Virus record (IMG/VR): IMGVR_UViG_3300034093_001947
Length of the DNA stretch: 64,000 nt
Reading direction: 5' to 3' (one strand)
Source of the DNA: a virus
Lineage: Duplodnaviria; Heunggongvirae; Uroviricota; Caudoviricetes
Shown here: piece by piece, positions 1 through 64,000 of the stretch
Layout of the letters: each line of letters opens with the position of its first letter
Position numbering within the stretch: position 1 is the first letter of the stretch
The notes under the pieces: generated by a model
Database searches by the model: none
What the model was told of the DNA's origin: nothing
The model's input: only the letters and a program-made list of their open reading frames with translations
Position numbers and translations under genes: made by a program

Positions 1-246
1 CCAGAACTCAATCGTTATACCAAGGTAGCACCTAATGTAGGCGATGTGCCTCCTATTAGCCAAGAACTTGCTGACCAGTGCCATAAGATGTTACAATTAG
101 ACGACGCTGGAAATATTGCCTACGACATCGTGGGTATAAAAGGACATGGAGTAGTAGCTATTGATACAACACCGTGGCGTGCCTATGAGCACATAGAAAG
201 ATTAGAACATATTTGCAAGATCGTACTTGCATCAGGAAAATATTAA
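1..246 (+). CDS. partial CDS (3' end) running off the window start; stop overlaps the nrdB start
   Basis: Frame 1 is open from base 1 to the stop at 244-246. The position immediately upstream of the RNR small subunit suggests the nrdA C-terminus, but there is no recognisable motif. Confidence 0.3.
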   Translation, partial: PELNRYTKVAPNVGDVPPISQELADQCHKMLQLDDAGNIAYDIVGIKGHGVVAIDTTPWRAYEHIERLEHICKIVLASGKY

Positions 247-1346
247 TGAGCAAAGAACAATACAACTTATCAAAACAAACAAACTATCTAAAACGTACAA
301 TGTTTTTGGATCCTGCCGGTCCGGTAACAGTACAGCGTTTCGAAGAAGTCAAATATCCTAAGATTGCTAAGTATGAAGAACTGGCACGTGGATTCTTTTG
401 GGTACCAGAAGAAATCAGTCTTACCAAAGACAAGATAGATCACAAGGAAGCTAGTGATGCAGTCAAGCATATCTTTACCAGCAACTTGTTAAGACAAACG
501 GCATTGGACAGTATTCAAGGTCGTGCTCCTAATCAAGTATTCCAACCCGTAATTAGCTTGCCTGAACTCGAAGCACTTGTGAGTAACTGGAGTTTCTTTG
601 AAACTAACATTCACAGTAAGAGCTACAGTCATATTATTAGGAACGTATATGGAGTACCTAAAGAAGAGTTTAACAAGATTCACGACACGGCTGAAATTGT
701 TGGTATGGCTGCTAACATTGGTCGTTACTATGAGGATCTACATCAGCTTAACTGTCGTAAAGAGTTGGGAGAAGTCGTTGATACAATGCTTCACAAGCGA
801 GCCATTTGGATGGCATTACACGCAAGCTATGCATTGGAGGCTCTACGTTTCATGGTGAGCTTTGCTACCAGTCTGGCCATGGTCGAAAACAAGATCTATA
901 TCGGCAACGGCAATATTATCAGCTTGATCCTGCAAGACGAGTTGTTACACACAGAATGGACTGCTTGGCTTATCAACAATGTAACCAAAGATGATCCAGA
1001 CTTTGTTAAACTAGAAGAAGAATGTGCAGACGAAGTATATTCACTATACGTAGAAGTTATTCGCGAAGAAAAGGAATGGGCTGAGTTCTTATTTAAGAAA
1101 GGTGTAGTTATCGGATTGAACGCCAACATATTGAAAGACTTTGTAGATTTTACAGCGTTTACTAGACTAAAAGAAATTGGAATCAAGTACCTAGGAGAGC
1201 ATCCTAAATTTAGTCCTATCCCTTGGTTTAACAAACATGTAAACATCAACAAGAAGCAGACTGCACTACAGGAAAATGAATCAACTAACTATGTCATCGG
1301 CGTGATGTCAGACACAGTTGAGTACGAAGAACTACCTGATCTTTAA
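246..1346 (+). CDS. nrdB: ribonucleotide reductase class I small subunit (beta)
   Basis: Ferritin-like di-iron helices (…ALEALRFMVSFA…, …ELLHTEW…) and a length and layout typical of T4-type NrdB. The start was moved to the ATG at 246, which has an AGGAAAA RBS; the 213 start overlaps the upstream ORF. Confidence 0.8.
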   Translation: MSKEQYNLSKQTNYLKRTMFLDPAGPVTVQRFEEVKYPKIAKYEELARGFFWVPEEISLTKDKIDHKEASDAVKHIFTSNLLRQTALDSIQGRAPNQVFQPVISLPELEALVSNWSFFETNIHSKSYSHIIRNVYGVPKEEFNKIHDTAEIVGMAANIGRYYEDLHQLNCRKELGEVVDTMLHKRAIWMALHASYALEALRFMVSFATSLAMVENKIYIGNGNIISLILQDELLHTEWTAWLINNVTKDDPDFVKLEEECADEVYSLYVEVIREEKEWAEFLFKKGVVIGLNANILKDFVDFTAFTRLKEIGIKYLGEHPKFSPIPWFNKHVNINKKQTALQENESTNYVIGVMSDTVEYEELPDL

Positions 1347-1362
1347 TTTCACCAAAACACAA

Positions 1363-1389
1363 AAAGGCCTTGCTATGAGGCCTTTTTTC
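1363..1389 (+). terminator. rho-independent terminator after nrdB
   Basis: Hairpin AAGGCC-ttgctatg-AGGCCTT followed by a TTTTT run. Confidence 0.7.
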
Positions 1390-1419
1390 GTCTAAACTTA
1401 ACACAAAGGAATTATAACT

Positions 1420-1662
1420 ATGAAAGTAACCGTATGGAGTAAAACACCCTGTCCGATTTGTGATCAAGCTAAAGCTCTGTTAAAGCAGCGTGGCATTGAC
1501 TATGAAGAACGCAACATCACTGAAGGCACATGGACCAAAGAACAGCTATTAGAAGCTGTGCCCAATGCTAGAACAGTTCCACAGATTTTTATCAATGAAC
1601 AATTAGTAGGCGGATTTAATGAGCTCAGAAATCATTTCCAAAATCAAGCCAGTGGAGTATGA
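1420..1662 (+). CDS. glutaredoxin / NrdH-like redoxin
   Basis: CPIC active-site motif near the N-terminus, thioredoxin-fold length of 80 aa, and location next to the RNR gene. Confidence 0.7.
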   Translation: MKVTVWSKTPCPICDQAKALLKQRGIDYEERNITEGTWTKEQLLEAVPNARTVPQIFINEQLVGGFNELRNHFQNQASGV

Positions 1663-2095
1663 GTGGAAAGAGGATGATCTAACAATGAATGTTGGATTCT
1701 CAGCACAAGAAATAGATGATCTCTTAAAAACGTCCATGTCAAGTTATACCACAGGGGCTCAAGGATCGAGTCAAAATTCTTATACTATATCTACAGGTGC
1801 TGGTGCTAACGGCTCGTGGAATTCTAGTCCCTATGTTTTTACTACTAACAATACAAACATAGGAACTATTTCAAATGCAGGACTACATGTTACTAGCGAT
1901 GCGGAGTTCGATGGAGACATCAAATGGAAAGGTCGTAGTCTAGGAGACCTGCTAACTACTATTGAAAAGAGGTTAGCCATCCTAACTCCGGATCCTGCTA
2001 AGTTAGCACACTACGAGTCATTACAAAAAGCATATCAACACTACAAGACATTAGAAGCATTGTGTGAAACACCGTCAAAGAAAGAAGATAAATGA
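1619..2095 (+). CDS. hypothetical protein
   Basis: ORF with phage-like codon usage and no recognisable motif; the 5' end overlaps the glutaredoxin gene, so the start is uncertain. Confidence 0.4.
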   Translation: MSSEIISKIKPVEYEWKEDDLTMNVGFSAQEIDDLLKTSMSSYTTGAQGSSQNSYTISTGAGANGSWNSSPYVFTTNNTNIGTISNAGLHVTSDAEFDGDIKWKGRSLGDLLTTIEKRLAILTPDPAKLAHYESLQKAYQHYKTLEALCETPSKKEDK

Positions 2096-2763
2096 AAGTT
2101 AAATTAATTTCGTCAAGCAAGCCCAGTCGCGAAATGTACGACGAAGGTCTGATGGATGCACAAGAGCTGATTGCGTTCTGTGCTCGGGTTAGTAACCCCT
2201 CTAACCAATTCAACATGGATACTGCTGACAAGCTGATCCGTTATTTGATCAAGCATAAACATTGGTCGCCACTTGAAATGGTATCAGCCTGTTTAGAAAT
2301 CGAAACTACCCGTGACATTGCTCGACAGATCCTGCGTCACCGTAGTTTCAGCTTCCAGGAGTTTAGTCAACGCTATGCAGATCCAACCAAAGACCTTGAC
2401 TTTGTTATCCGTGAAGCACGACTACAGGATACAAAGAATCGCCAGAACAGTGTTACCACTGATGATCATGAATTAATGGCTGAATGGAATCGCAGACAAC
2501 ATCAGGTTATCAACCTTGTCAAAGAAAATTATGCATGGGCCATTGAAAACGGCATTGCTAAAGAGCAGGCCCGTGCTATTCTACCAGAAGGCAACACAGT
2601 CAGTCGCTTGTATATGAACGGCACACTACGCTCATGGATTCACTTTATTGATCTACGTAGCGGCAATGGTACCCAGCTAGAGCACATGGAAGTTGCACGT
2701 GAGTGTGCTCGAGTAATTGCTGAAATCTTTCCAATGGCTACTGAGTATGTCCAGCCCCAGTGA
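2092..2763 (+). CDS. thyX: FAD-dependent thymidylate synthase
   Basis: ThyX signature RHRSFSFQEFSQRY (RHR…S.RY). Confidence 0.85.
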   Translation: MKVKLISSSKPSREMYDEGLMDAQELIAFCARVSNPSNQFNMDTADKLIRYLIKHKHWSPLEMVSACLEIETTRDIARQILRHRSFSFQEFSQRYADPTKDLDFVIREARLQDTKNRQNSVTTDDHELMAEWNRRQHQVINLVKENYAWAIENGIAKEQARAILPEGNTVSRLYMNGTLRSWIHFIDLRSGNGTQLEHMEVARECARVIAEIFPMATEYVQPQ

Positions 2764-3139
2764 TACGCTGAAAAAGTTTGCGGCTGAACACAATGTTCGA
2801 GTCATTGACTCAAATAAACGTGCCTACAAACATACTCGGGCTAATGTAAATCTATTTCATTATGAGACTGACTATAACAAGTTTCTTCAAGAGCATATAA
2901 CTTTTGAAACTGAAACTCTTTACACAGTTGAGATCAGTGAAAGTGAATTAGAACGCATTGCCGAGTTTGAAAGTCAGGTGTTCAACCATATGAAAAGTAA
3001 GGGTCATTATAATATGTTCGAAACCCTTATGGAACAAAAAGAACGTGAGCGAGCACTGCGTGATACATATCCAGCAGTTCGTAAAGCGTACGAACAATAT
3101 AGTCTAATGTTAAAATTAGCTCAGTCTGGAGAACTATGA
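2717..3139 (+). CDS. hypothetical protein
   Basis: ORF only. Confidence 0.4.
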   Translation: MLKSFQWLLSMSSPSDTLKKFAAEHNVRVIDSNKRAYKHTRANVNLFHYETDYNKFLQEHITFETETLYTVEISESELERIAEFESQVFNHMKSKGHYNMFETLMEQKERERALRDTYPAVRKAYEQYSLMLKLAQSGEL

Positions 3140-3606
3140 GTAATGTATCTAAGGGAAGAAATAGTTTTGATTCGACATCAACTGACATAACTATTGCTTT
3201 CATTAATAGGAACATTACTCCGTATCCTACAGAAGCAGGTGGTCCTAAATTTGATCTTGTTCCAGTAACTAAACATAAAGATATTATGCTCAATAACGCT
3301 AGGCATTTTGCCCAGCAAGAGTATAACAGAATTATGGAATTAGTTACTGTGCTACAAAAGCAAGCAAACGAGATTAAACGAAGATTAGAAGTTACTGATG
3401 CTGTTCATGCAGCTGAATATCAGTTTCAACTAAGTATAGGTCAATGTTATTGGTTAGTGTGGGATACAAGAAAACAAAAAACACTGTTGGTTCATTTAGG
3501 ACCTACAGAATGGAGCACAGGAAAACCTGACGATTACGAATATGTAACTCAGGTCAAGTTTATGGGAGACCATACTTGGATAGAAATTAATCAAAAGGAA
3601 ACATAA
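3136..3606 (+). CDS. hypothetical protein
   Basis: ORF only; ATGA start/stop overlap with the upstream gene. Confidence 0.4.
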   Translation: MSNVSKGRNSFDSTSTDITIAFINRNITPYPTEAGGPKFDLVPVTKHKDIMLNNARHFAQQEYNRIMELVTVLQKQANEIKRRLEVTDAVHAAEYQFQLSIGQCYWLVWDTRKQKTLLVHLGPTEWSTGKPDDYEYVTQVKFMGDHTWIEINQKET

Positions 3607-3893
3607 TGTTAATCGAAAAACCAATGTCCGAAGGGGACGTAGTCAGTATCAAGTTAATCAACGGTGATGAACTAATTGCACGTTTAGAAAAAGATGACCA
3701 GCACGGTTATACCATTAATAGACCGCTTGCACTCACAATGAGTGGCGGCGGCCTAGGTATGATTCCTTGGGTATTTCTTGGTGCAAAAGAAACAATGACT
3801 TTGAAAAAAGAACATGTGTTTATTGTGATGGCAGCTAAGAAAGAAGCAGCAGATCAGTATATGCAAGGCACCACTGGCATTGCATTGATGTAA
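3606..3893 (+). CDS. hypothetical protein
   Basis: ORF only; ATAATG overlap with the upstream stop. Confidence 0.4.
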   Translation: MLIEKPMSEGDVVSIKLINGDELIARLEKDDQHGYTINRPLALTMSGGGLGMIPWVFLGAKETMTLKKEHVFIVMAAKKEAADQYMQGTTGIALM

Positions 3894-3914
3894 ATACTAG
3901 TTTAGGATATTATT

Positions 3915-4193
3915 ATGGAGCCAACAATCGTTTCTACAAGCACGGGAAGTATATCAATCGCATATGACTACAGTCCGTACCTTGAAAGAATTGCATCATC
4001 ATTAGAAAGAATTGCAACAGCATCTACTACCACTGGCATACGTCATGTCGGCCCGTACGATTGGGTGGCCCCTACAGAAATTTATGATTGGTATAGGCAA
4101 GATTTAAGTTCGTTGATTTCTTCAACTGCAACTATTAATACATTATTTGCAAATATTAGTACTATAACAAATAATTTGCCTAGATTTTTATAA
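3915..4193 (+). CDS. hypothetical protein
   Basis: ORF only. Confidence 0.35.
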   Translation: MEPTIVSTSTGSISIAYDYSPYLERIASSLERIATASTTTGIRHVGPYDWVAPTEIYDWYRQDLSSLISSTATINTLFANISTITNNLPRFL

Positions 4194-4202
4194 GGAATTG
4201 AA

Positions 4203-5024
4203 ATGCCATACGTACAAGGTGCAAGAGTTCACGGAGTAGTACACATTGCTGATGTGTATCGTAGCCCCAATGTTTTTACAAATAATGTTGCAACAGCATT
4301 ATGGTTAGAAGCTGGAACCAGTGCTGGCTTTGTTGGTATTGCTATTAATGCACCGCCATCGTTAGATCCAGCAGAGGCTGCTGCGGCAGTTGACCTTACC
4401 ACTGCCTATACCAGCAATCCTGATAGTTTTTATAATCCAGCGGCTGCGACTGACGGTGTAAAAGCTAACTTTCCCGGTACTCCTGAAGATACTACTACGT
4501 CAACTGGTATTACAGATGTTGCTACTGCTTCAGGTATTGTTCCTTTCTTAGCAGCTACTCTAGAAGAAGCAGGTCGAGGTATGTGGAGAGAAAGTGGCCA
4601 GGCTGGCGGGACCAGTAATAAAAATATCTTAAAGATATGGACAGCACTGGGGTTCTCTGGCAGTCCCTGGAATACCGACCAAACTGCATGGTGTATGGGA
4701 TTTGTTAACTTTGCATTAAAATGCTCAGGTAAACAATATGTGCAAACAGCCAGTGCAAAAGCTATTAAGCAAAATCCAGAGAGATGGGGTGCTACACAAG
4801 TTACACCTGCAACAGCACAGCCGGGTGACATTGTACTTTGGAAGTATAGTCATGTGAACTTTATCTATACCTTGAATGGTGGCAAAGCTACATTTGTTGG
4901 TGGCAATCAAACTCCTACGTCCGGCAAGAATAATAACCCCAGTGACGGAGATGTTACCATCAGTTACGCTGGTGGATCGCCATTAACTAATAACAACATT
5001 GACAGTATCTGGCGAGTAGCCTAA
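4203..5024 (+). CDS. CHAP-domain peptidoglycan hydrolase-like protein
   Basis: C-terminal region has a Cys (…TAWCMGFVNFAL…) and a downstream His (…YSHVNFIY…) spaced like the CHAP Cys-His pair. The N-terminus is Ala/Thr-rich. Confidence 0.5.
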   Translation: MPYVQGARVHGVVHIADVYRSPNVFTNNVATALWLEAGTSAGFVGIAINAPPSLDPAEAAAAVDLTTAYTSNPDSFYNPAAATDGVKANFPGTPEDTTTSTGITDVATASGIVPFLAATLEEAGRGMWRESGQAGGTSNKNILKIWTALGFSGSPWNTDQTAWCMGFVNFALKCSGKQYVQTASAKAIKQNPERWGATQVTPATAQPGDIVLWKYSHVNFIYTLNGGKATFVGGNQTPTSGKNNNPSDGDVTISYAGGSPLTNNNIDSIWRVA

Positions 5025-5560
5025 TGAAACAAAAATTTATCGATATGTATATGGATTGGGCAGAACGCACTGCTCAACTAAGCCACGCTCGTAGACTACA
5101 AGTCGGTGCTGTGATTGTTAAAGACGATAGTGTTATCAGCTACGGCTATAACGGCATGCCTTCTGGGTGGGACAACGATTGTGAAGACAAAGACTATATG
5201 AGTCGCGATGCGGGTGGCTGGTTAGACCCTGAAGAAATTTACGAAAGATGGCCTTTTGAAGAAACAGTAGTAGTCGCAAACGACAATGAAAGTTTTGAAA
5301 CATCTATGCGTTATCGACTTAAAACTAAACCAGAGGTCCTTCATGCTGAATCCAATGCAATTGCTAAGTTGGCCAAGTCTATCAACAGTGGTAACGGTGC
5401 TGGTATTTTCATTACTCATGCTCCGTGTATCGATTGTGCAAAACTCATATATCAAAGCGGTATCAGTAGTGTATACTATCGCAGTAGCTATCGTGATATT
5501 TCGGGGATCGAGTTTTTAGAAAAATCCGGAGTAAAAGTAGAACAGGTTGATAATAAATAA
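5024..5560 (+). CDS. cd: dCMP deaminase
   Basis: Cytidine/dCMP deaminase zinc motifs HAESNAI (HAE) and PCIDCA (PCxxC). Confidence 0.85.
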   Translation: MKQKFIDMYMDWAERTAQLSHARRLQVGAVIVKDDSVISYGYNGMPSGWDNDCEDKDYMSRDAGGWLDPEEIYERWPFEETVVVANDNESFETSMRYRLKTKPEVLHAESNAIAKLAKSINSGNGAGIFITHAPCIDCAKLIYQSGISSVYYRSSYRDISGIEFLEKSGVKVEQVDNK

Positions 5561-5615
5561 TTTGCCTGTCAAGCATCTGGACATAGTCCAGTTAGACATG
5601 TTGGGCGAGGACTTC

Positions 5616-5644
5616 TTGACAGCCTCGTCAAAATGTAGTATAAT
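5616..5644 (+). promoter_or_regulatory. consensus sigma70-type promoter upstream of the tmRNA
   Basis: TTGACA (5616-5621), a 17-nt spacer, then TATAAT (5639-5644). Confidence 0.65.
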
Positions 5645-5650
5645 TTAAGT

Positions 5651-6025
5651 TAAGACTGTATGAAGTAGACAGAAAAGGATTCAAGACGCGGGGGCAGTGC
5701 CCGCCAGGTCCACCATAAAACACATTAGCCTGACTGAAACGGGCATCGAGTACGTGGAACGTGGAAGAAGGTTCGATTCCTTCATACTCAATTTCAGTAG
5801 TGTGTTTTATAATGGGCCTGACACAGGATCGATTGGGTCACAAGTATTGAAATGGACAGTCCGGCAATGTAGAAGCCGTTAGGATTGGGGTGACCCGGTC
5901 GCAGAAGCAAAACAAAGTAACCGCAAACGACTCACAGTTCGCATTAGCTGCCTAAACTCAGCTTAGGGTAGTTATACCTCGTAACAGAAAATAACAGAAA
6001 GCACCTTCGGGTGCTTTTCTTTTGA
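5651..6025 (+). ncRNA. ssrA: tmRNA (SsrA), probably two-piece/permuted; tag peptide ANDSQFALAA
   Basis: In-frame tag GCA AAC GAC TCA CAG TTC GCA TTA GCT GCC TAA (5923-5955) encodes A-N-D-S-Q-F-A-L-A-A-stop. A tRNA-like 3' end, GACGCGGGGGCAGTGCCCGCCAGGTCCACCA (5686-5714), closely matches the E. coli tmRNA 3' end GACGCGGGUUCAACUCCCGCCAGCUCCACCA but lies upstream of the tag. A candidate 5' acceptor strand GGGCCTG (5814-5820) pairs with CAGGTCC. A terminator closes the gene. Confidence 0.6.
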
Positions 6026-6026
6026 C
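6000..6026 (+). terminator. rho-independent terminator ending the tmRNA transcript
   Basis: Hairpin GCACC-TTCG-GGTGC followed by TTTTCTTTT. Confidence 0.7.
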
Positions 6027-6052
6027 TAAATATTTGTCAGGAGGACACAACC

Positions 6053-6211
6053 ATGAAACAGAGAAAGCTAGTAGCTAAACTGTACAGGGCTTGCGTCGAC
6101 CACGATGCCGAGAAACAATACGAACTTCGTTTAAAAGAGTTCGCCAAAATCTTGAAACACAAGGCCGAAGGCAAACCGTTTACACACAAATGGACTTTGG
6201 TAAGGATTTAA
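6053..6211 (+). CDS. small hypothetical protein (52 aa)
   Basis: ATG preceded by AGGAGG. Encodes MKQRKLVAKLYRACVDHDAEKQYELRLKEF…, below the 60-aa cutoff of the ORF track. Confidence 0.45.
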   Translation: MKQRKLVAKLYRACVDHDAEKQYELRLKEFAKILKHKAEGKPFTHKWTLVRI

Positions 6212-6263
6212 GATTGTAATACAACTGTAATCTTTTAAACATAATACTACGATAAATATTGCT

Positions 6264-7148
6264 ATGCAAAAAACTTATCGTAGTATTTTTGTGAGTGATG
6301 TCCATTTAGGTACAAAAGACTGTAAGGCGGAACAGCTCAATAATTTTCTCAAGCATAATAGTTGTGATACACTATATCTTGTAGGCGATATCATCGACGC
6401 TTGGAAAATACAACAAAACAAATGGCGTTGGAAACAGAGCCACACTAATGTGGTACGCAGAGTACTAGGACACGCCAAGCGTGGCACCCGTGTTGTATTC
6501 ATAGCAGGCAATCACGATGAATTCTTAAGACCAATGATACCCTATGGTTTCAACTTTGGTCTAGTAGAAATACACAATCAAATAGAACATATAGGTGCAG
6601 ACGGCAAACACTATCTAGTCACTCATGGAGATCTGTTTGACGGCATTACCCGTCTTGCACCATGGATAGCATTCCTGGGAGACAAAGCCTATGACGTTGT
6701 TCTTACACTCAACAATAAGTTTAATTGGATTCGTCGCCGTATGGGTTTTGGGTACTTTAGCCTTAGCCAGTATCTTAAGTACAAGGTTAAAAAAGCAGTA
6801 GACTTCGTGTTCAAATTTGAAGAGAACTTGGCCAACTATTGCAAGAAGCGTGGCTTCGACGGAGTTATCTGCGGACACATACATCACGCAGAGATAAAAG
6901 AAATCAACGGTGTCACATACATGAATGACGGTGATTGGGTCGAGTCATGCACAGCACTTGTAGAACATTGGGACGGACGTTGGGAAATAGTTACTTGGAC
7001 CAAGGAGAAAGATGATGTGGATAATGTTATTGTTAGCGATACATTCAAAAAATCCAAACGACATCCCGGGAAGAATAACATTAATGTTTCCGGATCAGAC
7101 ATCGTGCGAATCGATCCTGAAGACAATGTCGTATCAACTAAAGTTTGA
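6264..7148 (+). CDS. LpxH-like calcineurin-type metallophosphoesterase (UDP-2,3-diacylglucosamine pyrophosphatase family)
   Basis: Motifs SDVHLG, GDIIDAW, GNHDEF, THGDLFDG, GHIHHAEI and NDGDWVES match the LpxH family motif order. Confidence 0.65.
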   Translation: MQKTYRSIFVSDVHLGTKDCKAEQLNNFLKHNSCDTLYLVGDIIDAWKIQQNKWRWKQSHTNVVRRVLGHAKRGTRVVFIAGNHDEFLRPMIPYGFNFGLVEIHNQIEHIGADGKHYLVTHGDLFDGITRLAPWIAFLGDKAYDVVLTLNNKFNWIRRRMGFGYFSLSQYLKYKVKKAVDFVFKFEENLANYCKKRGFDGVICGHIHHAEIKEINGVTYMNDGDWVESCTALVEHWDGRWEIVTWTKEKDDVDNVIVSDTFKKSKRHPGKNNINVSGSDIVRIDPEDNVVSTKV

Positions 7149-7169
7149 AAATTTTAAGGTAGTAGGCGA

Positions 7170-7892
7170 ATGCAAGAAACAATGAAATTCAGTGATAAAA
7201 TTACTATTGTAATTCCTTGTAAGAATGAGGAAAATTACATTCCGTATCTATTAACGCACTTACGTAATCAAATGATAGGTAGTACCAGAATCATTATTGC
7301 AGATTGTTCAACGGACAACACTCGTGAAGTTATTCAAGTATCCAAGGGAAATCTCAATGTTGAAGTTATTGAAGGCGGCCCTGTTTCTACTGCCAAGAAC
7401 AACGGAGCACGGCTAGTTACTACTCCATATATTTTATTCATTGATGCTGATGTACGTTTCTTTAAGGATACGGTTATCCGGGATGCTGTTGCTGAAATAG
7501 AGTCAAAGAACTTAGATCTTATCGGACTAAACCTCAAATGCTATGATCAAGACATTCGAGCAAAGATCGGATTTACACTTTTTAACGTTATAAACAATAT
7601 TCTAAAATATTTCTCACCGTTTGCTATTGGTGCATTTATGCTAACTCGTAGAGATCGTTTTGAAGAACTAGGTGGGTTTCCTGAAAAAACAGTAACATCT
7701 GAGGACTATTTTTTATCTAGGCAGTATAGCCCTAAAAAATTCAAAATATTAAATCATTATTTTGGACAAGATAGTCGAAGGTTTAAGAAGATGGGATATT
7801 TTGGAATGGGATGGTATCTCATTAAAAACTTTATCAATCGTAATAATCAAGAATATTGGGACCGGTTAGATTCGTCAAAGTACTGGAACTAA
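7170..7892 (+). CDS. family 2 glycosyltransferase
   Basis: GT-A fold N-terminus (ITIVIPCKNEENYI…), a DxD-like motif (FIDADV) and a GT2 layout. Confidence 0.7.
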   Translation: MQETMKFSDKITIVIPCKNEENYIPYLLTHLRNQMIGSTRIIIADCSTDNTREVIQVSKGNLNVEVIEGGPVSTAKNNGARLVTTPYILFIDADVRFFKDTVIRDAVAEIESKNLDLIGLNLKCYDQDIRAKIGFTLFNVINNILKYFSPFAIGAFMLTRRDRFEELGGFPEKTVTSEDYFLSRQYSPKKFKILNHYFGQDSRRFKKMGYFGMGWYLIKNFINRNNQEYWDRLDSSKYWN

Positions 7893-7941
7893 TAAGATAC
7901 TCGCCTGCTGACGGCGTACAATGTGATAAGTAGTCAGCAGT

Positions 7942-7968
7942 AAACCCGCTTTGGCGGGTTTTCTTTTG
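7942..7968 (+). terminator. rho-independent terminator
   Basis: Hairpin AAACCCGC-tttg-GCGGGTTT followed by TCTTTT. Confidence 0.65.
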
Positions 7969-7991
7969 GCAACATTAGACTCAGATTTAGT

Positions 7992-8022
7992 TGACATCGG
8001 TGCTAATACTGATATATAATAG
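7992..8022 (+). promoter_or_regulatory. sigma70-like promoter upstream of the OMP gene
   Basis: TTGACA, a spacer of about 18 nt, then TATAAT (ttgacatcggtgctaatactgatatataat). Confidence 0.5.
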
Positions 8023-8062
8023 TAGATGATGAATTAATCATCTATTTTAAAGGAAATTAAAA

Positions 8063-8512
8063 ATGAAGAAAATCGCAATCGCATCTCTAATCGCAATGGC
8101 AGCAATGTCTGCATCCGCATTAGAAGTTGGTGTAACAGCCGCACGTGAGTACACAGGTACAAACACAGACGGTATGGGTATTACACTAGGTCAGAAGTTT
8201 GGCAAAGTTGGTGTCACTGCTGGATTTGAGCGTTTCACTAAGGAAGTCAACGACCAAGATCGATTGAGCCTAACAGCTGGTTACGATGTTGCAAAATTTG
8301 GTCCTGTAACAGTTACTCCAAAAGTCGGGGTTGCTCATCTCAGAAACTCTGCCGCAGTTGACGGCTATGCTCTAACACTCGGTGTTGGTGCAAGTGTTCC
8401 GTTAAACAAAACTGTTGACCTCACAGTTGATGCTCGTCGCCAATACGGTCAAGACCGTGTTAACGCATTTGACGGTAACACAGTTACCGCCGGACTAAAA
8501 GTTAAGTTCTGA
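8063..8512 (+). CDS. outer-membrane beta-barrel protein (OmpX/Ail/Lom-like, 8-stranded)
   Basis: Signal peptide (MKKIAIASLIAMAAMSASA), alternating amphipathic beta strands, a C-terminal …KVKF ending in Phe, and a size of 149 aa. Confidence 0.6.
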   Translation: MKKIAIASLIAMAAMSASALEVGVTAAREYTGTNTDGMGITLGQKFGKVGVTAGFERFTKEVNDQDRLSLTAGYDVAKFGPVTVTPKVGVAHLRNSAAVDGYALTLGVGASVPLNKTVDLTVDARRQYGQDRVNAFDGNTVTAGLKVKF

Positions 8513-8530
8513 TCTTAACTTTAGTAACCA

Positions 8531-8557
8531 AAAGGCTACTCTGGTAGCCTTTTTTTA
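8531..8557 (+). terminator. rho-independent terminator after the OMP gene
   Basis: Hairpin AAAGGCTAC-tctg-GTAGCCTTT followed by a TTTTTT run. Confidence 0.7.
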
Positions 8558-8571
8558 TGTTATAATATTTT

Positions 8572-8877
8572 ATGATTGGTATAGATATTACAAGAATATC
8601 TAGGTTTGAAAAAATGTCAAACTTAGAACAGTTTATCAAACGATTCAATGTGGACGGTACTACTGCTCTAGCGGCCGCAAAGACCTGGGCTTGTCTTGAA
8701 GCAGTTTACAAAGCAGAAGGCGGCAATGTTAACAGTGAGCAAATCAGAGTGCTGTTTCCAAAAAATTCTGCACCCAAGATTGTGGATGTTGATAACACCT
8801 TAAAGTATAACTACACAATGACACTTAGCCATGAAGACGATCTAGTGGTAGCAGTAGCATTCGGAACAAAGGAATAA
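8572..8877 (+). CDS. acpS: holo-[acyl-carrier-protein] synthase-like (4'-phosphopantetheinyl transferase)
   Basis: N-terminus MIGIDITRISRF resembles AcpS MxILGxGxDIVEIxRI. Internal …TWACLEAVYKAEGG… and C-terminal …MTLSHEDDLVVAVAFG match the AcpS layout at about 100 aa. Confidence 0.55.
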   Translation: MIGIDITRISRFEKMSNLEQFIKRFNVDGTTALAAAKTWACLEAVYKAEGGNVNSEQIRVLFPKNSAPKIVDVDNTLKYNYTMTLSHEDDLVVAVAFGTKE

Positions 8878-8878
8878 T

Positions 8879-9124
8879 ATGGGTCACGGTGGTAAGGGCG
8901 ATAGACAACGCCCTACAGATTTAAAAGCATTTAGCACAAACTATGATGCAATTTTTAGGAAGAAAGATATGCAGGTAAGAGTTAAAGAAGATGAAAGTAA
9001 AATTGGGCAATGCGGTTGTGGTCGTAGTCCAACAGGTAAGTGCATTGGGTGGCATGGACTGAATGAAGAACAATTAAAAGCTGCACAAGAAAAATATGCA
9101 GCCGAAGGAAAAACAAATGGCTAA
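8879..9124 (+). CDS. hypothetical Cys-rich small protein
   Basis: ORF with a CGCGRSPTGKC motif (possible zinc ribbon). Confidence 0.4.
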   Translation: MGHGGKGDRQRPTDLKAFSTNYDAIFRKKDMQVRVKEDESKIGQCGCGRSPTGKCIGWHGLNEEQLKAAQEKYAAEGKTNG

Positions 9125-9278
9125 AATTCAAGAAACTATTTTTGTTATTAAACTAAGTCAATTGGTTAGAGATCGAGGTGGCGACGGCAATACATTTGCT
9201 GACTTGCCTGCAACAATAGAACAGGTCATTCAAGAGCTAGTGCCCGGCGATGTTGTTGTTGAAGTAGAACAAGCATAA
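9117..9278 (+). CDS. small hypothetical protein
   Basis: Internal ATG with a GAAGGA RBS; the longer 9096 start overlaps the upstream gene. Confidence 0.3.
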   Translation: MAKIQETIFVIKLSQLVRDRGGDGNTFADLPATIEQVIQELVPGDVVVEVEQA

Positions 9279-9952
9279 TTAGGTACAGTATATTTTGTTA
9301 GTGTTTCTTCGGAAACACTAAAATTATGTTTGTAATGTGCTATCCTAAATTTTTGTTTAACGCTGAGATGCACTATTGCAACCGGATATAATCTGTCAAC
9401 CAGTGGATGTCCTAATAGATATTTTTCTATAGATGCTACTAGACAGTCAGTGGGATGTACTATTTTATGTAGTAGCCAATAAGTTCTGTTTTCTTCACCG
9501 GAGTTAGTTTCGTGTGAATTAATGAGGCGGCATAAAGGAAGATAAGCAGTTATCTTAACACTCATAAAAATATCAAATACATTTAAACTTTCTCCAATCA
9601 TCACACCCAATGTTAATAATGCAACTGCACCAGTGTTCCTACTTTCGGGTATAGAATTATCAGTTGGCAGCGTTCCGGCTAGCATTAGAAATCCAAACTG
9701 ACTAGAGTTCGGAAACGAATAGATAGAAAATGAAATTAAAACATTAGTAGATAAATCTTCAACAGCCAAGACACGGTATTCTGAATTTTTATCTAACAAC
9801 ATGTCTATAAGTATCCTTTCGAAATCCTCGTCAGATTTGATATTTTTAAGAGAACCTTGTATATGTGATTTGGATCGATAGATAGATAAAATACTTTCGC
9901 AGTCCAAAAGAGAACATTGAAAAGCTCGAAAGTTACCATATACTAGTTCCAT
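9230..9952 (-). CDS. hypothetical protein
   Basis: 240-aa minus-strand ORF in an otherwise plus-strand region, with no motif. The 3' end overlaps the plus ORF at 9117-9278 by 49 nt. Confidence 0.45.
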   Translation of the reverse strand: MELVYGNFRAFQCSLLDCESILSIYRSKSHIQGSLKNIKSDEDFERILIDMLLDKNSEYRVLAVEDLSTNVLISFSIYSFPNSSQFGFLMLAGTLPTDNSIPESRNTGAVALLTLGVMIGESLNVFDIFMSVKITAYLPLCRLINSHETNSGEENRTYWLLHKIVHPTDCLVASIEKYLLGHPLVDRLYPVAIVHLSVKQKFRIAHYKHNFSVSEETLTKYTVPNYACSTSTTTSPGTSS

Positions 9953-9967
9953 AATAATATTTACTGT

Positions 9968-10363
9968 TTGGTAAAATCAATGGTTGCACTATTGGTTATA
10001 CCGAGTGTATACTATGTCTATAGGAGGTTCATAATGAACGCTGAATACACACTTACACAATTGAAACTATGGTGCATTAACCAATCTAAAGATGAACAGA
10101 TTTGGTTTAATAAAGATACTACATATCAATGGACTAGGGGCAAAGACACTGCTACTGGATTGATTAATGGTGTAGTACGAAAGTTAGCAGGCATTGATCC
10201 TGCTGGCAAACAAATTTGGGTAGTAGCAGGATCTCTCAAAATTGCACCTAACGGTCAAGTACTGAGATTTACTGGCATTCCTAGCAAGGTCCAAAAGTCA
10301 TTTGAACCACACGCATCGAACACTGCTAATCCTATTGACTTTCCCCAAACTGAGTTAGCATAA
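9968..10363 (+). CDS. hypothetical protein
   Basis: ORF only; an alternative start at the internal Met (MNAEYTL…). Confidence 0.4.
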   Translation: MVKSMVALLVIPSVYYVYRRFIMNAEYTLTQLKLWCINQSKDEQIWFNKDTTYQWTRGKDTATGLINGVVRKLAGIDPAGKQIWVVAGSLKIAPNGQVLRFTGIPSKVQKSFEPHASNTANPIDFPQTELA

Positions 10364-10755
10364 TGTCAATGCATCTACATCACCCTAGCCTTAGTCTCAA
10401 TGGCAAGAAGAAGGGCAAAGTTAAATTTCGTAATGCAGACGAGGCTCGTAAAGCACGTGACCTCGACGAGTCTTGGAAAGAACTTCAAAAGAAATGGGCA
10501 GTAGAAGCCGAGGACAAAAAACGTAAGCGGGCACTGTCAGCTGAACCGTTGTCCTACAAATTATCTGCACCACCGGGCAGAGAAAACACATCACGAGCCC
10601 CTAGTCGGGGTGACGGAATGGGCAGTGCAACTCTTGCACCTCCTAAAGTATATACAGGCACAAAAGTCAAGGGCATTGCAACAATGCACAAGTCTAATGC
10701 TGTTCCGGTTTTCTCAGATGAGGAAGCAGTTGCAATTTCTAACATGAGGAGATAA
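10363..10755 (+). CDS. hypothetical basic protein
   Basis: ORF only. Confidence 0.4.
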   Translation: MSMHLHHPSLSLNGKKKGKVKFRNADEARKARDLDESWKELQKKWAVEAEDKKRKRALSAEPLSYKLSAPPGRENTSRAPSRGDGMGSATLAPPKVYTGTKVKGIATMHKSNAVPVFSDEEAVAISNMRR

Positions 10756-10756
10756 T

Positions 10757-11350
10757 ATGACATTTTTTGAAAAATACGGCATGCCTAGATCTAGCGAAGA
10801 ATTACGTGAAGAATATCTACTACAGAAAGAACAAGCAAGGATTAATCCCGCGGCAGAAAACGTTGATCATTACTCAGATCTAGGTTTTAAAAAAGTATGC
10901 TCAGTTAGAAGTACTCGAGTGGGCAATTACTGGGAATATACTCATATTGATGAATCAGTAATGTATGACTCACATAGAAGTTGGGTATACGTTATTACTC
11001 AACATGGTCGTATTGTCAAGATAGGAGAAACAGGTAATCCGTTAGGAATAAAAATGTCAGATGGACAACCTAAGCTAGGCACACAGTGCCGTCTCGGTCG
11101 ATATAGGAAAGGCGGCGGCACCGATGAGGATATTCGAGATATCCTAAGGATAGAAACACAAAATAAATTTCACATTCATGCTATTGAAATATATGCTATG
11201 AAATGTCCTGAGATTGATTTTCCTATTAAGATCTGTAATGAAGAAAAAATTATCAAATCTCAAATTCACAAAGAATTAGAAAAGGCTTTGTTAGACTATT
11301 TTAAAGCTAATATAGGTAAGTATCCTGATTGTAATGCAGGACGCTGTTAA
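10757..11350 (+). CDS. hypothetical protein
   Basis: ORF only. Confidence 0.45.
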   Translation: MTFFEKYGMPRSSEELREEYLLQKEQARINPAAENVDHYSDLGFKKVCSVRSTRVGNYWEYTHIDESVMYDSHRSWVYVITQHGRIVKIGETGNPLGIKMSDGQPKLGTQCRLGRYRKGGGTDEDIRDILRIETQNKFHIHAIEIYAMKCPEIDFPIKICNEEKIIKSQIHKELEKALLDYFKANIGKYPDCNAGRC

Positions 11351-11362
11351 TAAATATCTCTT

Positions 11363-12751
11363 ATGAAACCAACATTAAATGAAAAATTTCTCGCCTACCT
11401 AGCATTACTAAGCGGTATAACTCTTTCGATTGTAGCAGAGTACTACAGTATTCTCGGCCTGACTGCAATTTTCTCAGCCGCAGTTATCCCTGTTGTTATA
11501 ATGGGTATTGCTTTAGGCATAGGAAAAGTCACTGCTACATTATGGCTAAAACAAAATTGGAACATTGCACCCTGGAGTATTCGAACTTACTTGCTGGCTG
11601 CAATCGCAGTATTGATGCTGATCACATCAATGGGTATTTTTGGATTCTTATCTAAAGCACACTCAGATCAAAGCCTAGTATCGGGTGATGTACAAAGCAA
11701 GATTGCTATCTATGACGAAAAGATTAAAACAGCCAAGGACAATATAGATGCGAACCGTAAGGCTCTTAAACAGATGGATGAGGCTGTGGACCAAGTCATG
11801 GCAAGAAGCAGTTCAGAAACGGGTGCCGACAAAGCTGTTGGGATTAGACGCTCACAACAAAAAGAACGTGCCCGCCTTCAGTCTGAGATCCAAGCCGAAC
11901 AGAAAACTGTTGCCGCTATTAGCCAAGAACGTGCTCCAATCGCGGCAGAGGTACGAAAGGTTGAAGCCGAAGTAGGGCCAATCAAATACATTGCGGCATT
12001 TGTCTATGGCGAAACAGATGAAACAATTTTAGAAAAAGCAGTTACCTGGGTAATTGTTATTTTAATCATAGTGTTTGATCCGCTGGCTGTTATTTTATTA
12101 TTATCCAGCCAAATTAGCTTTCAAAAATTCCGTGAATATGAAGAAGGTGATTTCTTATTACACAATACAGTTCCTGCGTTTGTTGCAGATGTCAGTGAAC
12201 CGCCTACTAAAGAAAAAATCAAGGACGACCTGTTTCCGACATTTGAAGAAATTACGGAGGGTGACAGCCCACCAGGACCGGTTGTTGACATAGTCTCCCC
12301 AGAATCCACTGTCACAACATCTATACTAGAACAACATCCTTATCTTAATAATGGCTTTACACATTTTGAAGGCTTAGAGCCTATGGTGTATACACCCGAG
12401 CCAGTGGTTGAAAAGCCAAAAGAATATGTTGTAGAGGCTGCATTAATTGATGCACTAGAAGGCACAGTTAATCGACTGCAACAAGAAAACGACGACTTAA
12501 AAAATCAGTTAGAAGACTTGCAAAAGGCAGACTTTGAAGCTAAACTATCTAATGCACAGAAAACTGAAATACAAAGTTTGTATAGCAAAATACATCAATT
12601 AGAAACTAAGCTAACAGGATCTAGTGAATATGTGCAGAACGAAGAACAATCTAAAAGTGGATTGTGGAGAGCTATTAATTCGAAGATCAGTGAAGAAGAA
12701 TACATAGACAAAATACGTAAGCAGAATGATAACACTGATAACGCCGCCTGA
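11363..12751 (+). CDS. membrane protein with a long coiled-coil region
   Basis: Three or four N-terminal hydrophobic helices and a further TM near residue 215, followed by heptad-rich segments (…LQQENDDLKNQLEDLQKADFEAKL…). Confidence 0.5.
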   Translation: MKPTLNEKFLAYLALLSGITLSIVAEYYSILGLTAIFSAAVIPVVIMGIALGIGKVTATLWLKQNWNIAPWSIRTYLLAAIAVLMLITSMGIFGFLSKAHSDQSLVSGDVQSKIAIYDEKIKTAKDNIDANRKALKQMDEAVDQVMARSSSETGADKAVGIRRSQQKERARLQSEIQAEQKTVAAISQERAPIAAEVRKVEAEVGPIKYIAAFVYGETDETILEKAVTWVIVILIIVFDPLAVILLLSSQISFQKFREYEEGDFLLHNTVPAFVADVSEPPTKEKIKDDLFPTFEEITEGDSPPGPVVDIVSPESTVTTSILEQHPYLNNGFTHFEGLEPMVYTPEPVVEKPKEYVVEAALIDALEGTVNRLQQENDDLKNQLEDLQKADFEAKLSNAQKTEIQSLYSKIHQLETKLTGSSEYVQNEEQSKSGLWRAINSKISEEEYIDKIRKQNDNTDNAA

Positions 12752-13106
12752 TATATTTGAAAACGAGAACGACAGTATTCTCTTTATGAATATATCAGAC
12801 CAAGAGCAAGAAGATGCAAGCAAATGGTTCTCGGATCACTTGTTAGAGAAACCTATCAACCTATATTACTATCAAGGCGAGACTGATATAGGTTGGTTGT
12901 TTCATGCAATTTCAAAATCCAAAGCAGTGTACATCAACTGTAACAATGACAGCGATGTTACTAAATGGATAACTAGTTACGTACTCGGCAAGCCGCATGT
13001 TTTTTATTCGGCTGCTGATGAGAATTTCAAAGCGTTGATGAGTTATATTAACCAACAACTCGTTAACAATATTACTAAATTTCTAGAGGTTAATTTTGGC
13101 AAATAA
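12726..13106 (+). CDS. hypothetical protein
   Basis: ORF only. Confidence 0.4.
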   Translation: MITLITPPDIFENENDSILFMNISDQEQEDASKWFSDHLLEKPINLYYYQGETDIGWLFHAISKSKAVYINCNNDSDVTKWITSYVLGKPHVFYSAADENFKALMSYINQQLVNNITKFLEVNFGK

Positions 13107-14334
13107 AGATCACACTCCCAGTTGCAGTTTCTGCGGTAAGAGTAAAGAAGAAGTTGAAAAACTAATTGTTGGCGGTGACAACATTGCAATTTGTAATGAA
13201 TGCGTTGACCTGTGTCTTGACATTCTCAAAGACGACAAGGTTAAAAAATTCCCTACAGATTCTGCTCAGTTGCTTAATCCAGTTCGAGTTAAAGAATATC
13301 TCGATGAATACGTGATCGGACAAGCTGATGCTAAAATGGCACTGGCGGTAGCAGTATGTCAGCACTTCAAACGTATTGCTAAAAATAATCGTAACATTGA
13401 AATTGACAAGACTAATGTGCTGATGATGGGTCCAACTGGCTGCGGCAAAACCATGCTGGTTAAAAAACTAGCCGAGTACTTAGATGTACCATTTGCAATC
13501 TGTGATGCTACTGGACTTACTGAAGCAGGATACGTTGGAGACGATGTCGAAAGTGTTCTTGTACGTCTAGTTGGCAATGCTGATGGTGATATCAAGAAAG
13601 CAGAGCACGGCATTATATATATTGATGAAATTGACAAGATTAGCCGCAAAGGTGAAAGTGCCAGTATCACTCGTGACGTATCAGGCGAAGGCGTCCAACA
13701 AGGGCTGTTGAAAATGATTGAAGGCAGTGTGGTTAGACTGCCAGCAGGTGAAAAACGCAAACATCCACGCGGTGAGATGAACGAAATTGATACTCAAAAT
13801 ATTCTGTTCATTTGCGGCGGTGCATTTGTGGGACTGGATAAAATTGTAGCACGTAGAACCACTACTAGCTCAGTAGGTTTTGGCAGCAAACTAAAAGGCA
13901 AAGATGAAAAGAAAGATCTTTTCAAAGAAGTTACTACTAAAGACCTAATCAGCTTTGGATTAATCCCAGAATTTGTAGGTCGTTTTGGTACAGCTACATC
14001 AGTTGATGAGCTAACAACTGAACAATTAGTGCAAATCCTTAAAGAGCCAAAAAACAGTCTATTACAACAATATCAGTATATCTTTGAACTAGACGGAGTT
14101 GAACTTCAAATTGAAGATAGTGCATTAGGTGCAATCGCCGAACAGGCAAAGTTAATGGAGACTAACGCACGTGGTCTCAAGAATATTTTGGAAAAAATAC
14201 TTTTACGTTATCAATTCGAAGCCATGGATCTTGTAGCCCGTGGTTTAACCAAAATTGTGATAAGTAAAGAAACAGTCGAAGGAAAGCCGGCTGTGCTAAT
14301 TTTTGACAAAAAAGAAAATGAAAAGAAACAATAA
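13096..14334 (+). CDS. clpX: ATP-dependent Clp protease ATP-binding subunit ClpX
   Basis: N-terminal C4 zinc finger (CSFCGK…CNEC), Walker A GPTGCGKT and the ClpX-type IGF-like region; 412 aa. Confidence 0.9.
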
Positions 14335-14548
14335 TAAAGGTCTTAGTGTTGAAGTTAAGGATGACAATGTTAACGTTGCCCTTAGAAAATTCAAAAAGAA
14401 AGTAGAAGACTCTGGAAAACTAATTGATGTAGTTAAACGTCAACACTTTGAAAAACCCACCACTGAGAAGAAACGTAAAAAAGGAGCCGCTCGAGCTCGC
14501 TGGCTTAAAAAGCTCAGAGATGAAAGTCTTCCTAAAAAAATGTATTGA
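14303..14548 (+). CDS. rpsU: 30S ribosomal protein S21
   Basis: …VEVKDDNVNVALRKFKKKVEDSGKLIDVVKRQHFEKPTTEKKRKK… aligns with bacterial S21 (…VALRRFKR…EKPT.ER…). The start is either 14303 or the ATG at 14318. Confidence 0.8.
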   Translation: MTKKKMKRNNNKGLSVEVKDDNVNVALRKFKKKVEDSGKLIDVVKRQHFEKPTTEKKRKKGAARARWLKKLRDESLPKKMY

Positions 14549-14573
14549 CACCTTCGTTATTATCTGCTACAAT
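14545..14573 (+). promoter_or_regulatory. sigma70-type promoter placed for a leaderless or very short-leader transcript
   Basis: TTGACA (14545-14550), a 17-nt spacer, then TACAAT (14568-14573). The ATG at 14580 lies only 6 nt after the -10 hexamer. Confidence 0.5.
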
Positions 14574-14579
14574 ATATAC

Positions 14580-14816
14580 ATGAGCAAAAAACTTGAAATC
14601 AAATTTGCCCCTGGATGTTTTGATAACTTCTCAGGATCCCAAGATGAGCTCGACGAGCTGATGGCCGAAATCCAAAAAATGGCAGAAACCGGAGAGCTTT
14701 TCGAACAATCGAAACCTTTAGATATTGATGAACTGATTGACGAGGATCCAGAATTTGCAGAAGCACTTCTGCGTCAGATCAACGATGTTCCGTCAGAACC
14801 AAGAAAGTTACAATAA
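14580..14816 (+). CDS. small acidic hypothetical protein
   Basis: Start reassigned to the ATG at 14580; the ORF-track start at 14448 lies inside rpsU. Very acidic C-terminus (IDELIDEDPEFAEALL). Confidence 0.45.
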   Translation: MSKKLEIKFAPGCFDNFSGSQDELDELMAEIQKMAETGELFEQSKPLDIDELIDEDPEFAEALLRQINDVPSEPRKLQ

Positions 14817-15347
14817 ATGCCAAAACACCTAATGGTCGATATGGAGACCATGGCGGTCTCACCTAATGCAGTTGTCTTAAGTCTAGGTGCTGTACACTTT
14901 AATCCACACGGCAATGGTTACGGTGATAAACTTTACTTTAAGATTAACTTAGATGATCAAGATGCATTGGGCAGAGAAATTGATCCTAACACCTTAGATT
15001 GGTGGTCTAAACAAGATCCAGTTATTATGGAAGAAGCGTTTAGTCCAGATAATCGAATTAGTCTAGTAGATGCAATGGACCAGTTTCATAAATTTGCTTG
15101 GGGCTGCGATGCATTTTGGTCACACGGTGCAACCTTTGACTTGGTTATTATTGAAAACTTGTATCGTTCATTGAACAAACCGTTGCCTTGGAACTTTTGG
15201 CAATTACGTGATACTCGTACACTGTTTGATCTAGGTGTAGACCCGGACATGCCTAAAGGCAGCAAGCACGATGCATTGCAAGATGCTATTCGTCAATCAG
15301 TGGGTGTGCAAAACTGCTATGCTAAACTAAAAATTCGTCCAAAATGA
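14817..15347 (+). CDS. DEDD-family 3'-5' exonuclease
   Basis: N-terminal …MVDMETM… motif I (D-x-E), …HGATFDLVII… and a C-terminal …HDALQDA… fitting DnaQ-like exo motifs I-III. Confidence 0.65.
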   Translation: MPKHLMVDMETMAVSPNAVVLSLGAVHFNPHGNGYGDKLYFKINLDDQDALGREIDPNTLDWWSKQDPVIMEEAFSPDNRISLVDAMDQFHKFAWGCDAFWSHGATFDLVIIENLYRSLNKPLPWNFWQLRDTRTLFDLGVDPDMPKGSKHDALQDAIRQSVGVQNCYAKLKIRPK

Positions 15348-16117
15348 ACTGCAATATTGATCGCCTGCGGGCACGTATCTTCCATGGCTTAAAAAGTCTG
15401 CTCAGTGACGGTGACACATTGCCTCCTCGATTCCTTGAAGTAGCAATTTGTGAGAGCTTTGGATTAGAACACGTAGGCGACGGTAACTTTTATGCTGACG
15501 GCGTTAAAGACAAGATGCAGGCTAGTATCAAAACTCGCATGATGAATCCTCACTTGTTAAAGCGTAAACAAGGACGAGACTTTCAAACAGACCCTGCTAT
15601 GTTTCTTGGTCCTAAACAAAACAAAAAACATAAAAAGTTTTGGGCAGGATTGGAAATTGTACAGCGTCGACAAGCATTGCCGTTTAAAGATGCTACAGCG
15701 GCAGCAGTTAAAATTGGAACTGCAACTCTCGAAGCTTTTCAAACTAACATTAAAGAAAGTTTTGAAAAGTTTGATACTGATAAGAGTTATGAGATTGTAG
15801 GTGTACACGGGTATTCAATTGAAGGCGATTACATTGTCAGCCTTTACTGGCACGAATATGCTCCTATTGATCCAGCTACTATCAAGTGGACTAAAGAAGG
15901 TTACGGAGTAACTGGCTATGCAAAAGTAGGTGATCAAAGCATGGTGGTCTGTGAGCGTATTAACGGCAATGCCAAACGCGAAGCTACTTGTTATAAAGAA
16001 TACAAAAATTTAACCAAGCTGCCTAACAGTATTCACATCAAAGTTCCATTGCCAACTCCGTGGTCTTTTAACGAGGCAGAAATTCTTAAAGAATTAAACA
16101 GTGTCAGTAATTGTTAA
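15344..16117 (+). CDS. hypothetical protein
   Basis: ORF only; ATGA overlap with the upstream gene. Confidence 0.45.
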   Translation: MNCNIDRLRARIFHGLKSLLSDGDTLPPRFLEVAICESFGLEHVGDGNFYADGVKDKMQASIKTRMMNPHLLKRKQGRDFQTDPAMFLGPKQNKKHKKFWAGLEIVQRRQALPFKDATAAAVKIGTATLEAFQTNIKESFEKFDTDKSYEIVGVHGYSIEGDYIVSLYWHEYAPIDPATIKWTKEGYGVTGYAKVGDQSMVVCERINGNAKREATCYKEYKNLTKLPNSIHIKVPLPTPWSFNEAEILKELNSVSNC

Positions 16118-16331
16118 AATTCATTGGTCTCGTGAATTTGAAAACGAGAAGATGTGGAACGAAGTATGTATATGGGCAATTGAGTACTTTGGTTTGCCCG
16201 GAGATCGATTTGAAACCCGGGCAAACGTCAATTACATGGAATTCATTTTTAAGAGCCGTAAAGATGCACTCCTTATGTCTCTTAGGTGGAACGCAGAGTT
16301 ACTTGAACCAGCCGACTTTGAGACCGTTTGA
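16101..16331 (+). CDS. small protein of the MF[LI]LRW paralog family; the outlying sixth member
   Basis: …VCIWAIEYFGLPGDRFE…MEFIFKSRKDALLMSLRWNAE… shares the W…FG…W…F.FK..KD..M..LRW module with the 21.1-22.3 kb array. GTG start, or an internal ATG at 16152. Confidence 0.45.
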   Translation: MSVIVKIHWSREFENEKMWNEVCIWAIEYFGLPGDRFETRANVNYMEFIFKSRKDALLMSLRWNAELLEPADFETV

Positions 16332-16718
16332 TATACGGTGTTGCCATTCTTCAACGCTGCCTGGATAACGCCAAGCCCACACAGCACACAGCATCATAAA
16401 CAATCCTGTGCCTGCTACCGCTTTCCAATTATAGGTAGTAAACCAAATAATTAGTAAGCTACAATCCATAGTAATGAACATGGCCCATTTGGCCTTAGTG
16501 GGGAACACACGCTTCTCGCCCCAGTTGCTCAAGAACGGTCCAAATAACTTGTGATTCATAATCCAGTTGTGCATACGTTCGCTTCCTCTAGCAAAACAGA
16601 ATGCGGCAATCACTGTGGGAGTCGACCACGGGATACCCGGAGTTACGATTCCGATGTAGGCAATGCCTAGGAATATAAATCCCAGTGTTACCCAAAATGC
16701 TTTTTTAATTTTATTCAT
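16299..16718 (-). CDS. YbaN/DUF454-like inner-membrane protein
   Basis: Four hydrophobic helices and an N-terminal FWVTLGFIFLGIAYIGIVTPGIP motif typical of the YbaN family. Confidence 0.5.
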   Translation of the reverse strand: MNKIKKAFWVTLGFIFLGIAYIGIVTPGIPWSTPTVIAAFCFARGSERMHNWIMNHKLFGPFLSNWGEKRVFPTKAKWAMFITMDCSLLIIWFTTYNWKAVAGTGLFMMLCAVWAWRYPGSVEEWQHRISNGLKVGWFK

Positions 16719-17908
16719 AATATTTCCTTTAAACTTCGTGTTAGATAATCAATGTCTGCTTCTGTGTGATTAGGAGTTGGAGTTGCACGAAGTCGTTCTG
16801 CACCCCAAGGTACCGTTGGATAGTTGATGGGCTGAAGATATATAGCACGTTCTTCTAATAGCCAGTCACTGATATGTTTGCATTTTCTAGCATCGCGAAT
16901 CATAATAGGAACAATGTGCGTATCACCTGGCATCACGTCGATATCGTTTGACAATAAATGTTCTTTAGTTTGTTGTGCTACATTAAAAATTCGTGTTCTA
17001 AGTTCAGGATGATCTGCAACGTACTTAACACTGGCCAATGCCCCGGCACATAGTACCGGGCTCATGGATGTGCTAAAGATAAAGCCTTGTGCATAACTGC
17101 GTACCATATCAATTAAGTCACGCCCGGCGGCAATATAGCCTCCTTGAACTCCGTAGGCTTTGGCCAGTGTTCCTTGAAACACGTCAACACCTTCTACGCA
17201 TCTCTGCTCTTCGGCAACTCCGGCACCGCGACTGCCATATAGTCCTACAGCATGTACTTCGTCAACATAAACCATTGCACCGTATAATCGAGCAATATCA
17301 CAAACATCACTAATCAGTCCTTTATCTCCGTCCATAGAATATACACCTTCCATTGTAATGATAGGTTGTGCGTCAATAGACATAGTCTGTAGTATTTCTT
17401 TTAAGTGTGCAAGATCATTGTGTCGCCAAACTGTAACAGGTGCTTGACTGCTTTTCATTCCTACAATCATACTGTTATGATTATTACTATCACTAATGTA
17501 ATGTGCTCCGGGTATCATGCGACCCATAACACTCAATGCAGCTTGATTGGCCACATATCCGCTAGTGAACAATAACGCACTGGTCTTGTCATGCAGCTTG
17601 GCTAACTCCCATTCAAGTGCTACATGATAATGTGTAGTTCCTGAAATGTTTCGTGTGCCTCCCGAACCTGCACCTGCTGTATCTAATGCTGTGTGCATTG
17701 CGTCCAATACTACTTTGTGCTGGCCCATGCCCAAGTAGTCATTTGAGCACCAGTTGGTTATGTGTTTGATATTGTATTTGCCATAGTAAACCGCTTTCGG
17801 AAATTCTCCTCGTTCACGAAGGATATCAGTGAATACTCGATAATTTCCTTCAGTCTTGAGTTTTTCCAAACTCTGTCCTATAGCGTCTTGTGTTTTTGGC
17901 TTTATCAT
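16715..17908 (-). CDS. hemA: 5-aminolevulinate synthase (PLP-dependent alpha-oxoamine synthase)
   Basis: The N-terminal YRVF…RERGEFPKA and NDYLGMGQH blocks, the GTLAKAYG lysine block and the DEVHAVG block align with Rhodobacter HemA (YRTF…REKGAFPKA, NDYLGMGQHP, GTLGKAYG, DEVHAVG) along the whole length. Confidence 0.75.
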   Translation of the reverse strand: MIKPKTQDAIGQSLEKLKTEGNYRVFTDILRERGEFPKAVYYGKYNIKHITNWCSNDYLGMGQHKVVLDAMHTALDTAGAGSGGTRNISGTTHYHVALEWELAKLHDKTSALLFTSGYVANQAALSVMGRMIPGAHYISDSNNHNSMIVGMKSSQAPVTVWRHNDLAHLKEILQTMSIDAQPIITMEGVYSMDGDKGLISDVCDIARLYGAMVYVDEVHAVGLYGSRGAGVAEEQRCVEGVDVFQGTLAKAYGVQGGYIAAGRDLIDMVRSYAQGFIFSTSMSPVLCAGALASVKYVADHPELRTRIFNVAQQTKEHLLSNDIDVMPGDTHIVPIMIRDARKCKHISDWLLEERAIYLQPINYPTVPWGAERLRATPTPNHTEADIDYLTRSLKEIL

Positions 17909-17949
17909 AATGTTAGTATTTAACCATATAAATATTCAAAAGGTAAGCA

Positions 17950-18978
17950 ATGGCTAAAACAACTGAAATTGAATTTGACGGTAAAGACATAGTGCTGTTA
18001 GACGACGATTTAAACTACACTACGCATACAGTAGAATCTGTATTAAGTAAAGATCTGTCATTTTGGAAGGGCTGGCATTGTGCAATTGGCCTTCGATCGC
18101 TCTATATTGATTATGAAGGAAATGTAGTACGAGGAACCTGCAGGGAAGGTGGGGTAGTTGCTAACGTATACAAGAAATCCATTCCGTTAGACATTGCAAT
18201 AGGTAATAAATGGACAGTTTGCGGAAAGCAGATATGTTCTTGCGGTGCAGATATGGCTGTGCCTAAGGTAAAGCATCAAGAAAGCATACTGAGATTTTTT
18301 GATTCTAATAAAATTAGAGAATTCGATCTTAACTACAAATTGCCCAAAGTAGACGCAGAAGTTGTATATTCAACCAACTACAATTATAAAACCATAACAT
18401 GGGCCATAGGCCGTAGATGTAACTTTGACTGCTGGTATTGTCCAGAAAGCGATCACAATAACTTTGAAGCACACAAAGATTACGACACTTTGATGTCTGC
18501 TTACAATATATTATCAACTCAATGGATCAAAGGTGAACCTACTAAGTTCAGTATGCTAGGCGGAGAACTGACTGTATATAAAGACTATCTGCCATTTGTT
18601 AAAACCTTAAGAAAAGACGGTCATGGATCTATCACTACAACAAACGGTAGTAGAGATGCTGCCTATTATGCAGAGCTGGCACAGGTTAGCGATCTATGCT
18701 TTAGTTTACATTTGAATTACTTAAAAACTTTAGGGATTGAAAAGTTTGTAAAAAGTATAGATGCTGCTATTCGAAATAAGGCTGAGAATTTTATTCGAAT
18801 CCGCTTAATGGTAGACCCGGGTAATTTGGAATATGCTAAAGAAGTACACGAAATACTATTAGAAAAGTTTAATGGTCGTTGCCTAATCGCTATCAAACCT
18901 GTCCATGACACACAAGGTAAATTATTTCCATACGAGCCAAAAGAGATCATTTGGATACAAAACCCTATTGACAAATAG
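17950..18978 (+). CDS. radical SAM domain protein
   Basis: CNFDCWYC (CxxxCxxC) cluster after about 150 residues. Confidence 0.55.
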   Translation: MAKTTEIEFDGKDIVLLDDDLNYTTHTVESVLSKDLSFWKGWHCAIGLRSLYIDYEGNVVRGTCREGGVVANVYKKSIPLDIAIGNKWTVCGKQICSCGADMAVPKVKHQESILRFFDSNKIREFDLNYKLPKVDAEVVYSTNYNYKTITWAIGRRCNFDCWYCPESDHNNFEAHKDYDTLMSAYNILSTQWIKGEPTKFSMLGGELTVYKDYLPFVKTLRKDGHGSITTTNGSRDAAYYAELAQVSDLCFSLHLNYLKTLGIEKFVKSIDAAIRNKAENFIRIRLMVDPGNLEYAKEVHEILLEKFNGRCLIAIKPVHDTQGKLFPYEPKEIIWIQNPIDK

Positions 18979-19020
18979 CATTCTTAATGCTATACTTGTT
19001 TATCAACATAGGAGAATTCC

Positions 19021-19581
19021 GTGAACAGTGAAATTATGCAACGTTGGATGGAAATGGTTCAGTTTCGAATCACTGAAGGCAGTGATTACGGTTGGCAGTG
19101 TTTTGGTTATAATGCCTATACACTATCATCATGGGATGGCGATCAAGCTGGCACTAGTTTTAATATTACCTTTGACACAAAGGATCAAACAGTTTTTATG
19201 ATAGAAGCTCACGACTTCTCAAATGATCGTGCCTATCGTTGGATTGATCCTACTCATCAATCTCAGTTTACGCAAGAAGTTTCAAATCGCGGCATAACTG
19301 ATGAGGCTTGGGAAGATGTTCAATATGTAGATCTCGAAGTAGTTGACGACTGGTTTGAAAAAGCCACTGCTATATATAACGGAGAGCCGTATGATCAACG
19401 AGTCCAGATGCCAGTTGACTTTAGTGACGAAGAGTTGTTAAAGTATATGAAGCTGGCACACGAACGTGATATGACTTTCAACCAGTTTGTAGAAGAAGCT
19501 CTGCGAGCTGCCATTGAAGATTACAATCGTGACCCGGAGGGTACGAAGCAACGGGCAAAGGATTTTGTACGTGGCAAATGA
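19021..19581 (+). CDS. hypothetical protein
   Basis: ORF only. Confidence 0.45.
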   Translation: MNSEIMQRWMEMVQFRITEGSDYGWQCFGYNAYTLSSWDGDQAGTSFNITFDTKDQTVFMIEAHDFSNDRAYRWIDPTHQSQFTQEVSNRGITDEAWEDVQYVDLEVVDDWFEKATAIYNGEPYDQRVQMPVDFSDEELLKYMKLAHERDMTFNQFVEEALRAAIEDYNRDPEGTKQRAKDFVRGK

Positions 19582-19888
19582 ACTGGCAAAATATCTAAAC
19601 AGTCGCCGACGACATAAGGACGAGTCTGCTATTAAAAAACAGACCAAGATTGCTAAACAGCACAGAGTAAGCGAATACAATCCTGGTGAAGTTAAGCAAC
19701 CACATCGTTTCAATAAACGGCATGCAATGGACTGTGGTAACCCAGAATGCTTTATGTGCGGTAATCCACGCAAAACGCACAAAGACAAATTAACTACACA
19801 AGAAAAGCGTCTATTCCAAGATGTGGAAAAGACTTCCGATCGACACAGTAACGGATTGCCTCCAGATGACAAAGAAGATATACTATGA
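19571..19888 (+). CDS. hypothetical basic Cys-rich small protein
   Basis: GTG start with an AAGGA RBS, chosen because the long ATG start overlaps the upstream gene by 68 nt. Has a CGNPECFMCGNP motif. Confidence 0.35.
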   Translation: MANELAKYLNSRRRHKDESAIKKQTKIAKQHRVSEYNPGEVKQPHRFNKRHAMDCGNPECFMCGNPRKTHKDKLTTQEKRLFQDVEKTSDRHSNGLPPDDKEDIL

Positions 19889-20330
19889 GAAAGTTGGCCG
19901 CCGGTATATTCCAGTAGCCGAATATGATAACATGTTGCTAGACAGTTTCCCGAAAGGTGACCACCTAGTTATGTGTTACCCTGGTGGATCTAGCCGCAGA
20001 TTCAACATCGATCCACACTATGCACCTATGATTGCGGCTGGCCGTGTTGCTGAAGATGCTATCAGTAAAGCAGTGGTCAAAGCCAGCGAGATGCGTCCCC
20101 ACCGTACACCCATTACTGAGAAGCAACGTAAGGCTTGGGAATCTCTGGCCAAAGCATTTGACAATGATCGCTACTACATTGAAATCCCTAGTGCAAGAGA
20201 AATTGCCGAAGCGGGAGTTAAAGCAATGATTGATGAAGCCGACAAACTAATGGAGCACGAAAGTGTACGCAAAGCCTACGATCATTTCCAACTAATGTGT
20301 AAATTGGTTAAAGAAAACGAACGTGAATGA
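19868..20330 (+). CDS. hypothetical protein
   Basis: Internal ATG chosen to reduce the overlap; no motif. Confidence 0.35.
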
Positions 20331-21103
20331 CTCGCTTTTTATTATTGATGCTAGTTTGCGGATCTGTTTGGGCTAAACCGTTACCTCAAAGTGTGTTGCT
20401 GTACAACGATACTACCGGACACCACCTAATTCAATCTAATGCAGACACTGTTCGTCCTATTGCCAGTATTACTAAACTAATGACTGCTATGGTTACGTTA
20501 GATTATGACAAAGACCTTACCCGCACATTAAAATCTGCAGGCAAAGTCGGAGGAATACTGCCTCGAGGTACGTGGACACGAGGAGAGGTGATGCACGCCA
20601 TGTTGATTCGCAGTGACAACGATGCTGCCGAAACATTAGCAGCAGATTACCCCGGAGGTCGCAGTGCCTTTTTGGCAGCTATGAACGCTAAGGCTATATT
20701 ACTCAATATGCCTAACGCTAATTTTGGAGATCCGAGTGGACTCGATTCTAAGAATGTTACAACATTGCTCGGAGTTAAACGCTTACTGTTGGCAAGTTCA
20801 GAGTATCCTATTATCCGAGAAATTAGTGTAAAGAAACAGGCATTGTTTGATCATCGATTTAAAAAGAAAATACGTAAGATCGAATTACCAAATACCAACA
20901 AAGAATTATTATTTGAGTTTGACAATATTGTTGTGACTAAAACAGGACTAACTAATCCTGCAGGTTGGTGTTTAGGTATGGTTGTAGAACAGGGTGGACA
21001 AAAATATGTCATAGTAATTTTAGGTGCTAGAAATAAATTAGAGCGACTTAAAATTGCCAAAGAAATCATGTACAATAACATAACAGATACGGATTTGCGA
21101 TGA
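20327..21103 (+). CDS. D-alanyl-D-alanine carboxypeptidase (serine peptidase S11 / low-MW PBP-like)
   Basis: Signal peptide, SITK (SxxK), SDN (SxN) and KTG motifs in the canonical order and spacing. Confidence 0.7.
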   Translation: MTRFLLLMLVCGSVWAKPLPQSVLLYNDTTGHHLIQSNADTVRPIASITKLMTAMVTLDYDKDLTRTLKSAGKVGGILPRGTWTRGEVMHAMLIRSDNDAAETLAADYPGGRSAFLAAMNAKAILLNMPNANFGDPSGLDSKNVTTLLGVKRLLLASSEYPIIREISVKKQALFDHRFKKKIRKIELPNTNKELLFEFDNIVVTKTGLTNPAGWCLGMVVEQGGQKYVIVILGARNKLERLKIAKEIMYNNITDTDLR

Positions 21104-21288
21104 TATTAGTTGATCACGAGTATCATGTTGTTGAGTTACACACATTTAAGATACCACCTGCAGAAATGTTTGAGTGGCTACAACTTAAATTCGGTCCGGG
21201 TGACGGTTACCGTTGGATGTACAAGCATCCTAAAATTTATTTTGCAGATCCAAAAGATCACATGATGTTTTTGTTGAGGTGGTCATGA
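21100..21288 (+). CDS. MF[LI]LRW-family small protein, tandem copy 1
   Basis: Ends …DPKDHMMFLLRWS; ATGA overlap with the neighbours. Confidence 0.55.
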   Translation: MILVDHEYHVVELHTFKIPPAEMFEWLQLKFGPGDGYRWMYKHPKIYFADPKDHMMFLLRWS

Positions 21289-21506
21289 ATCGTACTCACT
21301 TGGATTATGAAGTATTTCTAGACTCCGGACTACACAATAAGGCAGGACGATGGTGTGCCCAACAGTTCGGACAGCGTTGGGAAGTAATAGGTTTTCAATC
21401 CGGGCGTTGGTCAATGTTTTGGGGCGGAAGAGATAGCCCGGGCAAGTATAGATTTTGTTTTGCCCATGAGCAAGACAAGCTGATGTTTATGTTGAGGTGG
21501 TCATGA
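21279..21506 (+). CDS. MF[LI]LRW-family small protein, tandem copy 2
   Basis: …AGRWCAQQFGQRWE…HEQDKLMFMLRWS; start embedded in GAGGTGGTCATGAAT. Confidence 0.55.
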   Translation: MVMNRTHLDYEVFLDSGLHNKAGRWCAQQFGQRWEVIGFQSGRWSMFWGGRDSPGKYRFCFAHEQDKLMFMLRWS

Positions 21507-21820
21507 ATATTGAACAAAGTGTAATTAACGAAGCAGCTCGCCAAATGGCTAAAGCTATTGACGATGAGTTACTAATGACCACAATGGGGTGGCACAAACT
21601 AGAACTAAGCGAAGGTACTGTTTACGGTTCTCGATATCTAACTGTACATCCTAACAACGGCTGGCACTGGAATGAAATGATGGATTGGACAGTAAAGACA
21701 TTTGGACCCACAGCACACGACGGAGTCTGGACACCTAACATGCGTTGGTATGCTAACAATGCTAAATTTTGGTTCCGAAATGAAAAGGATCGTACAATGT
21801 TTATTCTGAGGTGGGCATAA
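21497..21820 (+). CDS. MF[LI]LRW-family small protein, tandem copy 3
   Basis: …MMDWTVKTFGPTAHDGVW…FRNEKDRTMFILRWA. Confidence 0.55.
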   Translation: MVMNIEQSVINEAARQMAKAIDDELLMTTMGWHKLELSEGTVYGSRYLTVHPNNGWHWNEMMDWTVKTFGPTAHDGVWTPNMRWYANNAKFWFRNEKDRTMFILRWA

Positions 21821-22092
21821 TGGCCAGTATTAATACTATTATTGGCAGTGCTGAAACAGAGCCCGAAATCCAGCCAATGCAAACTGGCAAGGCCAAAGGT
21901 TGGATTGGTGAGTATCATTGGGTTAGTCTTCCTGTTACTGATCAAAACAAATACGAAAACACAACTGAGTTAGCCACTGAATGGTGTCGAGATCAGTTTG
22001 GTAAGAGTGGTGCTCGTTGGTTTGAAAAAGAACGTAAATTCTATTTCAAAAGTGAGAAGGACATGACTATGTTTATTCTGAGGTGGTCGTGA
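21811..22092 (+). CDS. MF[LI]LRW-family small protein, tandem copy 4
   Basis: …LATEWCRDQFGKSGARWFEKERKFYFKSEKDMTMFILRWS. Confidence 0.55.
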   Translation: MGIMASINTIIGSAETEPEIQPMQTGKAKGWIGEYHWVSLPVTDQNKYENTTELATEWCRDQFGKSGARWFEKERKFYFKSEKDMTMFILRWS

Positions 22093-22322
22093 GTGATACA
22101 GCAAGCTGGATTACATTTGGTAAAGAACGGTATTGGCAACATCCAGACATGGAACAATGGTGCCACGAACATGTAGGAACCGGTGGTTGGTCCTATCAGA
22201 CTCCTGAAACTTGGGAAGGCATGAATGGTAAGATTTGGGTCATGCATAGTATGTTTGGTAATACTACATTTGCCTTCAAGGATGCTAAACATTTAACAAT
22301 GTTTTTATTAAGGTGGTTATAA
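22083..22322 (+). CDS. MF[LI]LRW-family small protein, tandem copy 5
   Basis: …MEQWCHEHVGTGGW…FAFKDAKHLTMFLLRWL; GTG start embedded in GAGGTGGTCGTGAGT. Confidence 0.5.
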   Translation: MVVSDTASWITFGKERYWQHPDMEQWCHEHVGTGGWSYQTPETWEGMNGKIWVMHSMFGNTTFAFKDAKHLTMFLLRWL

Positions 22323-22386
22323 TGGAGTTGACAAAATTAAAAAAATTTGTTAAAGTATTAGATAAACATACAGAAAGAATTTTATC

Positions 22387-22605
22387 ATGACTATGGATCA
22401 AGCAGCGACCTGGTTAGCAGGCAGTATTTTAACAATGTTAGGTTTTATTGTAGTAATTGGTGCAGTATTGGTAATCAACAATCTACTGCATAAGTATTGG
22501 AAACCAGTGCAATTCTTTAAATGGGCAGAACATCCTTCTACTCGTTTTATGACGGAAGAAGAAACTACAAAGATTGCACCAGTAATAGACCAACAGAATA
22601 AATGA
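22387..22605 (+). CDS. small membrane protein
   Basis: Single strongly hydrophobic helix (LAGSILTMLGFIVVIGAVLVI). Confidence 0.4.
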   Translation: MTMDQAATWLAGSILTMLGFIVVIGAVLVINNLLHKYWKPVQFFKWAEHPSTRFMTEEETTKIAPVIDQQNK

Positions 22606-22612
22606 TAAATAC

Positions 22613-22864
22613 TTGATGCAGATTTCCGAATTGCTTTTTGAACTAGACTTTCAGGGTAGCCCCTGCACTAAAGATTGTAGTGGGCACAGTGCTGGATATG
22701 CATGGTCCATGAAACACGCTAACAAAAATTGCGATTCAAAAAACGCCAGCTTTAACAATGGCTGCAACATTGCAAAAAAGCAGATTGCCAGCAAGAATAT
22801 TAAAAAGCCAGTGGTGTCACAAACTACAAAACCTAGTGATCAGCCTGCAGAGGAGCCAGTATGA
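22613..22864 (+). CDS. hypothetical protein
   Basis: ORF only. Confidence 0.35.
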   Translation: MMQISELLFELDFQGSPCTKDCSGHSAGYAWSMKHANKNCDSKNASFNNGCNIAKKQIASKNIKKPVVSQTTKPSDQPAEEPV

Positions 22865-23076
22865 AATTTGCAGTAATTCTTGCATTGATGCTAACAGGAT
22901 GTGCTTCAAATCTAGATTTAGAAAAAAGCATCAGCAGAGATCGAACAATGGGCGATATGGCAAAAACTGCATTGATCAACGAAATGCTTAATAGTCCGGA
23001 TCCAGCAGTAAGACTAGAAGGATCAAGAATAGCCAAAGAGTTCATTGTTCCAAAAAAACGTCTATTTGATTTCTAA
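22861..23076 (+). CDS. small lipoprotein
   Basis: Signal peptide with an LTGC lipobox (MKFAVILALMLTGCAS). Confidence 0.5.
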   Translation: MKFAVILALMLTGCASNLDLEKSISRDRTMGDMAKTALINEMLNSPDPAVRLEGSRIAKEFIVPKKRLFDF

Positions 23077-23112
23077 ATTGGTAAAATAATCACTTTACAA
23101 CAGGAAAGAAAA

Positions 23113-23150
23113 CCTGTATAATAAATACATACAGCAAAGAGATAGACTCG
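23113..23150 (+). promoter_or_regulatory. phage promoter motif, extended -10 TGTATAAT followed by ACATACAGCAA
   Basis: cTGTATAATaaatACATACAGCAAAGAG matches the conserved motif seen at 26866, 28052 and 32491. Confidence 0.4.
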
Positions 23151-23178
23151 TTGCGTACATTATTCAAAGGATTTTTGA

Positions 23179-24201
23179 ATGTCAAAAAAATATGATACCC
23201 TTGTCCTCATCGGACGTTTTCAACCGCTTCACTCAGCTCACTTAGAGATTATCAAGCGAGCCACAGCACTAACTGATCAACTTGTGATCATCTGCGGTAG
23301 TGCTAAACAACCCCGAACTTATAAAAACCCATTTACATTCGATGAACGTGCTCGAATGATCAAGTCAGCAACTGCTGGACTTGCTATGCAGATCTATGTT
23401 GAGCCAAATATTGACACTATCTATAACGATCAGGCATGGGCTGTTCGTGTCCAAGGTATTGTTTCTAAATACCGTGTACTAGGTGGTGCCGGAGTGGGCA
23501 TTATCGGTCATAAAAAAGATGACAGCTCATTCTACTTGGATATGTTCCCACAGTGGGGCTATGAAGATGTTGAATTAGTAGAATTCCTCAGTGCTGTAAA
23601 CATTCGCGATCTCTACTTCAAGCGTGATGTCAATATGAAGTTCATTAAAGGTGTAGTGCCAGAGTCTACTTTAGACTTTTTGGAGCAGTTCCGCACCACA
23701 GATCAATACGAACAGATCATCCGCGAACGTGAGTTCATCATAGAACACAATAAACAATATGCTGGATTGAAGTATCCTCCGATCTTCTCAACTGCTGATG
23801 CTGTGGTTATCTGCTCAGGACATGTATTAATGATTCGTCGTCGTGCTGAACCCGGTAAAGGATTGTGGGCATTGCCAGGCGGCTATGTTAACGCCAATAC
23901 GGATAAAAGCGTAGAGGATGCAGCCATTCGTGAACTGCGTGAAGAAACACTAATTAAAGTTCCTGCTCCGGTGTTGCGTGGTAGTATTAAACGTAGTAAG
24001 GTCTTTGATGCAGTTGACCGTAGTCCGCGAGGTCGTATTATCACTCACGCATTCCACATTGAACTGCCTGACGGCGAGCTGCCAAAGGTAAAAGGCGGCG
24101 ATGATGCTGAAAAAGCACGTTGGGTTCCTATTGCCGAAGTTCGCAGTGAAGAATGTTTCGAAGACCACTACGAAATCATACAACACTTCTTGGGAGCATA
24201 A
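23179..24201 (+). CDS. nadM: bifunctional NMN adenylyltransferase / Nudix hydrolase (NadM-Nudix type)
   Basis: N-terminal archaeal-type NMNAT motif LIGRFQPLHSAH, and a C-terminal Nudix box GGYVNANTDKSVEDAAIRELREETLI (G-x5-E-x7-REuxEExGu). Confidence 0.8.
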   Translation: MSKKYDTLVLIGRFQPLHSAHLEIIKRATALTDQLVIICGSAKQPRTYKNPFTFDERARMIKSATAGLAMQIYVEPNIDTIYNDQAWAVRVQGIVSKYRVLGGAGVGIIGHKKDDSSFYLDMFPQWGYEDVELVEFLSAVNIRDLYFKRDVNMKFIKGVVPESTLDFLEQFRTTDQYEQIIREREFIIEHNKQYAGLKYPPIFSTADAVVICSGHVLMIRRRAEPGKGLWALPGGYVNANTDKSVEDAAIRELREETLIKVPAPVLRGSIKRSKVFDAVDRSPRGRIITHAFHIELPDGELPKVKGGDDAEKARWVPIAEVRSEECFEDHYEIIQHFLGA

Positions 24202-24202
24202 T

Positions 24203-24379
24203 ATGAACGAACGAATTAAAGAACTTGCCGAACAGTGCCACCATCGGTATAGTGAACATAACATTGATTTGGAAAAGTTCGCCGAGTTGATTGTTCGGGA
24301 ATGTGCTAATGTTGCCGCTGATCATGATGCCTTGGACATTTACGAAGAGATTAGAGAACATTTTGGAGTTGAAGAATGA
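24203..24379 (+). CDS. small hypothetical protein, duplicate A
   Basis: MNERIKELAEQCHH…KFAELIVREC…HFGVEE; start moved to 24203 to remove the overlap with nadM. Confidence 0.45.
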   Translation: MNERIKELAEQCHHRYSEHNIDLEKFAELIVRECANVAADHDALDIYEEIREHFGVEE

Positions 24380-24612
24380 ATGGTACACCGGCAGACAAAA
24401 GCCCGGGCATAACGGGCTTTATTGAAATCTTTGAGGGCAGGCTTAACAAAATGAAGCTACACCTTAAAGAAGAATTGAGCAAGGCCAAACACGATAGAGA
24501 CCGTAAGTGGATTAAACATCAGCTGGCCGATGCTCGTAAACTCAACAAGACACTGAAAGAAATGCGTAATGCTTCAGCAAAGAAGTGTCCGCATTGTGGA
24601 GAGAAACTATGA
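24376..24612 (+). CDS. hypothetical basic protein with a C-terminal CPHCGEKL
   Basis: ORF between the two duplicates. Confidence 0.4.
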   Translation: MNGTPADKSPGITGFIEIFEGRLNKMKLHLKEELSKAKHDRDRKWIKHQLADARKLNKTLKEMRNASAKKCPHCGEKL

Positions 24613-24842
24613 ACGAACGAATTAGAGAACTTGCTGAACAGGCTGGAGTGGGCTTTATGTTTGATCCTGATGCAGTTGTATTAGCTTTTAAGATGGAAAA
24701 GTTCGCTGAACTGATTGTGAGAGAATGTATTAAAAAATGTAAGGACCATCCATCCATAATTTTTAAGAATGAATGGGATGCTGATGTTGTGGCTCCGGAC
24801 ATTGTCAGCAGATTAGAATCACATTTCGGAGTTGAAGAATGA
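24609..24842 (+). CDS. small hypothetical protein, duplicate B
   Basis: MNERIRELAEQAG…KFAELIVRECIKKC…HFGVEE is a paralog of the 24203 gene, with identical N- and C-terminal blocks. Confidence 0.45.
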   Translation: MNERIRELAEQAGVGFMFDPDAVVLAFKMEKFAELIVRECIKKCKDHPSIIFKNEWDADVVAPDIVSRLESHFGVEE

Positions 24843-25312
24843 CATTAAAACATACTAAAGGTAATCTACTCGACCTAGCAGAAGCAGGTGAGTTCGATGT
24901 TGTGGTACAAGGCTGTAATTGCTTTAACACAATGGGCGGCGGCATTGCCCGAGAGATCCGTGAACGATTTCCAATGTGTGCAGAGATCGATAATCTAACT
25001 GCCAAAGGCGATCATATGAAACTAGGTAACTGGACAGAATTTGACCAAGGTACTTTTATTATCATCAATGCCTACACTCAGTACAATATGAGTCAAGGTA
25101 CTGATGTGTTTGAGTACACTGCATTTCAATTGATACTTGAGAAATTAACATTTATGTACGGTAACAAACGTATTGGATTGCCTTACATTGGATGCGGACT
25201 TGCCGGTGGCGACCAGGAAACTATTTTGGATATGATCGAACGGTTTGCCGCCCAGATTGCTAAACGAAGTGGTCAGGTTACACTCGTTGAATTTAGCCAA
25301 AGAATTAGTTGA
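24839..25312 (+). CDS. macro domain (ADP-ribose-binding/processing) protein
   Basis: …VVVQGCNCFNTMGGGIAREI… fits the macro-domain N-x-x-N … GGG[VI]A motif; 157 aa. Confidence 0.6.
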   Translation: MTLKHTKGNLLDLAEAGEFDVVVQGCNCFNTMGGGIAREIRERFPMCAEIDNLTAKGDHMKLGNWTEFDQGTFIIINAYTQYNMSQGTDVFEYTAFQLILEKLTFMYGNKRIGLPYIGCGLAGGDQETILDMIERFAAQIAKRSGQVTLVEFSQRIS

Positions 25313-25390
25313 CGCAGAAATAGGTCTGTGTTATACTATAAACAAGTCCAAGCGATAGACGCCTGGCATAACAAGTAAAGGAACTTTACA

Positions 25391-26830
25391 ATGAAACTCG
25401 CAAAAAATCTTATCCTGAACACAGACTCGTACAAAGTCTCGATGTTCAAACAATACCCAGCAGGAACCACAGGTGTATATTCATATATTGAATCACGCGG
25501 TGGGCGTTACGATAGAACTGTATTCTTCGGACTACAGGCTTTTATCAAGGAATACCTACTTGCACCCATCACACAAGCAGATATTGACATTGCTGAAGAA
25601 ATTCTTACCCTACACGGTGAACCCTTTAACAGAGAAGGATGGCAGTATATTCTTGACCAGCACCAAGGATTCTTGCCCGTTGTTATCCGAGCAGTCCCTG
25701 AAGGAACTATTGTCCCTGTCAAAAACGTACTCGCTACCATTGAGAATACCGATCCAAAATGTTATTGGTTGACCACTTGGTTGGAAACTGCTCTGCTTCG
25801 TGCAGTGTGGTACGGTACTACTGTGGCAACACAAAGCTGGAAAATTAAACAAGTCATTCTTGACTACTTGGAGCGTACAGGTGACCCTACTACTATTGAT
25901 TTTAAACTGCACGACTTTGGTGCTCGCGGTGTATCTAGCCTCGAAAGTGCTGGGATCGGTTCTGCGGCTCACCTCGTTAACTTTATGGGAACGGATACCA
26001 TTACTGGTATTCTTTACGCTCGTGAGTATTATGGAGCTGGCATTGCTGGGTTTTCTATTCCTGCTGCCGAACATAGCACAATCACTTCTTGGGGTCGCGA
26101 CGGTGAAGTAGATGCTTACAGAAATATGCTTACTCAGTTCGCTCGTCCCGGTACTATCCTCGCTGTTGTTAGTGATAGTTACGATATCTACAACGCAGCC
26201 TCTAAGCTCTGGGGCGAAGAACTTCGCCAACAAGTTATCGATAGTGGTGCTACTGTTGTCATTCGCCCTGATAGCGGCGATCCTGTTGAAGTCAACCGTA
26301 AGCTAGTTGAGATCCTTGGATCCAAGTTCGGATACACTACTAACAGCAAAGGCTTCAAAGTCCTGAACAACGTCAGACTGATCCAAGGTGACGGTATTAA
26401 CGAACTTACTGTTCGCAGTATCCTCGGTGCGTTCATGGCCATGGGCTGGAGTGCCGATAACATTGCTTTTGGTATGGGCGGTGCTCTGTTACAGATTGTA
26501 GATCGTGATACTCAACAATTTGCAATGAAGTGCTCTGCAATGAGCCGTACTGTTAGAGTTGAAGATGGTGATCTCGGATCTGGTTTTAAAACTGAATGGT
26601 TTGATGTGATCAAAGACCCAGTCACTGATCCTGGCAAGAAGTCTAAGGCAGGCCGTGTTACACTGTGGACTAACAGTGGTGGCGAGTTTGCATCAGGGGT
26701 AACTGAACCTACTGGTTGGACTGATCGGGGAATCGGCGGGTGGACCAACGCACTGGTTCCAGTTTACTGGAACGGCAACCTGCACAAAGATTACACCTTT
26801 GAGGAAGTTCGAGCTAACGCTCGCAAATAA
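25391..26830 (+). CDS. nadV: nicotinamide phosphoribosyltransferase (Nampt/NadV)
   Basis: The N-terminal LILNTDSYKVSMFKQYP matches the Nampt N-terminus. Further Nampt-family blocks include …HDFGARGVSS… and …GGALLQ…; 479 aa. Confidence 0.85.
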   Translation: MKLAKNLILNTDSYKVSMFKQYPAGTTGVYSYIESRGGRYDRTVFFGLQAFIKEYLLAPITQADIDIAEEILTLHGEPFNREGWQYILDQHQGFLPVVIRAVPEGTIVPVKNVLATIENTDPKCYWLTTWLETALLRAVWYGTTVATQSWKIKQVILDYLERTGDPTTIDFKLHDFGARGVSSLESAGIGSAAHLVNFMGTDTITGILYAREYYGAGIAGFSIPAAEHSTITSWGRDGEVDAYRNMLTQFARPGTILAVVSDSYDIYNAASKLWGEELRQQVIDSGATVVIRPDSGDPVEVNRKLVEILGSKFGYTTNSKGFKVLNNVRLIQGDGINELTVRSILGAFMAMGWSADNIAFGMGGALLQIVDRDTQQFAMKCSAMSRTVRVEDGDLGSGFKTEWFDVIKDPVTDPGKKSKAGRVTLWTNSGGEFASGVTEPTGWTDRGIGGWTNALVPVYWNGNLHKDYTFEEVRANARK

Positions 26831-26835
26831 AAATT

Positions 26836-26866
26836 AACAAGGGGCTTTACAACCCCTTGTTTTTAT
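26836..26866 (+). terminator. rho-independent terminator after nadV
   Basis: Hairpin ACAAGGGG-ctttacaa-CCCCTTGT followed by a TTTT run. Confidence 0.7.
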
Positions 26867-26905
26867 TGTATAATTTACACATAGCAACAAACACACTGAA
26901 AGAAT
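26866..26905 (+). promoter_or_regulatory. conserved phage promoter motif (extended -10)
   Basis: TTGTATAATttacACATAGCAACAAACACACTGAAAG lies directly upstream of the ATG at 26909 and is near-identical to the motif at 28052. Confidence 0.5.
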
Positions 26906-26908
26906 GCG

Positions 26909-28000
26909 ATGTCATATTTTCTAAAGTCAGGTAATACATTCCGGGTTTCTTCAAAAGAAGCTATGGATCTTCACGATACATTACCAGCAGGTAACTACGT
27001 GGTTAAAGAGATGCCCATGGATGGTCCCCTTTACCTTGAACATATTGAATCATTTGAAATCAAAGGAAAGCGTTATGGCGACTTGGACAAGAACACTAAT
27101 CGTATTCTAAATACATTCATGGATCGCTCTGCATCTACTGGTGTTATGCTGGCAGGCGAAAAAGGTTCCGGCAAATCACTGTTGGCTAAGAATTTGGCCA
27201 TCGAAGCAGCCAAGCGTTTGAGCATTCCTACTATTGTTATCAATGCACCATGGGTCGGGGACAAGTTTAATGCATTCATGCAGATGATTGAACAGCCTTG
27301 CGTAGTCTTGTTTGACGAGTTTGAAAAAGTTTATGATTCAGATGACCAAGAGAAGGCACTGACTTTGCTTGATGGTGTATTCCCAAGCAAGAAGCTGTTC
27401 ATTCTGACTTGTAACGACAAGTGGCGTATTGATCAAAACATGCGAAACCGCCCAGGCCGCCTGTACTACATGTTGGACTACAAAGGCCTTGATGCTAACT
27501 TCATTATGGAGTATTGTGCAGACAACTTGAAATCAGAGCTTCAGCATCACGCTGAAAAGCTATGTCAAATTGCCAGCTTGTTTAATCAGTTCAACTTTGA
27601 CATGTTAAAAGCGGCTGTTGAAGAAATGAATCGATACGACGAAGAACCGCAAGATGCTCTGCGTATGTTGAACGTTAAGCCAGAATTTGACTCGGGCAAC
27701 GCTTTCACTATGAAAGTTATCAAGGACGGAGAAGAAGTCAAAACATCGGACATGGAAACTTTTGAATGGAAAGGTAATCCACTTCAAGGACAGGTCAGTA
27801 TTCATGTCAAAGAGTACGAGGAAGAAAAGGACGAAGACGGCGACTTTGATTGGAATTGGAAAAGCATTAAATTTGATCCTAGCCATATTACAAAAATTGA
27901 CAGCCAATCTGGTAAGTTTGTTTTTGCCAATTCGGAAGGCGTACAGTTGGTTTTGAGCAGGATCAAAGACCGTAGCTATAACTATATGGACGCATTCTAA
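26909..28000 (+). CDS. AAA-family ATPase
   Basis: Walker A GEKGSGKS and a Walker B-like VVLFDEFE. Confidence 0.55.
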   Translation: MSYFLKSGNTFRVSSKEAMDLHDTLPAGNYVVKEMPMDGPLYLEHIESFEIKGKRYGDLDKNTNRILNTFMDRSASTGVMLAGEKGSGKSLLAKNLAIEAAKRLSIPTIVINAPWVGDKFNAFMQMIEQPCVVLFDEFEKVYDSDDQEKALTLLDGVFPSKKLFILTCNDKWRIDQNMRNRPGRLYYMLDYKGLDANFIMEYCADNLKSELQHHAEKLCQIASLFNQFNFDMLKAAVEEMNRYDEEPQDALRMLNVKPEFDSGNAFTMKVIKDGEEVKTSDMETFEWKGNPLQGQVSIHVKEYEEEKDEDGDFDWNWKSIKFDPSHITKIDSQSGKFVFANSEGVQLVLSRIKDRSYNYMDAF

Positions 28001-28021
28001 ATAGTTTTGGACTAAATTGGA

Positions 28022-28050
28022 CAAACCAGTTCTTGACAGGACTGGTTTTT
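28022..28050 (+). terminator. rho-independent terminator
   Basis: Hairpin AAACCAGT-tcttgacagg-ACTGGTTT followed by a TT run. Confidence 0.65.
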
Positions 28051-28051
28051 C

Positions 28052-28095
28052 CTTGTATAATATATACATAGACAGCAACACACTACTGAAAGGTT
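28052..28095 (+). promoter_or_regulatory. conserved phage promoter motif upstream of rIIA
   Basis: TTGTATAATatatACATAGACAGCAACACACTACTGAAAG. Confidence 0.5.
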
Positions 28096-28099
28096 CCAA

Positions 28100-30277
28100 A
28101 TGATTCTTAACAATGCTCCACAACACGAAGCCATTGTTTCTAACGTGTCAGAAATTGGCGAGTTCCGTATTCGAAACAGTGCCAAAGCATTCTCTATTTT
28201 GAGTTCGGGCTTGTATGCTAACAAGGTCCGTGCTATTATCCGTGAATTGAGTTGTAATGCGGTGGACAGCCATGCAGCCGCAGGTTGCAAAGATACTCCC
28301 TTTGATGTGCATCTTCCAAATGCCTTGGAACCGCACTTTGCTATTCGCGACTACGGAACAGGACTATCACATGAACAAGTTACACAAATCTACACCACTT
28401 ACTTCGAAAGTACCAAAACAAACTCCAACGAGTTTATCGGAGCTCTTGGATTGGGATCTAAAAGCCCGTTTAGCTACACTGACAATTTTACAGTCACCGC
28501 TATCCAAGCCGGACGCAAAGGCATTTACTCGGCCTTTATCAACGCACAAGGGGTTCCGAGTATTGCCCTGATGATGATGGAAGTTACTGACGAGCCAGCA
28601 GGTGTTGAAGTTAAGTTCTCTGTTAATGAACGTTATGACTTTGACAAGTTCCGTCAAGAGGCTCGAGTTGTCTACAAACACTTTGCTCTGCGTCCGGTTG
28701 TTTCGGGCAGTGCTGATTTCCAGTTTGTTGATGCTGAATACGAAAGCCGCGACATTGTTCCGGGTGTGCATAGTTTCAAGAACGGCAATCACAGTGCAGC
28801 CATTATGGGCAATATTGCTTACCCTATCGAAGTGCCTAACGCTGACAGTTCTATTCCGCCCGAGTTGAAGCAGTTGTTGGGTTGCGGTTTGGAAATGCAC
28901 TTTGGTATTGGCGAACTGGACTTCCAAGCCAGCCGTGAAGGATTGAGTTACATTCCATCAACTGTTGCGGCTATCAAGGCCAAACTGGAACAGGTCAATG
29001 CGGCATTAGCAGTTGTGATTGCCAAAGAAGCAGATGCTATTGAGAACCTGTGGGACCGTGCTGTGTTTCTGTACAAGAAGAAAGAGCACCGTTTGTGGAC
29101 TGCGGCTGTGAGCAAGTATGCACAGGATACCAAACTGCCTACTTACGATGAACTGCAATACAACCGTTTGAAGAAGTTCAATTTTAAAGTTGAAGACCTT
29201 GCTACAAACTGGAACATTCAGATCCGTCAACTGCAACAAGTTCGTCATAACAAGACTGTGAGCAATGGTAAGAGTGTTACTGAGTATGCAGACAATCGTG
29301 CTAAAAATGCCAACGGGCATTACATCACTTGGCAAGAATGGCAGATCCCTGTAGATGACACTTGCCACTTTGTTGTCAACGACTTGAAGACCGGTGCAGG
29401 CGAACGTGCTCGTTACCACTACAAAGAAACTGGTTGCGATGTGTACAGCCGTGCTATCTGGATCTTGGAAAAGGTAGACAAGACCAAGGCAATGAATACT
29501 CAAGCATTCTTTGCCGCAATCCAAGAACCTCCTACTGCTCGCCGCTTTGCCGCAAGTACCTTGAAGCAACGTGAGCGTGAGAACATGGGACGGAACGTTA
29601 CCATCCTCAAGTTAGAACGTCGAGGAGGCGGTGGCCATCGTCGTGATGAGCAGGATATGGTTTGGCGTGCCGCTGGTGATACTAGCAAGTTTGTTAGTAC
29701 AGAGACCTACTACTATGTGCCATTGAGCGGCTTCACAATGCTGAGTGCCAAAGGCTACACTAGTGGTAAGGAATTGCACGACGATGTTAAGAGCCTGTCC
29801 GGTTTGTACCACGGTGAGATCTATGGTGTTCGTAAGAGCGACATCGAAGAGATCAAGAAGAAAGCAAACTGGAAGAACTTTGAAGACTATGTTGTGGACC
29901 AGCTGAACGCCAATGACAATTCCAAACTGTTGATGAGTTTGGTTAAGAGCGGGTTGGAAAAGGCTGATGTTATCAACGGTATCCACAATAAGGATGTTTT
30001 GGCAAAAATTGATGCCAATAGTCCTTACGCAAAACTGGTCACAGTGTTTGAAAAGGTTGACAAGTTTCAAGGAAACCGCTACAATATAGATAGACTGTTC
30101 CGTAAGTTTGCTCCTAGTGCCACCCTTAGCCCAGAATCACTTGTGATCAAGTATCAGAAAGAAGTTGACGAAGTGAACAGTCGTTATCCGTTGTTAAGTA
30201 AGTTGAGCACTTACCGCGTAGAGGCAAGCGATATTGCCGAATATGTTAATTTAATCGACCAAAAGAAAGGCATTTAA
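28100..30277 (+). CDS. rIIA: rIIA protector from prophage-induced early lysis
   Basis: N-terminal …[32 protein letters not shown]… and …[24 protein letters not shown]… align with T4 rIIA (…SKAFSITAS…[22 protein letters not shown]…, …[22 protein letters not shown]…). Length is 725 aa, as in T4. Confidence 0.85.
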   Translation: [725 protein letters not shown]

Positions 30278-30278
30278 A

Positions 30279-31367
30279 ATGAGTTATCCATTCCTGATCC
30301 AAGGATCAAACATTGTTGTTGTAATTGGAAATAAGTCACATACTGTTTCCAAAACCCATATTACCTATCAAAAGGTACTAGATGCCATTAAGGCCAGTGA
30401 CTGGGACACAGTTAAAGACATCATCGAACCTAAAAAGGTTGTGTTGAACTACGGTGCTGGCAATGTTACTATCCAGGGTGAGACTCTGTACTGGAAGGGC
30501 GAAGTGCTTAACACTGGTCTTGCTCGACGCATGATTGAAATGTTGCAGGAAGGCTTTCCAATTGAGCCAATGGTTAACTTTATGGAGAACTTGTATGCTA
30601 ACCCTAGCAAACGAGCCGTGACCGAACTGTATGGCTTCTTGGAAAAGAACAACTTGCCAATCACTCCGGATGGCCACTTCCTTGCTTACAAGAAAGTTCG
30701 CGACACATTCATGGACGTACACAGCAACACCATGTTGAACGCACCTGGTTGTGTTGTGGAAATGGAACGTAATGCAGTTGACGACAACAAGGATCAAACC
30801 TGTTCCACTGGCCTGCACTTCTGCGGTATGAGTTACCTGAGTCACTTTGGTGGCGAGCGTACTGTGATTGTTAAGATCAACCCACGCGATGTTGTCAGCA
30901 TTCCAAGTGACTACAACGATGCCAAAGGTCGTGCTTGCCGCTATGAAGTTATTGGCGAGTTGAACGTTGATCCAGACAAGGCTTTTGATCGATCAGTTCA
31001 AAGCGGTGCTAATGGTACTGCTGGTACACGCCAACCTATCTCAGCATTGACTCCGGAAAGTGTTCCTGCAATGGCTGCTCCGGACGTGCGAGTAGGCGAC
31101 AGTGCCTTCAAGAAAGGTTACAGCGATGGTTTTATGAATTTGGACTATCACAATCGTCGTGTTGGCAAGGACTACAACAACTACGACAACGGCTACAATT
31201 TGGGCTGTGAAGATCGTGATGACGGTGCTCCAGAACGTTGGCGTTATCAGGCCAAGGCACCAACTGCTCCGACAGGTTGGATGTTTGCCGACGGTAAGGT
31301 AAGTCCTCCTCCAGGAACTACCTTCACTGCTCAATCCGCACAGTGGCCCTTCCCAACTAAGGACTAA
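30279..31367 (+). CDS. rIIB: rIIB protein
   Basis: …ENLYANPSKRAVTELYGFL… and …KINPRDVVSIPSDYNDAKGRACRYEVIGE… match T4 rIIB blocks; the gene lies immediately downstream of rIIA. Confidence 0.85.
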   Translation: MSYPFLIQGSNIVVVIGNKSHTVSKTHITYQKVLDAIKASDWDTVKDIIEPKKVVLNYGAGNVTIQGETLYWKGEVLNTGLARRMIEMLQEGFPIEPMVNFMENLYANPSKRAVTELYGFLEKNNLPITPDGHFLAYKKVRDTFMDVHSNTMLNAPGCVVEMERNAVDDNKDQTCSTGLHFCGMSYLSHFGGERTVIVKINPRDVVSIPSDYNDAKGRACRYEVIGELNVDPDKAFDRSVQSGANGTAGTRQPISALTPESVPAMAAPDVRVGDSAFKKGYSDGFMNLDYHNRRVGKDYNNYDNGYNLGCEDRDDGAPERWRYQAKAPTAPTGWMFADGKVSPPPGTTFTAQSAQWPFPTKD

Positions 31368-31369
31368 AA

Positions 31370-31546
31370 ATGATTGGAGTAATTTTACTCTTTTTGGTCC
31401 TCGCAGTGCTGATATTTTTTGGCATTCGAGGAGTCCAAAAGATGACAGGGAGTCAGGCATTGTTCTTGACGAAAGCAGGAATGTATGCTATAATTAGTGC
31501 AACAATAGCAATGTTGCTAATGTTTGGAATTGTAATTATTTTTTAA
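31370..31546 (+). CDS. small two-helix membrane protein (58 aa)
   Basis: ATG with an AAGGA RBS; MIGVILLFLVLAVLIFFGI… and a second hydrophobic segment. Confidence 0.4.
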   Translation: MIGVILLFLVLAVLIFFGIRGVQKMTGSQALFLTKAGMYAIISATIAMLLMFGIVIIF

Positions 31547-31643
31547 GGACTTATATGATTAATGATGTGTTGCTTCGGCCACTTTATTTTGTTCTTGGGT
31601 TTAGTGTTTGTTTCTTTCTTTTTACTACTGGAGTTATTTAAAA

Positions 31644-32446
31644 TGAATCGTTTGATTAAATTGGGTTTTGTTATCGCCGCAGTTGCATTGACTTCTGCAT
31701 GTACTCGAATTGAGACTGGTGAGGTCGGTGTTCGAGTTGGTTTCGACAAGCAGGTACAGGCAGGCGAACTGTTGCCAGGTAGCTTTAACCAAAGTCTAAT
31801 TGGTACTATCTTGACGTTCCCTATCAAGGACGTCAATGTCACACTCAATGACATGACCCCTGTGGCCAAAGACAACTCAACAATGAAAGACTTTGATGCT
31901 GTGGTTGTGTATAACATCAACCCTGCTCAGGTAGCAGAGTTGTACTCAACGAAGAACAAGAGTTTCCATGCTGATTTCAAAGGCGACACTTATGTGATGT
32001 ATAACTATATTGTTCAAAATGCTCGTAATGCTATCTACAAGGCAGCACGTAAGTACGAAGCATTGGACATGGCAGACAATCGTGGTGAAATGGAAAACTT
32101 TATCAAAGAAGAAGTTATTCGTAATTTGACAGAAGAAAAGTTGGATGGTTCTATCACCATTAGTCAAGTGCTGATTCGTAACGTAGTACCTGCTGACAGT
32201 GTTGTTGCCAGTGCTAATGAATTAGTCAAATCCAAGAACGAATTGAAGCAGAAGGAAATTGAAGTTAAGACCGCCGAAGCTGAATCGCGTCGTATGGCAG
32301 CATTGGCTAATAACTCAACTAGTTCCATTGCGTTTATGCGGGCACAGGCTGAACTTAATATCTCCGAAGGTATTAAAAACGGCAAGGTACAGACTATTGT
32401 TGTTCCAAGCAATATGACTGCTCTAGGTAACATTAGCGGTCGCTGA
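31644..32446 (+). CDS. SPFH/band-7-like lipoprotein
   Basis: Start at MNRLIKLGFVIAAVALTSAC (lipobox LTSAC), then …GEVGVRVGFDKQV…DFDAVVVYNINPAQVAELY… resembling an SPFH domain. The ORF-track start at 31562 is probably too long. Confidence 0.45.
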
Positions 32447-32462
32447 TTAGATAAAAAGAAGA

Positions 32463-32490
32463 ATAAGGGCCTTGACGGCCCTTTTCTTTT
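32463..32490 (+). terminator. rho-independent terminator
   Basis: Hairpin AAGGGCC-ttgac-GGCCCTT followed by TTCTTTT. Confidence 0.7.
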
Positions 32491-32530
32491 GTGCTACAAT
32501 ATATTTTCATACACTGCTTGAAAGATTTAT
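32491..32530 (+). promoter_or_regulatory. conserved phage promoter motif
   Basis: TGCTACAATatattttcATACACTGCTTGAAAG. Confidence 0.45.
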
Positions 32531-32533
32531 AAA

Positions 32534-32836
32534 ATGTTTGATTGGTTTAAAAATATTGGTCGTCGTGAATATCCTACTGATAGTCGAACTGACATGGAAA
32601 AGATTGGCAACGACATGAGCAAGGTTATTCCATTTCCGGAACTAAAATCAGTACCGCTTGCACCTCCTGAGGAAGAAAAGCCTGCTGTTACATATTACCG
32701 GCTGGGAATGACCAATAACAACAGAGTTAGTTTTGCAATGGGCTATAGTGAAATTACCTTGAACGCAGGCGGCATTGATAATCTAATTAAACAATTGGAA
32801 GTATTCCGCGACCAACTGCAAGAGGAAGACGAATGA
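32534..32836 (+). CDS. hypothetical protein
   Basis: ORF only. Confidence 0.4.
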   Translation: MFDWFKNIGRREYPTDSRTDMEKIGNDMSKVIPFPELKSVPLAPPEEEKPAVTYYRLGMTNNNRVSFAMGYSEITLNAGGIDNLIKQLEVFRDQLQEEDE

Positions 32837-33141
32837 TCAGTTTAAATTTTAACATTCGAAATCCCTGGAGTAACACATTTAAGAATTTGTGGTGTACAAG
32901 TTTTGTCACTCTCTTTAAGAACAAATTTATTGAACTAGAAGTTACTAGAGATTCCACCCTAGTGTCTTTTATGTTTAATTGGACCATTAGGCAAAGTCAC
33001 GCAGGCTTAGATTTAGAAGTCGGCCTGTTTGGATATAATGTACATTTTCAGTTATATGACAATCGCCACTGGAATACAGAAACAGGATGTTGGGTAATGT
33101 ATGACGAAATATCCGGAGAGTCAAATGGGCAATCAAACTGA
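32833..33141 (+). CDS. hypothetical protein
   Basis: ORF only. Confidence 0.35.
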   Translation: MISLNFNIRNPWSNTFKNLWCTSFVTLFKNKFIELEVTRDSTLVSFMFNWTIRQSHAGLDLEVGLFGYNVHFQLYDNRHWNTETGCWVMYDEISGESNGQSN

Positions 33142-33370
33142 TTACTTTAATAAAATTGGATATAAACACACTTATGACATCGGTGATCGTGTCATAGGTA
33201 AATGGCATAAGATTCCATTTGTAGGAACTGTGGGTAACGACCGCTTGATTAATCATATTACTGGTCCAGAAGTAACTATACACTTAGATCTACCCTTTAA
33301 ATATCAAGACAAAATTTATAATTTTATCATTGTAAAGCATAAAGATATTAGGCGGCTTAAAGAGCTATGA
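33101..33370 (+). CDS. hypothetical protein
   Basis: ORF only. Confidence 0.35.
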   Translation: MTKYPESQMGNQTDYFNKIGYKHTYDIGDRVIGKWHKIPFVGTVGNDRLINHITGPEVTIHLDLPFKYQDKIYNFIIVKHKDIRRLKEL

Positions 33371-34062
33371 CATATGAATGGAATGATATATTAATTGTAG
33401 GGGATAGTTTTTGTGCAGACCGCACTGAGAAAAGTGACTGGCCAAATATATTTACATCTTCCCTTACAGGTCAGCTATTTCATCCTACTCTACAAGTTAG
33501 GGGTGAAGGATTCAAGGGTGCAAGCTGGTGGTCGGCTAGGAAAAAACTATTAGTAGAACTAAAACACAGACCTGTAAAAGTTTTGGTTGTTTGTCATACA
33601 GAACCTTACAGAATTCCAAACGATCGAGGACTGGGTATTAATACATTAAGTGTCGAAACTAAGAATATAACAACTCCTCCCGGTGTTGAGAAACCTTCTG
33701 AAAATTTTATCAAAGCAGCCCTTGGGTATTACGAATATATTATATCCGAAAAATATCATCTTTGGGCATACCAACAATGGTTTAATGAAATAGATAAAAT
33801 TGCCGTCGACAATAACATAGAAAAAGTTATACACTTCTTTTGTTTTCGGGGAGACTATAATAATCATACTTTTGCCAGAGGAGTTACTATAGAAACTCCG
33901 TTAATCGATCTGCAACAATATTCAGCATTGTGGAAAAAGAACGATACTAGGAATCACTTTCCACCCTTACAAAATTCAGAGTTCGGTGATAAGTTAGCAG
34001 GTATAATAAAAAACTATCCCGGAGACGGTGTAAGATTAAATATCAAGTTAATAGGAAAATGA
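33367..34062 (+). CDS. SGNH/GDSL-like hydrolase
   Basis: N-terminal ILIVGDSFCAD (GDS block). Confidence 0.4.
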   Translation: MTYEWNDILIVGDSFCADRTEKSDWPNIFTSSLTGQLFHPTLQVRGEGFKGASWWSARKKLLVELKHRPVKVLVVCHTEPYRIPNDRGLGINTLSVETKNITTPPGVEKPSENFIKAALGYYEYIISEKYHLWAYQQWFNEIDKIAVDNNIEKVIHFFCFRGDYNNHTFARGVTIETPLIDLQQYSALWKKNDTRNHFPPLQNSEFGDKLAGIIKNYPGDGVRLNIKLIGK

Positions 34063-34063
34063 A

Positions 34064-34423
34064 ATGACACAACTTAAAGGACTGGTTCCAAAAGGTTGGG
34101 GCTCGGAATTTATCTGGGCCACAAACGACAAGTATTGCGGCAAGTTTATGAACTTTAACGCGGGTGCAAAGTTCAGTATGCACTTCCATAAAGACAAAGA
34201 AGAAACTTGGTATATACAAAGTGGCAAGTTTCTTGTTCGATGGATTGATACTAAGACTGCTGAATTATACGAAAAAGAATTGCGTGATGGTGCAGTATGG
34301 CACAATACACCCTGTATGCCACATCAACTAGAGTGTATCGAAGCCGGAACTGTTATCGAAGTATCCACACCAGACAGCGTGGAAGACAACTACCGTGTAG
34401 GCAAAGGCGACAGTCAAAAATGA
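34064..34423 (+). CDS. cupin-fold protein (sugar epimerase/isomerase-like)
   Basis: …FSMHFHKDKEETWYIQSGKF…WHNTPCMPHQLE… shows cupin His motifs; adjacent to heptose-activating genes. Confidence 0.45.
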   Translation: MTQLKGLVPKGWGSEFIWATNDKYCGKFMNFNAGAKFSMHFHKDKEETWYIQSGKFLVRWIDTKTAELYEKELRDGAVWHNTPCMPHQLECIEAGTVIEVSTPDSVEDNYRVGKGDSQK

Positions 34424-34818
34424 CTCGAGTCATGGTAAATGGTACGTTTGATATTCTGCATCGCGGCCACCTCGAATTATTAAACTTTGCCAGAAGCAAA
34501 GGAGACACTCTACTAGTTGCTATTGATACTGATCGAAGAGTGAAAGAATTAAAAGGCGATGCTCGTCCCATTAACAATCAAGAAGATCGTAAATTTCATT
34601 TAGAAAATCTAAAGGCTGTTGATGGGGTAATGTTATTTGACAGCAAAGAAGAACTAATTGAGATTATGAAGGGTTGGGAGCCTGACATTTATGTAAAGGG
34701 CAGTGACTGGAAATCTAACTCTGGAACTGCACACCAATATTCAAAAGAAGTAATTTATTATGACAGAGTCGGCGAATACTCAACAACCAATATCATACAA
34801 CGTATTGCTGATCGGTGA
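34420..34818 (+). CDS. cytidylyltransferase-fold sugar-phosphate nucleotidyltransferase (HldE domain II / RfaE-like heptose-1-P adenylyltransferase)
   Basis: MVNGTFDILHRGHLELL (HxGH nucleotidyltransferase motif); start moved to the ATG at 34420 (ATGA overlap). Confidence 0.6.
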   Translation: MTRVMVNGTFDILHRGHLELLNFARSKGDTLLVAIDTDRRVKELKGDARPINNQEDRKFHLENLKAVDGVMLFDSKEELIEIMKGWEPDIYVKGSDWKSNSGTAHQYSKEVIYYDRVGEYSTTNIIQRIADR

Positions 34819-35542
34819 TAGTTGTACTGATATCTATAATATAGGTACAGTAGATAGATTGAGCCCGGAGGCTCCTGTACCTGTTGTTAAAATTGTAGAA
34901 ACATTTTCACTGCCTGGTATGAGTGCAAATGTCCATAGTAATTTAGTACATCTAAATATTGAACCAGATTTTATACACAACGAAACTTCTATTACCAAAA
35001 CTAGATTCATAGATAAAAGGTCAGGTCAACATCTGCTTAGAGTTGACGATGAAGATGATGTTGTTCAATGGTCTGGCAGAACTACTGAGCCACTAGAGTC
35101 ATATGATGCTATTGTGATCTCAGATTACAATAAAGGATTCTTAACCTATGAGCACATTGAAAGAATTATAGGGTCGGTAAAATGTCCAGTGTTTATAGAT
35201 ACAAAGAAACAAGACTTGTCAAGATTTAGGGCAGATCATTGCTATGTTAAAATTAACGAAACTGAATACAAAAATAGATTCAGTGTTCCAAAAAATTTAA
35301 TTGTTACATTAGGGGATCGCGGAGCACAATATAAAGATCAATTGTATCCAACTCAGTCAGTTGAAGTCATGGATGTGTGCGGTTGTGGGGATACATTTTT
35401 AGCCGCACTAACTGCTGAATATCTATACACAAAAGATATAGAAAAAGCTATAATATATGCAAACAAGGCGGCTAGTATTACTGTGCAACATCGCGGAAAT
35501 TATTCACCCACTTGTGAAGAAATCTCGAAAATCTCGGGATAA
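34760..35542 (+). CDS. PfkB-family carbohydrate kinase (HldE domain I-like heptose-7-P kinase)
   Basis: N-terminal VLLIGDSCTD and a C-terminal DVCGCGDTFLAAL (ribokinase-family GAGD motif). Confidence 0.6.
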   Translation: MTESANTQQPISYNVLLIGDSCTDIYNIGTVDRLSPEAPVPVVKIVETFSLPGMSANVHSNLVHLNIEPDFIHNETSITKTRFIDKRSGQHLLRVDDEDDVVQWSGRTTEPLESYDAIVISDYNKGFLTYEHIERIIGSVKCPVFIDTKKQDLSRFRADHCYVKINETEYKNRFSVPKNLIVTLGDRGAQYKDQLYPTQSVEVMDVCGCGDTFLAALTAEYLYTKDIEKAIIYANKAASITVQHRGNYSPTCEEISKISG

Positions 35543-35623
35543 ATAAATTTGTAGGACGCCGTTAGGGTTCTACAAATGGGGAATAGTTCCCCACAATGTT
35601 CTTGCTTATTAAGGAGAAAAACA

Positions 35624-36055
35624 ATGAACGCACTTTCACGCTTTGACACAACAGCTCTACAACATCTGAATAGAGCACTTATCGGATTCAATCGTATTTC
35701 AAACGATTTCGAAAACCGACACGTAAATTCCACAACAAACTATCCGCCTTATAATGTCATTCAACGTGACGAAAATAACTTTGAAATCGAAATCGCAGTA
35801 GCAGGTTTTGACAAAGAAGATATTACAGTTGCAGTTGACCAGGATCAATTAATCATCAAAGGTAACCGTACTAAAGATGAAGATTCGGAAAAGTACATTC
35901 ACCGCGGACTGGCTGCTCGTGATTTTGAACGGGCGTTTACGCTTGTAGATCACGTAGAAGTGGGCGATGCTGAGTTGACAAACGGCATTCTTCGTGTTAA
36001 ACTTACACGAGTAGTACCTGAAGCACTCAAGCCTCGTTTGATTGCCATCAAGTAA
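35624..36055 (+). CDS. small heat-shock protein (Hsp20/alpha-crystallin family, IbpA-like)
   Basis: …PPYNVIQRDENNFEIEIAVAGFDKEDITV…LIIKG… alpha-crystallin domain; start set at MNALSRFD. Confidence 0.65.
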   Translation: MNALSRFDTTALQHLNRALIGFNRISNDFENRHVNSTTNYPPYNVIQRDENNFEIEIAVAGFDKEDITVAVDQDQLIIKGNRTKDEDSEKYIHRGLAARDFERAFTLVDHVEVGDAELTNGILRVKLTRVVPEALKPRLIAIK

Positions 36056-36090
36056 GTTCAGGGGCTCCGGCCCCTTTTTAGAAAGTCTAT

Positions 36091-36399
36091 ATGGCAAATA
36101 CCAAAACTAAAGATATTGTTGATATTGAAGAAGATTTTGACATTGTAACACCCGGCATGTACAAAGTGATTGTACTAAATGATGATCACACCCCAATGGA
36201 TTTTGTCATTGCATTATTGATGCATGTGTTTAAGCACAACGAATCTAGTGCAAAAGAAATAACAATGCGAGTACATGAACAGGGTGCAGGTGTTGCCGGT
36301 GTTTATACTTACGAAGTTGCAGAACAAAAAGGTGTAGAAAGCACAATGCTTGCTAGACAAAATGGTTGGCCACTAGCTGTTAGAATCGAAGAAGAATGA
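36091..36399 (+). CDS. clpS: ATP-dependent Clp protease adaptor ClpS
   Basis: …MYKVIVLNDDHTPMDFVIALLMHVFKH…EITMRVHEQGAGVAGVYTYEVAE… is the classic ClpS core. Confidence 0.8.
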   Translation: MANTKTKDIVDIEEDFDIVTPGMYKVIVLNDDHTPMDFVIALLMHVFKHNESSAKEITMRVHEQGAGVAGVYTYEVAEQKGVESTMLARQNGWPLAVRIEEE

Positions 36400-37622
36400 A
36401 ACAATACGCCGTTACTGGAATAGGAATCATTAATGGGCTAGGTGCAAGTGTTCAAGAAAACTGGAAAAATCTGTTAGCAGGAGAAACTGCAATTAAACAG
36501 ATCAAATGGCCTGAAGATAATCCGACAAAATTTCCAAGAACACATAAATCTTTAATTGTCTCTTCTGGAGCACCGTGTCCGTTACCTGCGTTTGAAGAAG
36601 CAGAATTTGGAGGGCATCACCAGTATTGGGATCCGTGTGTTAAAATATCAATGCACACTGCTAGAGATGCTATCAGAGACAGCAATCTTACTAGCAAAAA
36701 TGTTTCAGTAGTGTTTAGTACCACTGGTGGAAGTTTACATAGTAGAGCATACATGATGCGACAACTAGAAGATGGCCGCGAAAGAGTTTCACCAAGGCAG
36801 GTAATACAAGCAACTGCGGATTACATTAGCGGATTGATTGCTAGGATATACGAATGCAACGGTGGTTCAACTTCGATGCACTCTGCATGTTCAACTGGAC
36901 TAACTGGTATTGATTATGCTATTAAGCAACTAGAATTTAATGACGATCTCGATGCTGTCATTGTGGGAGGTGCCGACGTACCCATTGAAGGCTTCCAAGT
37001 ATACTACTTTCAAAATCTCGGTGCATTAAGTTTACAACCAGCAGAAATTGCCAGTAGACCTTTTGACAAAGATAGATCAGGATTTGTAGCAGGAGAAGCT
37101 GCTGGCACACTAATTATCGAACCGTTAGATAAAGCCAAAGCACGGGGTGCAAAGATTTACGGAATAATCAAGTCTGTGGGAATTGCCACAGCTGGTAATA
37201 ATGATACTGCCCCAGATAAAAACGGTGACGCTGCAAAGTTAGCAGTAACCAGAGCAATAAAACAAGCAGGCATACAGTTAGCCGATGTCGGATATATTAA
37301 TGCACACGCTACCGGAACTAAAGTCGGAGATGACATTGAATTTTATGCCATGCGTGAGTTGTTGCCAGGCACAACAATGACGGCAAATAAAGGACAAATT
37401 GGACACACGTTGGCTGCAAGCGGAATTGTTGAAACTATCTACACTGTGTTAGCACTACGAGATCAAATATCACCCCCTACTGTAAATTTAACTAACCCAA
37501 TTGATGTAGGAATCAATATTCCTACCAAGGCCACGGTGATTGCAACTAAGTATGCAATAAAGAACAATTTTGCATTCGGCGGCAGGGCTGCTTGTGCAGT
37601 ATTAGAACGTTACGAGGATTAA
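36396..37622 (+). CDS. beta-ketoacyl-[ACP] synthase (KAS I/II-like condensing enzyme)
   Basis: Active-site Cys block …SMHSACSTGL…, His blocks …INAHATGT… and …GQIGHTLAASG…, and a thiolase fold of about 400 aa. Confidence 0.75.
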   Translation: MKQYAVTGIGIINGLGASVQENWKNLLAGETAIKQIKWPEDNPTKFPRTHKSLIVSSGAPCPLPAFEEAEFGGHHQYWDPCVKISMHTARDAIRDSNLTSKNVSVVFSTTGGSLHSRAYMMRQLEDGRERVSPRQVIQATADYISGLIARIYECNGGSTSMHSACSTGLTGIDYAIKQLEFNDDLDAVIVGGADVPIEGFQVYYFQNLGALSLQPAEIASRPFDKDRSGFVAGEAAGTLIIEPLDKAKARGAKIYGIIKSVGIATAGNNDTAPDKNGDAAKLAVTRAIKQAGIQLADVGYINAHATGTKVGDDIEFYAMRELLPGTTMTANKGQIGHTLAASGIVETIYTVLALRDQISPPTVNLTNPIDVGINIPTKATVIATKYAIKNNFAFGGRAACAVLERYED

Positions 37623-38174
37623 ATGAGTCTTAAAGAATTAACAGCAGAAAATCACGATCGTGCAGAACACACACCTTTTATGAAGGCAGTGTTTGCAAAG
37701 ACATTACCCAGAGAAATATGGACAGACTGGACTTTACAAAAGTCCTTATTTTACGGTGCAATCGAAGGTGCAGCCGGTGCTAACAGATTACTAGGCGACT
37801 TGCCCGATCTGCGTAGAGAATTTTATCTAAACATGGACTACAATGAGATGAACGGGCAAAATCCTCGTCACTCATATCGCCCATTGGTTATTGATTATTA
37901 CAACTATATATTAAGCATCAGTCAAGATCCTAATAAGGTTATGGCACATTTATATGTGTGGCATATGGGAGATATGTTCGGCGGACAAATGATTAAGAAG
38001 ATTGTTCCGGGTCCGCATCGCAATTTAGAATTTGAAGATGCTAACACATTAAAAACTAACATTCGTGCTAAGTTAGATGACAGCATGGGCGACGAAGCCA
38101 ATGTAGCTTTTGAATGGGCTATCAAAATTATGGAGTCATATAACAATGAGCTTGGTCTGGAACAGTCTAATTGA
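37623..38174 (+). CDS. heme oxygenase
   Basis: N-terminal LKELTAENHDRAEHTPFMKAVF matches the HO proximal-helix motif L…T…H…E…FMK. Confidence 0.6.
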   Translation: MSLKELTAENHDRAEHTPFMKAVFAKTLPREIWTDWTLQKSLFYGAIEGAAGANRLLGDLPDLRREFYLNMDYNEMNGQNPRHSYRPLVIDYYNYILSISQDPNKVMAHLYVWHMGDMFGGQMIKKIVPGPHRNLEFEDANTLKTNIRAKLDDSMGDEANVAFEWAIKIMESYNNELGLEQSN

Positions 38175-38826
38175 TATACAAACTGAGTTTGAAAGACAAT
38201 TCAATCTCAGTGGTACAGAAGTACAAGAGCCGGGCTTAGAAAGATTCAGTTGGTACAACAAAGTCTGGACCAGTAGCTTATATCGCAGAGCACACATCGA
38301 TGTAGTAGATGCTAGAGAAACCAAGGGCCTATGGATGATGCATTGCTGTGTGTTTCCGCATACTCATAATCCTGCACCTATCTTTGGATTTGATGTAGTA
38401 GCTGGCAAAAACAAAGTAACAGGTGCGTTTCACGACTTTAGTCCTGCTGGTGATCCAGAGCATCCGATGCTAGATTATTTTGCAGACGAAGCACAAAAAT
38501 TAGAGTGGAACAAAGTTAGACGTTTGCCCGACTGGGCAGAGCGTATCTTTACTCCTAGCATGATCAGTGCGGGAAACGTTAACGATCCAACTGAGCTTCA
38601 ACAACTGTATTTTACTGCTATTAATAACTTAAAGCATTTCATTAACACAGTAGGCGAGACAAACGGAACTGCATTAGACACTGGTCCTGCACAGGATTAC
38701 TATTGTGAAAATCAAAGACAGAATCCCCATACTCCTAAAGTAATGACTGCATTGGGTTTGAATCCAGAAGACGTTCGTGTGTTTATACAGGACTGCCTGT
38801 TTCCTAAGATAGGAACACATCAATGA
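38146..38826 (+). CDS. ferredoxin-dependent bilin reductase (PebA/PebS/PcyA family), copy 1
   Basis: …WYNKVWTSSLYRRAHIDVVDARE…LWMMHCCVFPHTHNPAPIFGFDVVAGKNKVTGAFHDFSP… FDBR core; start at MSLVWNS with a GGAG RBS. Confidence 0.65.
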   Translation: MSLVWNSLIDIQTEFERQFNLSGTEVQEPGLERFSWYNKVWTSSLYRRAHIDVVDARETKGLWMMHCCVFPHTHNPAPIFGFDVVAGKNKVTGAFHDFSPAGDPEHPMLDYFADEAQKLEWNKVRRLPDWAERIFTPSMISAGNVNDPTELQQLYFTAINNLKHFINTVGETNGTALDTGPAQDYYCENQRQNPHTPKVMTALGLNPEDVRVFIQDCLFPKIGTHQ

Positions 38827-39491
38827 GCACAGTATGGACACAGATGCAGCAGTGTGCTGAAACTATGCAGGCCATGATGGAACATGCAGGGTACAGAGCA
38901 GAAGATCCTAGTTTAGATCAATACGACTGGGAAAATCATGTATACCATAGTAATCTGTTTCGTAGAGGACACGTGGAAGTAGTAGACAAGACTACAACAC
39001 ACGGAATATACATCCTACATGCAACAGTATTCCCACACCCAGACGATCCTAGTCCTATCTGGGGTTTTGATGCTGTCTGCGGCAAGAACAAGATCACAGG
39101 TGCGTTTCATGATTTTAGTCTAGTAAGCAAAAGCCATTGGTTGCACGACTGGTTTGCAGATACTGTAAAAGACGTAACTTGGAACAAGAAACGAGAATTA
39201 CCCGGGTGGGCTCGTAATATTTTTAGCCCTGCTATGGTAGCAGCGGGTAATATTAGCGAGCAGCACGAGTTAGATAATATTATAGATCTAGGAATTAAAA
39301 CCCTAGATTACTATCTACACAATGTAGGAGATCGCATTAACGGGGTCGATGTTACTGACCAACAAAATTACTACTGTCAAAATCAGAAACAAAATCCCCA
39401 TGTGTATCGCAGCATGATTGCTATGGGAGTGCCGGAAGCAACTATCCGACAGTTTGTTGAGCAAGTGCTGTTCCCTGAAATTGGTAAATAA
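38823..39491 (+). CDS. ferredoxin-dependent bilin reductase, copy 2 (paralog)
   Basis: …WENHVYHSNLFRRGHVEVVDK…LHATVFPHPDDPSPIWGFDAVCGKNKITGAFHDFS… runs parallel to copy 1. Confidence 0.65.
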   Translation: MSTVWTQMQQCAETMQAMMEHAGYRAEDPSLDQYDWENHVYHSNLFRRGHVEVVDKTTTHGIYILHATVFPHPDDPSPIWGFDAVCGKNKITGAFHDFSLVSKSHWLHDWFADTVKDVTWNKKRELPGWARNIFSPAMVAAGNISEQHELDNIIDLGIKTLDYYLHNVGDRINGVDVTDQQNYYCQNQKQNPHVYRSMIAMGVPEATIRQFVEQVLFPEIGK

Positions 39492-39497
39492 CTTATT

Positions 39498-41186
39498 ATG
39501 CGAGCACGTGAATTTTTAAAAGAATCTTTTCTAGTTGAAAAACTAATGAGCCAGGGCGGGTCAGATAATGACTGGCTAAAAGACAAATACTATATTCTAT
39601 TTTTTGAAGGTATTTTAAACAATCAAGTTTATTCTTTCGGAGTAGGTGGTAGTACTAGTAAAAAGAATCCTAGTAGTCCAACAAACTTCATGGGTATAGT
39701 ACAAAATCCGCAAGATGTGGTTGCACAGATGAAACGTGCAATTAAGAATAAAGATTTTAGTGATGTGTATTTCGATGTAGAGGAAGTCGACGACGAAACT
39801 TTGGAACCTAATGGCGAGATTTGGGAAAATGTTAGGCCGGGTAATATTTTCAAAGATGAAAAGGTCACCGGGGTATTAAAACCTAACATGGGTAATGTTT
39901 CCGAAGCAATTCTAGGATGTGCCGTTGCTGCTAAATTTAGCAATCAAGGCGGCATGATAACCGAAGCTCAGGTTGTTAATTTAGCAAAACAGTTAGCAAA
40001 AAATAGAGGGCAACTAAATTTACAAGCAGGCAAAGATGTTTTAGAATTTAAAGTTACTATTCCTTTTATGGACAAAAAGGCGTTTTACGCCTGGCTCAAC
40101 GAGGATAGCAGAGGCAAAACTCTCAAAGACTATAAAGTTCCCGATGATAGTATAAAAATGTTCGATCAAAGACTTAAGAGTGCAATAGAGTACGCCAACA
40201 AATCAAAAAAAATATTAAGTGCAGTTAGTGAAGCAGTAGATGATCCGGGTAAAAATAAGATCGACGTTATCAGTGACGGTGCTGAAAAAGAAAATCAAAA
40301 TACAACCAAAGTTGACTTAAAAATCTTAATAGATGGTAAAGAAACTGCTAAACGATTATTAAGTGTAAAGGCCGGAAACGTTGAACAGTTTGGTCAGGCC
40401 GGTGGACATAATTTTAACAACTTAAATGAGTTTTTTACTTCAATTGTAGGATTAGGTTTACCAGAAACTTTTAGAAAGAAATTTCATGAAATTCCTAAAC
40501 AAGCACCTGCAGAATGGAATGTTAAGAAAAAAGAAAACTTTGAAAATAGTTTTGCAGTATCATACGAATTTATAGCTAAACAGTTATCTATACAGGCAAA
40601 AAGAGATCCCGACGGATTTGTTGAAAATGTTTATAGAGGGCTACTTAATCATTTAACTAGAAACGAAGCAGGAGTCGAAATGGTTATTTTAGATCCTGAT
40701 AGTAAAAAAGCATTCTCTGAATTAGAATTTGGTAAAGATTTTGAAGATGCATTACGTCAGCTTCAATTAGTAGTGGATTTTAGACAGGCAACAGGATATG
40801 CTCTTTCTGTTTACGGATTACCAAAAACTCAATTGGCTAGTAAATTTATTCCTAAAAAACAAGGTGAGCCCACAAGATTAATTGATCTAAGATCTCAATA
40901 TGATAGCAGAACTAATGCAATTAGAAATAGAATCAATATGGGTCCTTTGTTAAAGAAAATAGCAGATATCGAAAATTATCTCGAAAAGAATCCAGAAGAT
41001 ACTATGCAGCAGCCTGCACCTGTTTCAATGCCTGTTGCAAAAGCCCCAGTTGCAAAACCGCCAGTAGCTACGCCAAAACAGCCTGCACTAGCGGTAAGCA
41101 AGCCCAAAATAGGAGCACCGGTACAGCCCAAAGGCACACTGGGCTCAACTCCTGCACCCCAAACTGGTATCAAACCAGGAATTTAA
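39498..41186 (+). CDS. hypothetical protein with a Pro/Ala-rich C-terminal repeat tail
   Basis: 562 aa; the C-terminus is …PAPVSMPVAKAPVAKPPVATPKQPALAVSKPKIGAPVQPKG…. The N-terminus MRAREFLKE resembles MRAHEFINE of the 47350 ORF. Confidence 0.45.
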   Translation: MRAREFLKESFLVEKLMSQGGSDNDWLKDKYYILFFEGILNNQVYSFGVGGSTSKKNPSSPTNFMGIVQNPQDVVAQMKRAIKNKDFSDVYFDVEEVDDETLEPNGEIWENVRPGNIFKDEKVTGVLKPNMGNVSEAILGCAVAAKFSNQGGMITEAQVVNLAKQLAKNRGQLNLQAGKDVLEFKVTIPFMDKKAFYAWLNEDSRGKTLKDYKVPDDSIKMFDQRLKSAIEYANKSKKILSAVSEAVDDPGKNKIDVISDGAEKENQNTTKVDLKILIDGKETAKRLLSVKAGNVEQFGQAGGHNFNNLNEFFTSIVGLGLPETFRKKFHEIPKQAPAEWNVKKKENFENSFAVSYEFIAKQLSIQAKRDPDGFVENVYRGLLNHLTRNEAGVEMVILDPDSKKAFSELEFGKDFEDALRQLQLVVDFRQATGYALSVYGLPKTQLASKFIPKKQGEPTRLIDLRSQYDSRTNAIRNRINMGPLLKKIADIENYLEKNPEDTMQQPAPVSMPVAKAPVAKPPVATPKQPALAVSKPKIGAPVQPKGTLGSTPAPQTGIKPGI

Positions 41187-41262
41187 TCTAGATTAATAAA
41201 CTGCTATGTAAATATCGCATTCTGACCCTGTAAATACTAATACACTATACTGGGGACTTAGG

Positions 41263-41745
41263 ATGCGATTTTTAATTCTCGGCCTGGCCTTGTCTGCAAT
41301 GACGGTACAGGCTGCACCAATAAATGACTTTACTTTTAAAAGTCCGGCCTTCAACGGAGCAGGTTACAGTAGTCACGTCTTAACTATCGAAAATCAAGAA
41401 GCGACTCGTAGAAAAGCTCTACAAGATAGACTTCAAGCAGCATTAGACAAAGAGGCTGCTGACAAAAAGAACACTAACTTGGCTAAGTTTTTAAACAACT
41501 TAGAGTCTAGAATCTATGCACAAGTTAGCCAAAACGTAGCAACTGCTATGTTTTCTAATAGCGGATGCACCAGTACTACTCCTACAGCAGATTGTAAAGG
41601 TGAGGTTGATTTCCAAGGCAGCAAAATCAGCTGGCAAAAAGTTATATTAGTAGACGGCAACTTTATTCGTCTAACTGTAGTAGGTCCAGATATCAATACC
41701 ACTATTGATATTCCGTTAAGTCAATTTGTAGTTCCGGGGATATAA
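41263..41745 (+). CDS. csgF: curli assembly protein CsgF-like
   Basis: Signal peptide. The mature N-terminus …FTFKSPAFNGAGY… resembles CsgF …FQFRNPNFGGNPN…, and the later …FLNNLESRIYAQVSQNV… resembles …DNFTQAIQSQILGGL…. Confidence 0.55.
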   Translation: MRFLILGLALSAMTVQAAPINDFTFKSPAFNGAGYSSHVLTIENQEATRRKALQDRLQAALDKEAADKKNTNLAKFLNNLESRIYAQVSQNVATAMFSNSGCTSTTPTADCKGEVDFQGSKISWQKVILVDGNFIRLTVVGPDINTTIDIPLSQFVVPGI

Positions 41746-41746
41746 T

Positions 41747-42661
41747 ATGAAAAAAATATTATTAGTACTAGTCTTTACAAGTTTTCTAACAGGGTGTGCA
41801 ATACATCAAAATAATCCTTTAGTAGAGGCGGACAAGCCCGAAGTTACCGCAGTGATGATGCAGAAAGAATTTGATACTATACAGGAGCCTGCACACGGAA
41901 AACCTGTTAGTGTTGCGGTGTATAGTTTTAAAGATATGACTGGTCAGAGAAAGCCGCAGGCCAATATTGCCAGTTTAAGTTCCGCAGTTACACAAGGTGC
42001 AGAAAGCTTCTTGATCAAAGCACTGCAAGATGTAGGTCGAGGACAATGGTTTGATGTTGTTGAGCGGGTAGGTATCGATAACTTGACCAAAGAAAGATTA
42101 ATTATTCGTCAGATGCGTGAAGCATATGAAGGAGCGGCTGCAAAGCCATTAATGCCAATGCAGTTTGCTGGCATGATTATTGAAGGTGGTATAGTAGGTT
42201 ATGACAGTTCAACAAAGAGTGGCGGCATTGGTGCAAGAGTCTTTGGTATTGGAAAACAGACTCAGTGGAGTCAGGATATTGTAACCATAAGCCTAAGAGC
42301 AGTGAGTGTTAATACTGGAAAAGTATTAGCATCTGTAACTGTGCAAAAAACAATTCTTAGTTCGGCTGATGCAATAACTGCTCTTAAATTCTTTGACCTA
42401 GGCACTAGGGCATTTGAAGGCGAAGCAGGATTAACAATAAACGAGCCAGGAACATATGCTGTAAAATCAGCAATCGAAGCCGGAGTGGTTGAACTTATCA
42501 AAGAAGGAGCTCGTAAGGGGCTTTGGAATTATAAGGGAGCAAAAAATGAGTTGGTTCAAAAGAACACCGAAAGCGAAAGAGCCCCAGAAGGCCCTTCCGC
42601 AACGCCGCAGTCCAGTGTCAGAAAAGATGCTGAAGGAAGCAAAGAAGTCAGGGCCAAGTAA
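41747..42661 (+). CDS. csgG: curli secretion channel lipoprotein CsgG-like
   Basis: Lipobox LTGC. …VSVAVYSFKDMTGQ… matches CsgG …VSVYNIQDETGQ…, …GMIIEGGIVGYDSSTKSGGIGARVFGIG… matches …GSIIGYESNVKSGGVGARYFGIG…, and …KTILSS… and …GLW… continue the match. Confidence 0.8.
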   Translation: MKKILLVLVFTSFLTGCAIHQNNPLVEADKPEVTAVMMQKEFDTIQEPAHGKPVSVAVYSFKDMTGQRKPQANIASLSSAVTQGAESFLIKALQDVGRGQWFDVVERVGIDNLTKERLIIRQMREAYEGAAAKPLMPMQFAGMIIEGGIVGYDSSTKSGGIGARVFGIGKQTQWSQDIVTISLRAVSVNTGKVLASVTVQKTILSSADAITALKFFDLGTRAFEGEAGLTINEPGTYAVKSAIEAGVVELIKEGARKGLWNYKGAKNELVQKNTESERAPEGPSATPQSSVRKDAEGSKEVRAK

Positions 42662-42717
42662 GTCGGGGAGCAATACATAACACCCCAAGGAGCAGTTTCA
42701 AAAGAACTGATAAAAAC

Positions 42718-43497
42718 ATGAAGAAGCTAAATCAAGTAATGACAGCGATTGTGATGTTAGTCGCTTTACAAGTTTTCGCAGCAGACAATAGTATCTATAT
42801 TGATCAAACAGGTGACAACTCTGTTATCACTATGCTACAAGATGGTGCAACCAACCGCGTCCGCGGCATACAAGGCACGGGCACAGGCAACACTACTCCG
42901 TCAAAAATCAAAGGTGATAATTTAACTTTGATTGTTGAACAAATTGGTAGTGCTAACATTTTAAACTTGGGTGTTGTAACTGCCACAGCTAGTGGCGGCG
43001 TTGATACTAGTGTTATATATCGAGTAACAGGTAATAGCGGTATCGGTACTATCAATATGAACAATAGCGAGCAGGGTACTGCAAATAGTAATACTGTTTC
43101 TATTGATCAAACAGGCGATTATACTATTGCTAACCTTAATTTACTAGGATCTAATAACATATTCAATGCTGTTACAGACGGTAACTTGAATCAAATTGTT
43201 GCTACAATTGATGCGGATCAAGTTACTGTAAACATCAATAAGAGTAGCGGAACTGCAAATAACACTACACTAAATTTAACTGGTGCAAAAGGCACAGTAG
43301 ATTTAACCATATTAGGTGCTAGTAACGCAACGAATATTACTCAAAGTGGTGGTGGTGCCGACGGACACATTGCAACATTGAATATCAATGGATCTAATAA
43401 CAATACCACAGTTGTACAAAGTGGTACTATCAATACCAATGTTAATCTTGCTGTGGCAGGAAGCGGAAACACAGTCAGCATTACTACTGGTAATTAA
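42718..43497 (+). CDS. curlin-repeat secreted subunit (CsgA/CsgB-like)
   Basis: Signal peptide plus repeated S-x5-Q-x-G-x2-N-x-A/I units (IYIDQTGDNSVITMLQDG, VSIDQTGDYTIANLNLLG, ITQSGGGADGHIATLNINGSNN, VVQSGTINTNVNLAVAGSGN). Confidence 0.6.
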   Translation: MKKLNQVMTAIVMLVALQVFAADNSIYIDQTGDNSVITMLQDGATNRVRGIQGTGTGNTTPSKIKGDNLTLIVEQIGSANILNLGVVTATASGGVDTSVIYRVTGNSGIGTINMNNSEQGTANSNTVSIDQTGDYTIANLNLLGSNNIFNAVTDGNLNQIVATIDADQVTVNINKSSGTANNTTLNLTGAKGTVDLTILGASNATNITQSGGGADGHIATLNINGSNNNTTVVQSGTINTNVNLAVAGSGNTVSITTGN

Positions 43498-43505
43498 GGT
43501 GTGAG

Positions 43506-44621
43506 ATGTCTGTATGTCGCTTAATCTTATTAGGCTTATTGATCAGTACCTCGCTGAACAGTCAAGCCAGCATCGGAACAGTGACGGAGTTGCTGAACGC
43601 ACCTCCCAGCATACAGAGAAAGAATTCAACTCTAACAGGCAACAAGGGCACGGGAGTAGAAATGAACGACTCTGTGAAAACAGCAGCGGGCAAAGTGGGC
43701 ATAACGTTCGAGGATCAGACTCGAGTACAGGTTAATGAAAACTCTAGATTGGTCATTGACGACTTTGTATACGATTCAAAATCAAAATCCGGTAAGCTGG
43801 GTGTTAAAGTTGCATTGGGCACTGTTAGATACGCCAGTGGACAAATTGCCAAGAACTCACCGCAGAACGTTGCAGTTAACACACCCACTGCTACTATCTC
43901 AGTTCGTGGAACTGATTTTACCGCCACCGTAGATGAAATGGGTGGCAGTACTGTAATTTTGTTACCAAGTTGCCCAAATGATCGTCCTACTCGTACAAAT
44001 AGAGATATTGAAGCCAATTGTGTTGTAGGGACTATCATAGTTGAAACAGATGTTGGTCAGGTTATTCTTAATCAAGCATTCCAAGCAACCAAAGTAGCTA
44101 GCAGGGCTGCACTGCCTACTAAACCTGTTATCCTTACTCTCAGTGAAGATGCTATTAGTAATTTGTTAATCATAAGTCCTCCACAAGAACTAAAGCAGGG
44201 CGGTAAAAGAGAAACAAGTCTAAATCATAATGCATTAGATGCTGACTTCTTGAGAGAGCAAGGACTTGAAAACAAATTAGATCAACAAAATGCACAATTT
44301 TTTGAAGATAGACTTACTCGTAACTTTTTAGATAATAATTTTTTAGCTAACATATTTGATGTAATAGGTAGCGGCTTAGATGAAGATTATCTAAAAGACG
44401 AAACGGACAGCATATTGCCAGACTGGAAAAGAGCAAGCGGTATTATTGTGACTAAGGACGAGGGTCAAATTGGGTTATGTAGAGATAACGGTAGCGATAT
44501 ACAATGCGTAACAACACCGTTGACACAGAACAGTTTGATAACGCAGATACAAGGTAGTATTGAATTTAGTAACAGAGTAAATTCGGGCGGTAATACTATT
44601 ATTACCATAGTACAAAGATGA
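43506..44621 (+). CDS. secreted FecR-domain protein
   Basis: Signal peptide; …GKVGITFEDQTRVQVNENSRLVID…TATISVRGTDFTATVDE… is FecR/DUF4974-like. Confidence 0.45.
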   Translation: MSVCRLILLGLLISTSLNSQASIGTVTELLNAPPSIQRKNSTLTGNKGTGVEMNDSVKTAAGKVGITFEDQTRVQVNENSRLVIDDFVYDSKSKSGKLGVKVALGTVRYASGQIAKNSPQNVAVNTPTATISVRGTDFTATVDEMGGSTVILLPSCPNDRPTRTNRDIEANCVVGTIIVETDVGQVILNQAFQATKVASRAALPTKPVILTLSEDAISNLLIISPPQELKQGGKRETSLNHNALDADFLREQGLENKLDQQNAQFFEDRLTRNFLDNNFLANIFDVIGSGLDEDYLKDETDSILPDWKRASGIIVTKDEGQIGLCRDNGSDIQCVTTPLTQNSLITQIQGSIEFSNRVNSGGNTIITIVQR

Positions 44622-46363
44622 AGAAAATATTATTAGCATTAATGTTATTATGTTCAAATGCCTTTGGTGCTATCACTGACGGTAAGTTTGGTATCAATCA
44701 AATATTCGATGTTCAATATTACTGGAGTGGTAACACACTAAACGCCAGCAACTTTATTGCACCTTATAATAAAAACTTTCAAACAGTAACCGTAACCTCA
44801 GGACAGTACTTCCAATTCTTTGACAGCACAACCAATCCAGGTAAGCACGGATTGAAGTTAATGAACAGCAATGGAACACAACACAGCATTGTTCACGACC
44901 ACGGTGACATTACAGCACTAGGCAATGGTGCCATTTTTTATATCGGTTCGGGATTCTTTGGCAATGTTATTACTACTGCTCAGGGTTATAACTACGGTGC
45001 TAGTGCCAGTTTCACTAACATGGATACTAGTGTTACTAGCACAGACTTAAACAATTATACCTATGCGAGTTCAACTCCGTTATCAGCAGGACAAACAGCA
45101 GCCCCTCCTCCGCCTACAACTGATTGGAAAACAATCAAGACTAACAGCACGCCTGTTGTGATTAGTAACATTTACCCAACTAGTAATAACAGTCCAGCAG
45201 GCGAAGGTGCAGGCAATGCGTTCGACGGTAATACTGGTACAAAATACTTAAATTTTGATAAAAAGAATGCAGGAGTTACAGTTAAATTAAGTCAAGGTCG
45301 TGTAGTACAAAAATTTACCTTAACTACTGCTAACGACTTTGAAGGACGCGATCCTACTAGTTACAAACTCTACGGAAGCAATGACGGCGTAAATTGGGTA
45401 TTAATTAAACAGGATACCGTGTCTTTAAGCGATCAAAGATTTTGGACCAGTCCGGAGATACAAACAGGCAACACTACTGCCTATGTCTATTACTTTATTT
45501 TATTCCCTACTACTAAATCAGGAGACGGATGCGGCCTTAACTGCGACAGTATGCAGATCGCTGAAATCACTTTTTACTACGACTTAAATGACGGAGTCAC
45601 TAGCACTGCAACAGGTTCGGGCAGTACTCCAAACAATCCGGGTACTGCTGGCAGCGTCTGTGCTGACTGCGGTCCAACTGTAGTAGGCGGAACAATCACA
45701 CAGACAAATGCACCATCAAATCAAACTATACAAAGTGGCGGTACTTATGTTAATAATTCTAGTAGAGCTGCACAACAGACTAGAATCAATACTTGGGTTA
45801 ACAGTACTTCACCTTATAGTAATTCGGTGCATGTTGATCAGATAGGTGGGGACAACAATAACATAACTATCAACGTAACAGGAACAAAGAACCGAGTTGA
45901 GTTGACTTTAGACGGAGCTGGAACTAATACTATCGGCATCACACAAGTTGGTTCAAACTACGTAACAGCAGATGTTAATGGTTATCAAAATAACTTGACA
46001 TCCAGCCAGACAAATACCATTGGTACTAATTATACTGAAACTGTGATAAACGGCAATAACAACACTGCAAATCACACACAGGGCAACAGTCAGTTGTTAT
46101 TCAGCACAGTTAGCGGTAATAACAATACGCTAGTCACTAGCCAAACAGGCACGGGACAACATTATCTCGATGTTAAGATGACGGGCAACGGGCACAATGT
46201 AAATGTTAATCAATTTGGTTCCATGGCTAATAATGCAAGAATTGATGTGACCAATGCCGGCGGGGCCGCAACTGTAGATCTAGAACAAAGCGGCGGCAAG
46301 AGTTTTACTCTAATACAGAGTTGTGCAATTTTATCAGGATGTAACACCACAGTTAGACAGTAA
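44618..46363 (+). CDS. large secreted protein with an F5/8 type C (discoidin) domain and C-terminal curlin repeats
   Basis: Signal peptide; …GNAFDGNTGTKYLNFDKKNAGVTVKL…YKLYGSNDGVNWVLI… discoidin motifs; the C-terminal third has curlin-like repeats (VHVDQIGGDNNNITINVTG, ITQVGSNYVTADVNGYQNN, TSQTGTGQHYLDVKMTGNGHN, VNQFGSMANNARIDVTNAG, LEQSGGKSFTLIQS). Confidence 0.55.
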   Translation: MKKILLALMLLCSNAFGAITDGKFGINQIFDVQYYWSGNTLNASNFIAPYNKNFQTVTVTSGQYFQFFDSTTNPGKHGLKLMNSNGTQHSIVHDHGDITALGNGAIFYIGSGFFGNVITTAQGYNYGASASFTNMDTSVTSTDLNNYTYASSTPLSAGQTAAPPPPTTDWKTIKTNSTPVVISNIYPTSNNSPAGEGAGNAFDGNTGTKYLNFDKKNAGVTVKLSQGRVVQKFTLTTANDFEGRDPTSYKLYGSNDGVNWVLIKQDTVSLSDQRFWTSPEIQTGNTTAYVYYFILFPTTKSGDGCGLNCDSMQIAEITFYYDLNDGVTSTATGSGSTPNNPGTAGSVCADCGPTVVGGTITQTNAPSNQTIQSGGTYVNNSSRAAQQTRINTWVNSTSPYSNSVHVDQIGGDNNNITINVTGTKNRVELTLDGAGTNTIGITQVGSNYVTADVNGYQNNLTSSQTNTIGTNYTETVINGNNNTANHTQGNSQLLFSTVSGNNNTLVTSQTGTGQHYLDVKMTGNGHNVNVNQFGSMANNARIDVTNAGGAATVDLEQSGGKSFTLIQSCAILSGCNTTVRQ

Positions 46364-46472
46364 TAAATAGAGATATGAACTTTATCATATCTCTATTCCG
46401 TGAGTTCCAAGAGCGTAGACGCATACGTAAAAAATTAAAAGAGTTTCGTAAAAGAGACCCTTTCATTTACAA

Positions 46473-47342
46473 ATGACTGTAGTAGGAATAAACGCTCTTA
46501 ACCACGATGCTAGTATTGCGGTTGTGGACAATGGTCAAATATTGCACCATGAACGATCCCTGTGTGGAGTTGACCTTTGTCCTGAACTAGTTGATCGTGC
46601 ATTATCATACGGAGCAGTAGATGCAATTGCTTGGTACGAAAGGCCTTGGCTGAAAAAGTCACGGCAGCTATACGCAGGGCAATACAGAGATGCAGTCAGC
46701 ATTGATCAGCTACCTCATTACTATCTAAAAAAATTTAACATACCTTCTGTTCCAATTTATTATGTGCCGCATCATTTAAGTCATGCAGCCAATGCAGTAT
46801 ATGAAAGTAGATTAGCTGAGACTGCGGTCGTAGTAGCCGATGCAATTGGAGAGTGGGATACTGTGAGTATCTGGCATTATAAAGATCAAAAATTTAAAAA
46901 AGTATTTTCAAAAGGTTATCCTTATAGCCTTGGTTTGTTCTACTCAGCATTTACAGAGTTACTGGGATTTAAACCTGTCCAAGAAGAGAGCAAACTTACT
47001 ATGCTAGCAACATCTGGTGATTGGGAACCAAACTACTTAACAGTCTGCGGCTACCTAACAAAGAATCTGCATAAAGGAATCTGGGATTGGGAAGTAGCAG
47101 AAAAAGATCGTGCAGACGTAGCTGCCAGCGTACAACGTGTGTTCATGGAACAGATAAAAAATTGCTTTAAACTTGCCTCTTTTCACAGTAATTCTTGTGT
47201 TTTTACAGGCGGATGTGCCTATAATGTGCCTGCAAAAAGGCTTCTTTCATCTACATTTAAACACAGCTATGTTCCAAAAAATCCAGGCGATGCAGGGTCA
47301 AGCATGGGTGCTGCACTATACATATCGGATAAACTAAAATAA
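46473..47342 (+). CDS. ASKHA-fold carbamoyltransferase/Kae1-like protein (NodU/CmcH N-domain-like)
   Basis: N-terminal MTVVGINALNHDASIAVVDNGQILHHERS resembles the carbamoyltransferase N-terminus (ILGI…HD.S.ALV.DG). Confidence 0.4.
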   Translation: MTVVGINALNHDASIAVVDNGQILHHERSLCGVDLCPELVDRALSYGAVDAIAWYERPWLKKSRQLYAGQYRDAVSIDQLPHYYLKKFNIPSVPIYYVPHHLSHAANAVYESRLAETAVVVADAIGEWDTVSIWHYKDQKFKKVFSKGYPYSLGLFYSAFTELLGFKPVQEESKLTMLATSGDWEPNYLTVCGYLTKNLHKGIWDWEVAEKDRADVAASVQRVFMEQIKNCFKLASFHSNSCVFTGGCAYNVPAKRLLSSTFKHSYVPKNPGDAGSSMGAALYISDKLK

Positions 47343-47349
47343 ATACATC

Positions 47350-47634
47350 ATGAGAGCACACGAATTTATTAACGAAGACTGGAATAAAGTCAACAGAAAA
47401 GATAAGACTGATGGTCTAAGCCAAAAGGCAGTAAATGCTTACCGAAGAGAGAATCCGGGTAGTAAGTTAAAGACAGCAGTAACTACTAAGCCTAGCAAAT
47501 TAAAAGCAGGTAGCAAGGATGCTAAACGCCGTAAGAGTTTCTGTGCCCGTATGAGTGGCAATAAAGGTCCTATGAAAAAGCCTAACGGAAAACCTACACC
47601 AAAAGCATTAGCACTACGCCGATGGAATTGCTAA
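47350..47634 (+). CDS. small basic hypothetical protein
   Basis: ORF; Lys/Arg-rich. Confidence 0.35.
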   Translation: MRAHEFINEDWNKVNRKDKTDGLSQKAVNAYRRENPGSKLKTAVTTKPSKLKAGSKDAKRRKSFCARMSGNKGPMKKPNGKPTPKALALRRWNC

Positions 47635-47637
47635 TTT

Positions 47638-48285
47638 ATGAAACCTACCGTTGCCCTGTTTTTGTATGATCCTAAATGTAGCGTACAGTCAGGCAATGGA
47701 GTTATACGATCATTACAGTCACATTATAACTTTAAAATATTCAGCATCAATCCCTTAGAAGATAACTTCTTTGATGATGTAGACATGATAGTTATTCCTG
47801 GCGGCTTTGGTGATGCTAGTACATTTGACCGTGCATTTAAATATACTAAAGATAGAGTTAAAACATTTGTAAGCGGTGGTGGTAAGTATTTAGGTATATG
47901 CATGGGTGCGTATTGGGCCGGCCAACACTATTTTGATATACTGGACAGCGTTGATGCTGTTCAATACTCAACGCAACCCAATACAGATACACGCAGACCA
48001 CACGCTAAAAATATCAGTATAACTTGGAAAAACCAGCCAATGAATATGTTTTGGTATGATGGTTGTGCTTTAGTAGGTAACTCTGCTAAGTTTAACACCA
48101 TTGCCACATATGCAAACGGAGACGCTATGGCTATTATACAAAACAATATCGGTGTAATAGGTTGCCATCCAGAAAGTGAAAACTATTGGTACGATAGCTA
48201 CTCATGGATGGCGGGCAAGTATCACAATGGACAACATCACCGTCTGCTTTTAGACTTTGCTAACCAACTAAATACTGGATGTTGA
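47638..48285 (+). CDS. class-I glutamine amidotransferase-like fold protein
   Basis: …MIVIPGGFGDAS…GGKYLGICMGAY… (possible nucleophile elbow G-x-C-x-G). Confidence 0.4.
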   Translation: MKPTVALFLYDPKCSVQSGNGVIRSLQSHYNFKIFSINPLEDNFFDDVDMIVIPGGFGDASTFDRAFKYTKDRVKTFVSGGGKYLGICMGAYWAGQHYFDILDSVDAVQYSTQPNTDTRRPHAKNISITWKNQPMNMFWYDGCALVGNSAKFNTIATYANGDAMAIIQNNIGVIGCHPESENYWYDSYSWMAGKYHNGQHHRLLLDFANQLNTGC

Positions 48286-50333
48286 AAAAAATCCTAACAA
48301 GTCCATGGACAGCATTGCTGACATTGGCACTTATTTTAAGTATAAGAATTGCTGATCCTGTCTTTGTAGAAAGTATAAGACTACGCTATTTTGATACGCT
48401 GATTACATCTAAAGAAACTACTGTTAACAACATTGTTACAGTAAACATTGATGAAGGGAGCTTAGACAAATATGGACAATGGCCGTTACCTCGTGTTGAG
48501 TATTCCCGACTTATACGAGATTTATATCAGAGGGGAGCGGGCCTTGTGGTACTTAACGTACTCATGCCAGAAACAGATCGTACAGGTGGTGACAGTCAAC
48601 TGGGTAAAGCTCTAAAAGAATACCCAGTTGTATTAGGCAGCATTCCTGCACAGAAAACAAAGAACGAACCACGCAATCCCGGTTCGGCAGTATTAGGTCC
48701 TGAGTACTTGGATCAAATTATACAGTATCCGGGTTTGATTGCCAACGTACCTGTGTTAGAGAACGCAGCAGCAGGTGTTGGTATCGTAAACACACTGCCA
48801 GAAGTAGATGGTGTTAATCGCAGATTGCCGTTAATTGTCACAGTTGACGGTAAGTTATATCCTAGTCTAGCTATGGAAACACTCCGCGTAGCGGCAGGCG
48901 ATTCAACATTCCAAGTCAAGCTATTTGAAGGTGGAGTTGAGAAGATGCGTATACCTAAGTTTGGTCCTGTAGCAACAGATAACTTAGGTCGCATATGGAT
49001 TGATTGGAGTCAGGCAAGTCACAGCGTTAGTGCAGTAAACCTGCCAAAAGATCTAGCAGGTGCTATTGTTATCGTAGGCCCAACAGCCGCAGGTATTGCT
49101 AATCCATTACCCACTAGTAAGGGTGCAGTATTTCCACACGAAGTACAGGCCGCAGTAATAGGCACAATGATGAACAATGTAACTATCCAGCGTCCGGATT
49201 ACGCAGATGGTGTGGAAATTATTGTACTGTTAGCAGCAGGCGTACTATTATTATTTTTAACAAGGTGGGTATATGTTGGACTTGGAACAGTGGTTGCTCT
49301 TTCTATGGGTGGTGTTGCTGTCAGCATGTATGCTTATAGCCAGTATCTTTATCTGTTTGATGCTACTGCTTTTGTCAGTGGCATATTGCTTGTGGCATTA
49401 CATGCATACGGAGTTAAATTCGTAAGCGAGTTTTTACAGAAGCAGGCAATCAAGAAACAGTTTGCAGGTTACGCTAGTCCTACAGTGGTTAGATTACTGC
49501 AAGAAAATCCAGACCTTATTAAGAAGGGTGTTAAGAAAGAAGTCAGCATACTGTTTTCAGACTTACGTGGCTTTACACCCCTAGGTGAAAGCTTTGGTGA
49601 TGATGTTGCGGGGCTTACACGTATAATGAACGGCTACATGGACGCTATTACGCAACCTGTATTAGATGCAGACGGAATGATTATCAAGTACATCGGTGAT
49701 GCCAGTATGCACATACACAATGCACCCATTGAAGATCTTAATCACCCGTCAACAGCAGTTCGCACAGGATTAAAGATGCTTAGAGCTGTAGATACTTTTA
49801 ACCGAGACGTGATTGTTCCGCAAGGCAGACCACCAGTTGGTATGGGTGCAGGCATTAATACAGGATTGGGCTACATCGGTGAGATGGGCAGTACAGCTCG
49901 ACACAGTTACGATGTACTAGGCGATGCCGTTAGCACAGCCGCACGTATCGAAAGCAAGTGTAAAGAATACGGTTGCCTGTTATTAGTAGGTGGAGCAACC
50001 GTTCAACGATGTGCTGACGAGTTCTTCTTCCTTAAGATTGACGACCTAGCAGTTAAAGGTAAGAGTGTAGGAGTTGCTATCTATACAGTACTTGACCCTG
50101 ACGTAACTGTTGCCGCAGAATATTTGTTAGCACAAGAAACTCATAATGAAATGCACTCATGTTATAGACAGCAGAAATGGGACGATGCCATTACACTGTG
50201 TGAAGAACTGAAAGATGAGTTCGACGGGCAAATGAAAAAATACTACAGCATGTGGATAGAACGCTGTGAGTTTCAAAAGACTCAAATACTTCCAGCCGAC
50301 TGGAATGGCGTATTCATAGCCACAAGCAAGTAA
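48279..50333 (+). CDS. CHASE2 sensor domain-containing class III adenylate/guanylate cyclase
   Basis: N-terminal TM and a CHASE2-like region (…VNIDEGSLDKYGQWPLPR…LIRDLYQRGAGLVVLNV…), a TM cluster at about residues 300-370, then a cyclase homology domain (…ILFSDLRGFTPLGE…KYIGDASM…GINTG…). Confidence 0.7.
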   Translation: MLKKILTSPWTALLTLALILSIRIADPVFVESIRLRYFDTLITSKETTVNNIVTVNIDEGSLDKYGQWPLPRVEYSRLIRDLYQRGAGLVVLNVLMPETDRTGGDSQLGKALKEYPVVLGSIPAQKTKNEPRNPGSAVLGPEYLDQIIQYPGLIANVPVLENAAAGVGIVNTLPEVDGVNRRLPLIVTVDGKLYPSLAMETLRVAAGDSTFQVKLFEGGVEKMRIPKFGPVATDNLGRIWIDWSQASHSVSAVNLPKDLAGAIVIVGPTAAGIANPLPTSKGAVFPHEVQAAVIGTMMNNVTIQRPDYADGVEIIVLLAAGVLLLFLTRWVYVGLGTVVALSMGGVAVSMYAYSQYLYLFDATAFVSGILLVALHAYGVKFVSEFLQKQAIKKQFAGYASPTVVRLLQENPDLIKKGVKKEVSILFSDLRGFTPLGESFGDDVAGLTRIMNGYMDAITQPVLDADGMIIKYIGDASMHIHNAPIEDLNHPSTAVRTGLKMLRAVDTFNRDVIVPQGRPPVGMGAGINTGLGYIGEMGSTARHSYDVLGDAVSTAARIESKCKEYGCLLLVGGATVQRCADEFFFLKIDDLAVKGKSVGVAIYTVLDPDVTVAAEYLLAQETHNEMHSCYRQQKWDDAITLCEELKDEFDGQMKKYYSMWIERCEFQKTQILPADWNGVFIATSK

Positions 50334-50804
50334 TATCTGCAGGCCTACTATCCAAAATAGATCGCCATTTCGGTCGCAATCATTTTGGATAGCCTGTATA
50401 ATGTAAGTTACACACTTACATTCACACTCCCATTATTCGCAACTTAAGGTGAAACAGCACCGGTAATTTTCTGTTGGTCAAGGTTCTGACGTGTGACCCA
50501 ATGACCTAGCCTCATTGCGAGGGCGATTTCAATCCACTACCCGAGAGGATGCTTAAACGTCTGCCCACTGGCACGAAACGTTTGGATTGTCATAATAGTT
50601 GAAAAGATTTTCTATACTCTCATAGGAACAGTGACACCGCAGTTTCTTTAAAAGTCGTAGTAGGTTGGGTAAGGTACAGAGCCCAGAAGAGTGAAGATCA
50701 AATACCTACTGTCAAGTGTGTGCAGAGCAACTCAGCAAACATCATAAGATCACCCTCCGTAGAGGGTGTCGTATGGCTTCACAATCTAGCAAAACTTTCT
50801 CAAA

Positions 50805-51140
50805 TCAACTTTCACCTGATGTAGCTGACTTAGTATCTTCGTTACCCTCGCTTTTAGAGCGGTCTATTTTATTAATTGCTTTCTCTGCTTCTACACGTTC
50901 AAACTCAATTGTCTTACCACGTAGATGTAACACTGTATTAACTTTTTGGTTAAGTCTGATAAGGTCATTATCCAACATACGTATACGATCAATTAGTGCA
51001 ATCAAAACTGTGTTAGCATCGCTAATAACTGGTTTCACTTCCTTAGTAGCCCATTCCCACACATACTTGATAATGAATCCCATGCCTACTGCCATAACAA
51101 TAGGGAATCCGTACTTGTTAACTAATTCAACGACATCCAT
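50805..51140 (-). CDS. small membrane protein with a periplasmic coiled coil (lysis-cassette candidate)
   Basis: Start set at MDVVEL with an AGGAG RBS; TM (FPIVMAVGMGFIIKYVW), then …ALIDRIRMLDNDLIRLNQKVNTV… similar to the 51464 ORF. Confidence 0.45.
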   Translation of the reverse strand: MDVVELVNKYGFPIVMAVGMGFIIKYVWEWATKEVKPVISDANTVLIALIDRIRMLDNDLIRLNQKVNTVLHLRGKTIEFERVEAEKAINKIDRSKSEGNEDTKSATSGES

Positions 51141-51283
51141 TATAATATTACTCCTAGAATGAATCCTACTACTAATCCGAACATGCCGGCTCTCCACATG
51201 TCGCTATCGTGCCAAATTGGTTGGCTTTTTAAATAAATTTTGGTTGATTGGGGTAAACTGTCCCACCATGCTTCATACTTGCT
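51137..51283 (-). CDS. small C-terminally anchored membrane protein (48 aa)
   Basis: AAGGAG RBS, ATG, then …MFGLVVGFILGVIL; TAATG-type overlap with the downstream gene. Confidence 0.35.
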
Positions 51284-51464
51284 CATACTGTTTACTCCTT
51301 ATGAATTTTTCAAGAGGATCTATTTTGACTAGCATTTGCTTACCGTCGACATTGATAAACTTAAACATGTCGCCTGCTCGCCATCCTAATCTATCTGTAT
51401 TAAGTTCTTCATCTAAAACAATCTTGTCTGGATGTAGATCCCAACGATAATCAATGTGCAACAT
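51273..51464 (-). CDS. hypothetical protein
   Basis: ORF in the same operon; ATGA-type overlaps. Confidence 0.35.
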   Translation of the reverse strand: MLHIDYRWDLHPDKIVLDEELNTDRLGWRAGDMFKFINVDGKQMLVKIDPLEKFIRSKQYEQV

Positions 51465-51745
51465 TAATCTCTCCTTGCATCGTTTTTGCCGTCTGCACGA
51501 GCAATACGATCTGCATCAGGACGCAGACCTAGAGCATTGGATACAATTGTATCGATACGTATAACATCGTGATTCATAGTTTTTACACGATTGTCCAGTG
51601 CTGTGATAATACCAGCCATTCCTTTTATTGACCCAAGAACGCCCTGCAACAACAGCTTGATAGTTAAGTACACAAAGTACCCGCCTGCAAGTGCTGCCGC
51701 AACTGGCATACCGAGGTCGCCGATAATTTTAAAAATATCGCCCAT
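51464..51745 (-). CDS. small membrane protein, paralog of the 50805 gene (holin-like candidate)
   Basis: Two hydrophobic helices and …ALDNRVKTMNHDVIRIDTIVSNALGLR… resembling …ALIDRIRMLDNDLIRLNQKVNTVLHLR…. Confidence 0.45.
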   Translation of the reverse strand: MGDIFKIIGDLGMPVAAALAGGYFVYLTIKLLLQGVLGSIKGMAGIITALDNRVKTMNHDVIRIDTIVSNALGLRPDADRIARADGKNDARRD

Positions 51746-51953
51746 TTTTGCTCCTAGTCCTAAGTTGTGGTGTAATCGTATTTACTAGGTATATAATTTT
51801 TAAAACCTGGTACTTAATAACCTATTAGCGTTATAGGAACAATCAATGGAAAACCATGAGATTTTAGTTGATTTCTATTGTAAATATATGTACAATAACT
51901 GTACAGTACATAAGATGTACAGAAATTTTTTCATTTAACACACAGGAGATATT

Positions 51954-52493
51954 ATGAAAACAGTCGGTGACAAATTAGCCCCATTCGCAGTAACAGGCGT
52001 AAAGTTTGGACAACCAGAAGATGCATTCTTCGAAATTACAGAGAAGTCATTTCCAGGCAAGTGGAAAGTAATCGTTTACTATCCAAAAGACTTTACATTT
52101 GTTTGTCCTACAGAAATTGTAGCCTACGACAAACTAGCCGCAGATTTTGATGACCGTGACGCAGTATTGCTCACAGGGTCAACAGACAATGAGTTCTGTA
52201 AAGTCAGCTGGCAAAATGCTCACGCTGATCTAAAGAACATTCGTCATAATCAATTCGCAGACACACAGCGTGGTGAGTTGAGTTTGATTGAGCAGTTGGG
52301 CGTATTCTATGCACCTGCAGGTGCCGCACTTCGTGCAACATTCATTGTTGACCCCAACAACGAGATCCAACACGTAACTGTGAACAACTTGAACGTTGGT
52401 CGCAACCCAGAAGAAACACTTCGTGTTCTTGATGCGTTACAAACAGGCGAGCTATGTGCTTGTAACCGTACAGTTGGTGGCGAGACTCTATAA
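51954..52493 (+). CDS. ahpC: peroxiredoxin (AhpC/TSA family)
   Basis: Peroxidatic Cys motif …DFTFVCPTEI…, a thioredoxin fold, and a candidate resolving Cys near the C-terminus (…ELCAC…). Confidence 0.8.
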   Translation: MKTVGDKLAPFAVTGVKFGQPEDAFFEITEKSFPGKWKVIVYYPKDFTFVCPTEIVAYDKLAADFDDRDAVLLTGSTDNEFCKVSWQNAHADLKNIRHNQFADTQRGELSLIEQLGVFYAPAGAALRATFIVDPNNEIQHVTVNNLNVGRNPEETLRVLDALQTGELCACNRTVGGETL

Positions 52494-52888
52494 TGTTAGA
52501 ATGCCTTATCTTAGGCGATAGTATTGCTCAAGGCATTAGCACAGTTCGTAAAGAATGTGTTGCTTATGTTAAGAGCGGTATTAACAGCTACAACTGGAAC
52601 AATAGAAATATTGTCAAAGATTTATCTGCCAATACTGTGATTATCAGTCTCGGAACTAATGATCCTGATACTATAAACTCTTTTAAAGAATTGTTGTTAC
52701 TGAGGCAACAAATCTATGCAAAAAAAGTCATGTGGGTAATGCCGCCTATTAAACCAGCGGTGCAGGATATTGTTAGAATCATTGCTAACAGTTTTGGTGA
52801 TACTATTTTGACAATCCCAGAGTTATCGAAAGATAAGGTACATCCTACATATAATGGATATAAACAATTAGCGGAGATGACAAAATGA
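52493..52888 (+). CDS. SGNH/GDSL hydrolase-like protein
   Basis: N-terminal ILGDSIAQG (GDS block). Confidence 0.45.
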   Translation: MLECLILGDSIAQGISTVRKECVAYVKSGINSYNWNNRNIVKDLSANTVIISLGTNDPDTINSFKELLLLRQQIYAKKVMWVMPPIKPAVQDIVRIIANSFGDTILTIPELSKDKVHPTYNGYKQLAEMTK

Positions 52889-53391
52889 GTTTTATTGAAT
52901 CAGTAAAAGGTGCGTTGCCAGACTATGCAAAGGACACCAAGTTAAATCTTGATGCTGTTCTACTGCGTAGCACACTGGATGCAGATGTAGCCTTAGGGTG
53001 TGCTGTGGCTGCATTGGCTGCAACTGGCAACGGTAAAGTACTTAGCATCCTGTTAGCAGATGCCCCAGTACATGCAGAGTCAGCAATGACTGCGGCCAGT
53101 ATCATGGCACAGAACAATGTATGGTATCCATATGTTGAGATGGCAGATGATCCTGCCCTAAAAGGCCTGCCAGCACAGTTACGCATGAACGCCATTGCGT
53201 CACACGGCGGAACTACCAAATCAAACTTTGAAGCGTTTAGTCTTGCAGCCAGTATTGTTGGAAAATGCCACTTCTGTGTAAAAGCACATTACGAAACATT
53301 AAAGACTGAAGGCTATACAGTGGAACAACTTCGTGACATTGGCCGAATCGCTTCTGTTATGAACTCAGTAGCAAAAGTTTTAAATAGCTGA
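52885..53391 (+). CDS. ahpD: AhpD-like alkylhydroperoxidase (carboxymuconolactone decarboxylase family)
   Basis: …GKCHFCVKAHYE… gives the CxxC…H catalytic signature of the AhpD/CMD family; the gene follows the peroxiredoxin. Confidence 0.6.
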   Translation: MSFIESVKGALPDYAKDTKLNLDAVLLRSTLDADVALGCAVAALAATGNGKVLSILLADAPVHAESAMTAASIMAQNNVWYPYVEMADDPALKGLPAQLRMNAIASHGGTTKSNFEAFSLAASIVGKCHFCVKAHYETLKTEGYTVEQLRDIGRIASVMNSVAKVLNS

Positions 53392-53900
53392 TGCGAGTTG
53401 TAATCACAGGACACACAGGCGGGCTCGGGCTCGCCTTTTTCAATTACTTAACACAATCAGGTCACGAGGTTGTGGGTGTGTCTAGATCAAATGGTTATAC
53501 ACTGCCTGAAAAGTTTGAAGAAGTTGTCAACTTAGCAGAGACTGCTGATCTGTTCATTAACAATTTACACCTTCACACTATACAATATGAATTTTTAAAA
53601 CGTTTATATAATAAGACTTCTATTATAACTTGCGGATCTATGGCTGCTGACTACCCTAATCCAGACATTATTCGTTATGCTACTGCAAAAAAACTTATTG
53701 AAATTGAACATAAGAAATTAAAAAAGGAATCTCAATTTCCAATGTTGTTGCTGAAAATGGGATTCCTTGAAAACTGGACACAGTATGATTCAATTCCGTA
53801 TCAACAGATTATAAATGCTGTTGACTTTTGGATTAAGAATCCTCGTGCAAGTTTAATAGAGTTTGATAATGTTAACTACAATAACGGCTTTACCAAATAA
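53391..53900 (+). CDS. short-chain dehydrogenase/reductase-like NAD(P)-binding protein
   Basis: N-terminal VVITGHTGGLGLAF Rossmann glycine motif. Confidence 0.45.
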   Translation: MRVVITGHTGGLGLAFFNYLTQSGHEVVGVSRSNGYTLPEKFEEVVNLAETADLFINNLHLHTIQYEFLKRLYNKTSIITCGSMAADYPNPDIIRYATAKKLIEIEHKKLKKESQFPMLLLKMGFLENWTQYDSIPYQQIINAVDFWIKNPRASLIEFDNVNYNNGFTK

Positions 53901-54873
53901 AGTTTTTAGTATAATACTTAACGATACTTTTCAACTCTGAATCAAACTTAGCAACTGGTTTCCAGCCAAGGTGTTGTAATTTAGCATCGTCAATTGCATA
54001 TCGTACATCTTGACCTGGGCGTTTTTCTGTAGTGTCTAGATACTGATCTGGATCTCCCTTTAGGCCCATTGCTTTAATAATCTTCCTGGCAACTACAATA
54101 TTTTGTTCTTCGTAGTTTCCACTAATGTTATATACTTCGTTTACAACGCCTACTTCTATAATTTTAATAACTGCGGCTGCTGTATCACTGGCATGTAACC
54201 ATGTACGTCTTGGTGTGCCGTTATCGTGCAATGTTGCCTTTTTACCTAAACTCAAATATTTTATAGTGTGAGGAATAAACTTCTCAGTATATTGTCCAAT
54301 ACCGTAATTGTTAGTAGGACGAACAATTACATAAGATATACCGTAGGTACGTGCCCAAGCTGTAATTAACATGTCAGCCGATGCCTTTGTAGCAGAATAC
54401 GGGTTGCTAGGCTTTAATAGATCTTCTTCTGTATGGAATCCTTTTTCAATATCTCCATAAACTTCATCTGTAGAAAAATGTAAGAATATAGGCTGTTTTC
54501 TAGCAGCCTTTATTTTTTCTAAAATATGATGAACTCCGTTAATGTTACTTTCTAAAAATACTTTGCTACTGGTAATACTGTTATCTACATGAGTCTCGGC
54601 AGCGGTATTAATGAAATAATCACACTCATACAATTTGTCTATTTCATTTATATCTTTGTTTTCAAATATAAATCTTTTATATTTTTTTAAGTCGTCTAGC
54701 AAATTCCAATTGGCTGCATAGGTGCCTTTGTCAATGCCACGAACGTGCCATCCTCGTTCTAAACAGGCCAGTGTTACATGATAACCTATAAAACCTAAAC
54801 ACCCTGTTACATATACTGTTTTAATCATTTTAATTCCTTGATAACCATTCTGGATTGGCCAAGTACCAATCAA
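53890..54873 (-). CDS. rfbB: dTDP-glucose 4,6-dehydratase-like NAD-dependent dehydratase
   Basis: …VYVTGCLGFIGYHV… Rossmann motif, a Y…K catalytic pair and RfbB-like length. Confidence 0.7.
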   Translation of the reverse strand: MIGTWPIQNGYQGIKMIKTVYVTGCLGFIGYHVTLACLERGWHVRGIDKGTYAANWNLLDDLKKYKRFIFENKDINEIDKLYECDYFINTAAETHVDNSITSSKVFLESNINGVHHILEKIKAARKQPIFLHFSTDEVYGDIEKGFHTEEDLLKPSNPYSATKASADMLITAWARTYGISYVIVRPTNNYGIGQYTEKFIPHTIKYLSLGKKATLHDNGTPRRTWLHASDTAAAVIKIIEVGVVNEVYNISGNYEEQNIVVARKIIKAMGLKGDPDQYLDTTEKRPGQDVRYAIDDAKLQHLGWKPVAKFDSELKSIVKYYTKNFIW

Positions 54874-55771
54874 TTGTTTGTTTTAGTCTATCCTCTAAAC
54901 TCGAAGGTTCTACCCAACCTCTATCATATAACTTCCAGGGATCTACTGAAAAGCATAAATCGTGTCCAGGCCGATCGACTGGCACATATTCTAAACTAAT
55001 TTCTTTGTTCATTAGCTTGGCAATAATCTGAGCAAGGTCTGCGTTATTAACAAACTTCCTACCTGCACTATTCCATTTTTCACAAATGTCTTTTTGATTA
55101 TCTAAAATGAATCTAGTATGTAATGCAACATCTTCTGCATGAAACCATCTACGTCCGCCTATTGCTTTGCTAGGACCTACATGAATAGATAAAGGTTCTC
55201 CCTTTAAAATTTTAGACATAGCAATAACTGGAAATCTATTAGACTGGCACATTGGACCGAATGTGTTATTGATATGAATAATACTTACCGGAAGCCCAAA
55301 TGATTTACTATAAGAAACACATAATTCTTCGCCTGCTGCTTTACTTGCGGCGTAAGGACTGTTAGAATTGTATGCATCGTTTTCATAACTATCTTGCCCG
55401 ATTGGAATAGGACCAAACACTTCGCCGGAACTGTAGTAAACAAACTTTTCTACTTTTGATTTTCGAGCAAACTCTAATAAGTTTACAGTACCAATAACAT
55501 TATCTGTTACAGCACCCACCGGGTCGTTGATACTGTCGGCTGCACTAGGATTAGCACCTGCGTGTAGTATAATATCAATGTCGTGTATATTTGGTAATGG
55601 TTCTCTAATGTTATGGTTAACAAATTCAACCATACTGTATACGTCTAACAAACGATCTAAATTTTTAGATCCCGGACGAACAAGACACACCACCTTGTGA
55701 TCTTTTAAAAACTCTTTAACTAAATTGTGGCCTATAAATCCTGTGCCGCCTGTAATTAAAACTTTTTTCAT
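54830..55771 (-). CDS. NAD-dependent sugar epimerase/dehydratase (CDP-glucose 4,6-dehydratase-like)
   Basis: VLITGGTGFIGHNLV and …YAASKAAGE… (YxxxK). Confidence 0.6.
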   Translation of the reverse strand: MKKVLITGGTGFIGHNLVKEFLKDHKVVCLVRPGSKNLDRLLDVYSMVEFVNHNIREPLPNIHDIDIILHAGANPSAADSINDPVGAVTDNVIGTVNLLEFARKSKVEKFVYYSSGEVFGPIPIGQDSYENDAYNSNSPYAASKAAGEELCVSYSKSFGLPVSIIHINNTFGPMCQSNRFPVIAMSKILKGEPLSIHVGPSKAIGGRRWFHAEDVALHTRFILDNQKDICEKWNSAGRKFVNNADLAQIIAKLMNKEISLEYVPVDRPGHDLCFSVDPWKLYDRGWVEPSSLEDRLKQTIDWYLANPEWLSRN

Positions 55772-56403
55772 TTTGCTACATAAACTCTATCAGACCAGTA
55801 CTCGGTTACAAACTCATAATTCCAACGAGCTAGATATGTTTCGATCATTTCAAGCGTTACACCGTATCGATGAGCCCATTCCTCCCACCATTCGATACAA
55901 ATAACAGGTCTAAACTTTTCAATAGTTTGTTCTGCACCTAGTAGCCCAAAATACTCAAATCCTTCAGTATCTAAATGGATAGCATCGCAAGCATCTAATC
56001 CCAAGTCGTCAATGCGTAAAGTAGGTAAGATTCCCGATCCCGATACATGTGTAGCACCTACATCAGTTGCCCAATGTCCTAGTCCGTGTAATCCTCGTTC
56101 ATTTCCTAAACAGGCTTGAAACTTTACTACATTAGAGGTATCTGCATTTAGCGTGAGAGATAAAAAATTTAAAGGATCTGGTTCAAAAGTATAGACACGA
56201 TCAAACATTTCTCCGTACTTTTTAACATAGAACCCTACATTGCCGCCTGCCTGTACAAGAACGCCTTTGTTTGGAACATGTGTAGCAAACTTTTCAGGTA
56301 CATCCGGATGGCTATGCATAAAGTCCCAACAACCTTGATCGTGATTGGGCCACCAGTATTCTCCACGCTCGCCTATTAAATTTGTTAAATTTGTTTTACT
56401 CAT
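55768..56403 (-). CDS. FkbM-family methyltransferase
   Basis: …VQAGGNVGFYV…VYTFEPDPLNF… matches FkbM blocks. Confidence 0.5.
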   Translation of the reverse strand: MSKTNLTNLIGERGEYWWPNHDQGCWDFMHSHPDVPEKFATHVPNKGVLVQAGGNVGFYVKKYGEMFDRVYTFEPDPLNFLSLTLNADTSNVVKFQACLGNERGLHGLGHWATDVGATHVSGSGILPTLRIDDLGLDACDAIHLDTEGFEYFGLLGAEQTIEKFRPVICIEWWEEWAHRYGVTLEMIETYLARWNYEFVTEYWSDRVYVAK

Positions 56404-56404
56404 T

Positions 56405-56884
56405 TTATGTCCTTCTTATGTTTAGATAGCAAGGCCTGTCGTTATAAAGGAACTCTTCCCAAATATCGTTTAGCTCTTCAATGCTGTTTGGTTTATAAAT
56501 CTTAATATTAGGAAATGCTCGTAATGCATCTTCATCATCGATTGCCCAATGACTAAATCCTAAATGGCCGTAATCTTTATCTCGACCTGTACCTACTAAT
56601 TTAACAGGAGCACCTTCATGGTTGAGATAGTTACGCAACCATTCATATGGTCGGAAAATTACAAAAGGTGTGATACTGTAACAAATAGGAATTTTATTAT
56701 GGTGAGTAAGTCCTACTGCGGCTCCCAGCATAAGCTGTTCAGCGGCACCTACGTTATATGCACGATCGGGTGCAACTTCTCTAGCTTTGTTTAATACACC
56801 AAATCCTAAGTCACCTGTTAACAGCCAAAGGCGACTGTCCTTTGATATACTTTCAGCTAACAGTTCTCCAAATCTATTTCTCAT
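56405..56884 (-). CDS. transketolase-family protein, C-terminal (pyrimidine-binding) subunit
   Basis: Paired with the upstream N-terminal subunit; the layout matches split transketolases found in sugar-modification clusters. Confidence 0.5.
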   Translation of the reverse strand: MRNRFGELLAESISKDSRLWLLTGDLGFGVLNKAREVAPDRAYNVGAAEQLMLGAAVGLTHHNKIPICYSITPFVIFRPYEWLRNYLNHEGAPVKLVGTGRDKDYGHLGFSHWAIDDEDALRAFPNIKIYKPNSIEELNDIWEEFLYNDRPCYLNIRRT

Positions 56885-57489
56885 AATTGTGCATAGTCCT
56901 CTGGCTTTAATACGTAATAGTGTGTTAGAATACCTTCAGCCCATGGCCACTTAGGCGGTTCTGTTTCGCGAATGTTAATGCGTGGTAAGAAAGCACGTAA
57001 CCGATTAATGATATATTCTTTGTCAATAAAGTCGTAGGCGATCATCCCGTTGACGTTTACATATACTTCTAAGTTATCTAACTTGGCTTCGTAGATAAAA
57101 CGCAATGCTTCCCAAATACTACCTTCTCCGCATTCGCCGTCGCTGATAAGACAATGTACCTTTCGAGTTCTGTCTGCTAGGGCATAACCGGTGGCAACAG
57201 TAAGCCCCATCCCGAGACTACCTGTACTACAATAGATACCACTGCCAACATCACGATGAGGATGTACCCCATGCTTGTGGAATAAAGATTCTGCATTTTG
57301 TCCTTCATATTTTTCCAATACAACATATAACGCTAGGGCCGCATGACCAGAACTTAAAATAAAGGGCTCGTCTATCTTTTTATTTTTATAAATTTCTTCA
57401 ATGATATTAACCGCATTAAGATTAGAACTAAGATGTCCAATCTTTTCTTTGTAGCTAATATCAATTACTCTACGTTCTACGCCATTCAT
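56881..57489 (-). CDS. transketolase-family protein, N-terminal TPP-binding subunit
   Basis: …SSGHAALALYVVLE… and …DGECGEGSIWEA… TPP-binding motifs. Confidence 0.55.
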   Translation of the reverse strand: MNGVERRVIDISYKEKIGHLSSNLNAVNIIEEIYKNKKIDEPFILSSGHAALALYVVLEKYEGQNAESLFHKHGVHPHRDVGSGIYCSTGSLGMGLTVATGYALADRTRKVHCLISDGECGEGSIWEALRFIYEAKLDNLEVYVNVNGMIAYDFIDKEYIINRLRAFLPRINIRETEPPKWPWAEGILTHYYVLKPEDYAQL

Positions 57490-63871: not shown

Positions 63872-63948
63872 ACCCGCGTAACTCAGTGGACTAGAGTACT
63901 ACGCTACGAACGTAGGAGTCGGAGGTTCGAATCCTTCCGTGGGTGCCA
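63872..63948 (+). tRNA. tRNA-Arg (anticodon ACG)
   Basis: Acceptor ACCCGCG/CGTGGGT, D-arm ACTC-AGTGGACTA-GAGT, anticodon arm CTACG-CTACGAA-CGTAG, T-arm GGAGG-TTCGAAT-CCTTC, CCA encoded. Confidence 0.75.
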
Positions 63949-64000
63949 AGTACTTGGTTAGCATATTGATAGATCGTTGCATAGAGGGTCTATATACACA

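Follow-up and report, generated by a model that had tools for sequence, protein, structure and literature searches.

Layout of the locus

The locus lies within a stretch of 492 bp that contains no protein gene (positions 5561-6052 of the window, by which we mean the whole 64,000-nucleotide stretch of viral DNA analysed here), a gap which the first-pass annotation had put at 700 bp and which is bounded downstream by a 52-codon open reading frame, beginning at 6053 and preceded by a GGAGG Shine-Dalgarno sequence. On the + strand, sequence and Rfam alignment place a tmRNA gene in permuted order at 5651-6026, its parts following one another from 5' to 3' as promoter, acceptor piece, a 98-nt intervening sequence (IVS), coding piece and terminator. 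In both the sequence and the RF04321 alignment, the encoded CCA (5713-5715) comes before the IVS (5716-5813), which is followed by G1 at 5814 and the tag at 5923-5955. The precursor of about 375 nt is thus bracketed by a consensus promoter and an intrinsic terminator. All elements listed in the first-pass annotation are present in the sequence, with slightly corrected coordinates, and the features of the locus, all on the + strand, are as follows.

5616-5644, +, sigma-70-type promoter, TTGACA-17-TATAAT, matching the consensus at 12 of 12 positions (-35 TTGACA 5616-5621, 17-nt spacer, -10 TATAAT 5639-5644)
5651-5715, +, acceptor piece of about 65 nt (Rfam alignment, P2 covariation)
5654-5658, +, P2 outer 5' strand GACUG
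5678-5684, +, P2 inner 5' strand GAUUCAA
5688-5704, +, T-arm GCGGG-GGCAGUG-CCCGC
5705-5715, +, acceptor 3' strand CAGGUCC (5705-5711), discriminator A (5712) and encoded CCA (5713-5715)
5716-5813, +, IVS of 98 nt (MFE fold, inverted repeat I1)
5716-5727 / 5798-5809, +, IVS closing stem of 12 bp, followed by the leader UAAU (5810-5813) with U at -1
5748-5789, +, module resembling the top half of a tRNA within the IVS (read from the sequence)
5748-5752 / 5785-5789, +, 5-bp stem GAGUA / UACUC of that module, beneath the T-arm GAAGG-UUCGAUU-CCUUC (5767-5783)
5814-5922, +, 5' part of the coding piece (Rfam alignments, covariation)
5814-5820, +, acceptor 5' strand GGGCCUG, then the D-loop analogue ACACAGGAUCGA
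5833-5839 and 5857-5861, +, P2 inner 3' strand UUGGGUC and P2 outer 3' strand CAGUC
5862-5878, +, P3 hairpin CGGC/GCCG
5883-5900, +, variable hairpin GAUUGGG-GUGA-CCCGGUC
5917-5922, +, pre-resume context GUAACC
5923-5955, +, tag frame GCA AAC GAC UCA CAG UUC GCA UUA GCU GCC UAA, ANDSQFALAA-stop (codons GCA to GCC 5923-5952, UAA, TAA in the DNA, 5953-5955)
5945-5995, +, region of stop-codon hairpin and 3' pseudoknot (covered by the alpha and beta tmRNA model alignments; compensatory changes in relatives)
5945-5950 / 5959-5964, +, stop-codon hairpin UAGCUG/CAGCUU
5966-5969 / 5976-5979 and 5971-5975 / 5991-5995, +, 3' pseudoknot GGGU/ACCU and GUUAU/AUAAC, around the conserved CGUAACAGAA
5997-6026, +, intrinsic terminator GAAAGCACC-UUCG-GGUGCUUUU, then a U-run (terminator scan, inverted repeat I8)

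Transcription is predicted to start near 5651, and the beta_tmRNA model places its own gUAuAAU on the -10 box of the promoter. A promoter of like type and position is found in 26 of 116 relatives, whereas in other relatives an upstream tRNA feeds the gene instead. A second TATAAT, which the first-pass annotation had noted ahead of GGGCCTG, was considered as a second promoter and rejected: it lacks a -35 element, abuts G1, and represents a variant of a conserved leader, T(A/T)T(G/A)AT, that contains a stop codon and occurs in 55 of 64 IVS versions. At the other end, the terminator hairpin (5997-6018) and its T-run form the 3' end of the primary transcript; the beta_tmRNA model aligns its own terminal hairpin with the terminator, and hairpins at the same position in relatives covary. 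The MFE fold of the whole precursor (z = -3.65) recovers the T-arm, the acceptor stem and the IVS closing stem. We also noted an 8-nt complementarity between 5658-5665 and 5780-5787, which we discarded, as a match of this length is expected by chance within 500 nt.

Covariance models and subtype

The permuted two-piece architecture proposed in the first-pass annotation is borne out by tmRNA covariance models, a test of the kind it had suggested, with RF04321 (tmRNA_permuted) aligning over its full length (model positions 1-213) and scoring 101.1 bits where the threshold is 47 (E 1.6e-18), and by covariation in the P2 helices described below. No standard one-piece gene, with a tRNA-like domain 3' of the tag, was found. 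ARAGORN, proposed alongside the models, makes no tmRNA call in the window or in 5500-6100. The same program does report a permuted tmRNA in 18 of 117 relatives with an identical tRNA-like core, and we therefore attribute the missed call to its limited sensitivity.

Among the subtype models, RF01849 (alpha) passes its threshold of 50 with 70.9 bits, and RF01850 (beta) scores highest, at 79.8 bits when 5560-6060 is searched and 87.3 bits when 5600-6040 is searched, on either side of its threshold of 84; two relatives, L020 and L009, reach 84.7 and 84.0 bits. The beta model covers the -10 box, P2, the 3' pseudoknot and the terminator, and its consensus tag, A-N-D-E-H-F-A-M-A-A, is similar to the ANDSQFALAA of the window; it differs in its T-loop, UUCGAUU as opposed to GGCAGUG, and in its IVS, which is about a third as long. 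The GGCAGUG loop is of the alphaproteobacterial kind. The alpha T-arm CGGGGG-CAGUG-CCCG, together with G.U and ACCA, occurs in at least 120 genome contigs, nearly all of them alphaproteobacterial among the matches listed, and the 3' motif GCAACAGAA / GUAACAGAA of the alpha two-piece tmRNA is shared with the window. Against an alpha assignment, the alpha score is below the beta score, outside the T-loop the molecule agrees better with the beta model, tags in the alpha genes sampled read ANDN... with 10-24 residues, and 114 alphaproteobacterial genes with the same T-arm have a median IVS of 30 nt compared with 98 nt in the window. The subtype, and hence the class of the host, is ambiguous, and the mixture of alpha-type and beta-type features in one RNA calls for caution wherever a host is deduced from tmRNA subtype.

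The tRNA-like domain and its distribution

The tRNA-like 3' half, GACGCGGGGGCAGTGCCCGCCAGGTCCACCA, was correctly recognized in the first-pass annotation, and its boundaries move from 5686-5714 to 5685-5715; its partner, the 5' acceptor strand GGGCCTG, lies at 5814-5820 as proposed there. Together the strands GGGCCUG and CAGGUCC form a 7-bp acceptor stem with G3.U70 (G5816.U5709) and discriminator A73 (A5712), which, with a T-arm of a 5-bp stem and a 7-nt loop, gives the domain the make-up of a tRNA-Ala-like acceptor. The acceptor and T-arm positions are invariant among the relatives because of the method by which these were retrieved, and covariation is not available there.

The 31-mer at 5685-5715 recurs exactly in at least 117 IMG/VR contigs, and its exact 28-mer core has no match among 185,579 bacterial and archaeal species genomes. 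Judged by this distribution, and by the RNR, rIIA/rIIB and NAD-salvage genes that the window encodes, the gene is of viral origin.

Covariation and the tag

Covariation was measured across 63 distinct IMG/VR relatives, with register-shifted pairings as controls (5-54% paired overall, 14-54% for the P2 helices). Both P2 helices, which join the acceptor piece to the coding piece, stand out from these controls: the outer helix is 95% paired with three of its five pairs compensated, and the inner helix is 97% paired with double changes at four of seven pairs, for instance at position 31:122, where 50 sequences have A-U and 12 have G-C. Taken in the register of the Rfam model, its middle P2 segment is not formed in the window. 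P3 is 96% paired with compensatory changes and the variable hairpin 97% paired, the latter being deleted in some relatives or longer by about 40 nt. Of pseudoknot PK1, the P3 hairpin and the variable hairpin are supported and no second stem was identified; such a stem is seen only in two divergent relatives (L023, L102), and molecules of the window type have a GNRA-capped hairpin in its place. Pair counts for the 3' helices are weaker, the alignment being gapped there.

An uninterrupted tag frame is present at 101 of 104 loci, and the in-frame ANDSQFALAA proposed in the first-pass annotation, resume-codon context included, holds up well: UA stands at -5/-4 in all 101 tagged relatives. The equivalent of this dinucleotide in E. 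coli tmRNA is U85-A86. Altogether 22 distinct tags occur, the commonest being ANDSQFALAA itself (30 of 101 loci), and 95 of the 101 end in LAA, MAA or IAA, with LAA, the usual degron ending, accounting for 75 and MAA or IAA for a further 20. On the strength of the alignments, covariation and tag conservation, we regard it as very probable that 5651-6026 on the + strand is a working ssrA gene in circularly permuted form, encoded by the phage.

Relation to known two-piece tmRNAs

The gene shares with permuted tmRNAs (RF04321; Keiler, Shapiro & Williams 2000; Sharkady & Williams 2004; Williams et al. 2025, PMC11915505) the order of acceptor piece, IVS and coding piece, a tRNA-Ala-like domain with G3.U70, A73 and encoded CCA, a P2 that holds the two RNAs together, and a tag frame that opens at a GCA resume codon. 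It differs from them in being encoded by a phage and in having an IVS of 98 nt with a 12-bp closing stem. That a phage should carry a permuted ssrA was called unusual in the first-pass annotation, which overstates the case, as 53 of 133 unique phage tmRNAs, mostly from aquatic phages, are two-piece forms (Buchholz 2022, PMC9004378). Two-piece tmRNAs of phages are thus already published, and that of the window adds a further example; with its family of at least 117 contigs it extends the known set, including a member, in the window, that ARAGORN misses.

Among phage isolates, in which such genes often have tRNA genes as neighbours, Melnitz and the pelagimyophages (Buchholz 2022, PMC9004378) likewise encode permuted tmRNAs; a glutamine riboswitch is reported for Melnitz, whereas an Rfam scan finds none at the window locus. 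Permuted tmRNAs are also encoded by the phages CcrPW (Caulobacter), XM05 (Erythrobacter), Cp1R7A-A1 (Mesorhizobium) and X1 (Xanthomonas), where they are unannotated in the isolate records. All four have the same design as the window, with an IVS of about 80-95 nt, a stem of about 9-12 bp and a (Y)UGAU leader. The nucleotide similarity between isolates and window is confined to 30-40 nt of the tRNA-like domain in blastn alignments; among 50,697 phage records, blastn gives no match at the default E value and, at E 10, only matches of 30-40 nt to the tRNA-like domain or the terminator.

The intervening sequence as an exchangeable cassette

The IVS of the window folds with an MFE of -26.7 kcal/mol (z = -2.8), and across 63 sequences its closing stem is paired in 92% of cases, 11 of its 12 pairs showing compensatory changes. 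It contains neither an open reading frame nor a Shine-Dalgarno sequence. We also considered a self-cleaving ribozyme or a riboswitch, and rejected both, as 5716-5813 matches no Rfam family in a permissive scan of 5560-6060 with E values up to 5.

Identical tmRNA backbones carry differing IVSs, and the same 98-nt IVS that is found in the window is also present in a divergent tmRNA backbone; by this comparison of sequences the IVS behaves as a stem-closed, exchangeable cassette. The spacer that would be excised from the precursor is not junk in these phages, but a framed cassette swapped between backbones. In 25 of 64 IVS versions, or about 40%, the slot is filled by a small open reading frame with its Shine-Dalgarno sequence, AAGGA, directly 3' of the CCA, and in 20 of these versions the stop codon ends 1 nt before G1. 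The encoded small proteins are under purifying selection (dN/dS 0.10-0.15), and two of them have Pfam matches; in the relative L017 the cargo is a DUF2061 protein. The literature searched for open reading frames or structure in tmRNA IVSs gave a single remark, on a tRNA within an IVS, and no account of a cassette with such small genes.

As a tentative reading, which we hold to be possible and somewhat short of probable, the IVS in this phage lineage might serve as a dedicated slot for recombinational exchange within a strongly transcribed RNA gene, receiving either a structured RNA, such as the top-half module of the window, or a small protein gene whose translation would be coupled to tmRNA maturation. 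The invariant tRNA-like halves could act as homology arms, with the covarying closing stem framing the insert. As the closing stem pairs the Shine-Dalgarno sequence of the cargo with its last codons, translation and maturation would be mechanically coupled: ribosomes would load before the stem has been transcribed, and the stem would form, and then be cut, only once translation stops. If the small proteins are indeed expressed from the tmRNA precursor, this would constitute a new way of placing accessory genes under a strong RNA-gene promoter, and a natural case in which translation and RNA processing compete for one stem.

A second T-arm within the intervening sequence

The second T-arm, GAAGG-TTCGATT-CCTTC, noted in the first-pass annotation is present at 5767-5783. 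What had been left unexplained there can be assigned to the variable cargo of the IVS, and the T-arm does not belong to a second tRNA-like domain of the tmRNA. A 16-mer of the module, AGGTTCGATTCCTTCA, is identical to 61335-61350 of the window, within a tRNA-like gene, and the T-arm and its short stem most likely derive, to judge from this identity, from such a phage tRNA-like gene. The module (5748-5789) was also considered as a tRNA gene and rejected, there being no ARAGORN cloverleaf and no RF00005 match at E values up to 5; indeed ARAGORN calls no tRNA gene in 5500-6100 or in any IVS of the 117 relatives. A published parallel is GCA-2688965 sp002688965.2 (Williams et al. 2025), in which an intact tRNA-Ala gene lies in the IVS of a permuted tmRNA; the window likewise has tRNA-type sequence in its IVS, but only a T-arm and a 5-bp stem, and no tRNA gene.

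One could speculate that the module is a working signal for processing or stability and not inert debris of recombination, the mimic of a tRNA top half recruiting RNase P, a tRNA-modifying enzyme or the CCA-adding enzyme and so helping to excise or degrade the IVS. T-arm-like hairpins recur across five unrelated IVS types, nine of them falling in 7 of 64 IVS versions, where shuffled sequences give 0.74 on average and 4 at most, and in L009, L043 and L110 the T-arm sits immediately next to the closing stem's 3' strand, as it would in a tRNA. The complete tRNA-Ala reported within one IVS (Williams et al. 2025, PMC11915505) points in the same direction, and once RNase P has cut at G1, the hairpin of the IVS, still joined 3' of the CCA, would presumably need an endonuclease for its removal. 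The T-arm cannot be required, however, because 57 of 64 IVS versions are without it. In the window, moreover, the module is internal, so that RNase P, measuring from it, would cut near 5746 and not at the CCA; its folding energy is not significant against shuffled sequences (z = -0.5), the MFE fold favours another pairing, the two known variants of this IVS do not covary, and the exact 16-mer shared with 61335-61350 is what plain descent from a tRNA gene would give. We therefore consider a working signal rather unlikely, and favour the reading as variable cargo. A more specific version, with the T-arm guiding RNase P to the CCA, fits poorly and is improbable, as the stem lengths in L009, L043 and the window violate the 12-bp measuring rule.

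Proposed maturation and role

The steps of processing, charging and tagging proposed here for the window rest on established tmRNA biology (Keiler, Shapiro & Williams 2000, cited through PMC9004378 and PMC11915505). The precursor would need cleavage at either end of the 98-nt IVS, freeing the CCA end. Host RNase P would cut 5' of G5814, at a site with a conserved U at -1 and with the ACCA predicted to lie unpaired in a 4x4 internal loop, and an endonuclease followed by 3' trimming would act after A5715. Two RNAs are expected, one of about 65 nt from the acceptor piece and one of about 210 nt from the coding piece, which would remain associated through base pairing. The acceptor RNA is predicted to be charged by host AlaRS, and the complex, with host SmpB, to enter stalled ribosomes, add a degron of the ClpXP type and release the ribosome, which would leave the translation machinery available during the breakdown of mRNA by the phage or by a host defence.

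The RNA might instead oppose trans-translation in the host, either as a decoy that titrates SmpB or AlaRS, or by replacing the host tag and thereby sparing phage products. Roles of this kind have been suggested for mycobacteriophage DS6A, with its TLD-only RNA, and for phage Lacusarx; a TLD-only molecule of the DS6A kind strongly inhibits tmRNA (PMC4131195), and a phage tmRNA may counteract host tagging (PMC5648845). The consensus promoter would give high expression, and tblastn with approximate query sequences finds no SmpB in the 64-kb window (best E above 5), beyond which the genome extends. Yet what is conserved goes beyond the tRNA-like domain to a complete mRNA-like domain, stop codon and stop-codon hairpin among it, and the tags retain LAA-type endings in nearly all relatives (75 LAA and 20 MAA or IAA out of 101), so that the tag should still signal degradation. 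An antagonist of host trans-translation is thus quite improbable, and a tmRNA that tags and rescues remains the preferred reading.

That the locus is instead a non-functional passenger, a fragment of host ssrA acquired by imprecise prophage excision or an attP-type duplicate, is barely conceivable, even though integration at tmRNA genes is common and fragments of ssrA are often found in prophages (PMC9004378, PMC4131195), for the gene is complete with both pieces, tag, promoter and terminator of its own, compensatory changes preserve its helices, 101 of 104 relatives retain the tag frame, its core is without an exact match in the 185,579 bacterial and archaeal species genomes, and the genome around it, which in the window encodes RNR, rIIA/rIIB and NAD-salvage genes, resembles that of a virulent large phage (rIIA/rIIB, RNR).

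Identity of the tmRNA gene

The Rfam merged permuted-tmRNA model matches 5654-5955 from end to end with 101.1 bits (threshold 47, E 1.6e-18), which is the outcome of the covariance-model search that the first-pass annotation had proposed, and gene order, helices and this model match agree on the permuted two-piece architecture that it had read from the sequence: an acceptor piece, an intervening sequence (IVS) and a coding piece. The promoter, the tRNA-like 3' end, the GGGCCTG strand, the tag frame, the second T-arm and the terminator that it had listed are all present, the tRNA-like 3' end having been placed one base off at each end. The gap behind the dCMP deaminase gene had been described as 700 bp free of protein genes; its true length is 492 bp, because a 52-codon ORF starts 27 nt past the terminator, at 6053.

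Features of the locus (window coordinates)
5024-5560: dCMP deaminase gene flanking the tmRNA locus (Pfam dCMP_cyt_deam_1)
5616-5644: promoter, 12/12 consensus
5685-5715: tRNA-like 3' half, GACGCGGGGGCAGTGCCCGCCAGGTCCACCA (read from sequence)
5767-5783: T-arm-like hairpin, the second T-arm, in the IVS (read from sequence)
5814-5820: 5' acceptor strand GGGCCTG (read from sequence)
5883-5900: GNRA-capped hairpin between P3 and tag (alignment of relatives)
5923-5955: tag frame GCA AAC GAC TCA CAG TTC GCA TTA GCT GCC TAA (read from sequence)
5997-6018: terminator (terminator scan)
6053-6211: ORF of 52 codons behind a strong Shine-Dalgarno, GGAGG; a single relative has a homologue close to its tmRNA

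In the window sequence 7 bp join the two acceptor strands; the third pair is G.U and the discriminator is A, both of which are alanine identity elements common to tRNA-Ala and tmRNA. The MFE fold of the predicted 374-nt precursor recovers the T-arm and acceptor stem together with the long closing stem of the IVS (z = -3.65). ARAGORN, which the first-pass annotation had also suggested running, called 14 tRNAs in the window and no tmRNA. It does call a permuted tmRNA in 18 relatives with an identical tRNA-like core, including some with IVSs of 220-232 nt, and its silence on the window is thus a limit of sensitivity. Leaving aside PK1, the pseudoknot between P2 and the tag, and experimental criteria, the window gene satisfies the defining tests of the family.

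In searches limited to the locus, the betaproteobacterial model reaches 79.8 or 87.3 bits (threshold 84), according to the stretch used. This is above the 70.9 bits of the alphaproteobacterial model (threshold 50), and the alignment to the beta model includes the -10 box and the terminator as well as both P2 strands, the tag region and the 3' pseudoknot. Among the matches listed, the T-loop is that of alphaproteobacterial two-piece tmRNAs, whereas for the body and the tag the beta model is the better fit. The subtype thus appears mixed, and host class cannot be inferred from the tmRNA; in Melnitz (PMC9004378) and Xanthomonas phage X1 the type of the phage tmRNA is likewise mismatched with the host.

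That a phage should carry its own permuted ssrA had been considered unusual, but phage-encoded two-piece tmRNAs are already known, and the window gene adds a member. They make up 53 of 133 unique phage tmRNAs in Buchholz et al. 2022 (PMC9004378), where 50 of the 53 come from marine or aquatic phages and Caulobacter phages are included, and the 2025 tmRNA database (PMC11915505) contains 79 phage sequences. Permuted tmRNAs scoring 77-112 bits, unannotated in the deposited genomes, are also found in four phage isolates: Caulobacter phage CcrPW (L238), Erythrobacter phage XM05 (L239), Mesorhizobium phage Cp1R7A-A1 (L240) and Xanthomonas phage X1 (L241). All four have the IVS design of the window's relatives, with IVSs of ~80-95 nt. 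In XM05 and Cp1R7A-A1 an opposite-strand 'hypothetical protein' CDS overlaps the tmRNA 3' end or lies just past it.

Relatives and selection

The 31-mer GACGCGGGGGCAGTGCCCGCCAGGTCCACCA occurs exactly in at least 117 IMG/VR contigs (the relatives, cited below by L numbers), and an exact search for its 28-mer core found none in 185,579 bacterial and archaeal species (one genome each). Among the matches listed, ~40 viral loci share the window's neighbouring genes, encoding a CHAP-domain protein, dCMP deaminase, a metallophosphatase and a glycosyltransferase, in the same orientation and at 50-95% amino-acid identity. The tmRNA-bearing lineage consists of large phages; the window also encodes RNR, rIIA, rIIB, NAMPT and an NMNAT/NUDIX protein. 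Encoded at 48279-50333 and 23179-26830 are a fusion of a CHASE2 sensor with an adenylate/guanylate cyclase domain and the NAD-salvage pair NAMPT and NMNAT/NUDIX.

Since the search required an identical 31-mer and each gene was located by its 5' acceptor strand, both were excluded from inference, and pairs were counted over 63 distinct mature sequences among the matches listed.

Pairing and compensatory changes in tmRNA helices
Helix; cells paired; pairs with compensatory changes
P2 outer; 95%; 3/5
P2 inner; 97%; 4/7 (one pair A-U n=50, G-C n=12)
P3; 96%; 3/4
Variable hairpin; 97%; 4/7

Control registers shifted by 1-2 nt were 5-61% paired. Of the 104 complete coding pieces among the matches listed, 101 keep an intact tag frame; there are 22 different tags, ending in LAA, MAA or IAA in 95/101. 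The resume-codon context, on which the first-pass annotation had made its reading depend, is in place: in the listed relatives with a tag, UA always stands at -5/-4 ahead of the resume codon, presumably corresponding to U85-A86 of E. coli tmRNA. Selection acts on the gene as an RNA and as a tag template alike, and such selection on the helices and the tag frame excludes a dead ssrA fragment.

The GNRA-capped hairpin is absent in some relatives (L013, L020), and in others a structured insert of ~40 nt enlarges it (window position compared with L001, L002, L005, L006, L021, L028, L044 and L103).

The IVS as an exchangeable cassette

Among the matches listed, the relatives have 64 distinct IVS versions of 27-382 nt (median 96); the median is 30 nt in 114 listed alphaproteobacterial genes with the same T-arm. 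Common to all versions is a closing stem running from the first base past CCA to 4-5 nt before G1 (G5814, the first base of GGGCCTG), which is 92% paired with compensatory changes at 11/12 pairs (63 sequences) and is followed by a leader, which reads T(A/T)T(G/A)AT in 55/64 versions. The interior behaves differently. When 5716-5813 was compared with L011, L071, L012, L058, L089 and L116, the window's 98-nt IVS recurred at 100% identity in L011 and L071, whose P2 strands differ from the window's at 24/86 positions, and an unrelated 70-nt IVS was found in 4 contigs whose P2 strands equal the window's. There are 109 contig pairs with identical P2 strands and different IVSs among the matches listed. 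The IVS interior is thus cargo moving independently of the tmRNA backbone, and it is this cassette behaviour, which emerged from the comparison, that could be new.

L011 also carries a GOLLD RNA (RF02032, 202 bits) with a nested tRNA at 2633-3098, ~1.5 kb downstream of the tmRNA gene bearing the window's exact IVS; the Rfam scan found no GOLLD in the window. In L005, at ~30-110 nt before the tmRNA core, the C-terminus of an IVS-ORF family (...KVYDIVTKIKSL) is followed by a remnant, ...TCTTTATGAT|GAGCCTGTAACAAGG, which looks like a partial duplication of the junction between IVS and 5' acceptor upstream of the intact gene.

Reading frames within the IVS

An ORF fills the slot in 25 of the 64 IVS versions, at 32 loci among the matches listed (L017, L030, L008, L019, L046, L091, L036, L054, L048, L060, L090, L018, L095, L025, L027, L002, L015 and others); in the window's own IVS there is none. 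AAGGA, a Shine-Dalgarno, directly follows CCA, the start codon comes 9-12 nt in, and in 20 distinct versions the stop is the TGA of TATGAT, ending exactly 1 nt before G1. The ORFs have 20-123 codons and belong to unrelated families, two of them with Pfam matches above threshold (DUF2061, 3.5e-20; DUF6356, 7e-10), and four informative homologous pairs give a dN/dS of 0.10-0.15. The C-terminus is -SL or -FL in most of them, since the final codons make up the 3' strand of the closing stem, paired with the Shine-Dalgarno region. The ORF-bearing genes still score 79-105 bits with the Rfam permuted-tmRNA model. The literature searched, including the available text of Williams et al. 2025 (PMC11915505), makes no mention of IVS ORFs; what that text describes is a tRNA-Ala gene in one IVS, called 'a unique feature', and a repetitive element in another.

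The IVSs of L057 and L081 hold a conserved small membrane-like ORF, M(K/RD)LEWY.I.LCLAVP.NYFYW..., which has no stop before G1 and extends into the tmRNA coding piece for 34 nt; cleavage by RNase P would thus turn it into a non-stop message.

Predicted maturation

The sequence supports the gene order, helices able to hold two RNAs together, an encoded CCA and a degron-type tag. ACCA is unpaired opposite a 4-nt leader, and U stands at -1 in 62/64 IVS versions among the matches listed. Because the CCA end must be free for aminoacylation, the precursor would need a cut at either end of the 98-nt IVS. RNase P would be the expected enzyme at G5814, and its cut would leave the IVS hairpin still joined 3' of CCA; candidates for freeing A5715, the last base of CCA, are RNase E, a further cut by RNase P and cleavage of the 12-bp stem by RNase III. 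By analogy with the Caulobacter two-piece tmRNA, whose mechanism is established (Keiler et al. 2000, as cited in PMC9004378 and PMC11915505), AlaRS would then charge the RNA and SmpB and EF-Tu would deliver it, with tagging and release of the ribosome to follow. A tblastn search of the 64-kb window with approximate queries, a weak test, found no SmpB gene, and host SmpB would therefore be used. As reasons for a phage to carry such a gene, authors have proposed that it maintains the hijacked translation machinery, helps to recycle host proteins and interferes with tagging by the host (PMC9004378, PMC5648845).

The second T-arm and other tRNA-like elements

T-arm-like hairpins occur in 7/64 IVS versions (9 matches; shuffles mean 0.74, maximum 4). 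ARAGORN and Rfam scans gave no match to the window's module, ruling out a tRNA gene, ribozyme or riboswitch. The T-arm sits atop a 5-bp stem (5748-5752 / 5785-5789), and the module folds no better than shuffled sequence; a role in processing strikes us as rather unlikely. An exact 16-mer is common to this T-arm and that of an uncalled tRNA-like gene at 61273-61360, and our own reading is that the module is a tRNA-derived fragment in the exchangeable cassette.

The gene at 61273-61360 encodes its ACCA and combines an acceptor stem of 8 bp with a long internal arm. Neither default ARAGORN nor Rfam tRNA calls it; Rfam tRNA-Sec gives 30.7 bits, under its threshold of 47, and relaxed ARAGORN gives tRNA-Ser(gct) with an intron. 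A second hairpin element resembling the tmRNA IVS, at 61122-61210, has a 16-bp closing stem (AAAGCATATAC.../...GTATGTGCTTT), the common motif GCCTGACTG(C)AAACG and a T-arm GGGG-TTCGAAT-CCCC; it stands at the head of the tRNA cluster with another hairpin on either side, and a homologue of 85% identity occurs in L060. In L063 and L077, ~350-450 nt past the tmRNA core and just behind the tmRNA gene, ARAGORN calls a CUA-anticodon tRNA (labelled tRNA-Pyl), which is possibly an amber suppressor.

Follow-up and report, generated by a model that had tools for sequence, protein, structure and literature searches.

The locus described here raises the question of what a virus gains from enzymes at both ends of heme metabolism, one that makes the first precursor and others that open heme and reduce the resulting bilin. 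The window, a stretch of 64,000 nucleotides from an IMG/VR virus record, contains four such genes, all at the coordinates given in an earlier note on this DNA: a 5-aminolevulinate synthase (vAlaS), a heme oxygenase (vHemO), and two ferredoxin-dependent bilin reductases (FDBR1 and FDBR2). Their E-values of 1e-13 to 1e-160 exclude chance matches. The best explanation, which we consider very likely, is that the window is part of a T4-like, probably lake, phage genome carrying a known set of tetrapyrrole genes, here arranged as a 'broken cassette'.

The gene at 16715-17908 on the minus strand encodes a predicted 5-aminolevulinate synthase of 397 residues, the entry enzyme of the Shemin/C4 pathway, which would convert glycine plus succinyl-CoA into 5-aminolevulinate (5-ALA). 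On the NCBIfam equivalog TIGR01821, the protein reaches 532.9 bits (cutoff 338.55), and it stays below the cutoffs of the paralog models for BioF (304.6 versus 426.45 bits), Kbl (297.6 versus 460 bits), and serine palmitoyltransferase (186-232 bits versus 500-670). Its best solved structures are the bacterial ALAS structures 7X98 (419 bits) and 2BWN (415 bits), and Kbl and BioF structures reach 210 bits at most. A KBL or BioF identity is rejected on these scores, and the ALAS assignment of the earlier note stands. 2BWN aligns residue by residue with the segments GTLAKAYG, SDSNNHNSM, and VDEVHAVG. The PLP lysine (K248 in R. capsulatus) is kept, as are the PLP/substrate positions H142, D214, and H217. 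The heme-feedback residue His342 is replaced by Lys, and the C terminus ends short of the position of Cys400; many vAlaS proteins lack His342 and/or Cys400 (Wegner et al. 2024; PMC11480375).

Relatives of vAlaS are numerous. Twenty-six IMG/VR viral contigs carry ALAS relatives that are 58-98% identical to the window protein, 24 of them at 76-98% and the remaining two at 58%, and identities of 81-93% are found in over 120 metagenomic clusters. A public assembly collection indexes the exact protein in 58 blocks, and the contigs examined come from several different samples. The window protein is 84% identical to the vAlaS (P0036) of the published lake contig GROS21-1_SAMEA9560623. In the N-terminal 112 residues it shares 83% identity with CB_2 vAlaS, a protein validated by experiment. 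By these identities, the phage relatives are far closer than cellular enzymes (47-49%), as expected for the vAlaS clade of Wegner et al. (2024). The window is thus one more, apparently common, member of a published group.

The gene set itself is also published. The earlier note had presented it as an unusually complete entry-plus-exit set, but valaS together with hemO and pcyA/X has been described for phages of marine and freshwater origin (Wegner et al. 2024, Nat Commun 15:8783; PMC11480375), and Chen et al. 2020 had already listed valaS, hemO, and an FDBR gene in combination. Wegner et al. described both cassettes and 'broken cassettes', in which valaS lies apart from hemO-FDBR (PMC11480375). 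The function was partly tested: CB_2 vAlaS complements an E. coli ALA auxotroph, and CB_2 vHemO is active (PMC11480375). The headline claim therefore adds nothing new, its experimental support having been published in 2024. Within the gene set, only the paired diverged reductases are new; no description of a tandem diverged FDBR pair was found in the literature searched.

A DUF454 (YbaN-like) small membrane protein is encoded immediately 3′ of vAlaS, at 16299-16718 on the minus strand (PF04304, 99.5 bits; cutoff 35.1), and the start of its gene overlaps the vAlaS stop by 4 nt. Among the 26 IMG/VR vAlaS loci, 17 have a DUF454 homolog directly 3′ of vAlaS on the same strand with a gap of at most 92 bp, and 22 have one within 10 kb. 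The pair also occurs in L193-L195. From linkage alone, we infer that the DUF454 protein belongs to the tetrapyrrole system. No published account of a DUF454 protein conserved immediately 3′ of vAlaS was found in the literature searched, and the tight linkage is a first functional lead for this domain of unknown function.

The window DNA comes from a large uncultured T4-like phage, in agreement with the viral origin that had been assigned to the gene set. It encodes rIIA (434 bits) and rIIB (263 bits; PHROGs), hallmark genes of T4-like, rII-bearing tailed phages, contiguous with the tetrapyrrole genes. Among cultured phages, the nearest rIIA has only 29% identity. Phage-type nucleotide metabolism genes (RNR small subunit, ThyX, and dCMP deaminase) and an array of 14 clustered tRNAs are also present; capsid, portal, and tail genes are absent from the 64-kb window. 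The ALAS region and the HO/FDBR region have the same GC content as the window average. Genes for a FecR-domain protein, a peroxiredoxin, and a glutaredoxin lie near the tetrapyrrole genes.

The same genes could in principle mark cellular DNA, either a bacterial genomic island or a mis-binned contig, since an island of Bradyrhizobium ORS278 with hemO-pcyA-alaS carries three equivalent genes in a bacterium (Wegner et al.; PMC11480375), and one published contig was once deposited as 'Marinovum sp.'. This origin is very improbable. The rII genes, the phage-type nucleotide metabolism genes, and the tRNA array lie within the same 64 kb, the product of the gene 3′ of FDBR2 resembles T4-like cyanophage proteins that are uncharacterized, and the related sequences lie on viral contigs in IMG/VR with lengths of up to 208 kb. 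The nearest cellular ALAS among GTDB representative genomes, moreover, is the merely 47-49% identical enzyme mentioned above.

The phage probably comes from a lake or other freshwater source. The published phages closest to it come from lakes and peat bogs and have 38-42% GC, and the window has a GC content of 40.5%; the marine framing of the earlier note is probably wrong. The alphaproteobacterial host with a C4 route that the earlier note suggested is not supported. The likeness to alphaproteobacterial ALAS bears on the origin of the gene and not on the host of the phage, and Wegner et al. 2024 argue that valaS phages may infect non-alphaproteobacteria too (PMC11480375).

The exit side of the pathway begins with vHemO (37623-38174, plus strand), a short heme oxygenase of 183 residues. 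It scores 61.3 bits on PF01126 (cutoff 23), in a match that covers only positions 6-141 of the 204-position profile, and among PDB entries it matches HmuO of C. diphtheriae best (1IW0, 52 bits). Its proximal heme-ligand histidine is kept (His11, equivalent to HmuO His20), as is the glycine-rich GDxxGGQ motif of the distal helix (GDMFGGQ versus GDLSGGQ in HmuO), which upholds the heme oxygenase call at this position. Its identity is 58% to GROS_546, a published vHemO of a lake phage, and 28% to CB_2 vHemO, the sole tested viral freshwater HemO.

FDBR1 (38146-38826, plus strand, 226 residues) and FDBR2 (38823-39491, plus strand, 222 residues) follow directly. The most likely start of FDBR1 is ATG 38146 rather than TTG 38110, as judged from homolog N termini and from the gene call in L196, a related contig bearing the same gene array. 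With this start, FDBR1 overlaps the end of vHemO by 29 nt, and the start of FDBR2 overlaps the FDBR1 stop by 4 nt; all genes of the ClpS-KAS-HO-FDBR1-FDBR2 series are closely packed or overlapping. Five IMG/VR contigs and one ENA scaffold likewise carry the HO-FDBR1-FDBR2 tandem.

FDBR1 and FDBR2 are homologous to each other, as first noticed, with 41% identity over 219 columns, and both exceed the 31-bit cutoff of PF05996 (Fe_bilin_red; 56.4 bits for FDBR1 and 50.4 for FDBR2). Of the types first proposed for them, a PebA/PebB or a PebS/PcyX-like pair, only PcyX holds. The best PDB match of both is PcyX 5OWG (223 bits for FDBR1 and 155 for FDBR2), with PcyA at about 54 and 50 bits, respectively. 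PebS, PebA, and PebB structures give no match to either protein at E<=0.01, and a PebB sequence roots outside all window-type FDBR sequences in the tree. In this neighbour-joining tree (about 170 columns, 100 bootstraps), FDBR1 and FDBR2 group with phage PcyX in 100/100 bootstraps. FDBR1 falls within a freshwater PcyX clade (100/100), and FDBR2 forms its own clade inside PcyX (94/100). The scores on the PcyA equivalog NF002760 (87.1 and 74.7 bits) lie far below its cutoff of 206, and both proteins stand apart from PcyA in the tree. FDBR1 is 49% and FDBR2 36% identical to PcyX of Pelagibacter phage Mosig; FDBR2 is 60% identical to the published, uncharacterized GROS21-1_SAMEA9560623 FDBR, and both are 30-32% identical to CB_2 PcyA and to the 'AX-clade' PcyA of Bradyrhizobium ORS278. 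FDBR1 and FDBR2 are old paralogs, and the two types are adjacent only in this phage sublineage. FDBR1 can be filed as PcyX; FDBR2 belongs with the PcyX clade without being a typical PcyX.

The active sites differ. The catalytic His69/Asp86 pair, on which the reductase assignment had been made to depend, is conserved in both proteins. The FDBR1 signature, Asp55/Met67/His69/Asp86, is identical to that of characterized PcyX. FDBR2 lacks the PcyX Asp55 and has Glu55/Ile67/His69/Asp86, as in Nostoc PCC 7120 PcyA. In Synechocystis numbering, it possesses the full Glu76/His88/Asp105 triad characteristic of phycocyanobilin-making PcyA; in FDBR1, Asp replaces Glu76. In the alignment, the equivalent of PcyA Asp220 is Pro in both proteins, and either Asp or Glu in the PcyAs of cyanobacteria, CB_2, and Bradyrhizobium. 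Glu76 is needed for phycocyanobilin (PCB) synthesis by PcyA, and PcyX has Asp there (PMC13446030; PMC10151467). The CB_2 FDBR makes PCB, an activity that Wegner et al. 2024 ascribed to its missing Asp55 (PMC11480375).

As judged from these residues, FDBR1 is a predicted phycoerythrobilin synthase, phycoerythrobilin being its most likely product. FDBR2 plausibly makes another bilin, perhaps phycocyanobilin, because it has Glu at the position of PcyA Glu76, the residue that PcyA requires for 18-vinyl reduction. One residue is too little to predict the product, FDBR2 retains a PcyX-like Pro at the Asp220 position, and in the tree it sits inside the PcyX clade, apart from the PCB-making CB_2 and Bradyrhizobium enzymes. 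We tentatively propose that FDBR1 and FDBR2 are functionally different, that FDBR2 derives from PcyX and re-acquired a PcyA-type Glu, and that the conserved DUF454 protein is a functional partner of vAlaS. FDBR2 may instead be a second phycoerythrobilin synthase, redundant or merely drifted, or a paralog of weak activity, so that the pair would add dosage or robustness rather than another product. This alternative is possible as well: FDBR2 nests in the PcyX clade, it keeps His69/Asp86 and a PcyX-type Pro199, and single-residue changes in FDBRs affect regiospecificity unpredictably (PMC13446030). However, the FDBR2 signature with Glu55 is retained in 117 of the 120 closest metagenomic relatives, across 51-98% identity, a retention that indicates selection on the residue, and the positions fixed in both types but for different residues group near the active site (55, 66-68, 71, and 89). 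In addition, the FDBR2-type enzyme is the sole FDBR in many lineages (L005-L008, L024, and L198) and is therefore not a degenerate extra copy there.

If FDBR1 and FDBR2 do differ in function, a single infected, probably non-photosynthetic cell would turn phage-boosted heme into two different bilins, and FDBR2-type enzymes would make up a large uncharacterized FDBR subfamily, the commonest valaS companion among the lake-type phage contigs examined. The added value of the locus is modest and lies in three points. First, diverged FDBRs can occur together as a tandem pair. Second, the FDBR2 type constitutes a large conserved subfamily with an active site between those of PcyX and PcyA, and offers a natural test case for the control of regiospecificity by Asp55/Glu76. 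Third, there is the close linkage of DUF454 to vAlaS described above.

A pathway can be proposed for the four enzymes. Because both heme-feedback residues are missing, vAlaS would feed precursor into the host heme pathway whatever the heme level. Host enzymes would convert ALA to heme, as no further heme-pathway gene besides vAlaS was found in the window. Judging from its conserved catalytic residues, vHemO would open heme to biliverdin IX-alpha, iron, and CO, and FDBR1 and FDBR2, putatively translationally coupled to vHemO, would reduce biliverdin with ferredoxin as electron donor. The window contains no recognisable ferredoxin gene, and the electrons would therefore come from a host ferredoxin or from a phage gene elsewhere.

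Candidate purposes include heme for respiration, release of iron, and a bilin for a sensor. One version dispenses with a pigment pathway: vAlaS would supply respiratory heme, and HemO and the FDBRs would mainly strip iron from heme and detoxify biliverdin in an iron-poor host, leaving bilin as a by-product. No bilin acceptor (phycobiliprotein, phytochrome, or other) was recognised in the 64-kb window, iron supply and heme-dependent respiration are among the roles discussed by Wegner et al. (PMC11480375), and the nearby FecR-domain, peroxiredoxin, and glutaredoxin genes fit such a scheme. We nevertheless regard it as less likely than not. Heme oxygenase alone suffices for iron release, yet one or two four-electron reductases are under selection, with catalytic residues kept in hundreds of phage contigs, which argues that the reduced bilin matters in its own right. 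The search for an acceptor covered just 64 kb of what is probably a far larger genome.

Several known systems resemble the proposed heme-to-bilin route. Cyanophage ho1/pebS/pcyA auxiliary metabolic genes likewise provide a phage-borne heme oxygenase and a four-electron bilin reductase. However, cyanophage PcyA proteins are only 23-31% identical to FDBR1, the window contains neither a PebS-type match nor photosynthesis genes, and its ALAS has no counterpart among the 50,697 deposited phage records searched. In Mosig (EXVC030M), a heme oxygenase gene likewise lies immediately upstream of the gene for PcyX, the phycoerythrobilin synthase of marine phages, but the setting is a neck-gene neighbourhood, unlike that of the window FDBRs.

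The closest likeness is to the freshwater set of Wegner et al., CB_2 from Crystal Bog and GROS21-1 from Grosse Fuchskuhle, in which the same three functions occur on one large phage genome. In these contigs, as in the window, hemO and the FDBR gene are adjacent and valaS lies kilobases off on the opposite strand, both heme-feedback residues of vAlaS are gone, the GC content is about 40%, and the backbone follows a common PfkB-HSP20-ClpS-HO-...-FDBR order. However, the window displays several differences. Its lineage has two tandem FDBRs, compared with one per contig in the table of Wegner et al., and in the GROS21-1 scaffolds with the SAMEA9560623 FDBR protein, a 191-residue non-FDBR protein is encoded between HO and the FDBR2-type gene. 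The distance between valaS and hemO is about 20 kb in the window and 2-8 kb in most relatives. In addition, a FabF-like ketoacyl synthase gene is inserted between ClpS and HO in the window.

The minus-strand gene at 16715–17908 encodes a 397-residue 5-aminolevulinate (ALA) synthase, vAlaS. The protein scores 532.9 bits against the NCBIfam equivalog model for this enzyme, TIGR01821 (cutoff 338.55), and lies well under the cutoffs of the BioF, Kbl and serine palmitoyltransferase models. Compared with solved structures, it matches the bacterial ALA synthases 7X98 and 2BWN with 419 and 415 bits and human ALAS2 with 352 bits; structures of Kbl/BioF type reach at most 210 bits. In a residue-level alignment with Rhodobacter capsulatus ALAS, the PLP lysine K248 as well as H142, D214 and H217 are all kept. 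These scores and residues contradict a grouping with KBL or BioF, which the earlier note had named as grounds for abandoning its assignment, and the gene is therefore an ALA synthase. The heme-feedback residues His342 and Cys400 are absent from many vAlaS proteins (PMC11480375). Here, a lysine occupies the position of His342 and the protein terminates before Cys400.

Viral ALA synthase genes (valaS) are known from phage contigs of marine and freshwater origin (Wegner et al. 2024, Nat Commun 15:8783, PMC11480375). They are present in a cassette of three genes with hemO and pcyA/X, in a "broken cassette" that keeps hemO and a ferredoxin-dependent bilin reductase (FDBR) gene together with valaS nearby, or alone. 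ALAS, ho1 and pcyX-like genes had already been listed in large freshwater phages by Chen et al. 2020. For the peat-bog phage CB_2, vAlaS was shown to make ALA and to complement an E. coli ALA auxotroph, and the heme oxygenase (vHemO) of this phage is also active (PMC11480375). Over the 112 residues compared, the window vAlaS and that of CB_2 share 83% identity. The window vAlaS is also 84% identical to P0036, which by an exact N-terminal match is the vAlaS of the published contig GROS21-1_SAMEA9560623. The window vHemO shares 58% identity with one lake-phage HemO of the same study. The GC content of 40.5% falls inside the 38–42% of the published freshwater contigs, the marine ones having 30–38% (PMC11480375). 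The ALAS and HO identities, the loss of His342 and Cys400 and the GC content place the window in this described group. The core finding is already published, and the window adds another phage to an experimentally supported group. The phage probably comes from a lake rather than the sea. The ORFs sit where the earlier note had located them and its gene identifications are confirmed, but its interpretation is borne out in part only.

The window phage appears to be a common member of this group. The exact vAlaS protein is found in 58 blocks of a public assembly collection, with JGI and ENA samples as the sources of the contigs listed. Among the viral contigs of IMG/VR, 26 have an ALAS 58–98% identical to it, and metagenomic protein clusters with 81–93% identity number more than 120. 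A tblastn search of 50,697 deposited phage records with vAlaS returned only matches of Kbl/BioF type at 26–35% identity, which are mostly transduced or contaminating host DNA.

A 139-residue DUF454 (YbaN-like) membrane protein is encoded at 16299–16718 on the minus strand, overlapping the stop codon of vAlaS. Of the 26 IMG/VR vAlaS loci (L002–L027), 17 have a homolog immediately downstream of vAlaS on the same strand and 22 have one no more than 10 kb away; the pair is also present in the exact-match contigs L193–L195. The DUF454 protein, which is translationally coupled to vAlaS, may be a functional partner in viral ALA synthesis. Wegner et al. 2024 do not mention it in their main text (PMC11480375). 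A literature lead on induction of DUF454 by iron starvation in Avibacterium was too weak and was dropped. The two genes form a minus-strand unit of their own, about 20 kb away from the HO and FDBR genes; its only promoter-like site is weak, and a terminator-like site was not found. A gap of 41 bp separates vAlaS from a divergently transcribed gene for a 342-residue radical SAM protein (17950–18978, plus strand), which none but the closest relatives (L002, L004, L193) have kept. By the models used, a HemN-like or BchE-like identity was rejected, as the protein has generic radical-SAM matches only.

The plus-strand gene at 37623–38174 encodes a short heme oxygenase of 183 residues (PF01126, 61.3 bits; cutoff 23) that keeps the proximal histidine and the distal GDxxGGQ motif. 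It is followed by two bilin reductase genes, FDBR1 (38146–38826, 226 residues) and FDBR2 (38823–39491, 222 residues), both on the plus strand, with PF05996 scores of 56.4 and 50.4 bits (cutoff 31). The start of FDBR1 is most likely the ATG at 38146, not the TTG at 38110, since the gene is called at 226 residues on a related contig with the same gene array (L196). Genes for a ClpS adaptor (36091–36399, plus strand), a β-ketoacyl-ACP synthase (KAS), the heme oxygenase, FDBR1 and FDBR2 abut or overlap, with successive gaps of −4, 0, −29 and −4 nt. This spacing suggests that the five genes are co-expressed. The FabF-like KAS gene (36396–37622, plus strand) ends with zero gap to the HO start. Its product scores 281 bits on TIGR03150, under the equivalog cutoff, and no relatives but the closest (L028, L029, L110, L196) share the KAS–HO adjacency. 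A 4′-phosphopantetheinyl transferase-like gene lies 28 kb from KAS (8572–8877, plus strand).

The two reductases belong to the PcyX lineage of phages. The best PDB match of both is PcyX (5OWG), with 223 bits for FDBR1 and 155 for FDBR2 versus about 50 for PcyA, and no PebS, PebA or PebB chain matches either protein at E ≤ 0.01. Neither passes the PcyA equivalog cutoff of 206 bits (87 and 75 bits, respectively). The window proteins were placed in a neighbor-joining tree together with references from the supplement of Wegner et al. and FDBRs taken from 180 loci. In it, the phage PcyX-like sequences, both window proteins among them, all fall into one group (100/100 bootstraps) apart from cyanobacterial PcyA and the phycocyanobilin-making enzymes of CB_2 and Bradyrhizobium. 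FDBR1 lies inside a large PcyX clade (100/100), probably a freshwater one, and FDBR2 in a distinct clade (94/100). Of the affiliations the earlier note had proposed for the pair, PcyX therefore holds, with a qualification for FDBR2, and a PebA/PebB identity is rejected on the PDB matches and the tree. FDBR1 and FDBR2 share 41% identity, indicating old paralogs rather than a recent duplication. A partial FDBR attributed to the single-cell genome "actinobacterium SCGC AAA041-L13", in the supplement of PMC11480375, is 66% identical to FDBR1 and carries the PcyX signature; it may stem from an infecting phage or contamination rather than the actinobacterium itself.

The qualification for FDBR2 concerns its active site. 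Numbering follows the Mosig PcyX, which reproduces the published residue numbers 55, 67, 69 and 86. At these positions FDBR1 has Asp, Met, His and Asp, as in every characterized PcyX. FDBR2 has Glu, Ile, His and Asp, identical to PcyA of Nostoc PCC 7120, and this combination is kept in 117 of its 120 closest metagenomic relatives (51–98% identity). The catalytic residues His69 and Asp86 are present in both; a lack of the catalytic Asp/His residues was named in the earlier note as a reason to give up its reading. The positions that set the two types apart, with at least 90% conservation within each type and a different residue in the other, are concentrated at the active site (55, 66–68, 71 and 89). 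In PcyA, Glu76 is needed for 18-vinyl reduction and hence for phycocyanobilin, whereas PcyX has Asp at the equivalent position and makes phycoerythrobilin (PMC13446030; PMC10151467). The CB_2 FDBR is a true PcyA that yields phycocyanobilin, which was explained by the absence of the PcyX-specific Asp55 (PMC11480375). FDBR2 might on this pattern simply be read as a PcyA. However, all 120 relatives of FDBR2 have a proline at the Asp220-equivalent position, as in PcyX; this residue is Asp or Glu in the PcyAs of cyanobacteria, CB_2 and Bradyrhizobium. Judged from these residues, the chances that FDBR2 forms a different product from FDBR1 appear about evenly balanced.

The HO–FDBR1–FDBR2 tandem is found in the window, five IMG/VR contigs and one ENA lake-style scaffold. 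The table of Wegner et al. gives one reductase per contig and their text mentions no paralog pair (PMC11480375). In GROS21-1 scaffolds encoding the same FDBR as the published SAMEA9560623 contig, a 191-residue non-FDBR protein lies between HO and the FDBR2-type gene, exactly in the slot that FDBR1 takes in the window. This protein (9426–10001 in L198 and 4329–4904 in L199, both lake contigs) has a weak α/β-hydrolase match. The window HO is 53–79% identical to the HOs of FDBR2-type loci versus 28–47% to those of FDBR1-only loci, suggesting that FDBR1 joined an already existing HO–FDBR2 unit. The two diverged tandem reductases represent lineage-specific variation that merits a simple biochemical test.

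Conserved residues and published work on relatives allow a pathway to be proposed. vAlaS would supply ALA free of heme feedback, and host enzymes would make the heme. vHemO would convert it to biliverdin, iron and CO. FDBR1 would then produce phycoerythrobilin, and FDBR2 either a second bilin or the same one, with electrons from a ferredoxin encoded outside the window. No ferredoxin or further heme-pathway gene was found among about 85 of the window's approximately 100 ORFs of at least 50 residues.

No bilin acceptor was found in the window. Many lineages keep, downstream of the FDBR, a 562-residue protein with a Pro/Ala-rich tail (39498–41186, plus strand). Neither Pfam nor NCBIfam gives a match for it, and its AlphaFold model (mean pLDDT 72.6) has no significant PDB match. 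It is unrelated to the Mosig neck protein and matches only uncharacterized proteins of the T4-like cyanophages ACG-2014f and S-RIM8. The protein was dropped as a candidate acceptor on these grounds and is probably a phage backbone gene.

The alphaproteobacterial host with a C4 pathway proposed in the earlier note finds no support in this analysis. The closest cellular ALAS relatives found in GTDB representative genomes are alphaproteobacterial and 47–49% identical. A pattern-based GTDB scan returned only such distant enzymes and non-ALAS paralogs, and thus gave no host signal. The alphaproteobacterial affinity of the ALAS gene reflects its origin. Wegner et al. argued that valaS would be useful in hosts of either ALA pathway, with the gammaproteobacterial Methyloparacoccus as an example host (PMC11480375). 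CsgG/CsgF, a porin-like protein and a heptose kinase-like gene point to a Gram-negative host and nothing narrower.

The window belongs to a distant T4-like phage. Almost all of its ORFs are on the plus strand. It carries rIIA and rIIB, ribonucleotide reductase small subunit, ThyX and dCMP deaminase genes. The best rIIA match among the 50,697 phage records is 29% identical, and a megablast of 16000–40000 against these records found nothing. The ALAS and HO/FDBR regions have the GC content of the window average, indicating that the genes are long resident in the phage. Further plus-strand genes encode ClpX (13096–14334) and, besides ClpS, an IbpA-like small heat-shock protein (35576–36055); related GROS21-1 contigs have an HSP70 gene in this neighborhood as well (L198). 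An NAD salvage pair, also on the plus strand, consists of a NadM-like cytidylyltransferase–Nudix fusion (23179–24201) and a nicotinamide phosphoribosyltransferase (NAMPT, 25391–26830). The curli secretion genes for CsgF (weak match) and CsgG (167 bits) lie at 41263–42661 on the plus strand; SAR11 myophages have been reported to carry such genes. A CHASE2 sensor fused to an adenylate/guanylate cyclase domain (48279–50333, plus strand; 136 and 55 bits) and, near it, a FecR-domain protein (43506–44621, plus strand) suggest manipulation of host signaling. Fourteen tRNA genes, among them two each for Glu, Asp and Lys, occupy 61367–63948 on the plus strand, a region otherwise without long ORFs. A minus-strand sugar-modification block at 53890–60271 contains two epimerase/dehydratases, a methyltransferase, a transketolase-like fragment, a DegT aminotransferase and a GT34-like glycosyltransferase. 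L198 has a comparable block that includes NeuB.

Follow-up and report, generated by a model that had tools for sequence, protein, structure and literature searches.

A tandem array of small paralogous phage genes in which a conserved C-terminal motif carries the Shine-Dalgarno sequence of the next gene

Overlapping, coupled genes with ATGA or TAATG junctions are found in the E. coli trp operon and in many phage operons. In T4-type phages, Arbiol et al. reportedly described in 2010 hyperplastic regions in which small ORFs are shuffled by means of PeSL (promoter-early plus stem-loop) cassettes. Lineage-specific expansion of a small domain is known from Bacillus phage G, which carries ~35 copies of a zinc ribbon (PMC7824862). 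The genes described here resemble each of these systems in part. They belong to a family that is carried by large, metagenome-abundant phages with a gp23-type capsid protein, and that has no annotation, solved structure or literature.

The DNA analyzed is a stretch of 64,000 nt (the window) from IMG/VR record IMGVR_UViG_3300034093_001947, which belongs to an uncultured phage with a genome of ~380 kb and many auxiliary metabolic genes. Five ORFs, c1 to c5, are all present on the + strand between positions 21100 and 22322, where they lie head-to-tail, the frame of each gene being -1 relative to that of the previous one (Table 1). The starts used are the gene-caller starts in identical contigs, which are also those that give stop/start overlaps. 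In the original prediction the products were 62-107 aa long; the lower figure stands, and the upper one becomes 105 aa, since in-frame GTG codons 6-9 nt upstream had been taken as starts. The neighbors of the array are non-structural and include genes for NAD salvage, rIIA/rIIB, a radical-SAM enzyme and ClpX/ClpS. The same phage also encodes ribosomal protein S21.

Table 1. Features of the array, of the dispersed copy and of the adjoining DNA (positions are those of the window)
Feature	Position	Strand	Start, length or sequence	Remarks
c6	16101..16331	+	GTG, 76 aa	dispersed sixth paralogue
Candidate sigma-70-like promoter	18968..18996	+	TTGACA-17-TATACT	best such match upstream of the array; 11/12 positions; consensus match only
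Peptidase gene	20327..21103	+		Peptidase_S11-type D-Ala-D-Ala carboxypeptidase homologue; stop overlaps c1 start
c1	21100..21288	+	ATG, 62 aa	shortest of the family, essentially the bare module
Shine-Dalgarno for c2	21276..21282	+	GAGGTGG	Leu-Arg-Trp codons of c1, TTG AGG TGG
c2	21285..21506	+	ATG, 73 aa	ATGA overlap with c1 stop
Shine-Dalgarno for c3	21494..21500	+	GAGGTGG	within c2 tail
c3	21503..21820	+	ATG, 105 aa	N-terminal helix (residues 3-27), then module; ATGA overlap with c2
c3 tail	21797..21814	+	ATGTTTATTCTGAGGTGG	holds Shine-Dalgarno for c4 (21808-21814)
c4	21820..22092	+	ATG, 90 aa	TAATG overlap with c3 stop
Shine-Dalgarno for c5	22080..22086	+	GAGGTGG	within c4 tail
c5	22089..22322	+	GTG, 77 aa	GTGA overlap; start is ATG in L003/L004
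AAGGTGG in c5 tail	22310..22316	+	AAGGTGG	then TAATG overlap with 22-codon ORF
22-codon ORF	22322-22390		22 codons	TAATG overlap with c5

As had been predicted, start and stop codons overlap at the four internal junctions of the array; they also overlap at the junction between the peptidase gene and c1 (ATGA). The internal junctions read GAGGTGGTCATGA at c1/c2 and c2/c3, GAGGTGGGCATAATG at c3/c4 and GAGGTGGTCGTGA at c4/c5. The sequence 3' of c5 is AAGGTGGTTATAATG, and the 22-codon ORF found here is probably an intergenic promoter region that is non-coding. The tail codons, (T/C)TG AGG TGG NNA TGA, encode Leu-Arg-Trp-X-stop. The same bases also give a GAGGTGG Shine-Dalgarno sequence and an overlapping ATG for the next gene; thus, a ribosome that ends one gene would be expected to re-initiate on the next. 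The array has the sequence arrangement of a translationally coupled operon, namely a stop/start overlap with a Shine-Dalgarno sequence that lies 5-9 nt upstream, within the ORF before it, and its genes would be translated together, in a coupled manner, from a single mRNA. The candidate start of this operon is the sigma-70-like promoter listed in Table 1; within the array itself no terminator or strong internal promoter was found. RNA structure that enforces coupling or hides the Shine-Dalgarno sequence was not seen at the array junctions (z-scores of -1.6 to +1.3 relative to shuffled sequences).

That the Shine-Dalgarno sequence is built from the Leu-Arg-Trp codons, a further claim of the original prediction, is borne out by selection on these codons throughout the family. 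Of 277 terminal Arg codons, 80.5% are AGG, compared with 7.3-7.6% elsewhere, and the codon before it ends in G in 78%. Genes with AGG at this position tend to overlap the start of the next gene in an ATGA-type junction (odds ratio 15.8, p = 2e-10). A single residue follows the Trp in 312 of 405 members, and the junctions are of the ATGA (248), TAATG (39) or GTGA (14) type. Half of the family junctions lead into an ORF outside the family. Each family gene would serve as a plug-in cassette that supplies translation signals to its downstream neighbor. Since the ribosome-binding site sits within the protein motif of the family, the coupling signal travels with the gene on duplication. Overlaps of 4 nt are also frequent among other small genes of the same phage, and thus the style of overlap is not special to the family.

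Like coupled operons of the trp type, the array occupies one strand, has no promoter or terminator between its genes, and combines the stop/start overlap with a Shine-Dalgarno sequence inside the upstream gene, 5-8 nt before the start. Unlike in those operons, the ribosome-binding site of the array is part of the family-defining Leu-Arg-Trp motif, and it is kept by synonymous-codon selection over hundreds of members.

The dispersed copy, c6, shares 17 nt with the gene upstream of it and 33 nt with a gene that converges on it from the minus strand; its LRW is internal, with an extension of 12 residues after it. When the 1,330 six-frame ORFs of the window are searched with an HMM of the five array copies, c6 is recovered with an E value of 8.5e-5 (runner-up, 0.63), and the sixth copy predicted 5 kb from the array is thus a genuine member. 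The family HMM scores c1, c2, c4 and c5 at 67.6, 44.9, 120 and 41 bits, respectively. Between copies, DNA identity across the last 60 nt is only 62-77%. Because a leave-one-out test on the six copies alone was too weak, a broad-family profile was used instead; it was made without close relatives, and the last 12 residues were cut from both the profile and the targets. With this tail-less profile the six copies are the top six ORFs of the window (E values of 3.3e-18, 7e-16, 2.7e-11, 4.5e-10, 3e-5 and 1.8e-3; the next ORF, 0.25), and the family has exactly six members in the window. Since all six are recovered after removal of the tail, their likeness is not merely that of a DNA repeat; the possibility raised at the outset, a nucleotide repeat with no protein likeness outside it, does not hold. 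The HMM and the tail-less profile agree on paralogues with a common C-terminal module and diverged N-termini, as first proposed. Together with the dN/dS values and the predicted fold given below, they mark c1 to c5 and c6 as real protein-coding genes and true paralogues.

An artifact could have produced a similar picture if the ORFs were spurious readings of a non-coding repeat, or if a single multi-domain gene had been broken by frameshifts or were read by programmed -1 frameshifting. Successive ORFs do lie in the -1 frame, and the DNA likeness is strongest in the last ~25 nt. However, dN/dS is far below 1, every junction combines a conserved start codon with a Shine-Dalgarno sequence and lacks a slippery heptamer, the same gene structure is present in dozens of independent assemblies, the homology survives removal of the tail, and single units give confident fold predictions. 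The artifact is already contradicted by the evidence in hand and can be given next to no weight.

Relative to sister strains, dN/dS lies between 0 and 0.23 for c1-c5 and is 0.05 for the adjacent peptidase gene. It is 0 for c1 (compared with L003/L004), 0.18-0.23 for c2, 0.13-0.23 for c3, 0.04-0.09 for c4, which is the most conserved paralogue of the array, and 0.095 for c5, the allele that diverges most between strains. The genes had been described as fast-evolving, a view that is not sustained: every copy is under purifying selection, and each paralogue type has conserved orthologues in diverged phages (orthologue clusters of c3 number >600, and the c6 type is highly conserved among related phages). 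Turnover is in copy number and in whole alleles, and it occurs via recombination.

The length of the array varies among related phages, a check that had been proposed with the original prediction. The sister strains L003/L004 carry one more array gene, of 66 aa, which is bounded exactly by tails. In the window, the site at which this gene is missing is the c3 tail, where blastn gives an indel with a 31-nt HSP overlap; thus, the c3 tail marks a tail-to-tail recombination site. Independently, and at unrelated loci, L063 differs from L060/L071 by a tail-to-tail indel. In addition, dS reaches 1.09 in c5 and 0.4 in part of c3, compared with 0.06-0.13 in the neighboring genes. These alignments indicate that the tail is a recombination point. 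The common tail of 18-25 nt would supply homology for unequal recombination, by which whole genes would be gained or lost and alleles swapped. The tail is a clear case of dual coding, in which the bases of a conserved protein motif also provide the next gene with its ribosome-binding site and start context and act as a recombination handle, and it gives a concrete mechanism by which phage accessory arrays can grow or shrink and yet keep expression.

Like the hyperplastic regions of T4-type phages, the array consists of consecutive small accessory genes to which no function is assigned, located in a non-structural part of a phage with a gp23-type capsid protein, and both gain or lose genes between close relatives by recombination at short repeats. 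However, the repeat of the array is coding (a C-terminal tail with a Shine-Dalgarno sequence) rather than an intergenic promoter plus hairpin, and a strong promoter or stable hairpin, as in PeSL cassettes, is absent at the internal array junctions. Moreover, the array genes are paralogues of one family, whereas PeSL ORFs are unrelated. The zinc ribbons of phage G are likewise a many-copy expansion of a small domain in a very large phage genome. The present family differs from them in its fold, which has no metal ligands, in its spread over many phage lineages rather than one genome, and in its coupled tandem arrays.

The family is large, unannotated and essentially restricted to phages. It comprises 951 clusters at 90% identity and 1,532 representatives at 50% identity, all of them 54-138 aa long and with the module at their C-terminal end, and it occupies 79 IMG/VR loci on contigs of up to 400 kb. 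The 185,579 species genomes of GTDB contain only 2 matches, both on short MAG contigs that bear arrays. A locus holds from 1 to 16 members (median 5), of which 428/430 lie on one strand. A megablast search with the locus as query found no match among 50,697 phage records, and tblastn searches of cultured-phage records with c4, two distant members and the family consensus gave nothing significant. The family is also present in the cultured Sinorhizobium phage Phosso (PV764938.1; two weak tblastn matches, confirmed by HMM), whose members are XYS97803.1, XYS97420.1 and XYS97422.1, and Atu_ph07 has marginal members only. A literature search for the family motif or for arrays of paralogous small genes in jumbo phages returned nothing relevant.

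The protein is a Trp/Phe-rich alpha/beta domain of ~60 residues with variable N-terminal additions, which ends in a helix, ...(E/K)D..(M/L)F.LRW, usually followed by one residue. A beta-beta-alpha-beta-beta-alpha fold is confidently predicted (AlphaFold2; pLDDT 86.4 and pTM 0.72 for c4, pLDDT 78 for c3). The conserved positions are W, F, G and L together with one R, one D and the tail R; conserved catalytic-type residues are not among them. Trp makes up 5.9% of residues. The pI ranges from 4 to 10, so the proteins are not a uniform acidic mimic. The family had not been recognized from its sequence, and it has no counterpart in the libraries searched. The best match of the six copies in Pfam-A, PHROGs v4, NCBIfam 20 and PADLOC 2 has an E value of 0.035, far below the cut-offs; in a set of 150 diverse representatives the module matches none of the library families, only grafted N-terminal segments being matched; and the best E values against the PDB are 0.45 for the family profile and 0.34 for Foldseek. 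Matches in BFVD are uncharacterized proteins of uncultured phages only.

The same two-layer beta-beta-alpha-beta-beta-alpha topology is found in PCD/DCoH proteins (PF01329; PDB 2ebb, 1uso, 3jst and 4low), with which the family shares 0-7% identity. Homology to PCD/DCoH was rejected: there is no Pfam match, the hhalign probability is 0.6%, and the catalytic His-His-Pro (HHP) motif is absent in all six copies. PCD/DCoH is best regarded as an analogue of the predicted fold, homology not being demonstrated.

Segments of the gp23-type major capsid protein (Gp23, PF07068) are grafted onto some relatives, which start with either the most conserved gp23 segment or a second one. The N-termini of L062, L034, L022, L008 and P0213 match Pfam Gp23 positions 2-59 above the gathering score, and that of L084 matches positions 136-195, also above the gathering score. 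In several relatives the grafted segment aligns to the Gol region of T4 gp23, which is the region that binds EF-Tu (PMC3014915). One further family member has a tail-fiber-type N-terminal motif. The window copies are without such a segment (no match to Gp23 even at E <= 10), and the module itself does not match. Derivation of the module from gp23 was rejected, since T4 gp23 has a score of -1.2 bits with the family HMM, and since BLAST yields only one pair, with an E value of 0.2. The suggestion that the N-terminal helix of c3 corresponds to a gp23 helix is likewise unsupported, there being no Pfam match and hhalign aligning only the tail.

The account that best fits these results, with a probability of roughly 0.55, starts from the array of phage-restricted paralogues that the sequence data show, and has its genes coupled and recombining through their tails. 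It is more tentatively proposed, as somewhat less likely than not, that the products are non-enzymatic binding modules that act in host takeover or counter-defense, each paralogue having a different host or phage partner. Binding modules are suggested because no catalytic-type residue is conserved, the pI is variable, no enzyme or defense family is matched, and the neighboring genes are non-structural. A conserved hydrophobic core would carry variable N-termini, loops and surface charge, and the proteins would be co-produced from a non-structural, probably early operon. Conservation of the orthologues under purifying selection is not the usual signature of an arms-race effector.

The recurrence of Gp23-matching segments in the family (in the six members named above), together with the tail-fiber-type motif, would also be consistent with accessory factors of capsid or virion assembly that bind or mimic gp23 (an assembly chaperone, a decoration protein or a minor head protein) and are not directed at the host. 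The profile matches in the PDB, all of them sub-threshold, are to a tail component and a capsid-scaffold protein (E values of 0.45-0.69) and point in the same direction. However, capsid grafts are absent from all six copies in the window, gp23 itself is not matched by the family profile, and the array is located among metabolic and early-type genes, away from the structural genes; a role in assembly is thus considered unlikely. Modulators of the translation machinery, that is, small proteins of eIF1/SUI1-like fold that bind the ribosome or EF-Tu, seem a doubtful alternative. The predicted topology is the same as that of the first six elements in the SUI1 fold, Pfam SUI1 is matched by 1/150 representatives (E value of 0.008), the Gol region, to which the graft of several relatives aligns, binds EF-Tu (PMC3014915), and S21 is encoded by the same phage. 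Yet all of these signals are at chance level, one such SUI1 match being expected per 150 scans; PCD/DCoH, ACT and BMC folds fit equally well or better; and the variable pI speaks against a common RNA-binding surface. Homology to SUI1/eIF1/YciH (PF01253) was rejected, as no window copy matches and hhalign of the family with human eIF1 gives a probability of 0.06% (with an approximate eIF1 sequence).

Gain and loss mediated by the tail, a copy number that ranges from 1 to 16 per locus, and the mosaic replacement of alleles are also what might be seen if the genes were selfish coding cassettes, kept mainly by tail-driven duplication and recombination and of little benefit to the phage. This is very improbable given that every copy is under purifying selection, that orthologues of the c4 and c6 types are stable in diverged phages in which the neighbors are conserved too, and that the genes are not accompanied by a nuclease, an integrase or any other mobility function. 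It is also conceivable, albeit improbable, that the ~60-residue domain is a carrier that displays short N-terminal peptides, some of them copied from structural proteins of the phage, and so occupies, misleads or pre-empts the host factors and abortive-infection sensors by which these structural proteins are recognized. The peptides would then be the EF-Tu-binding Gol region of gp23, the second gp23 segment and the tail-fiber N-terminal motif; the LRW/Shine-Dalgarno tail would let variants enter or leave the co-translated array by tail-to-tail recombination, and the array in the window would be a graft-free or cryptic-graft part of the repertoire. For the binding modules preferred here, the grafts suggest that the members that carry them would act on partners of the capsid protein, and candidate partners are EF-Tu, the chaperonin, the capsid protein itself and capsid-sensing defense proteins.

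Five plus-strand ORFs (c1 to c5) follow one another at 21100-22322, and a sixth paralogue, c6, lies apart from them (table below). The limits of c1-c5 were set by gene calls on identical metagenome contigs together with start codon positions. The array junctions are, in order, ATGA, ATGA, TAATG and GTGA, each preceded by GAGGTGG, which is built from the Leu-Arg-Trp codons of the gene before; a Peptidase_S11-type gene upstream joins c1 by another ATGA overlap. c6, which shares 17 nt with the gene upstream of it and 33 nt with a convergent gene, was found by an HMM of the five array copies (E 8.5e-5 among 1,330 six-frame ORFs; runner-up 0.63), and the window contains exactly six family members.

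Family members and the adjoining peptidase gene in the window (dN/dS against sister strains L003 and L004), and members in other loci and phages
Feature	Position	Strand	Length (aa)	Start	dN/dS	Match
c1	21100-21288	+	62	ATG	0	
c2	21285-21506	+	73	ATG	0.18-0.23	
c3	21503-21820	+	105	ATG	0.13-0.23	
c4	21820-22092	+	90	ATG	0.04-0.09	
c5	22089-22322	+	77	GTG	0.095	
c6, sixth copy	16101-16331					
Peptidase gene adjoining array					0.05	
L062 member	879-1268					Gp23 profile 2-59, 49 bits
L034 member	4692-5105					Gp23 profile 2-59, 47 bits
L022 member	7393-7767					Gp23 profile 2-59, 38 bits
L008 member	5664-5975					Gp23 profile 2-59, 30 bits
P0213, family representative						Gp23 profile 2-59, 27 bits
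L084 member	7461-7808					Gp23 profile 136-195, 41 bits
L057 member	6078-6473					gp23-type N-terminal segment, Gp23 profile 2-59
Phosso member	451669-451953					family, 40 bits
Phosso member	174920-175276					family, 24 bits
Phosso member	175711-176025					family, 20 bits

The original prediction, that the six genes are paralogues, would fail if their similarity were limited to the repeated tail. A profile of the six sequences without their last 12 residues gave only a marginal signal. In a broader test, a profile was made from distant family members only, after removal of close relatives, and the tail columns were cut from both profile and targets; the six copies were the top six window ORFs (E 3.3e-18 to 1.8e-3; next 0.25), which bears out the paralogy. 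DNA identity among the copies is just 62-77% over the last 60 nt. Among 150 representatives at 50% identity, near-invariant positions (W-C-x3-F-G ... R-W ... F-x-F ... D ... F-x-L-R-W) are scattered through the entire shared C-terminal module.

The array ORFs are real genes, and dN/dS against the sister strains, which are ~95% identical to the window overall, lies between 0 and 0.23. An AlphaFold2 model of c4, made with the family alignment, is confident (pLDDT 86.4, pTM 0.72) and predicts a beta-beta-alpha-beta-beta-alpha topology; in the model of c3 (pLDDT 78), a 25-residue helix precedes the same module. Homology of the module to DCoH or eIF1 was rejected, hhalign being negative for both.

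The tail also serves as a translation signal. Of the 405 non-redundant members from the loci retrieved, 312 end a single residue past the Trp, and the stop/start overlaps are ATGA (248), TAATG (39) or GTGA (14). In 277 terminal L-R-W motifs the Arg codon is AGG in 80.5% of cases, compared with 7.3% at the remaining Arg positions of these genes and 7.6% across long ORFs from those loci; 78% of the Leu codons just before it have G in the third position. AGG tends to occur where the start of the next gene overlaps (odds ratio 15.8, p = 2e-10). These figures uphold the proposal that a Shine-Dalgarno sequence is written into the C-terminal codons and, with the overlaps, support an architecture from which we infer translational coupling along the array. 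Since about half of the junctions lead into a non-family ORF, the tail serves any gene that comes next. Overlaps of 4 nt are frequent throughout this phage; what is special to the family is not the overlap itself, but a ribosome-binding site locked into the protein motif that defines it. We hold the genetic architecture as described to be very likely correct, and it resembles a known kind of locus, the coupled accessory-gene array.

Folding of the junction RNA revealed no stable structure, and the array contains no terminator-like or strong promoter-like site. The best promoter-like sites lie upstream of it (18968-18996) and directly after c5 (22328-22356, TTGACA-17-TAAAGT). A 22-codon ORF at 22322-22390 (MELTKLKKFVKVLDKHTERILS) coincides with the latter site and links c5 (TAATG overlap) to a gene at 22387 (ATGA overlap); the codons in which it differs from the sister strains are all non-synonymous, and therefore it is probably not coding.

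Array length varies, as had been anticipated, with the tail as the point of exchange. Of 20 contigs with an identical c1, ~16 carry the five-gene array and ~4 carry six genes. The extra gene encodes 66 aa ending in ...DLTMFMLRWG and is a family member at 36.5 bits. The edges of the indel fall inside the shared ATGTTTAT..TGAGGTGG tail, where the flanking blast alignments overlap by 31 nt, and c3 in the window ends in the sequence that lies downstream of the missing gene (GCATAATG). Independently, locus L063 differs from L060/L071 by a tail-to-tail indel comprising a whole number of genes, with a 15-29 nt overlap at GTTGAGGTGG. Relative to L003/L004, dS is 1.09 for c5 and ~0.4 for c3, compared with 0.06-0.13 for c1, c2, c4 and the peptidase gene. 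This mosaic points to allele replacement: recombination appears to have exchanged whole c5 and c3 alleles in otherwise near-identical strains. Together with the tail-bounded indels, it indicates a locus that changes by recombination and not by fast amino-acid substitution, so the description of these genes as fast-evolving is not borne out by their low dN/dS.

The family is new, very large and phage-specific, and its dual-use C-terminal motif is notable. Profile searching across 5.8 billion proteins gave 951 clusters at 90% identity, all "hypothetical" and none with a Pfam domain; among 1.84 billion representatives at 50% identity, searched exhaustively with HMMER, 1,532 are members at E <= 1e-3, 54-138 aa long throughout, with the module nearly always at the extreme C-terminus. 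The family had not been recognised at the outset, and indeed Pfam, PHROGs, NCBIfam and PADLOC contain no match to the module; BFVD adds nothing beyond uncharacterised proteins from uncultured Caudovirales. IMG/VR yielded 79 loci, whose contigs reach 400 kb. In 77 distinct loci, a locus holds a median of 5 members and at most 16 (in 6.5 kb), and 428 of 430 members share the same strand. Orthologues of every paralogue type in the window are conserved elsewhere; the c6 and c4 types occur most widely, and the c3 type by itself comprises >600 clusters. A scan of 185,579 bacterial and archaeal species, each represented by one genome, gave two matches, a Crocinitomicaceae MAG contig (JBDNIA010000391.1, L090, five family genes inside 900 nt) and a Polynucleobacter MAG contig (CAYVBV010000146.1, L091). 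Because both are short and carry arrays, they are most likely phage contigs mis-binned into freshwater MAGs, which offers a weak hint of habitat or host. Two cultured jumbo phages are carriers: Sinorhizobium phage Phosso (PV764938.1, 469 kb; loci L093/L094) has clear members and is an available experimental system, and Agrobacterium phage Atu_ph07 (L095) has marginal ones (gp258 and gp255, at 19 and 13 bits). The annotation of each of these members is hypothetical protein.

The conserved residues form chiefly an aromatic and glycine core, to which are added a single Arg, a single Asp and the Arg of the tail; residues of the kind found in catalytic sites are not conserved in the family. The proteins lack membrane and signal segments, their pI spans 4 to 10, Trp accounts for 5.9% of residues, and variability is concentrated in the N-terminus and the loop from the first helix to the third strand. 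Because a conserved core without catalytic-type residues is combined with this range of pI and these variable regions, we favour, at a probability of about 35-40%, the reading that these are non-enzymatic binding modules co-expressed from a non-structural operon. That they modulate the translation machinery through a SUI1-like fold is improbable, every signal for it being at chance level, and selfish cassettes appear slightly less probable still. An artefact or frameshifted polyprotein is contradicted by the evidence and can be given hardly any weight.

Structural proteins enter the discussion through relatives outside the window, several of which start with a piece of gp23-type major capsid protein. 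In L062, L034, L022, L008, P0213 and L084 the match lies above the Pfam gathering score, and across L062, L034, L022, L008, L057 and L084 scores run from 24 to 49 bits. The first segment (2-59) aligns to T4 gp23 ...QIGPAVMGMVRRAIPNLIAFDICGVQPMNSPTGQ, a stretch which we take to be the Gol region. This region is a 29-residue EF-Tu-binding stretch, the most conserved part of gp23 (PMC3014915). In P0252, a c3-type representative, the 40 N-terminal residues (IIPSGTTQARPAFPAIGSIRYNT...W) match ~20 PHROGs, several of them virion structural or tail-fibre families and the majority of unknown function; they are a further graft of a structural-protein motif, of tail-fibre type. The six window copies contain no graft of either type, and the module has no detectable derivation from gp23. 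A role as capsid-assembly accessory proteins is unlikely; a display or decoy scaffold for structural-protein peptides, the reading that the capsid and tail-fibre-type grafts motivate, is somewhat less likely again.

The binding-module reading places the array in a non-structural operon, and its neighbours are non-structural, among them ribonucleotide reductase, ThyX, ClpX, ribosomal protein S21, an Rv2179c-like exoribonuclease, a radical-SAM enzyme, an aminotransferase, the NAD-salvage pair NMNAT-Nudix and NAMPT, rIIA/rIIB, HSP20, ClpS, ketoacyl synthase, heme oxygenase, two bilin reductases, CsgG/CsgF, a CHASE2-cyclase, sugar-modification genes and 14 tRNAs. Such a set is in keeping with the gp23-type "group 2" jumbo phages (PMC7824862). 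The phage itself is uncultured and found on contigs up to 381 kb, and its rIIA is only 29% identical to those of the nearest cultured phages.

At 36396-39491, genes for a ketoacyl-ACP synthase, heme oxygenase and two ferredoxin-dependent bilin reductases are consecutive, with HSP20 and ClpS immediately upstream; the set is similar to cyanophage auxiliary genes. Homologues of the curli secretion components CsgF and CsgG (41263-42661) and a 684-aa CHASE2-domain nucleotide cyclase (48279-50333) are both unusual as phage cargo. The cluster of 14 tRNAs (61367-63948) has duplicated tRNA-Glu(ttc) and tRNA-Asp(gtc) and two tRNA-Lys isoacceptors. Ribosomal protein S21 (~14300-14550) comes after a ClpX-like AAA+ protein whose N-terminus is a zinc finger (13096-14334), with coordinates from gene calls in locus L092, and the pair is also present in the diverged relatives L005-L007.

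Follow-up and report, generated by a model that had tools for sequence, protein, structure and literature searches.

The window, a stretch of 64,000 nt of Caudoviricetes DNA (IMG/VR record IMGVR_UViG_3300034093_001947), displays five open reading frames in the same direction at positions 41263–46363. These had been predicted, from the letters alone, to be five consecutive secreted-protein genes, and each is found where that prediction placed it; all five encoded proteins have signal-peptide-like N-termini. The predicted extent of the cassette was however too small, as a sixth member, a CHASE2-nucleotide cyclase gene, lies further downstream and was missed. The features are listed in Table 1. 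The surrounding genes are those of a phage, as originally proposed: rIIA/rIIB, ribonucleotide reductase, NAMPT and 14 tRNAs are present in the window. The original designation of the phage as T4-like is uncertain: the nearest relatives of the rIIA in the window are from jumbo phages, and the exact proteins are found on a 381-kb contig. The cassette is part of an island of auxiliary genes that lies after those for heme oxygenase and bilin reductases, and has a GC content of 0.39–0.42 (window, ~0.40).

Table 1. Open reading frames of the cassette and of the segment between the second curlin gene and the cyclase gene
Feature	Positions	Strand	Basis
CsgF-like secreted protein, 160 aa; predicted cap/adaptor of the CsgG channel	41263..41745	+	Pfam CsgF, ortholog profile
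CsgG outer-membrane lipoprotein channel, 304 aa	41747..42661	+	Pfam CsgG, lipobox
Putative short subunit with curlin repeats, 259 aa, CsgA/B-like beta-solenoid, signal peptide	42718..43497	+	
Periplasmic protein with a FecR domain, 371 aa; putative partner of the CHASE2 cyclase	43506..44621	+	Pfam FecR
Long modular curlin protein, 581 aa, discoidin/CBM32 and C-terminal curlin-type solenoid	44618..46363	+	Pfam F5_F8_type_C, family profile, AlphaFold
Three genes inserted before the cyclase: Carbam_trans_N-like, DUF6321, GATase/BPL_N-like	46473..48285	+	Pfam
CHASE2 sensor fused to class III nucleotide cyclase, 684 aa; sixth cassette member	48279..50333	+	Pfam, conserved synteny

Profile searches establish that the window encodes a predicted CsgG lipoprotein channel together with a predicted CsgF cap. 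The CsgG protein contains the peptides quoted in the original prediction and belongs to the CsgG family rather than to an unrelated lipoprotein family (Pfam CsgG, E-value = 4.8e-49; NCBIfam CsgG, E-value = 1.4e-53; E. coli CsgG structures, E-value = 6e-49 over residues 5–272). It bears an LPAM lipobox (LTGC) and has a 39% aa sequence identity to E. coli CsgG and 44%–46% to the CsgG proteins of the phages Melnitz and HTVC008M. The constriction loop is unlike that of E. coli; in the alignment, FKPYPASNFSTAV stands opposite RKPQANIASLSSAV. The CsgF protein scores 29.1 bits against Pfam CsgF (cut-off 25.8). A single-sequence phmmer search of the PDB with this protein found no CsgF, but a profile of 29 phage and bacterial orthologs gave E. 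coli CsgF (6l7a_J, 6lqh_a) as best matches, with full-length alignment and an E-value of 0.003. The motif F-x-F-x-x-P-x-F-x-G at the N-terminus is kept among orthologs, and the identity to CsgF of HTVC008M and Melnitz is 34%–39%. Pfam searches of all open reading frames from 37.6 to 50.3 kb showed no CsgE, CsgC or CsgD family; the lack of CsgE had been noted before.

The window also encodes two proteins that, by family profiles and structure prediction, are probably curlin-repeat beta-solenoids with predicted Sec export, one short and one long, the latter with a discoidin/CBM32 module. The original assignment of curlin repeats can be verified only in part on the single sequences. The 259-aa protein scores 10.9 bits against Pfam Curlin_rpt, which is under the 20.7 threshold, the 581-aa protein gives no match to Curlin_rpt, and the repeat motif as first written (S-x5-Q-x-G-x2-N-x-A) has 0 matches in either. 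The assignment is supported by family profiles and predicted structure. There are matches to NCBIfam CsgA (E-value = 2e-5) and CsgB (E-value = 1e-4). The 259-aa family profile finds only two sequences in the PDB, and both are curli subunits (8c50, E-value = 1.1e-9; 8enq, E-value = 5.5e-3). This subunit is predicted to be secreted and to consist of Q/N/G-rich strand-turn-strand repeats, with a predicted CsgA-like fold. The family profile of the 581-aa protein matches curlin 8c50 at its C-terminal part (E-value = 1e-3) and the CBM32-like module of 7nsn (E-value = 3.4e-20). E. coli CsgA has a Gly-rich targeting segment at its N-terminus; inspection showed no such segment in the curlin proteins of the window. 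A tail fibre or tailspike beta-helix was considered as well; such a protein would be cytoplasmic, lack a signal peptide, be encoded in a structural module and fold as a three-faced beta-helix, and the proteins here do not fit this description.

The AlphaFold model of the 581-aa protein displays a signal peptide, an N-terminal beta domain (~20–135), a discoidin/CBM32 domain (~170–325), a disordered linker (349–399), and a curlin-type solenoid (400–581) with a conserved Cys pair at its end. The discoidin identity agrees with Pfam F5_F8_type_C (E-value = 2.4e-10), and a Foldseek search with the model yields CBM32 modules (E-values 1e-7 to 1e-4). The C-terminal part has 33%–34% identity to HTVC008M gp018 and Melnitz gp103, and its Cys motif is found in 47 of 55 relatives. 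In the lineage of the window the head is discoidin, with 1684 relatives at E ≤ 1e-3. A PA14 head is present instead in HTVC008M and in two of the loci (L015, L044); a Pfam search for head domains on the second curlin of the remaining cassettes tested gave no match. The second curlin is a modular protein, with an exchangeable head (discoidin here, PA14 in HTVC008M) and a conserved C-terminal Cys pair, a feature that may go beyond published descriptions.

The other two members are, by sequence comparison, a predicted periplasmic FecR-domain protein and a predicted inner-membrane CHASE2-nucleotide cyclase. The former matches Pfam FecR (E-value = 2.2e-11) and has 41%–45% identity to HTVC008M gp017 and Melnitz gp102. 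FecR proper has a cytoplasmic anti-sigma N-terminal domain and one transmembrane helix, and is linked to the ECF sigma factor FecI and the TonB-dependent receptor FecA. The protein of the window has only the periplasmic FecR domain (residues 57–151), which follows a signal-like N-terminus; topology prediction gives no internal transmembrane segment, and instead of fecI/fecA the gene has curli and cyclase genes as neighbors. A role as an anti-sigma regulator of the FecR type in ferric citrate transport was therefore rejected, and the label “iron regulator” is not justified. The cyclase has two Pfam matches (CHASE2, E-value = 1.8e-39; Guanylate_cyc, E-value = 8.2e-15); its identity is 51% to the cyclase of Melnitz and 36% to that of HTVC008M. 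Its predicted topology is a transmembrane segment at 11–31, CHASE2 outside, a transmembrane cluster at 307–383 and the cyclase domain inside. The metal-binding Asp428 and Asp474 are kept, as is Arg556, but Ser552 is in place of the canonical catalytic Asn, and thus the activity of the cyclase is uncertain. A cyclase gene follows the cassette in most of 80 viral loci. In Melnitz and HTVC008M the cyclase gene is next to that of the FecR-domain protein, and a FecR-domain gene adjoins a CHASE2 cyclase gene in 21 of 68 bacterial loci, these without CsgG; this bacterial neighborhood may not be covered by published descriptions of the cassette.

The cassette is a member of the already published pelagiphage-type type VIII secretion cassette (Zaragoza-Solas 2020; Buchholz 2022; PMC9599517, 2022), and represents a new example, not a new kind. 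The original prediction held that curli machinery had not been described as phage cargo. This does not stand, as the GenBank records of HTVC008M (a Pelagibacter phage) and Melnitz (a Methylophilales phage) annotate the identical order, CsgF-CsgG-curlin-FecR-curlin-cyclase, and the cassette of marine SAR11/OM43 phages has been discussed with respect to aggregation (“sibling capture”), superinfection exclusion, uptake and lysis timing (PMC7029224, PMC9004378, PMC9599517). The six proteins of the published type (HTVC008M gp014–019, Melnitz gp99–104, HTVC023P-type podophages) are pairwise orthologs of those in the window with 27%–51% identity; these cassettes are likewise phage-borne, with FecR and cyclase genes, and without CsgE/C/D (see also PMC9599517). 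Expression of the cassette in metatranscriptomes was also reported in that study, as were co-occurrence ratios close to 1. Out of 225 CsgG-positive viral contigs, 80 IMG/VR loci were fetched, and all 80 have the same gene order.

The window differs from the published type in several respects. In HTVC008M and Melnitz the cyclase gene directly follows the second curlin gene, whereas three unrelated genes precede the cyclase in the window; these inserts are probably not part of the secretion system. The second curlin of the window has a discoidin/CBM32 head and an extra N-terminal domain, and that of Melnitz has no head. The contig that holds the cassette is up to 381 kb long, while the pelagiphage-type genomes are 140–150 kb. 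A thaw-lake metagenome is among the sources of its closest viral relatives; the operon was reported missing from freshwater SAR11 myophages (PMC7029224).

Three bacterial systems can be compared. The curli systems of E. coli/Salmonella (CsgBAC/CsgDEFG) and of other phyla (e.g. Pontibacter korlensis CsgA, 8c50) share CsgG, CsgF and, by prediction, secreted repeat subunits with the window. The window differs in lacking CsgE, CsgC, CsgD and the Gly-rich targeting segment, in its degenerate repeats under the Pfam threshold and its constriction-loop substitutions, and in having one subunit joined to lectin-type domains as well as FecR-domain and CHASE2 cyclase genes in the operon. The Burkholderia “BiofilmReg” operon (COG4254 LysM-FecR and a CHASE2 histidine kinase), which has been tied to biofilm formation (PMC5192318), resembles the window in combining a signal-peptide FecR protein with a CHASE2 receptor, and FecR/CHASE2 pairs of this type are linked to a surface or biofilm phenotype. 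In the window, however, a class III nucleotide cyclase takes the place of the histidine kinase as output, LysM is missing, and the FecR-domain and CHASE2 genes are four genes apart rather than adjacent. Two loci in Caulobacteraceae MAGs (L096, CANGEH010000001.1; L097, CANGCO010000005.1) have a complete CsgF-CsgG-curlin-curlin-FecR-CHASE2 cyclase set. Their CsgG proteins have 46% identity to that of the window, on a par with the marine phage copies. Unlike the window, these are bacterial contigs of GC 0.54–0.57, both curlin genes come before FecR, and a lectin head is absent. Glycosyltransferase genes flank L096 and metabolic genes flank L097. A complete six-gene cassette in one bacterial lineage may also be beyond published descriptions. 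A PycTM effector gene is found after the cyclase in one of the Caulobacteraceae loci.

The most likely putative function is that the infected cell exports adhesive amyloid-like fibres. During infection the cassette proteins would be placed into the host envelope, and the curlin proteins would be exported via the CsgG-CsgF channel and polymerize at the cell surface into amyloid-like fibres, to which the long curlin protein would bring its glycan-binding head. This would turn the infected cell sticky or coat it, which might cause aggregation with neighboring host cells or particles and/or shield the cell from other phages. Envelope sensing may be shared between the FecR-domain protein and the CHASE2 cyclase, as a two-part device that signals to the fibre system through a cyclic nucleotide. 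That the channel has a cargo is indicated by the presence of curlin-type substrates with signal peptides in every cassette (80 viral loci). As a whole, a pelagiphage-type cassette with putative fibre export, a glycan-binding head and a FecR/CHASE2 sensor appears reasonably probable. Some points stand against fibre export: the sub-threshold Curlin_rpt score, the missing CsgE/C/D and Gly-rich segment, the altered CsgG constriction, Ser552 in the cyclase, and the three unrelated genes between cyclase and cassette. It should also be noted that no clumping of Melnitz-infected OM43 was seen in cytograms or by TEM (Buchholz et al., PMC9004378).

This absence of aggregation in infected Melnitz cultures, together with structure models and Melnitz synteny, fits a proposal in which CsgG-CsgF has been repurposed as a secretin- or pinholin-like gated pore for the timing of lysis, with curlin-like genes that are irrelevant or vestigial (Buchholz et al. 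2022; PMC9004378). The CsgG constriction residues unlike those of E. coli are in line with it. However, CsgA/B were taken as missing in PMC9004378, whereas signal-peptide curlin-type substrates, recognized as curlin by profile and structure, adjoin the pore in 80 of 80 viral loci; an outer-membrane pore alone would not depolarize the inner membrane, and the Melnitz synteny cited (thyX and ssrA upstream) is not found in the window. A lysis pore is thus considered improbable. A similarly low probability is given to an open outer-membrane conduit, in which CsgG without the CsgE gate would serve nutrient or cofactor uptake during infection and FecR would hint at iron/siderophore sensing (suggested in PMC7029224, PMC9599517). 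The failure to detect CsgE in the 37.6–50.3 kb region agrees with a conduit, but the conserved CsgF, two curlin proteins and lectin head are left unexplained by it, and the FecR-domain protein is not built like the anti-sigma regulator FecR proper and has relatives that pair with CHASE2 receptors, not FecA/FecI.

The original prediction also allowed that the curlin-repeat proteins are virion fibres exported through CsgG; as virion fibres or decoration proteins they are very unlikely. All products have Sec-type signal peptides, their operon also encodes a secretion channel of the outer membrane, and they would therefore leave the cytoplasm, where virions assemble. In structure and profile comparisons the curlin-repeat proteins are closest to curli subunits rather than to tail fibres, and the cassette is also on a bacterial contig without surrounding phage genes. 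Finally, curli genes are typically cellular, and MAGs assigned to a wide range of bacteria contain relatives of the cassette, as might be expected if the cassette were host DNA that misassembly or contamination had linked to phage DNA. This is effectively refuted: the exact CsgG protein is present in 71 collection blocks (18 contigs read), the gene order is identical at the five places displayed, which are independent assemblies of ENA and JGI samples, and one contig of 380,947 bp holds CsgG, FecR and the rIIA of the window. The GC content of the cassette agrees with that of the window, and the cassette is present in cultured phage genomes. A check of one “MAG” contig of low GC content showed a T4-type DNA polymerase, ligase and clamp loader, and thus this contig is itself phage.

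The curli-type cassette consists of six open reading frames (see Table). Five of these were found on the plus strand at exactly the coordinates given in the original prediction, and the gene identities assigned there were also upheld; the sixth gene, a CHASE2 cyclase, had been overlooked. It is set apart from the other cassette genes by three unrelated genes. All five products encoded at 41263–46363 have signal-peptide-like N-termini, and CsgG aligns with solved E. coli CsgG structures (E-value = 6e-49). For CsgF, a single-sequence phmmer search of the PDB gave spurious repeat matches only, and a 29-sequence profile was required.

Table. Cassette genes and neighboring features in the window.
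Feature	Position	Strand	Evidence or remark
NAD salvage and other auxiliary genes	23179–26830, 35576–37622		NadR-like cytidyltransferase/NUDIX enzyme, NAMPT; then HSP20, ClpS, ketoacyl synthase
Heme oxygenase, two ferredoxin-dependent bilin reductases	37623–39491		upstream of cassette
562-aa ORF	39498–41186		no Pfam match
CsgF	41263–41745	+	Pfam CsgF, 29.1 bits (cut-off 25.8)
CsgG	41747–42661	+	Pfam CsgG, E = 4.8e-49; lipoprotein signal ends LTGC
Short curlin, 259 aa (putative)	42718–43497	+	Pfam Curlin_rpt, 10.9 bits (below cut-off 20.7)
FecR-domain protein	43506–44621	+	Pfam FecR, E = 2.2e-11
Second curlin with F5/8 type C domain, 581 aa (putative)	44618–46363	+	Pfam, E = 2.4e-10
Carbamoyltransferase-like ORF, 289 aa	46473–47342		Carbam_trans_N profile matched in part
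DUF6321 ORF	47350–47634
CHASE2 cyclase	48279–50333		sixth cassette gene
14 tRNA genes	61367–63948		array

Taken as single sequences, the two repeat proteins are only weakly recognizable as curlins; their families give good indications of this identity. The literal curlin motif in the original prediction has no match in either protein, and the 581-aa protein as a single sequence has no match to Pfam Curlin_rpt. The 259-aa protein is matched by the NCBIfam models for CsgA (E-value = 2e-5) and CsgB (E-value = 1e-4), its homologs of 75%–77% identity are matched by PF07012, and the curlin orthologs of the cultured phages Melnitz (Methylophilales) and HTVC008M (Pelagibacter) clear the Pfam threshold. 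A profile of 58 short-curlin sequences yields two PDB matches only, both of them curli subunits: Pontibacter CsgA (8c50, E-value = 1.1e-9) and E. coli CsgA (8enq, E-value = 5.5e-3). The AlphaFold model of the 259-aa protein is a stack of beta-hairpins (pLDDT 85.7, pTM 0.80).

The original prediction regarded the cassette as an undescribed phage cargo. This does not hold, as the same cassette is annotated in Melnitz and HTVC008M and has been published in three papers. When 50,697 phage records were searched by tblastn with CsgG, Melnitz (46%) and HTVC008M (44%) were identified; their GenBank annotations run CsgF, CsgG, curlin-repeat, FecR-domain, second curlin-repeat/hypothetical, and adenylate/guanylate cyclase. 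Every cassette protein of the window has an ortholog in these phages (27%–51% identity). The curli operon was described as common across pelagimyophages, with “sibling capture” proposed (Zaragoza-Solas 2020, PMC7029224), and CsgA/B-like, FecR and cyclase genes were reported in myo- and podophages, with cassette genes at 65 of 65 GOV2.0 stations and in metatranscriptomes, and phage curli cassettes were reported to make up ~0.1% of the viral proteins assembled from ocean viromes (mSystems 2022, PMC9599517). Relatives of the window CsgG are encoded on 225 IMG/VR contigs, and the gene order is the same in all 80 loci fetched, as far as the contigs reach. The window cassette thus belongs to an already known kind of phage cargo and represents no new kind of system. 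It is distinctive by its lectin-headed fiber protein and its unusual genome context.

The cassette is phage DNA and not an artefact. Its GC content (0.39–0.42) matches that of the rest of the window, which carries rIIA, rIIB, ribonucleotide reductase, NAMPT, a NadR-like enzyme and 14 tRNA genes. The CsgG sequence of the window recurs unchanged in 71 indexed blocks of the collection (18 contigs read), and the gene order is identical at the five places listed for it, from ENA and JGI samples. One contig of 380,947 bp holds the exact CsgG, the FecR-domain protein and the window rIIA, which suggests a genome of jumbo-phage size rather than the 140–150 kb of pelagimyophages. The window genome may therefore be much larger than theirs, and the locus would extend the cassette to such a genome. 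As the window rIIA is most similar to that of jumbo phages, e.g. PA5oct (29%), the label “T4-like” in the original prediction is unverified. The closest IMG/VR relative by CsgG (75%) is from a permafrost thaw-lake metagenome, and the range of the cassette probably reaches beyond marine SAR11/OM43 phages. The cassette and window positions 1–25000 had no megablast match among the 50,697 phage records; relatives were found by protein-level search only. Scans for promoters, terminators and T4 late promoters gave results at or below chance.

Cassettes were also found on contigs of metagenome-assembled genomes (MAGs). Two Caulobacteraceae contigs (L096 and L097, GC 0.54–0.57) hold the full cassette including FecR and cyclase. 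The genes on its flanks are ordinary bacterial ones (methylmalonyl-CoA mutase, acyl-CoA dehydrogenase, TonB receptor, glycosyltransferases); the CsgG of these contigs has 46% identity to that of the window. FecR and cyclase have been stated to be absent from bacterial T8SS operons (PMC9599517), a statement that these contigs qualify. Nine low-GC full-cassette contigs are binned in MAGs labeled as actinobacterium, Pelagibacter, Flavobacteriaceae, Rhodobacteraceae, Luteolibacter, Legionellales and Pirellulales. These were not accepted as cellular: the taxonomy is incongruent, and the one locus checked (L093) is a T4-type phage contig with T4-type DNA polymerase, ligase and clamp loader. Because of these replication genes, the low-GC loci are probably phage contigs mis-binned into public MAGs.

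A modular architecture is seen in the second curlin protein, whose profile matches a CBM32-type module at positions 185–304 (E-value = 3.4e-20) and 8c50 at positions 420–598 (E-value = 1e-3). In the four-part structural model, an N-terminal beta domain precedes the discoidin domain, which is followed by a disordered linker (349–399) and a C-terminal solenoid; Foldseek matched the model to galactose-binding CBM32 modules. Across viral loci the length of the protein ranges from ~110 to 764 aa. In the lineage of the window the head is discoidin, and 1684 relatives were found there, one of which carries the JGI name “F5/8 type C domain/Curlin associated repeat”. PA14 forms the head in HTVC008M and two other loci, and Pfam found no named head domain in ten long second curlins from other viral loci. 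In 47 of 55 phage relatives, a Cys-x(2-6)-Cys pair is kept within a few residues of the C-terminus (residues 569–575 in the window protein), and on the bacterial locus L097 one curlin ends with a similar pair; the pair may cap the solenoid by a disulfide bond.

The FecR-domain protein has the periplasmic domain alone, and a FecR-type anti-sigma factor was ruled out. In 185,579 species genomes, 68 bacterial-type loci with FecR-domain relatives were identified; in 21 of the 68 a CHASE2 cyclase lies within 1.5 kb, and none of these 21 has CsgG. A FecR-domain/CHASE2-kinase operon in Burkholderia is linked to biofilm (PMC5192318). By inference, the CHASE2 cyclase and the FecR-domain protein of the cassette form a sensor pair. 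The two metal-binding Asp residues of the window cyclase are retained, as is the Arg, but Ser (residue 552) stands at the position of the transition-state Asn; because of this replacement its activity and product are uncertain. Ser is found at this position in 32 of 54 phage-type cyclases, and Asn is kept in 22 of 23 bacterial FecR-linked cyclases. The PADLOC PycC match to the window cyclase (E-value = 6e-14) is no better than a generic Pfam cyclase match and thus is no sign of a Pycsar relationship; among three open reading frames downstream of it, none was found to be PycTM-like.

On L096, a gene for the Pycsar effector PycTM (13545–14138; Pfam E-value = 8.8e-25, PADLOC E-value = 9.6e-18) follows the CHASE2 cyclase of the cassette; the related L097 is without it. 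The FecR-domain protein of the window ends in a curlin-strand-like sequence, GGNTIITIVQR, and orthologs have similar endings. Its interpretation as a curlin-like strand was not supported, as an hhalign alignment of FecR with curlin paired the signal peptides only.

In the E. coli curli pathway, subunits are exported by Sec, pass through a nonameric CsgG channel with a CsgF cap and are nucleated and polymerized outside the cell. If the phage components act in the same way, the cassette would most likely export adhesive amyloid-like fibers from the infected cell, a capability absent from the known hosts. The fibers may benefit the phage by aggregating future hosts, by attaching to particles or by excluding other phages. 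A CsgG-type pore has also been proposed for lysis timing (Buchholz 2022, PMC9004378). Fiber export is favored because the channel is always accompanied by curlin cargo with signal peptides, one of these with diversifying sugar-binding heads. Against fiber export count the lack of clumping with Melnitz (PMC9004378), the absence of CsgE/C/D and of the CsgA N-terminal targeting segment, an altered CsgG constriction loop, and the cyclase Ser in place of the catalytic Asn.

The sugar-binding head extends what was known of these fiber proteins. Combined with the pairing of FecR and CHASE2 and with the full cassette in bacteria, it leads to hypotheses of lineage-specific glycan-targeting fibers and a cyclic-nucleotide-coupled envelope sensor. 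A joint reading is possible, though on balance doubtful: the second curlin would be an adhesin at the fiber tip or base with an exchangeable lectin head (discoidin, PA14 or others), followed by a flexible linker, the curlin solenoid and a disulfide-capped C-terminus, so that each phage lineage would aim its secreted fibers at one specific glycan, be it on host cells, on particles or on the receptors of competing phages. The FecR-domain protein and the CHASE2 cyclase would act as an envelope feedback sensor of the secretion system, inherited with the whole cassette from an alphaproteobacterial, Caulobacteraceae-like ancestor and not assembled in phages; assembly within phages is implied in PMC9599517. 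The modular second curlin, the sensor pair and the Caulobacteraceae cassette may go beyond PMC7029224, PMC9004378 and PMC9599517, whose main texts make no mention of discoidin, PA14, lectin or CHASE2.

In at least 21 of 80 IMG/VR loci, a heme oxygenase homolog precedes CsgG at a distance of up to 10 kb, thus its linkage to the cassette is recurrent. In the window, the HSP20, ClpS and ketoacyl synthase genes are just upstream of heme oxygenase, and one open reading frame (562 aa) lies between the bilin reductases and CsgF. The position of this open reading frame, directly upstream of CsgF, is kept in six other viral loci (23%–54% identity), and it shares the start MRA[RH]EF[LI] with the DUF6321 open reading frame. 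A “Nol-like carbamoyltransferase” of full length (~480 aa) is encoded in HTVC008M, a few kb upstream of the cassette; the carbamoyltransferase-like gene of the window may be a truncated copy. The array of 14 tRNA genes in the window, with two copies each for Glu, Asp and Lys, is typical for large phages.
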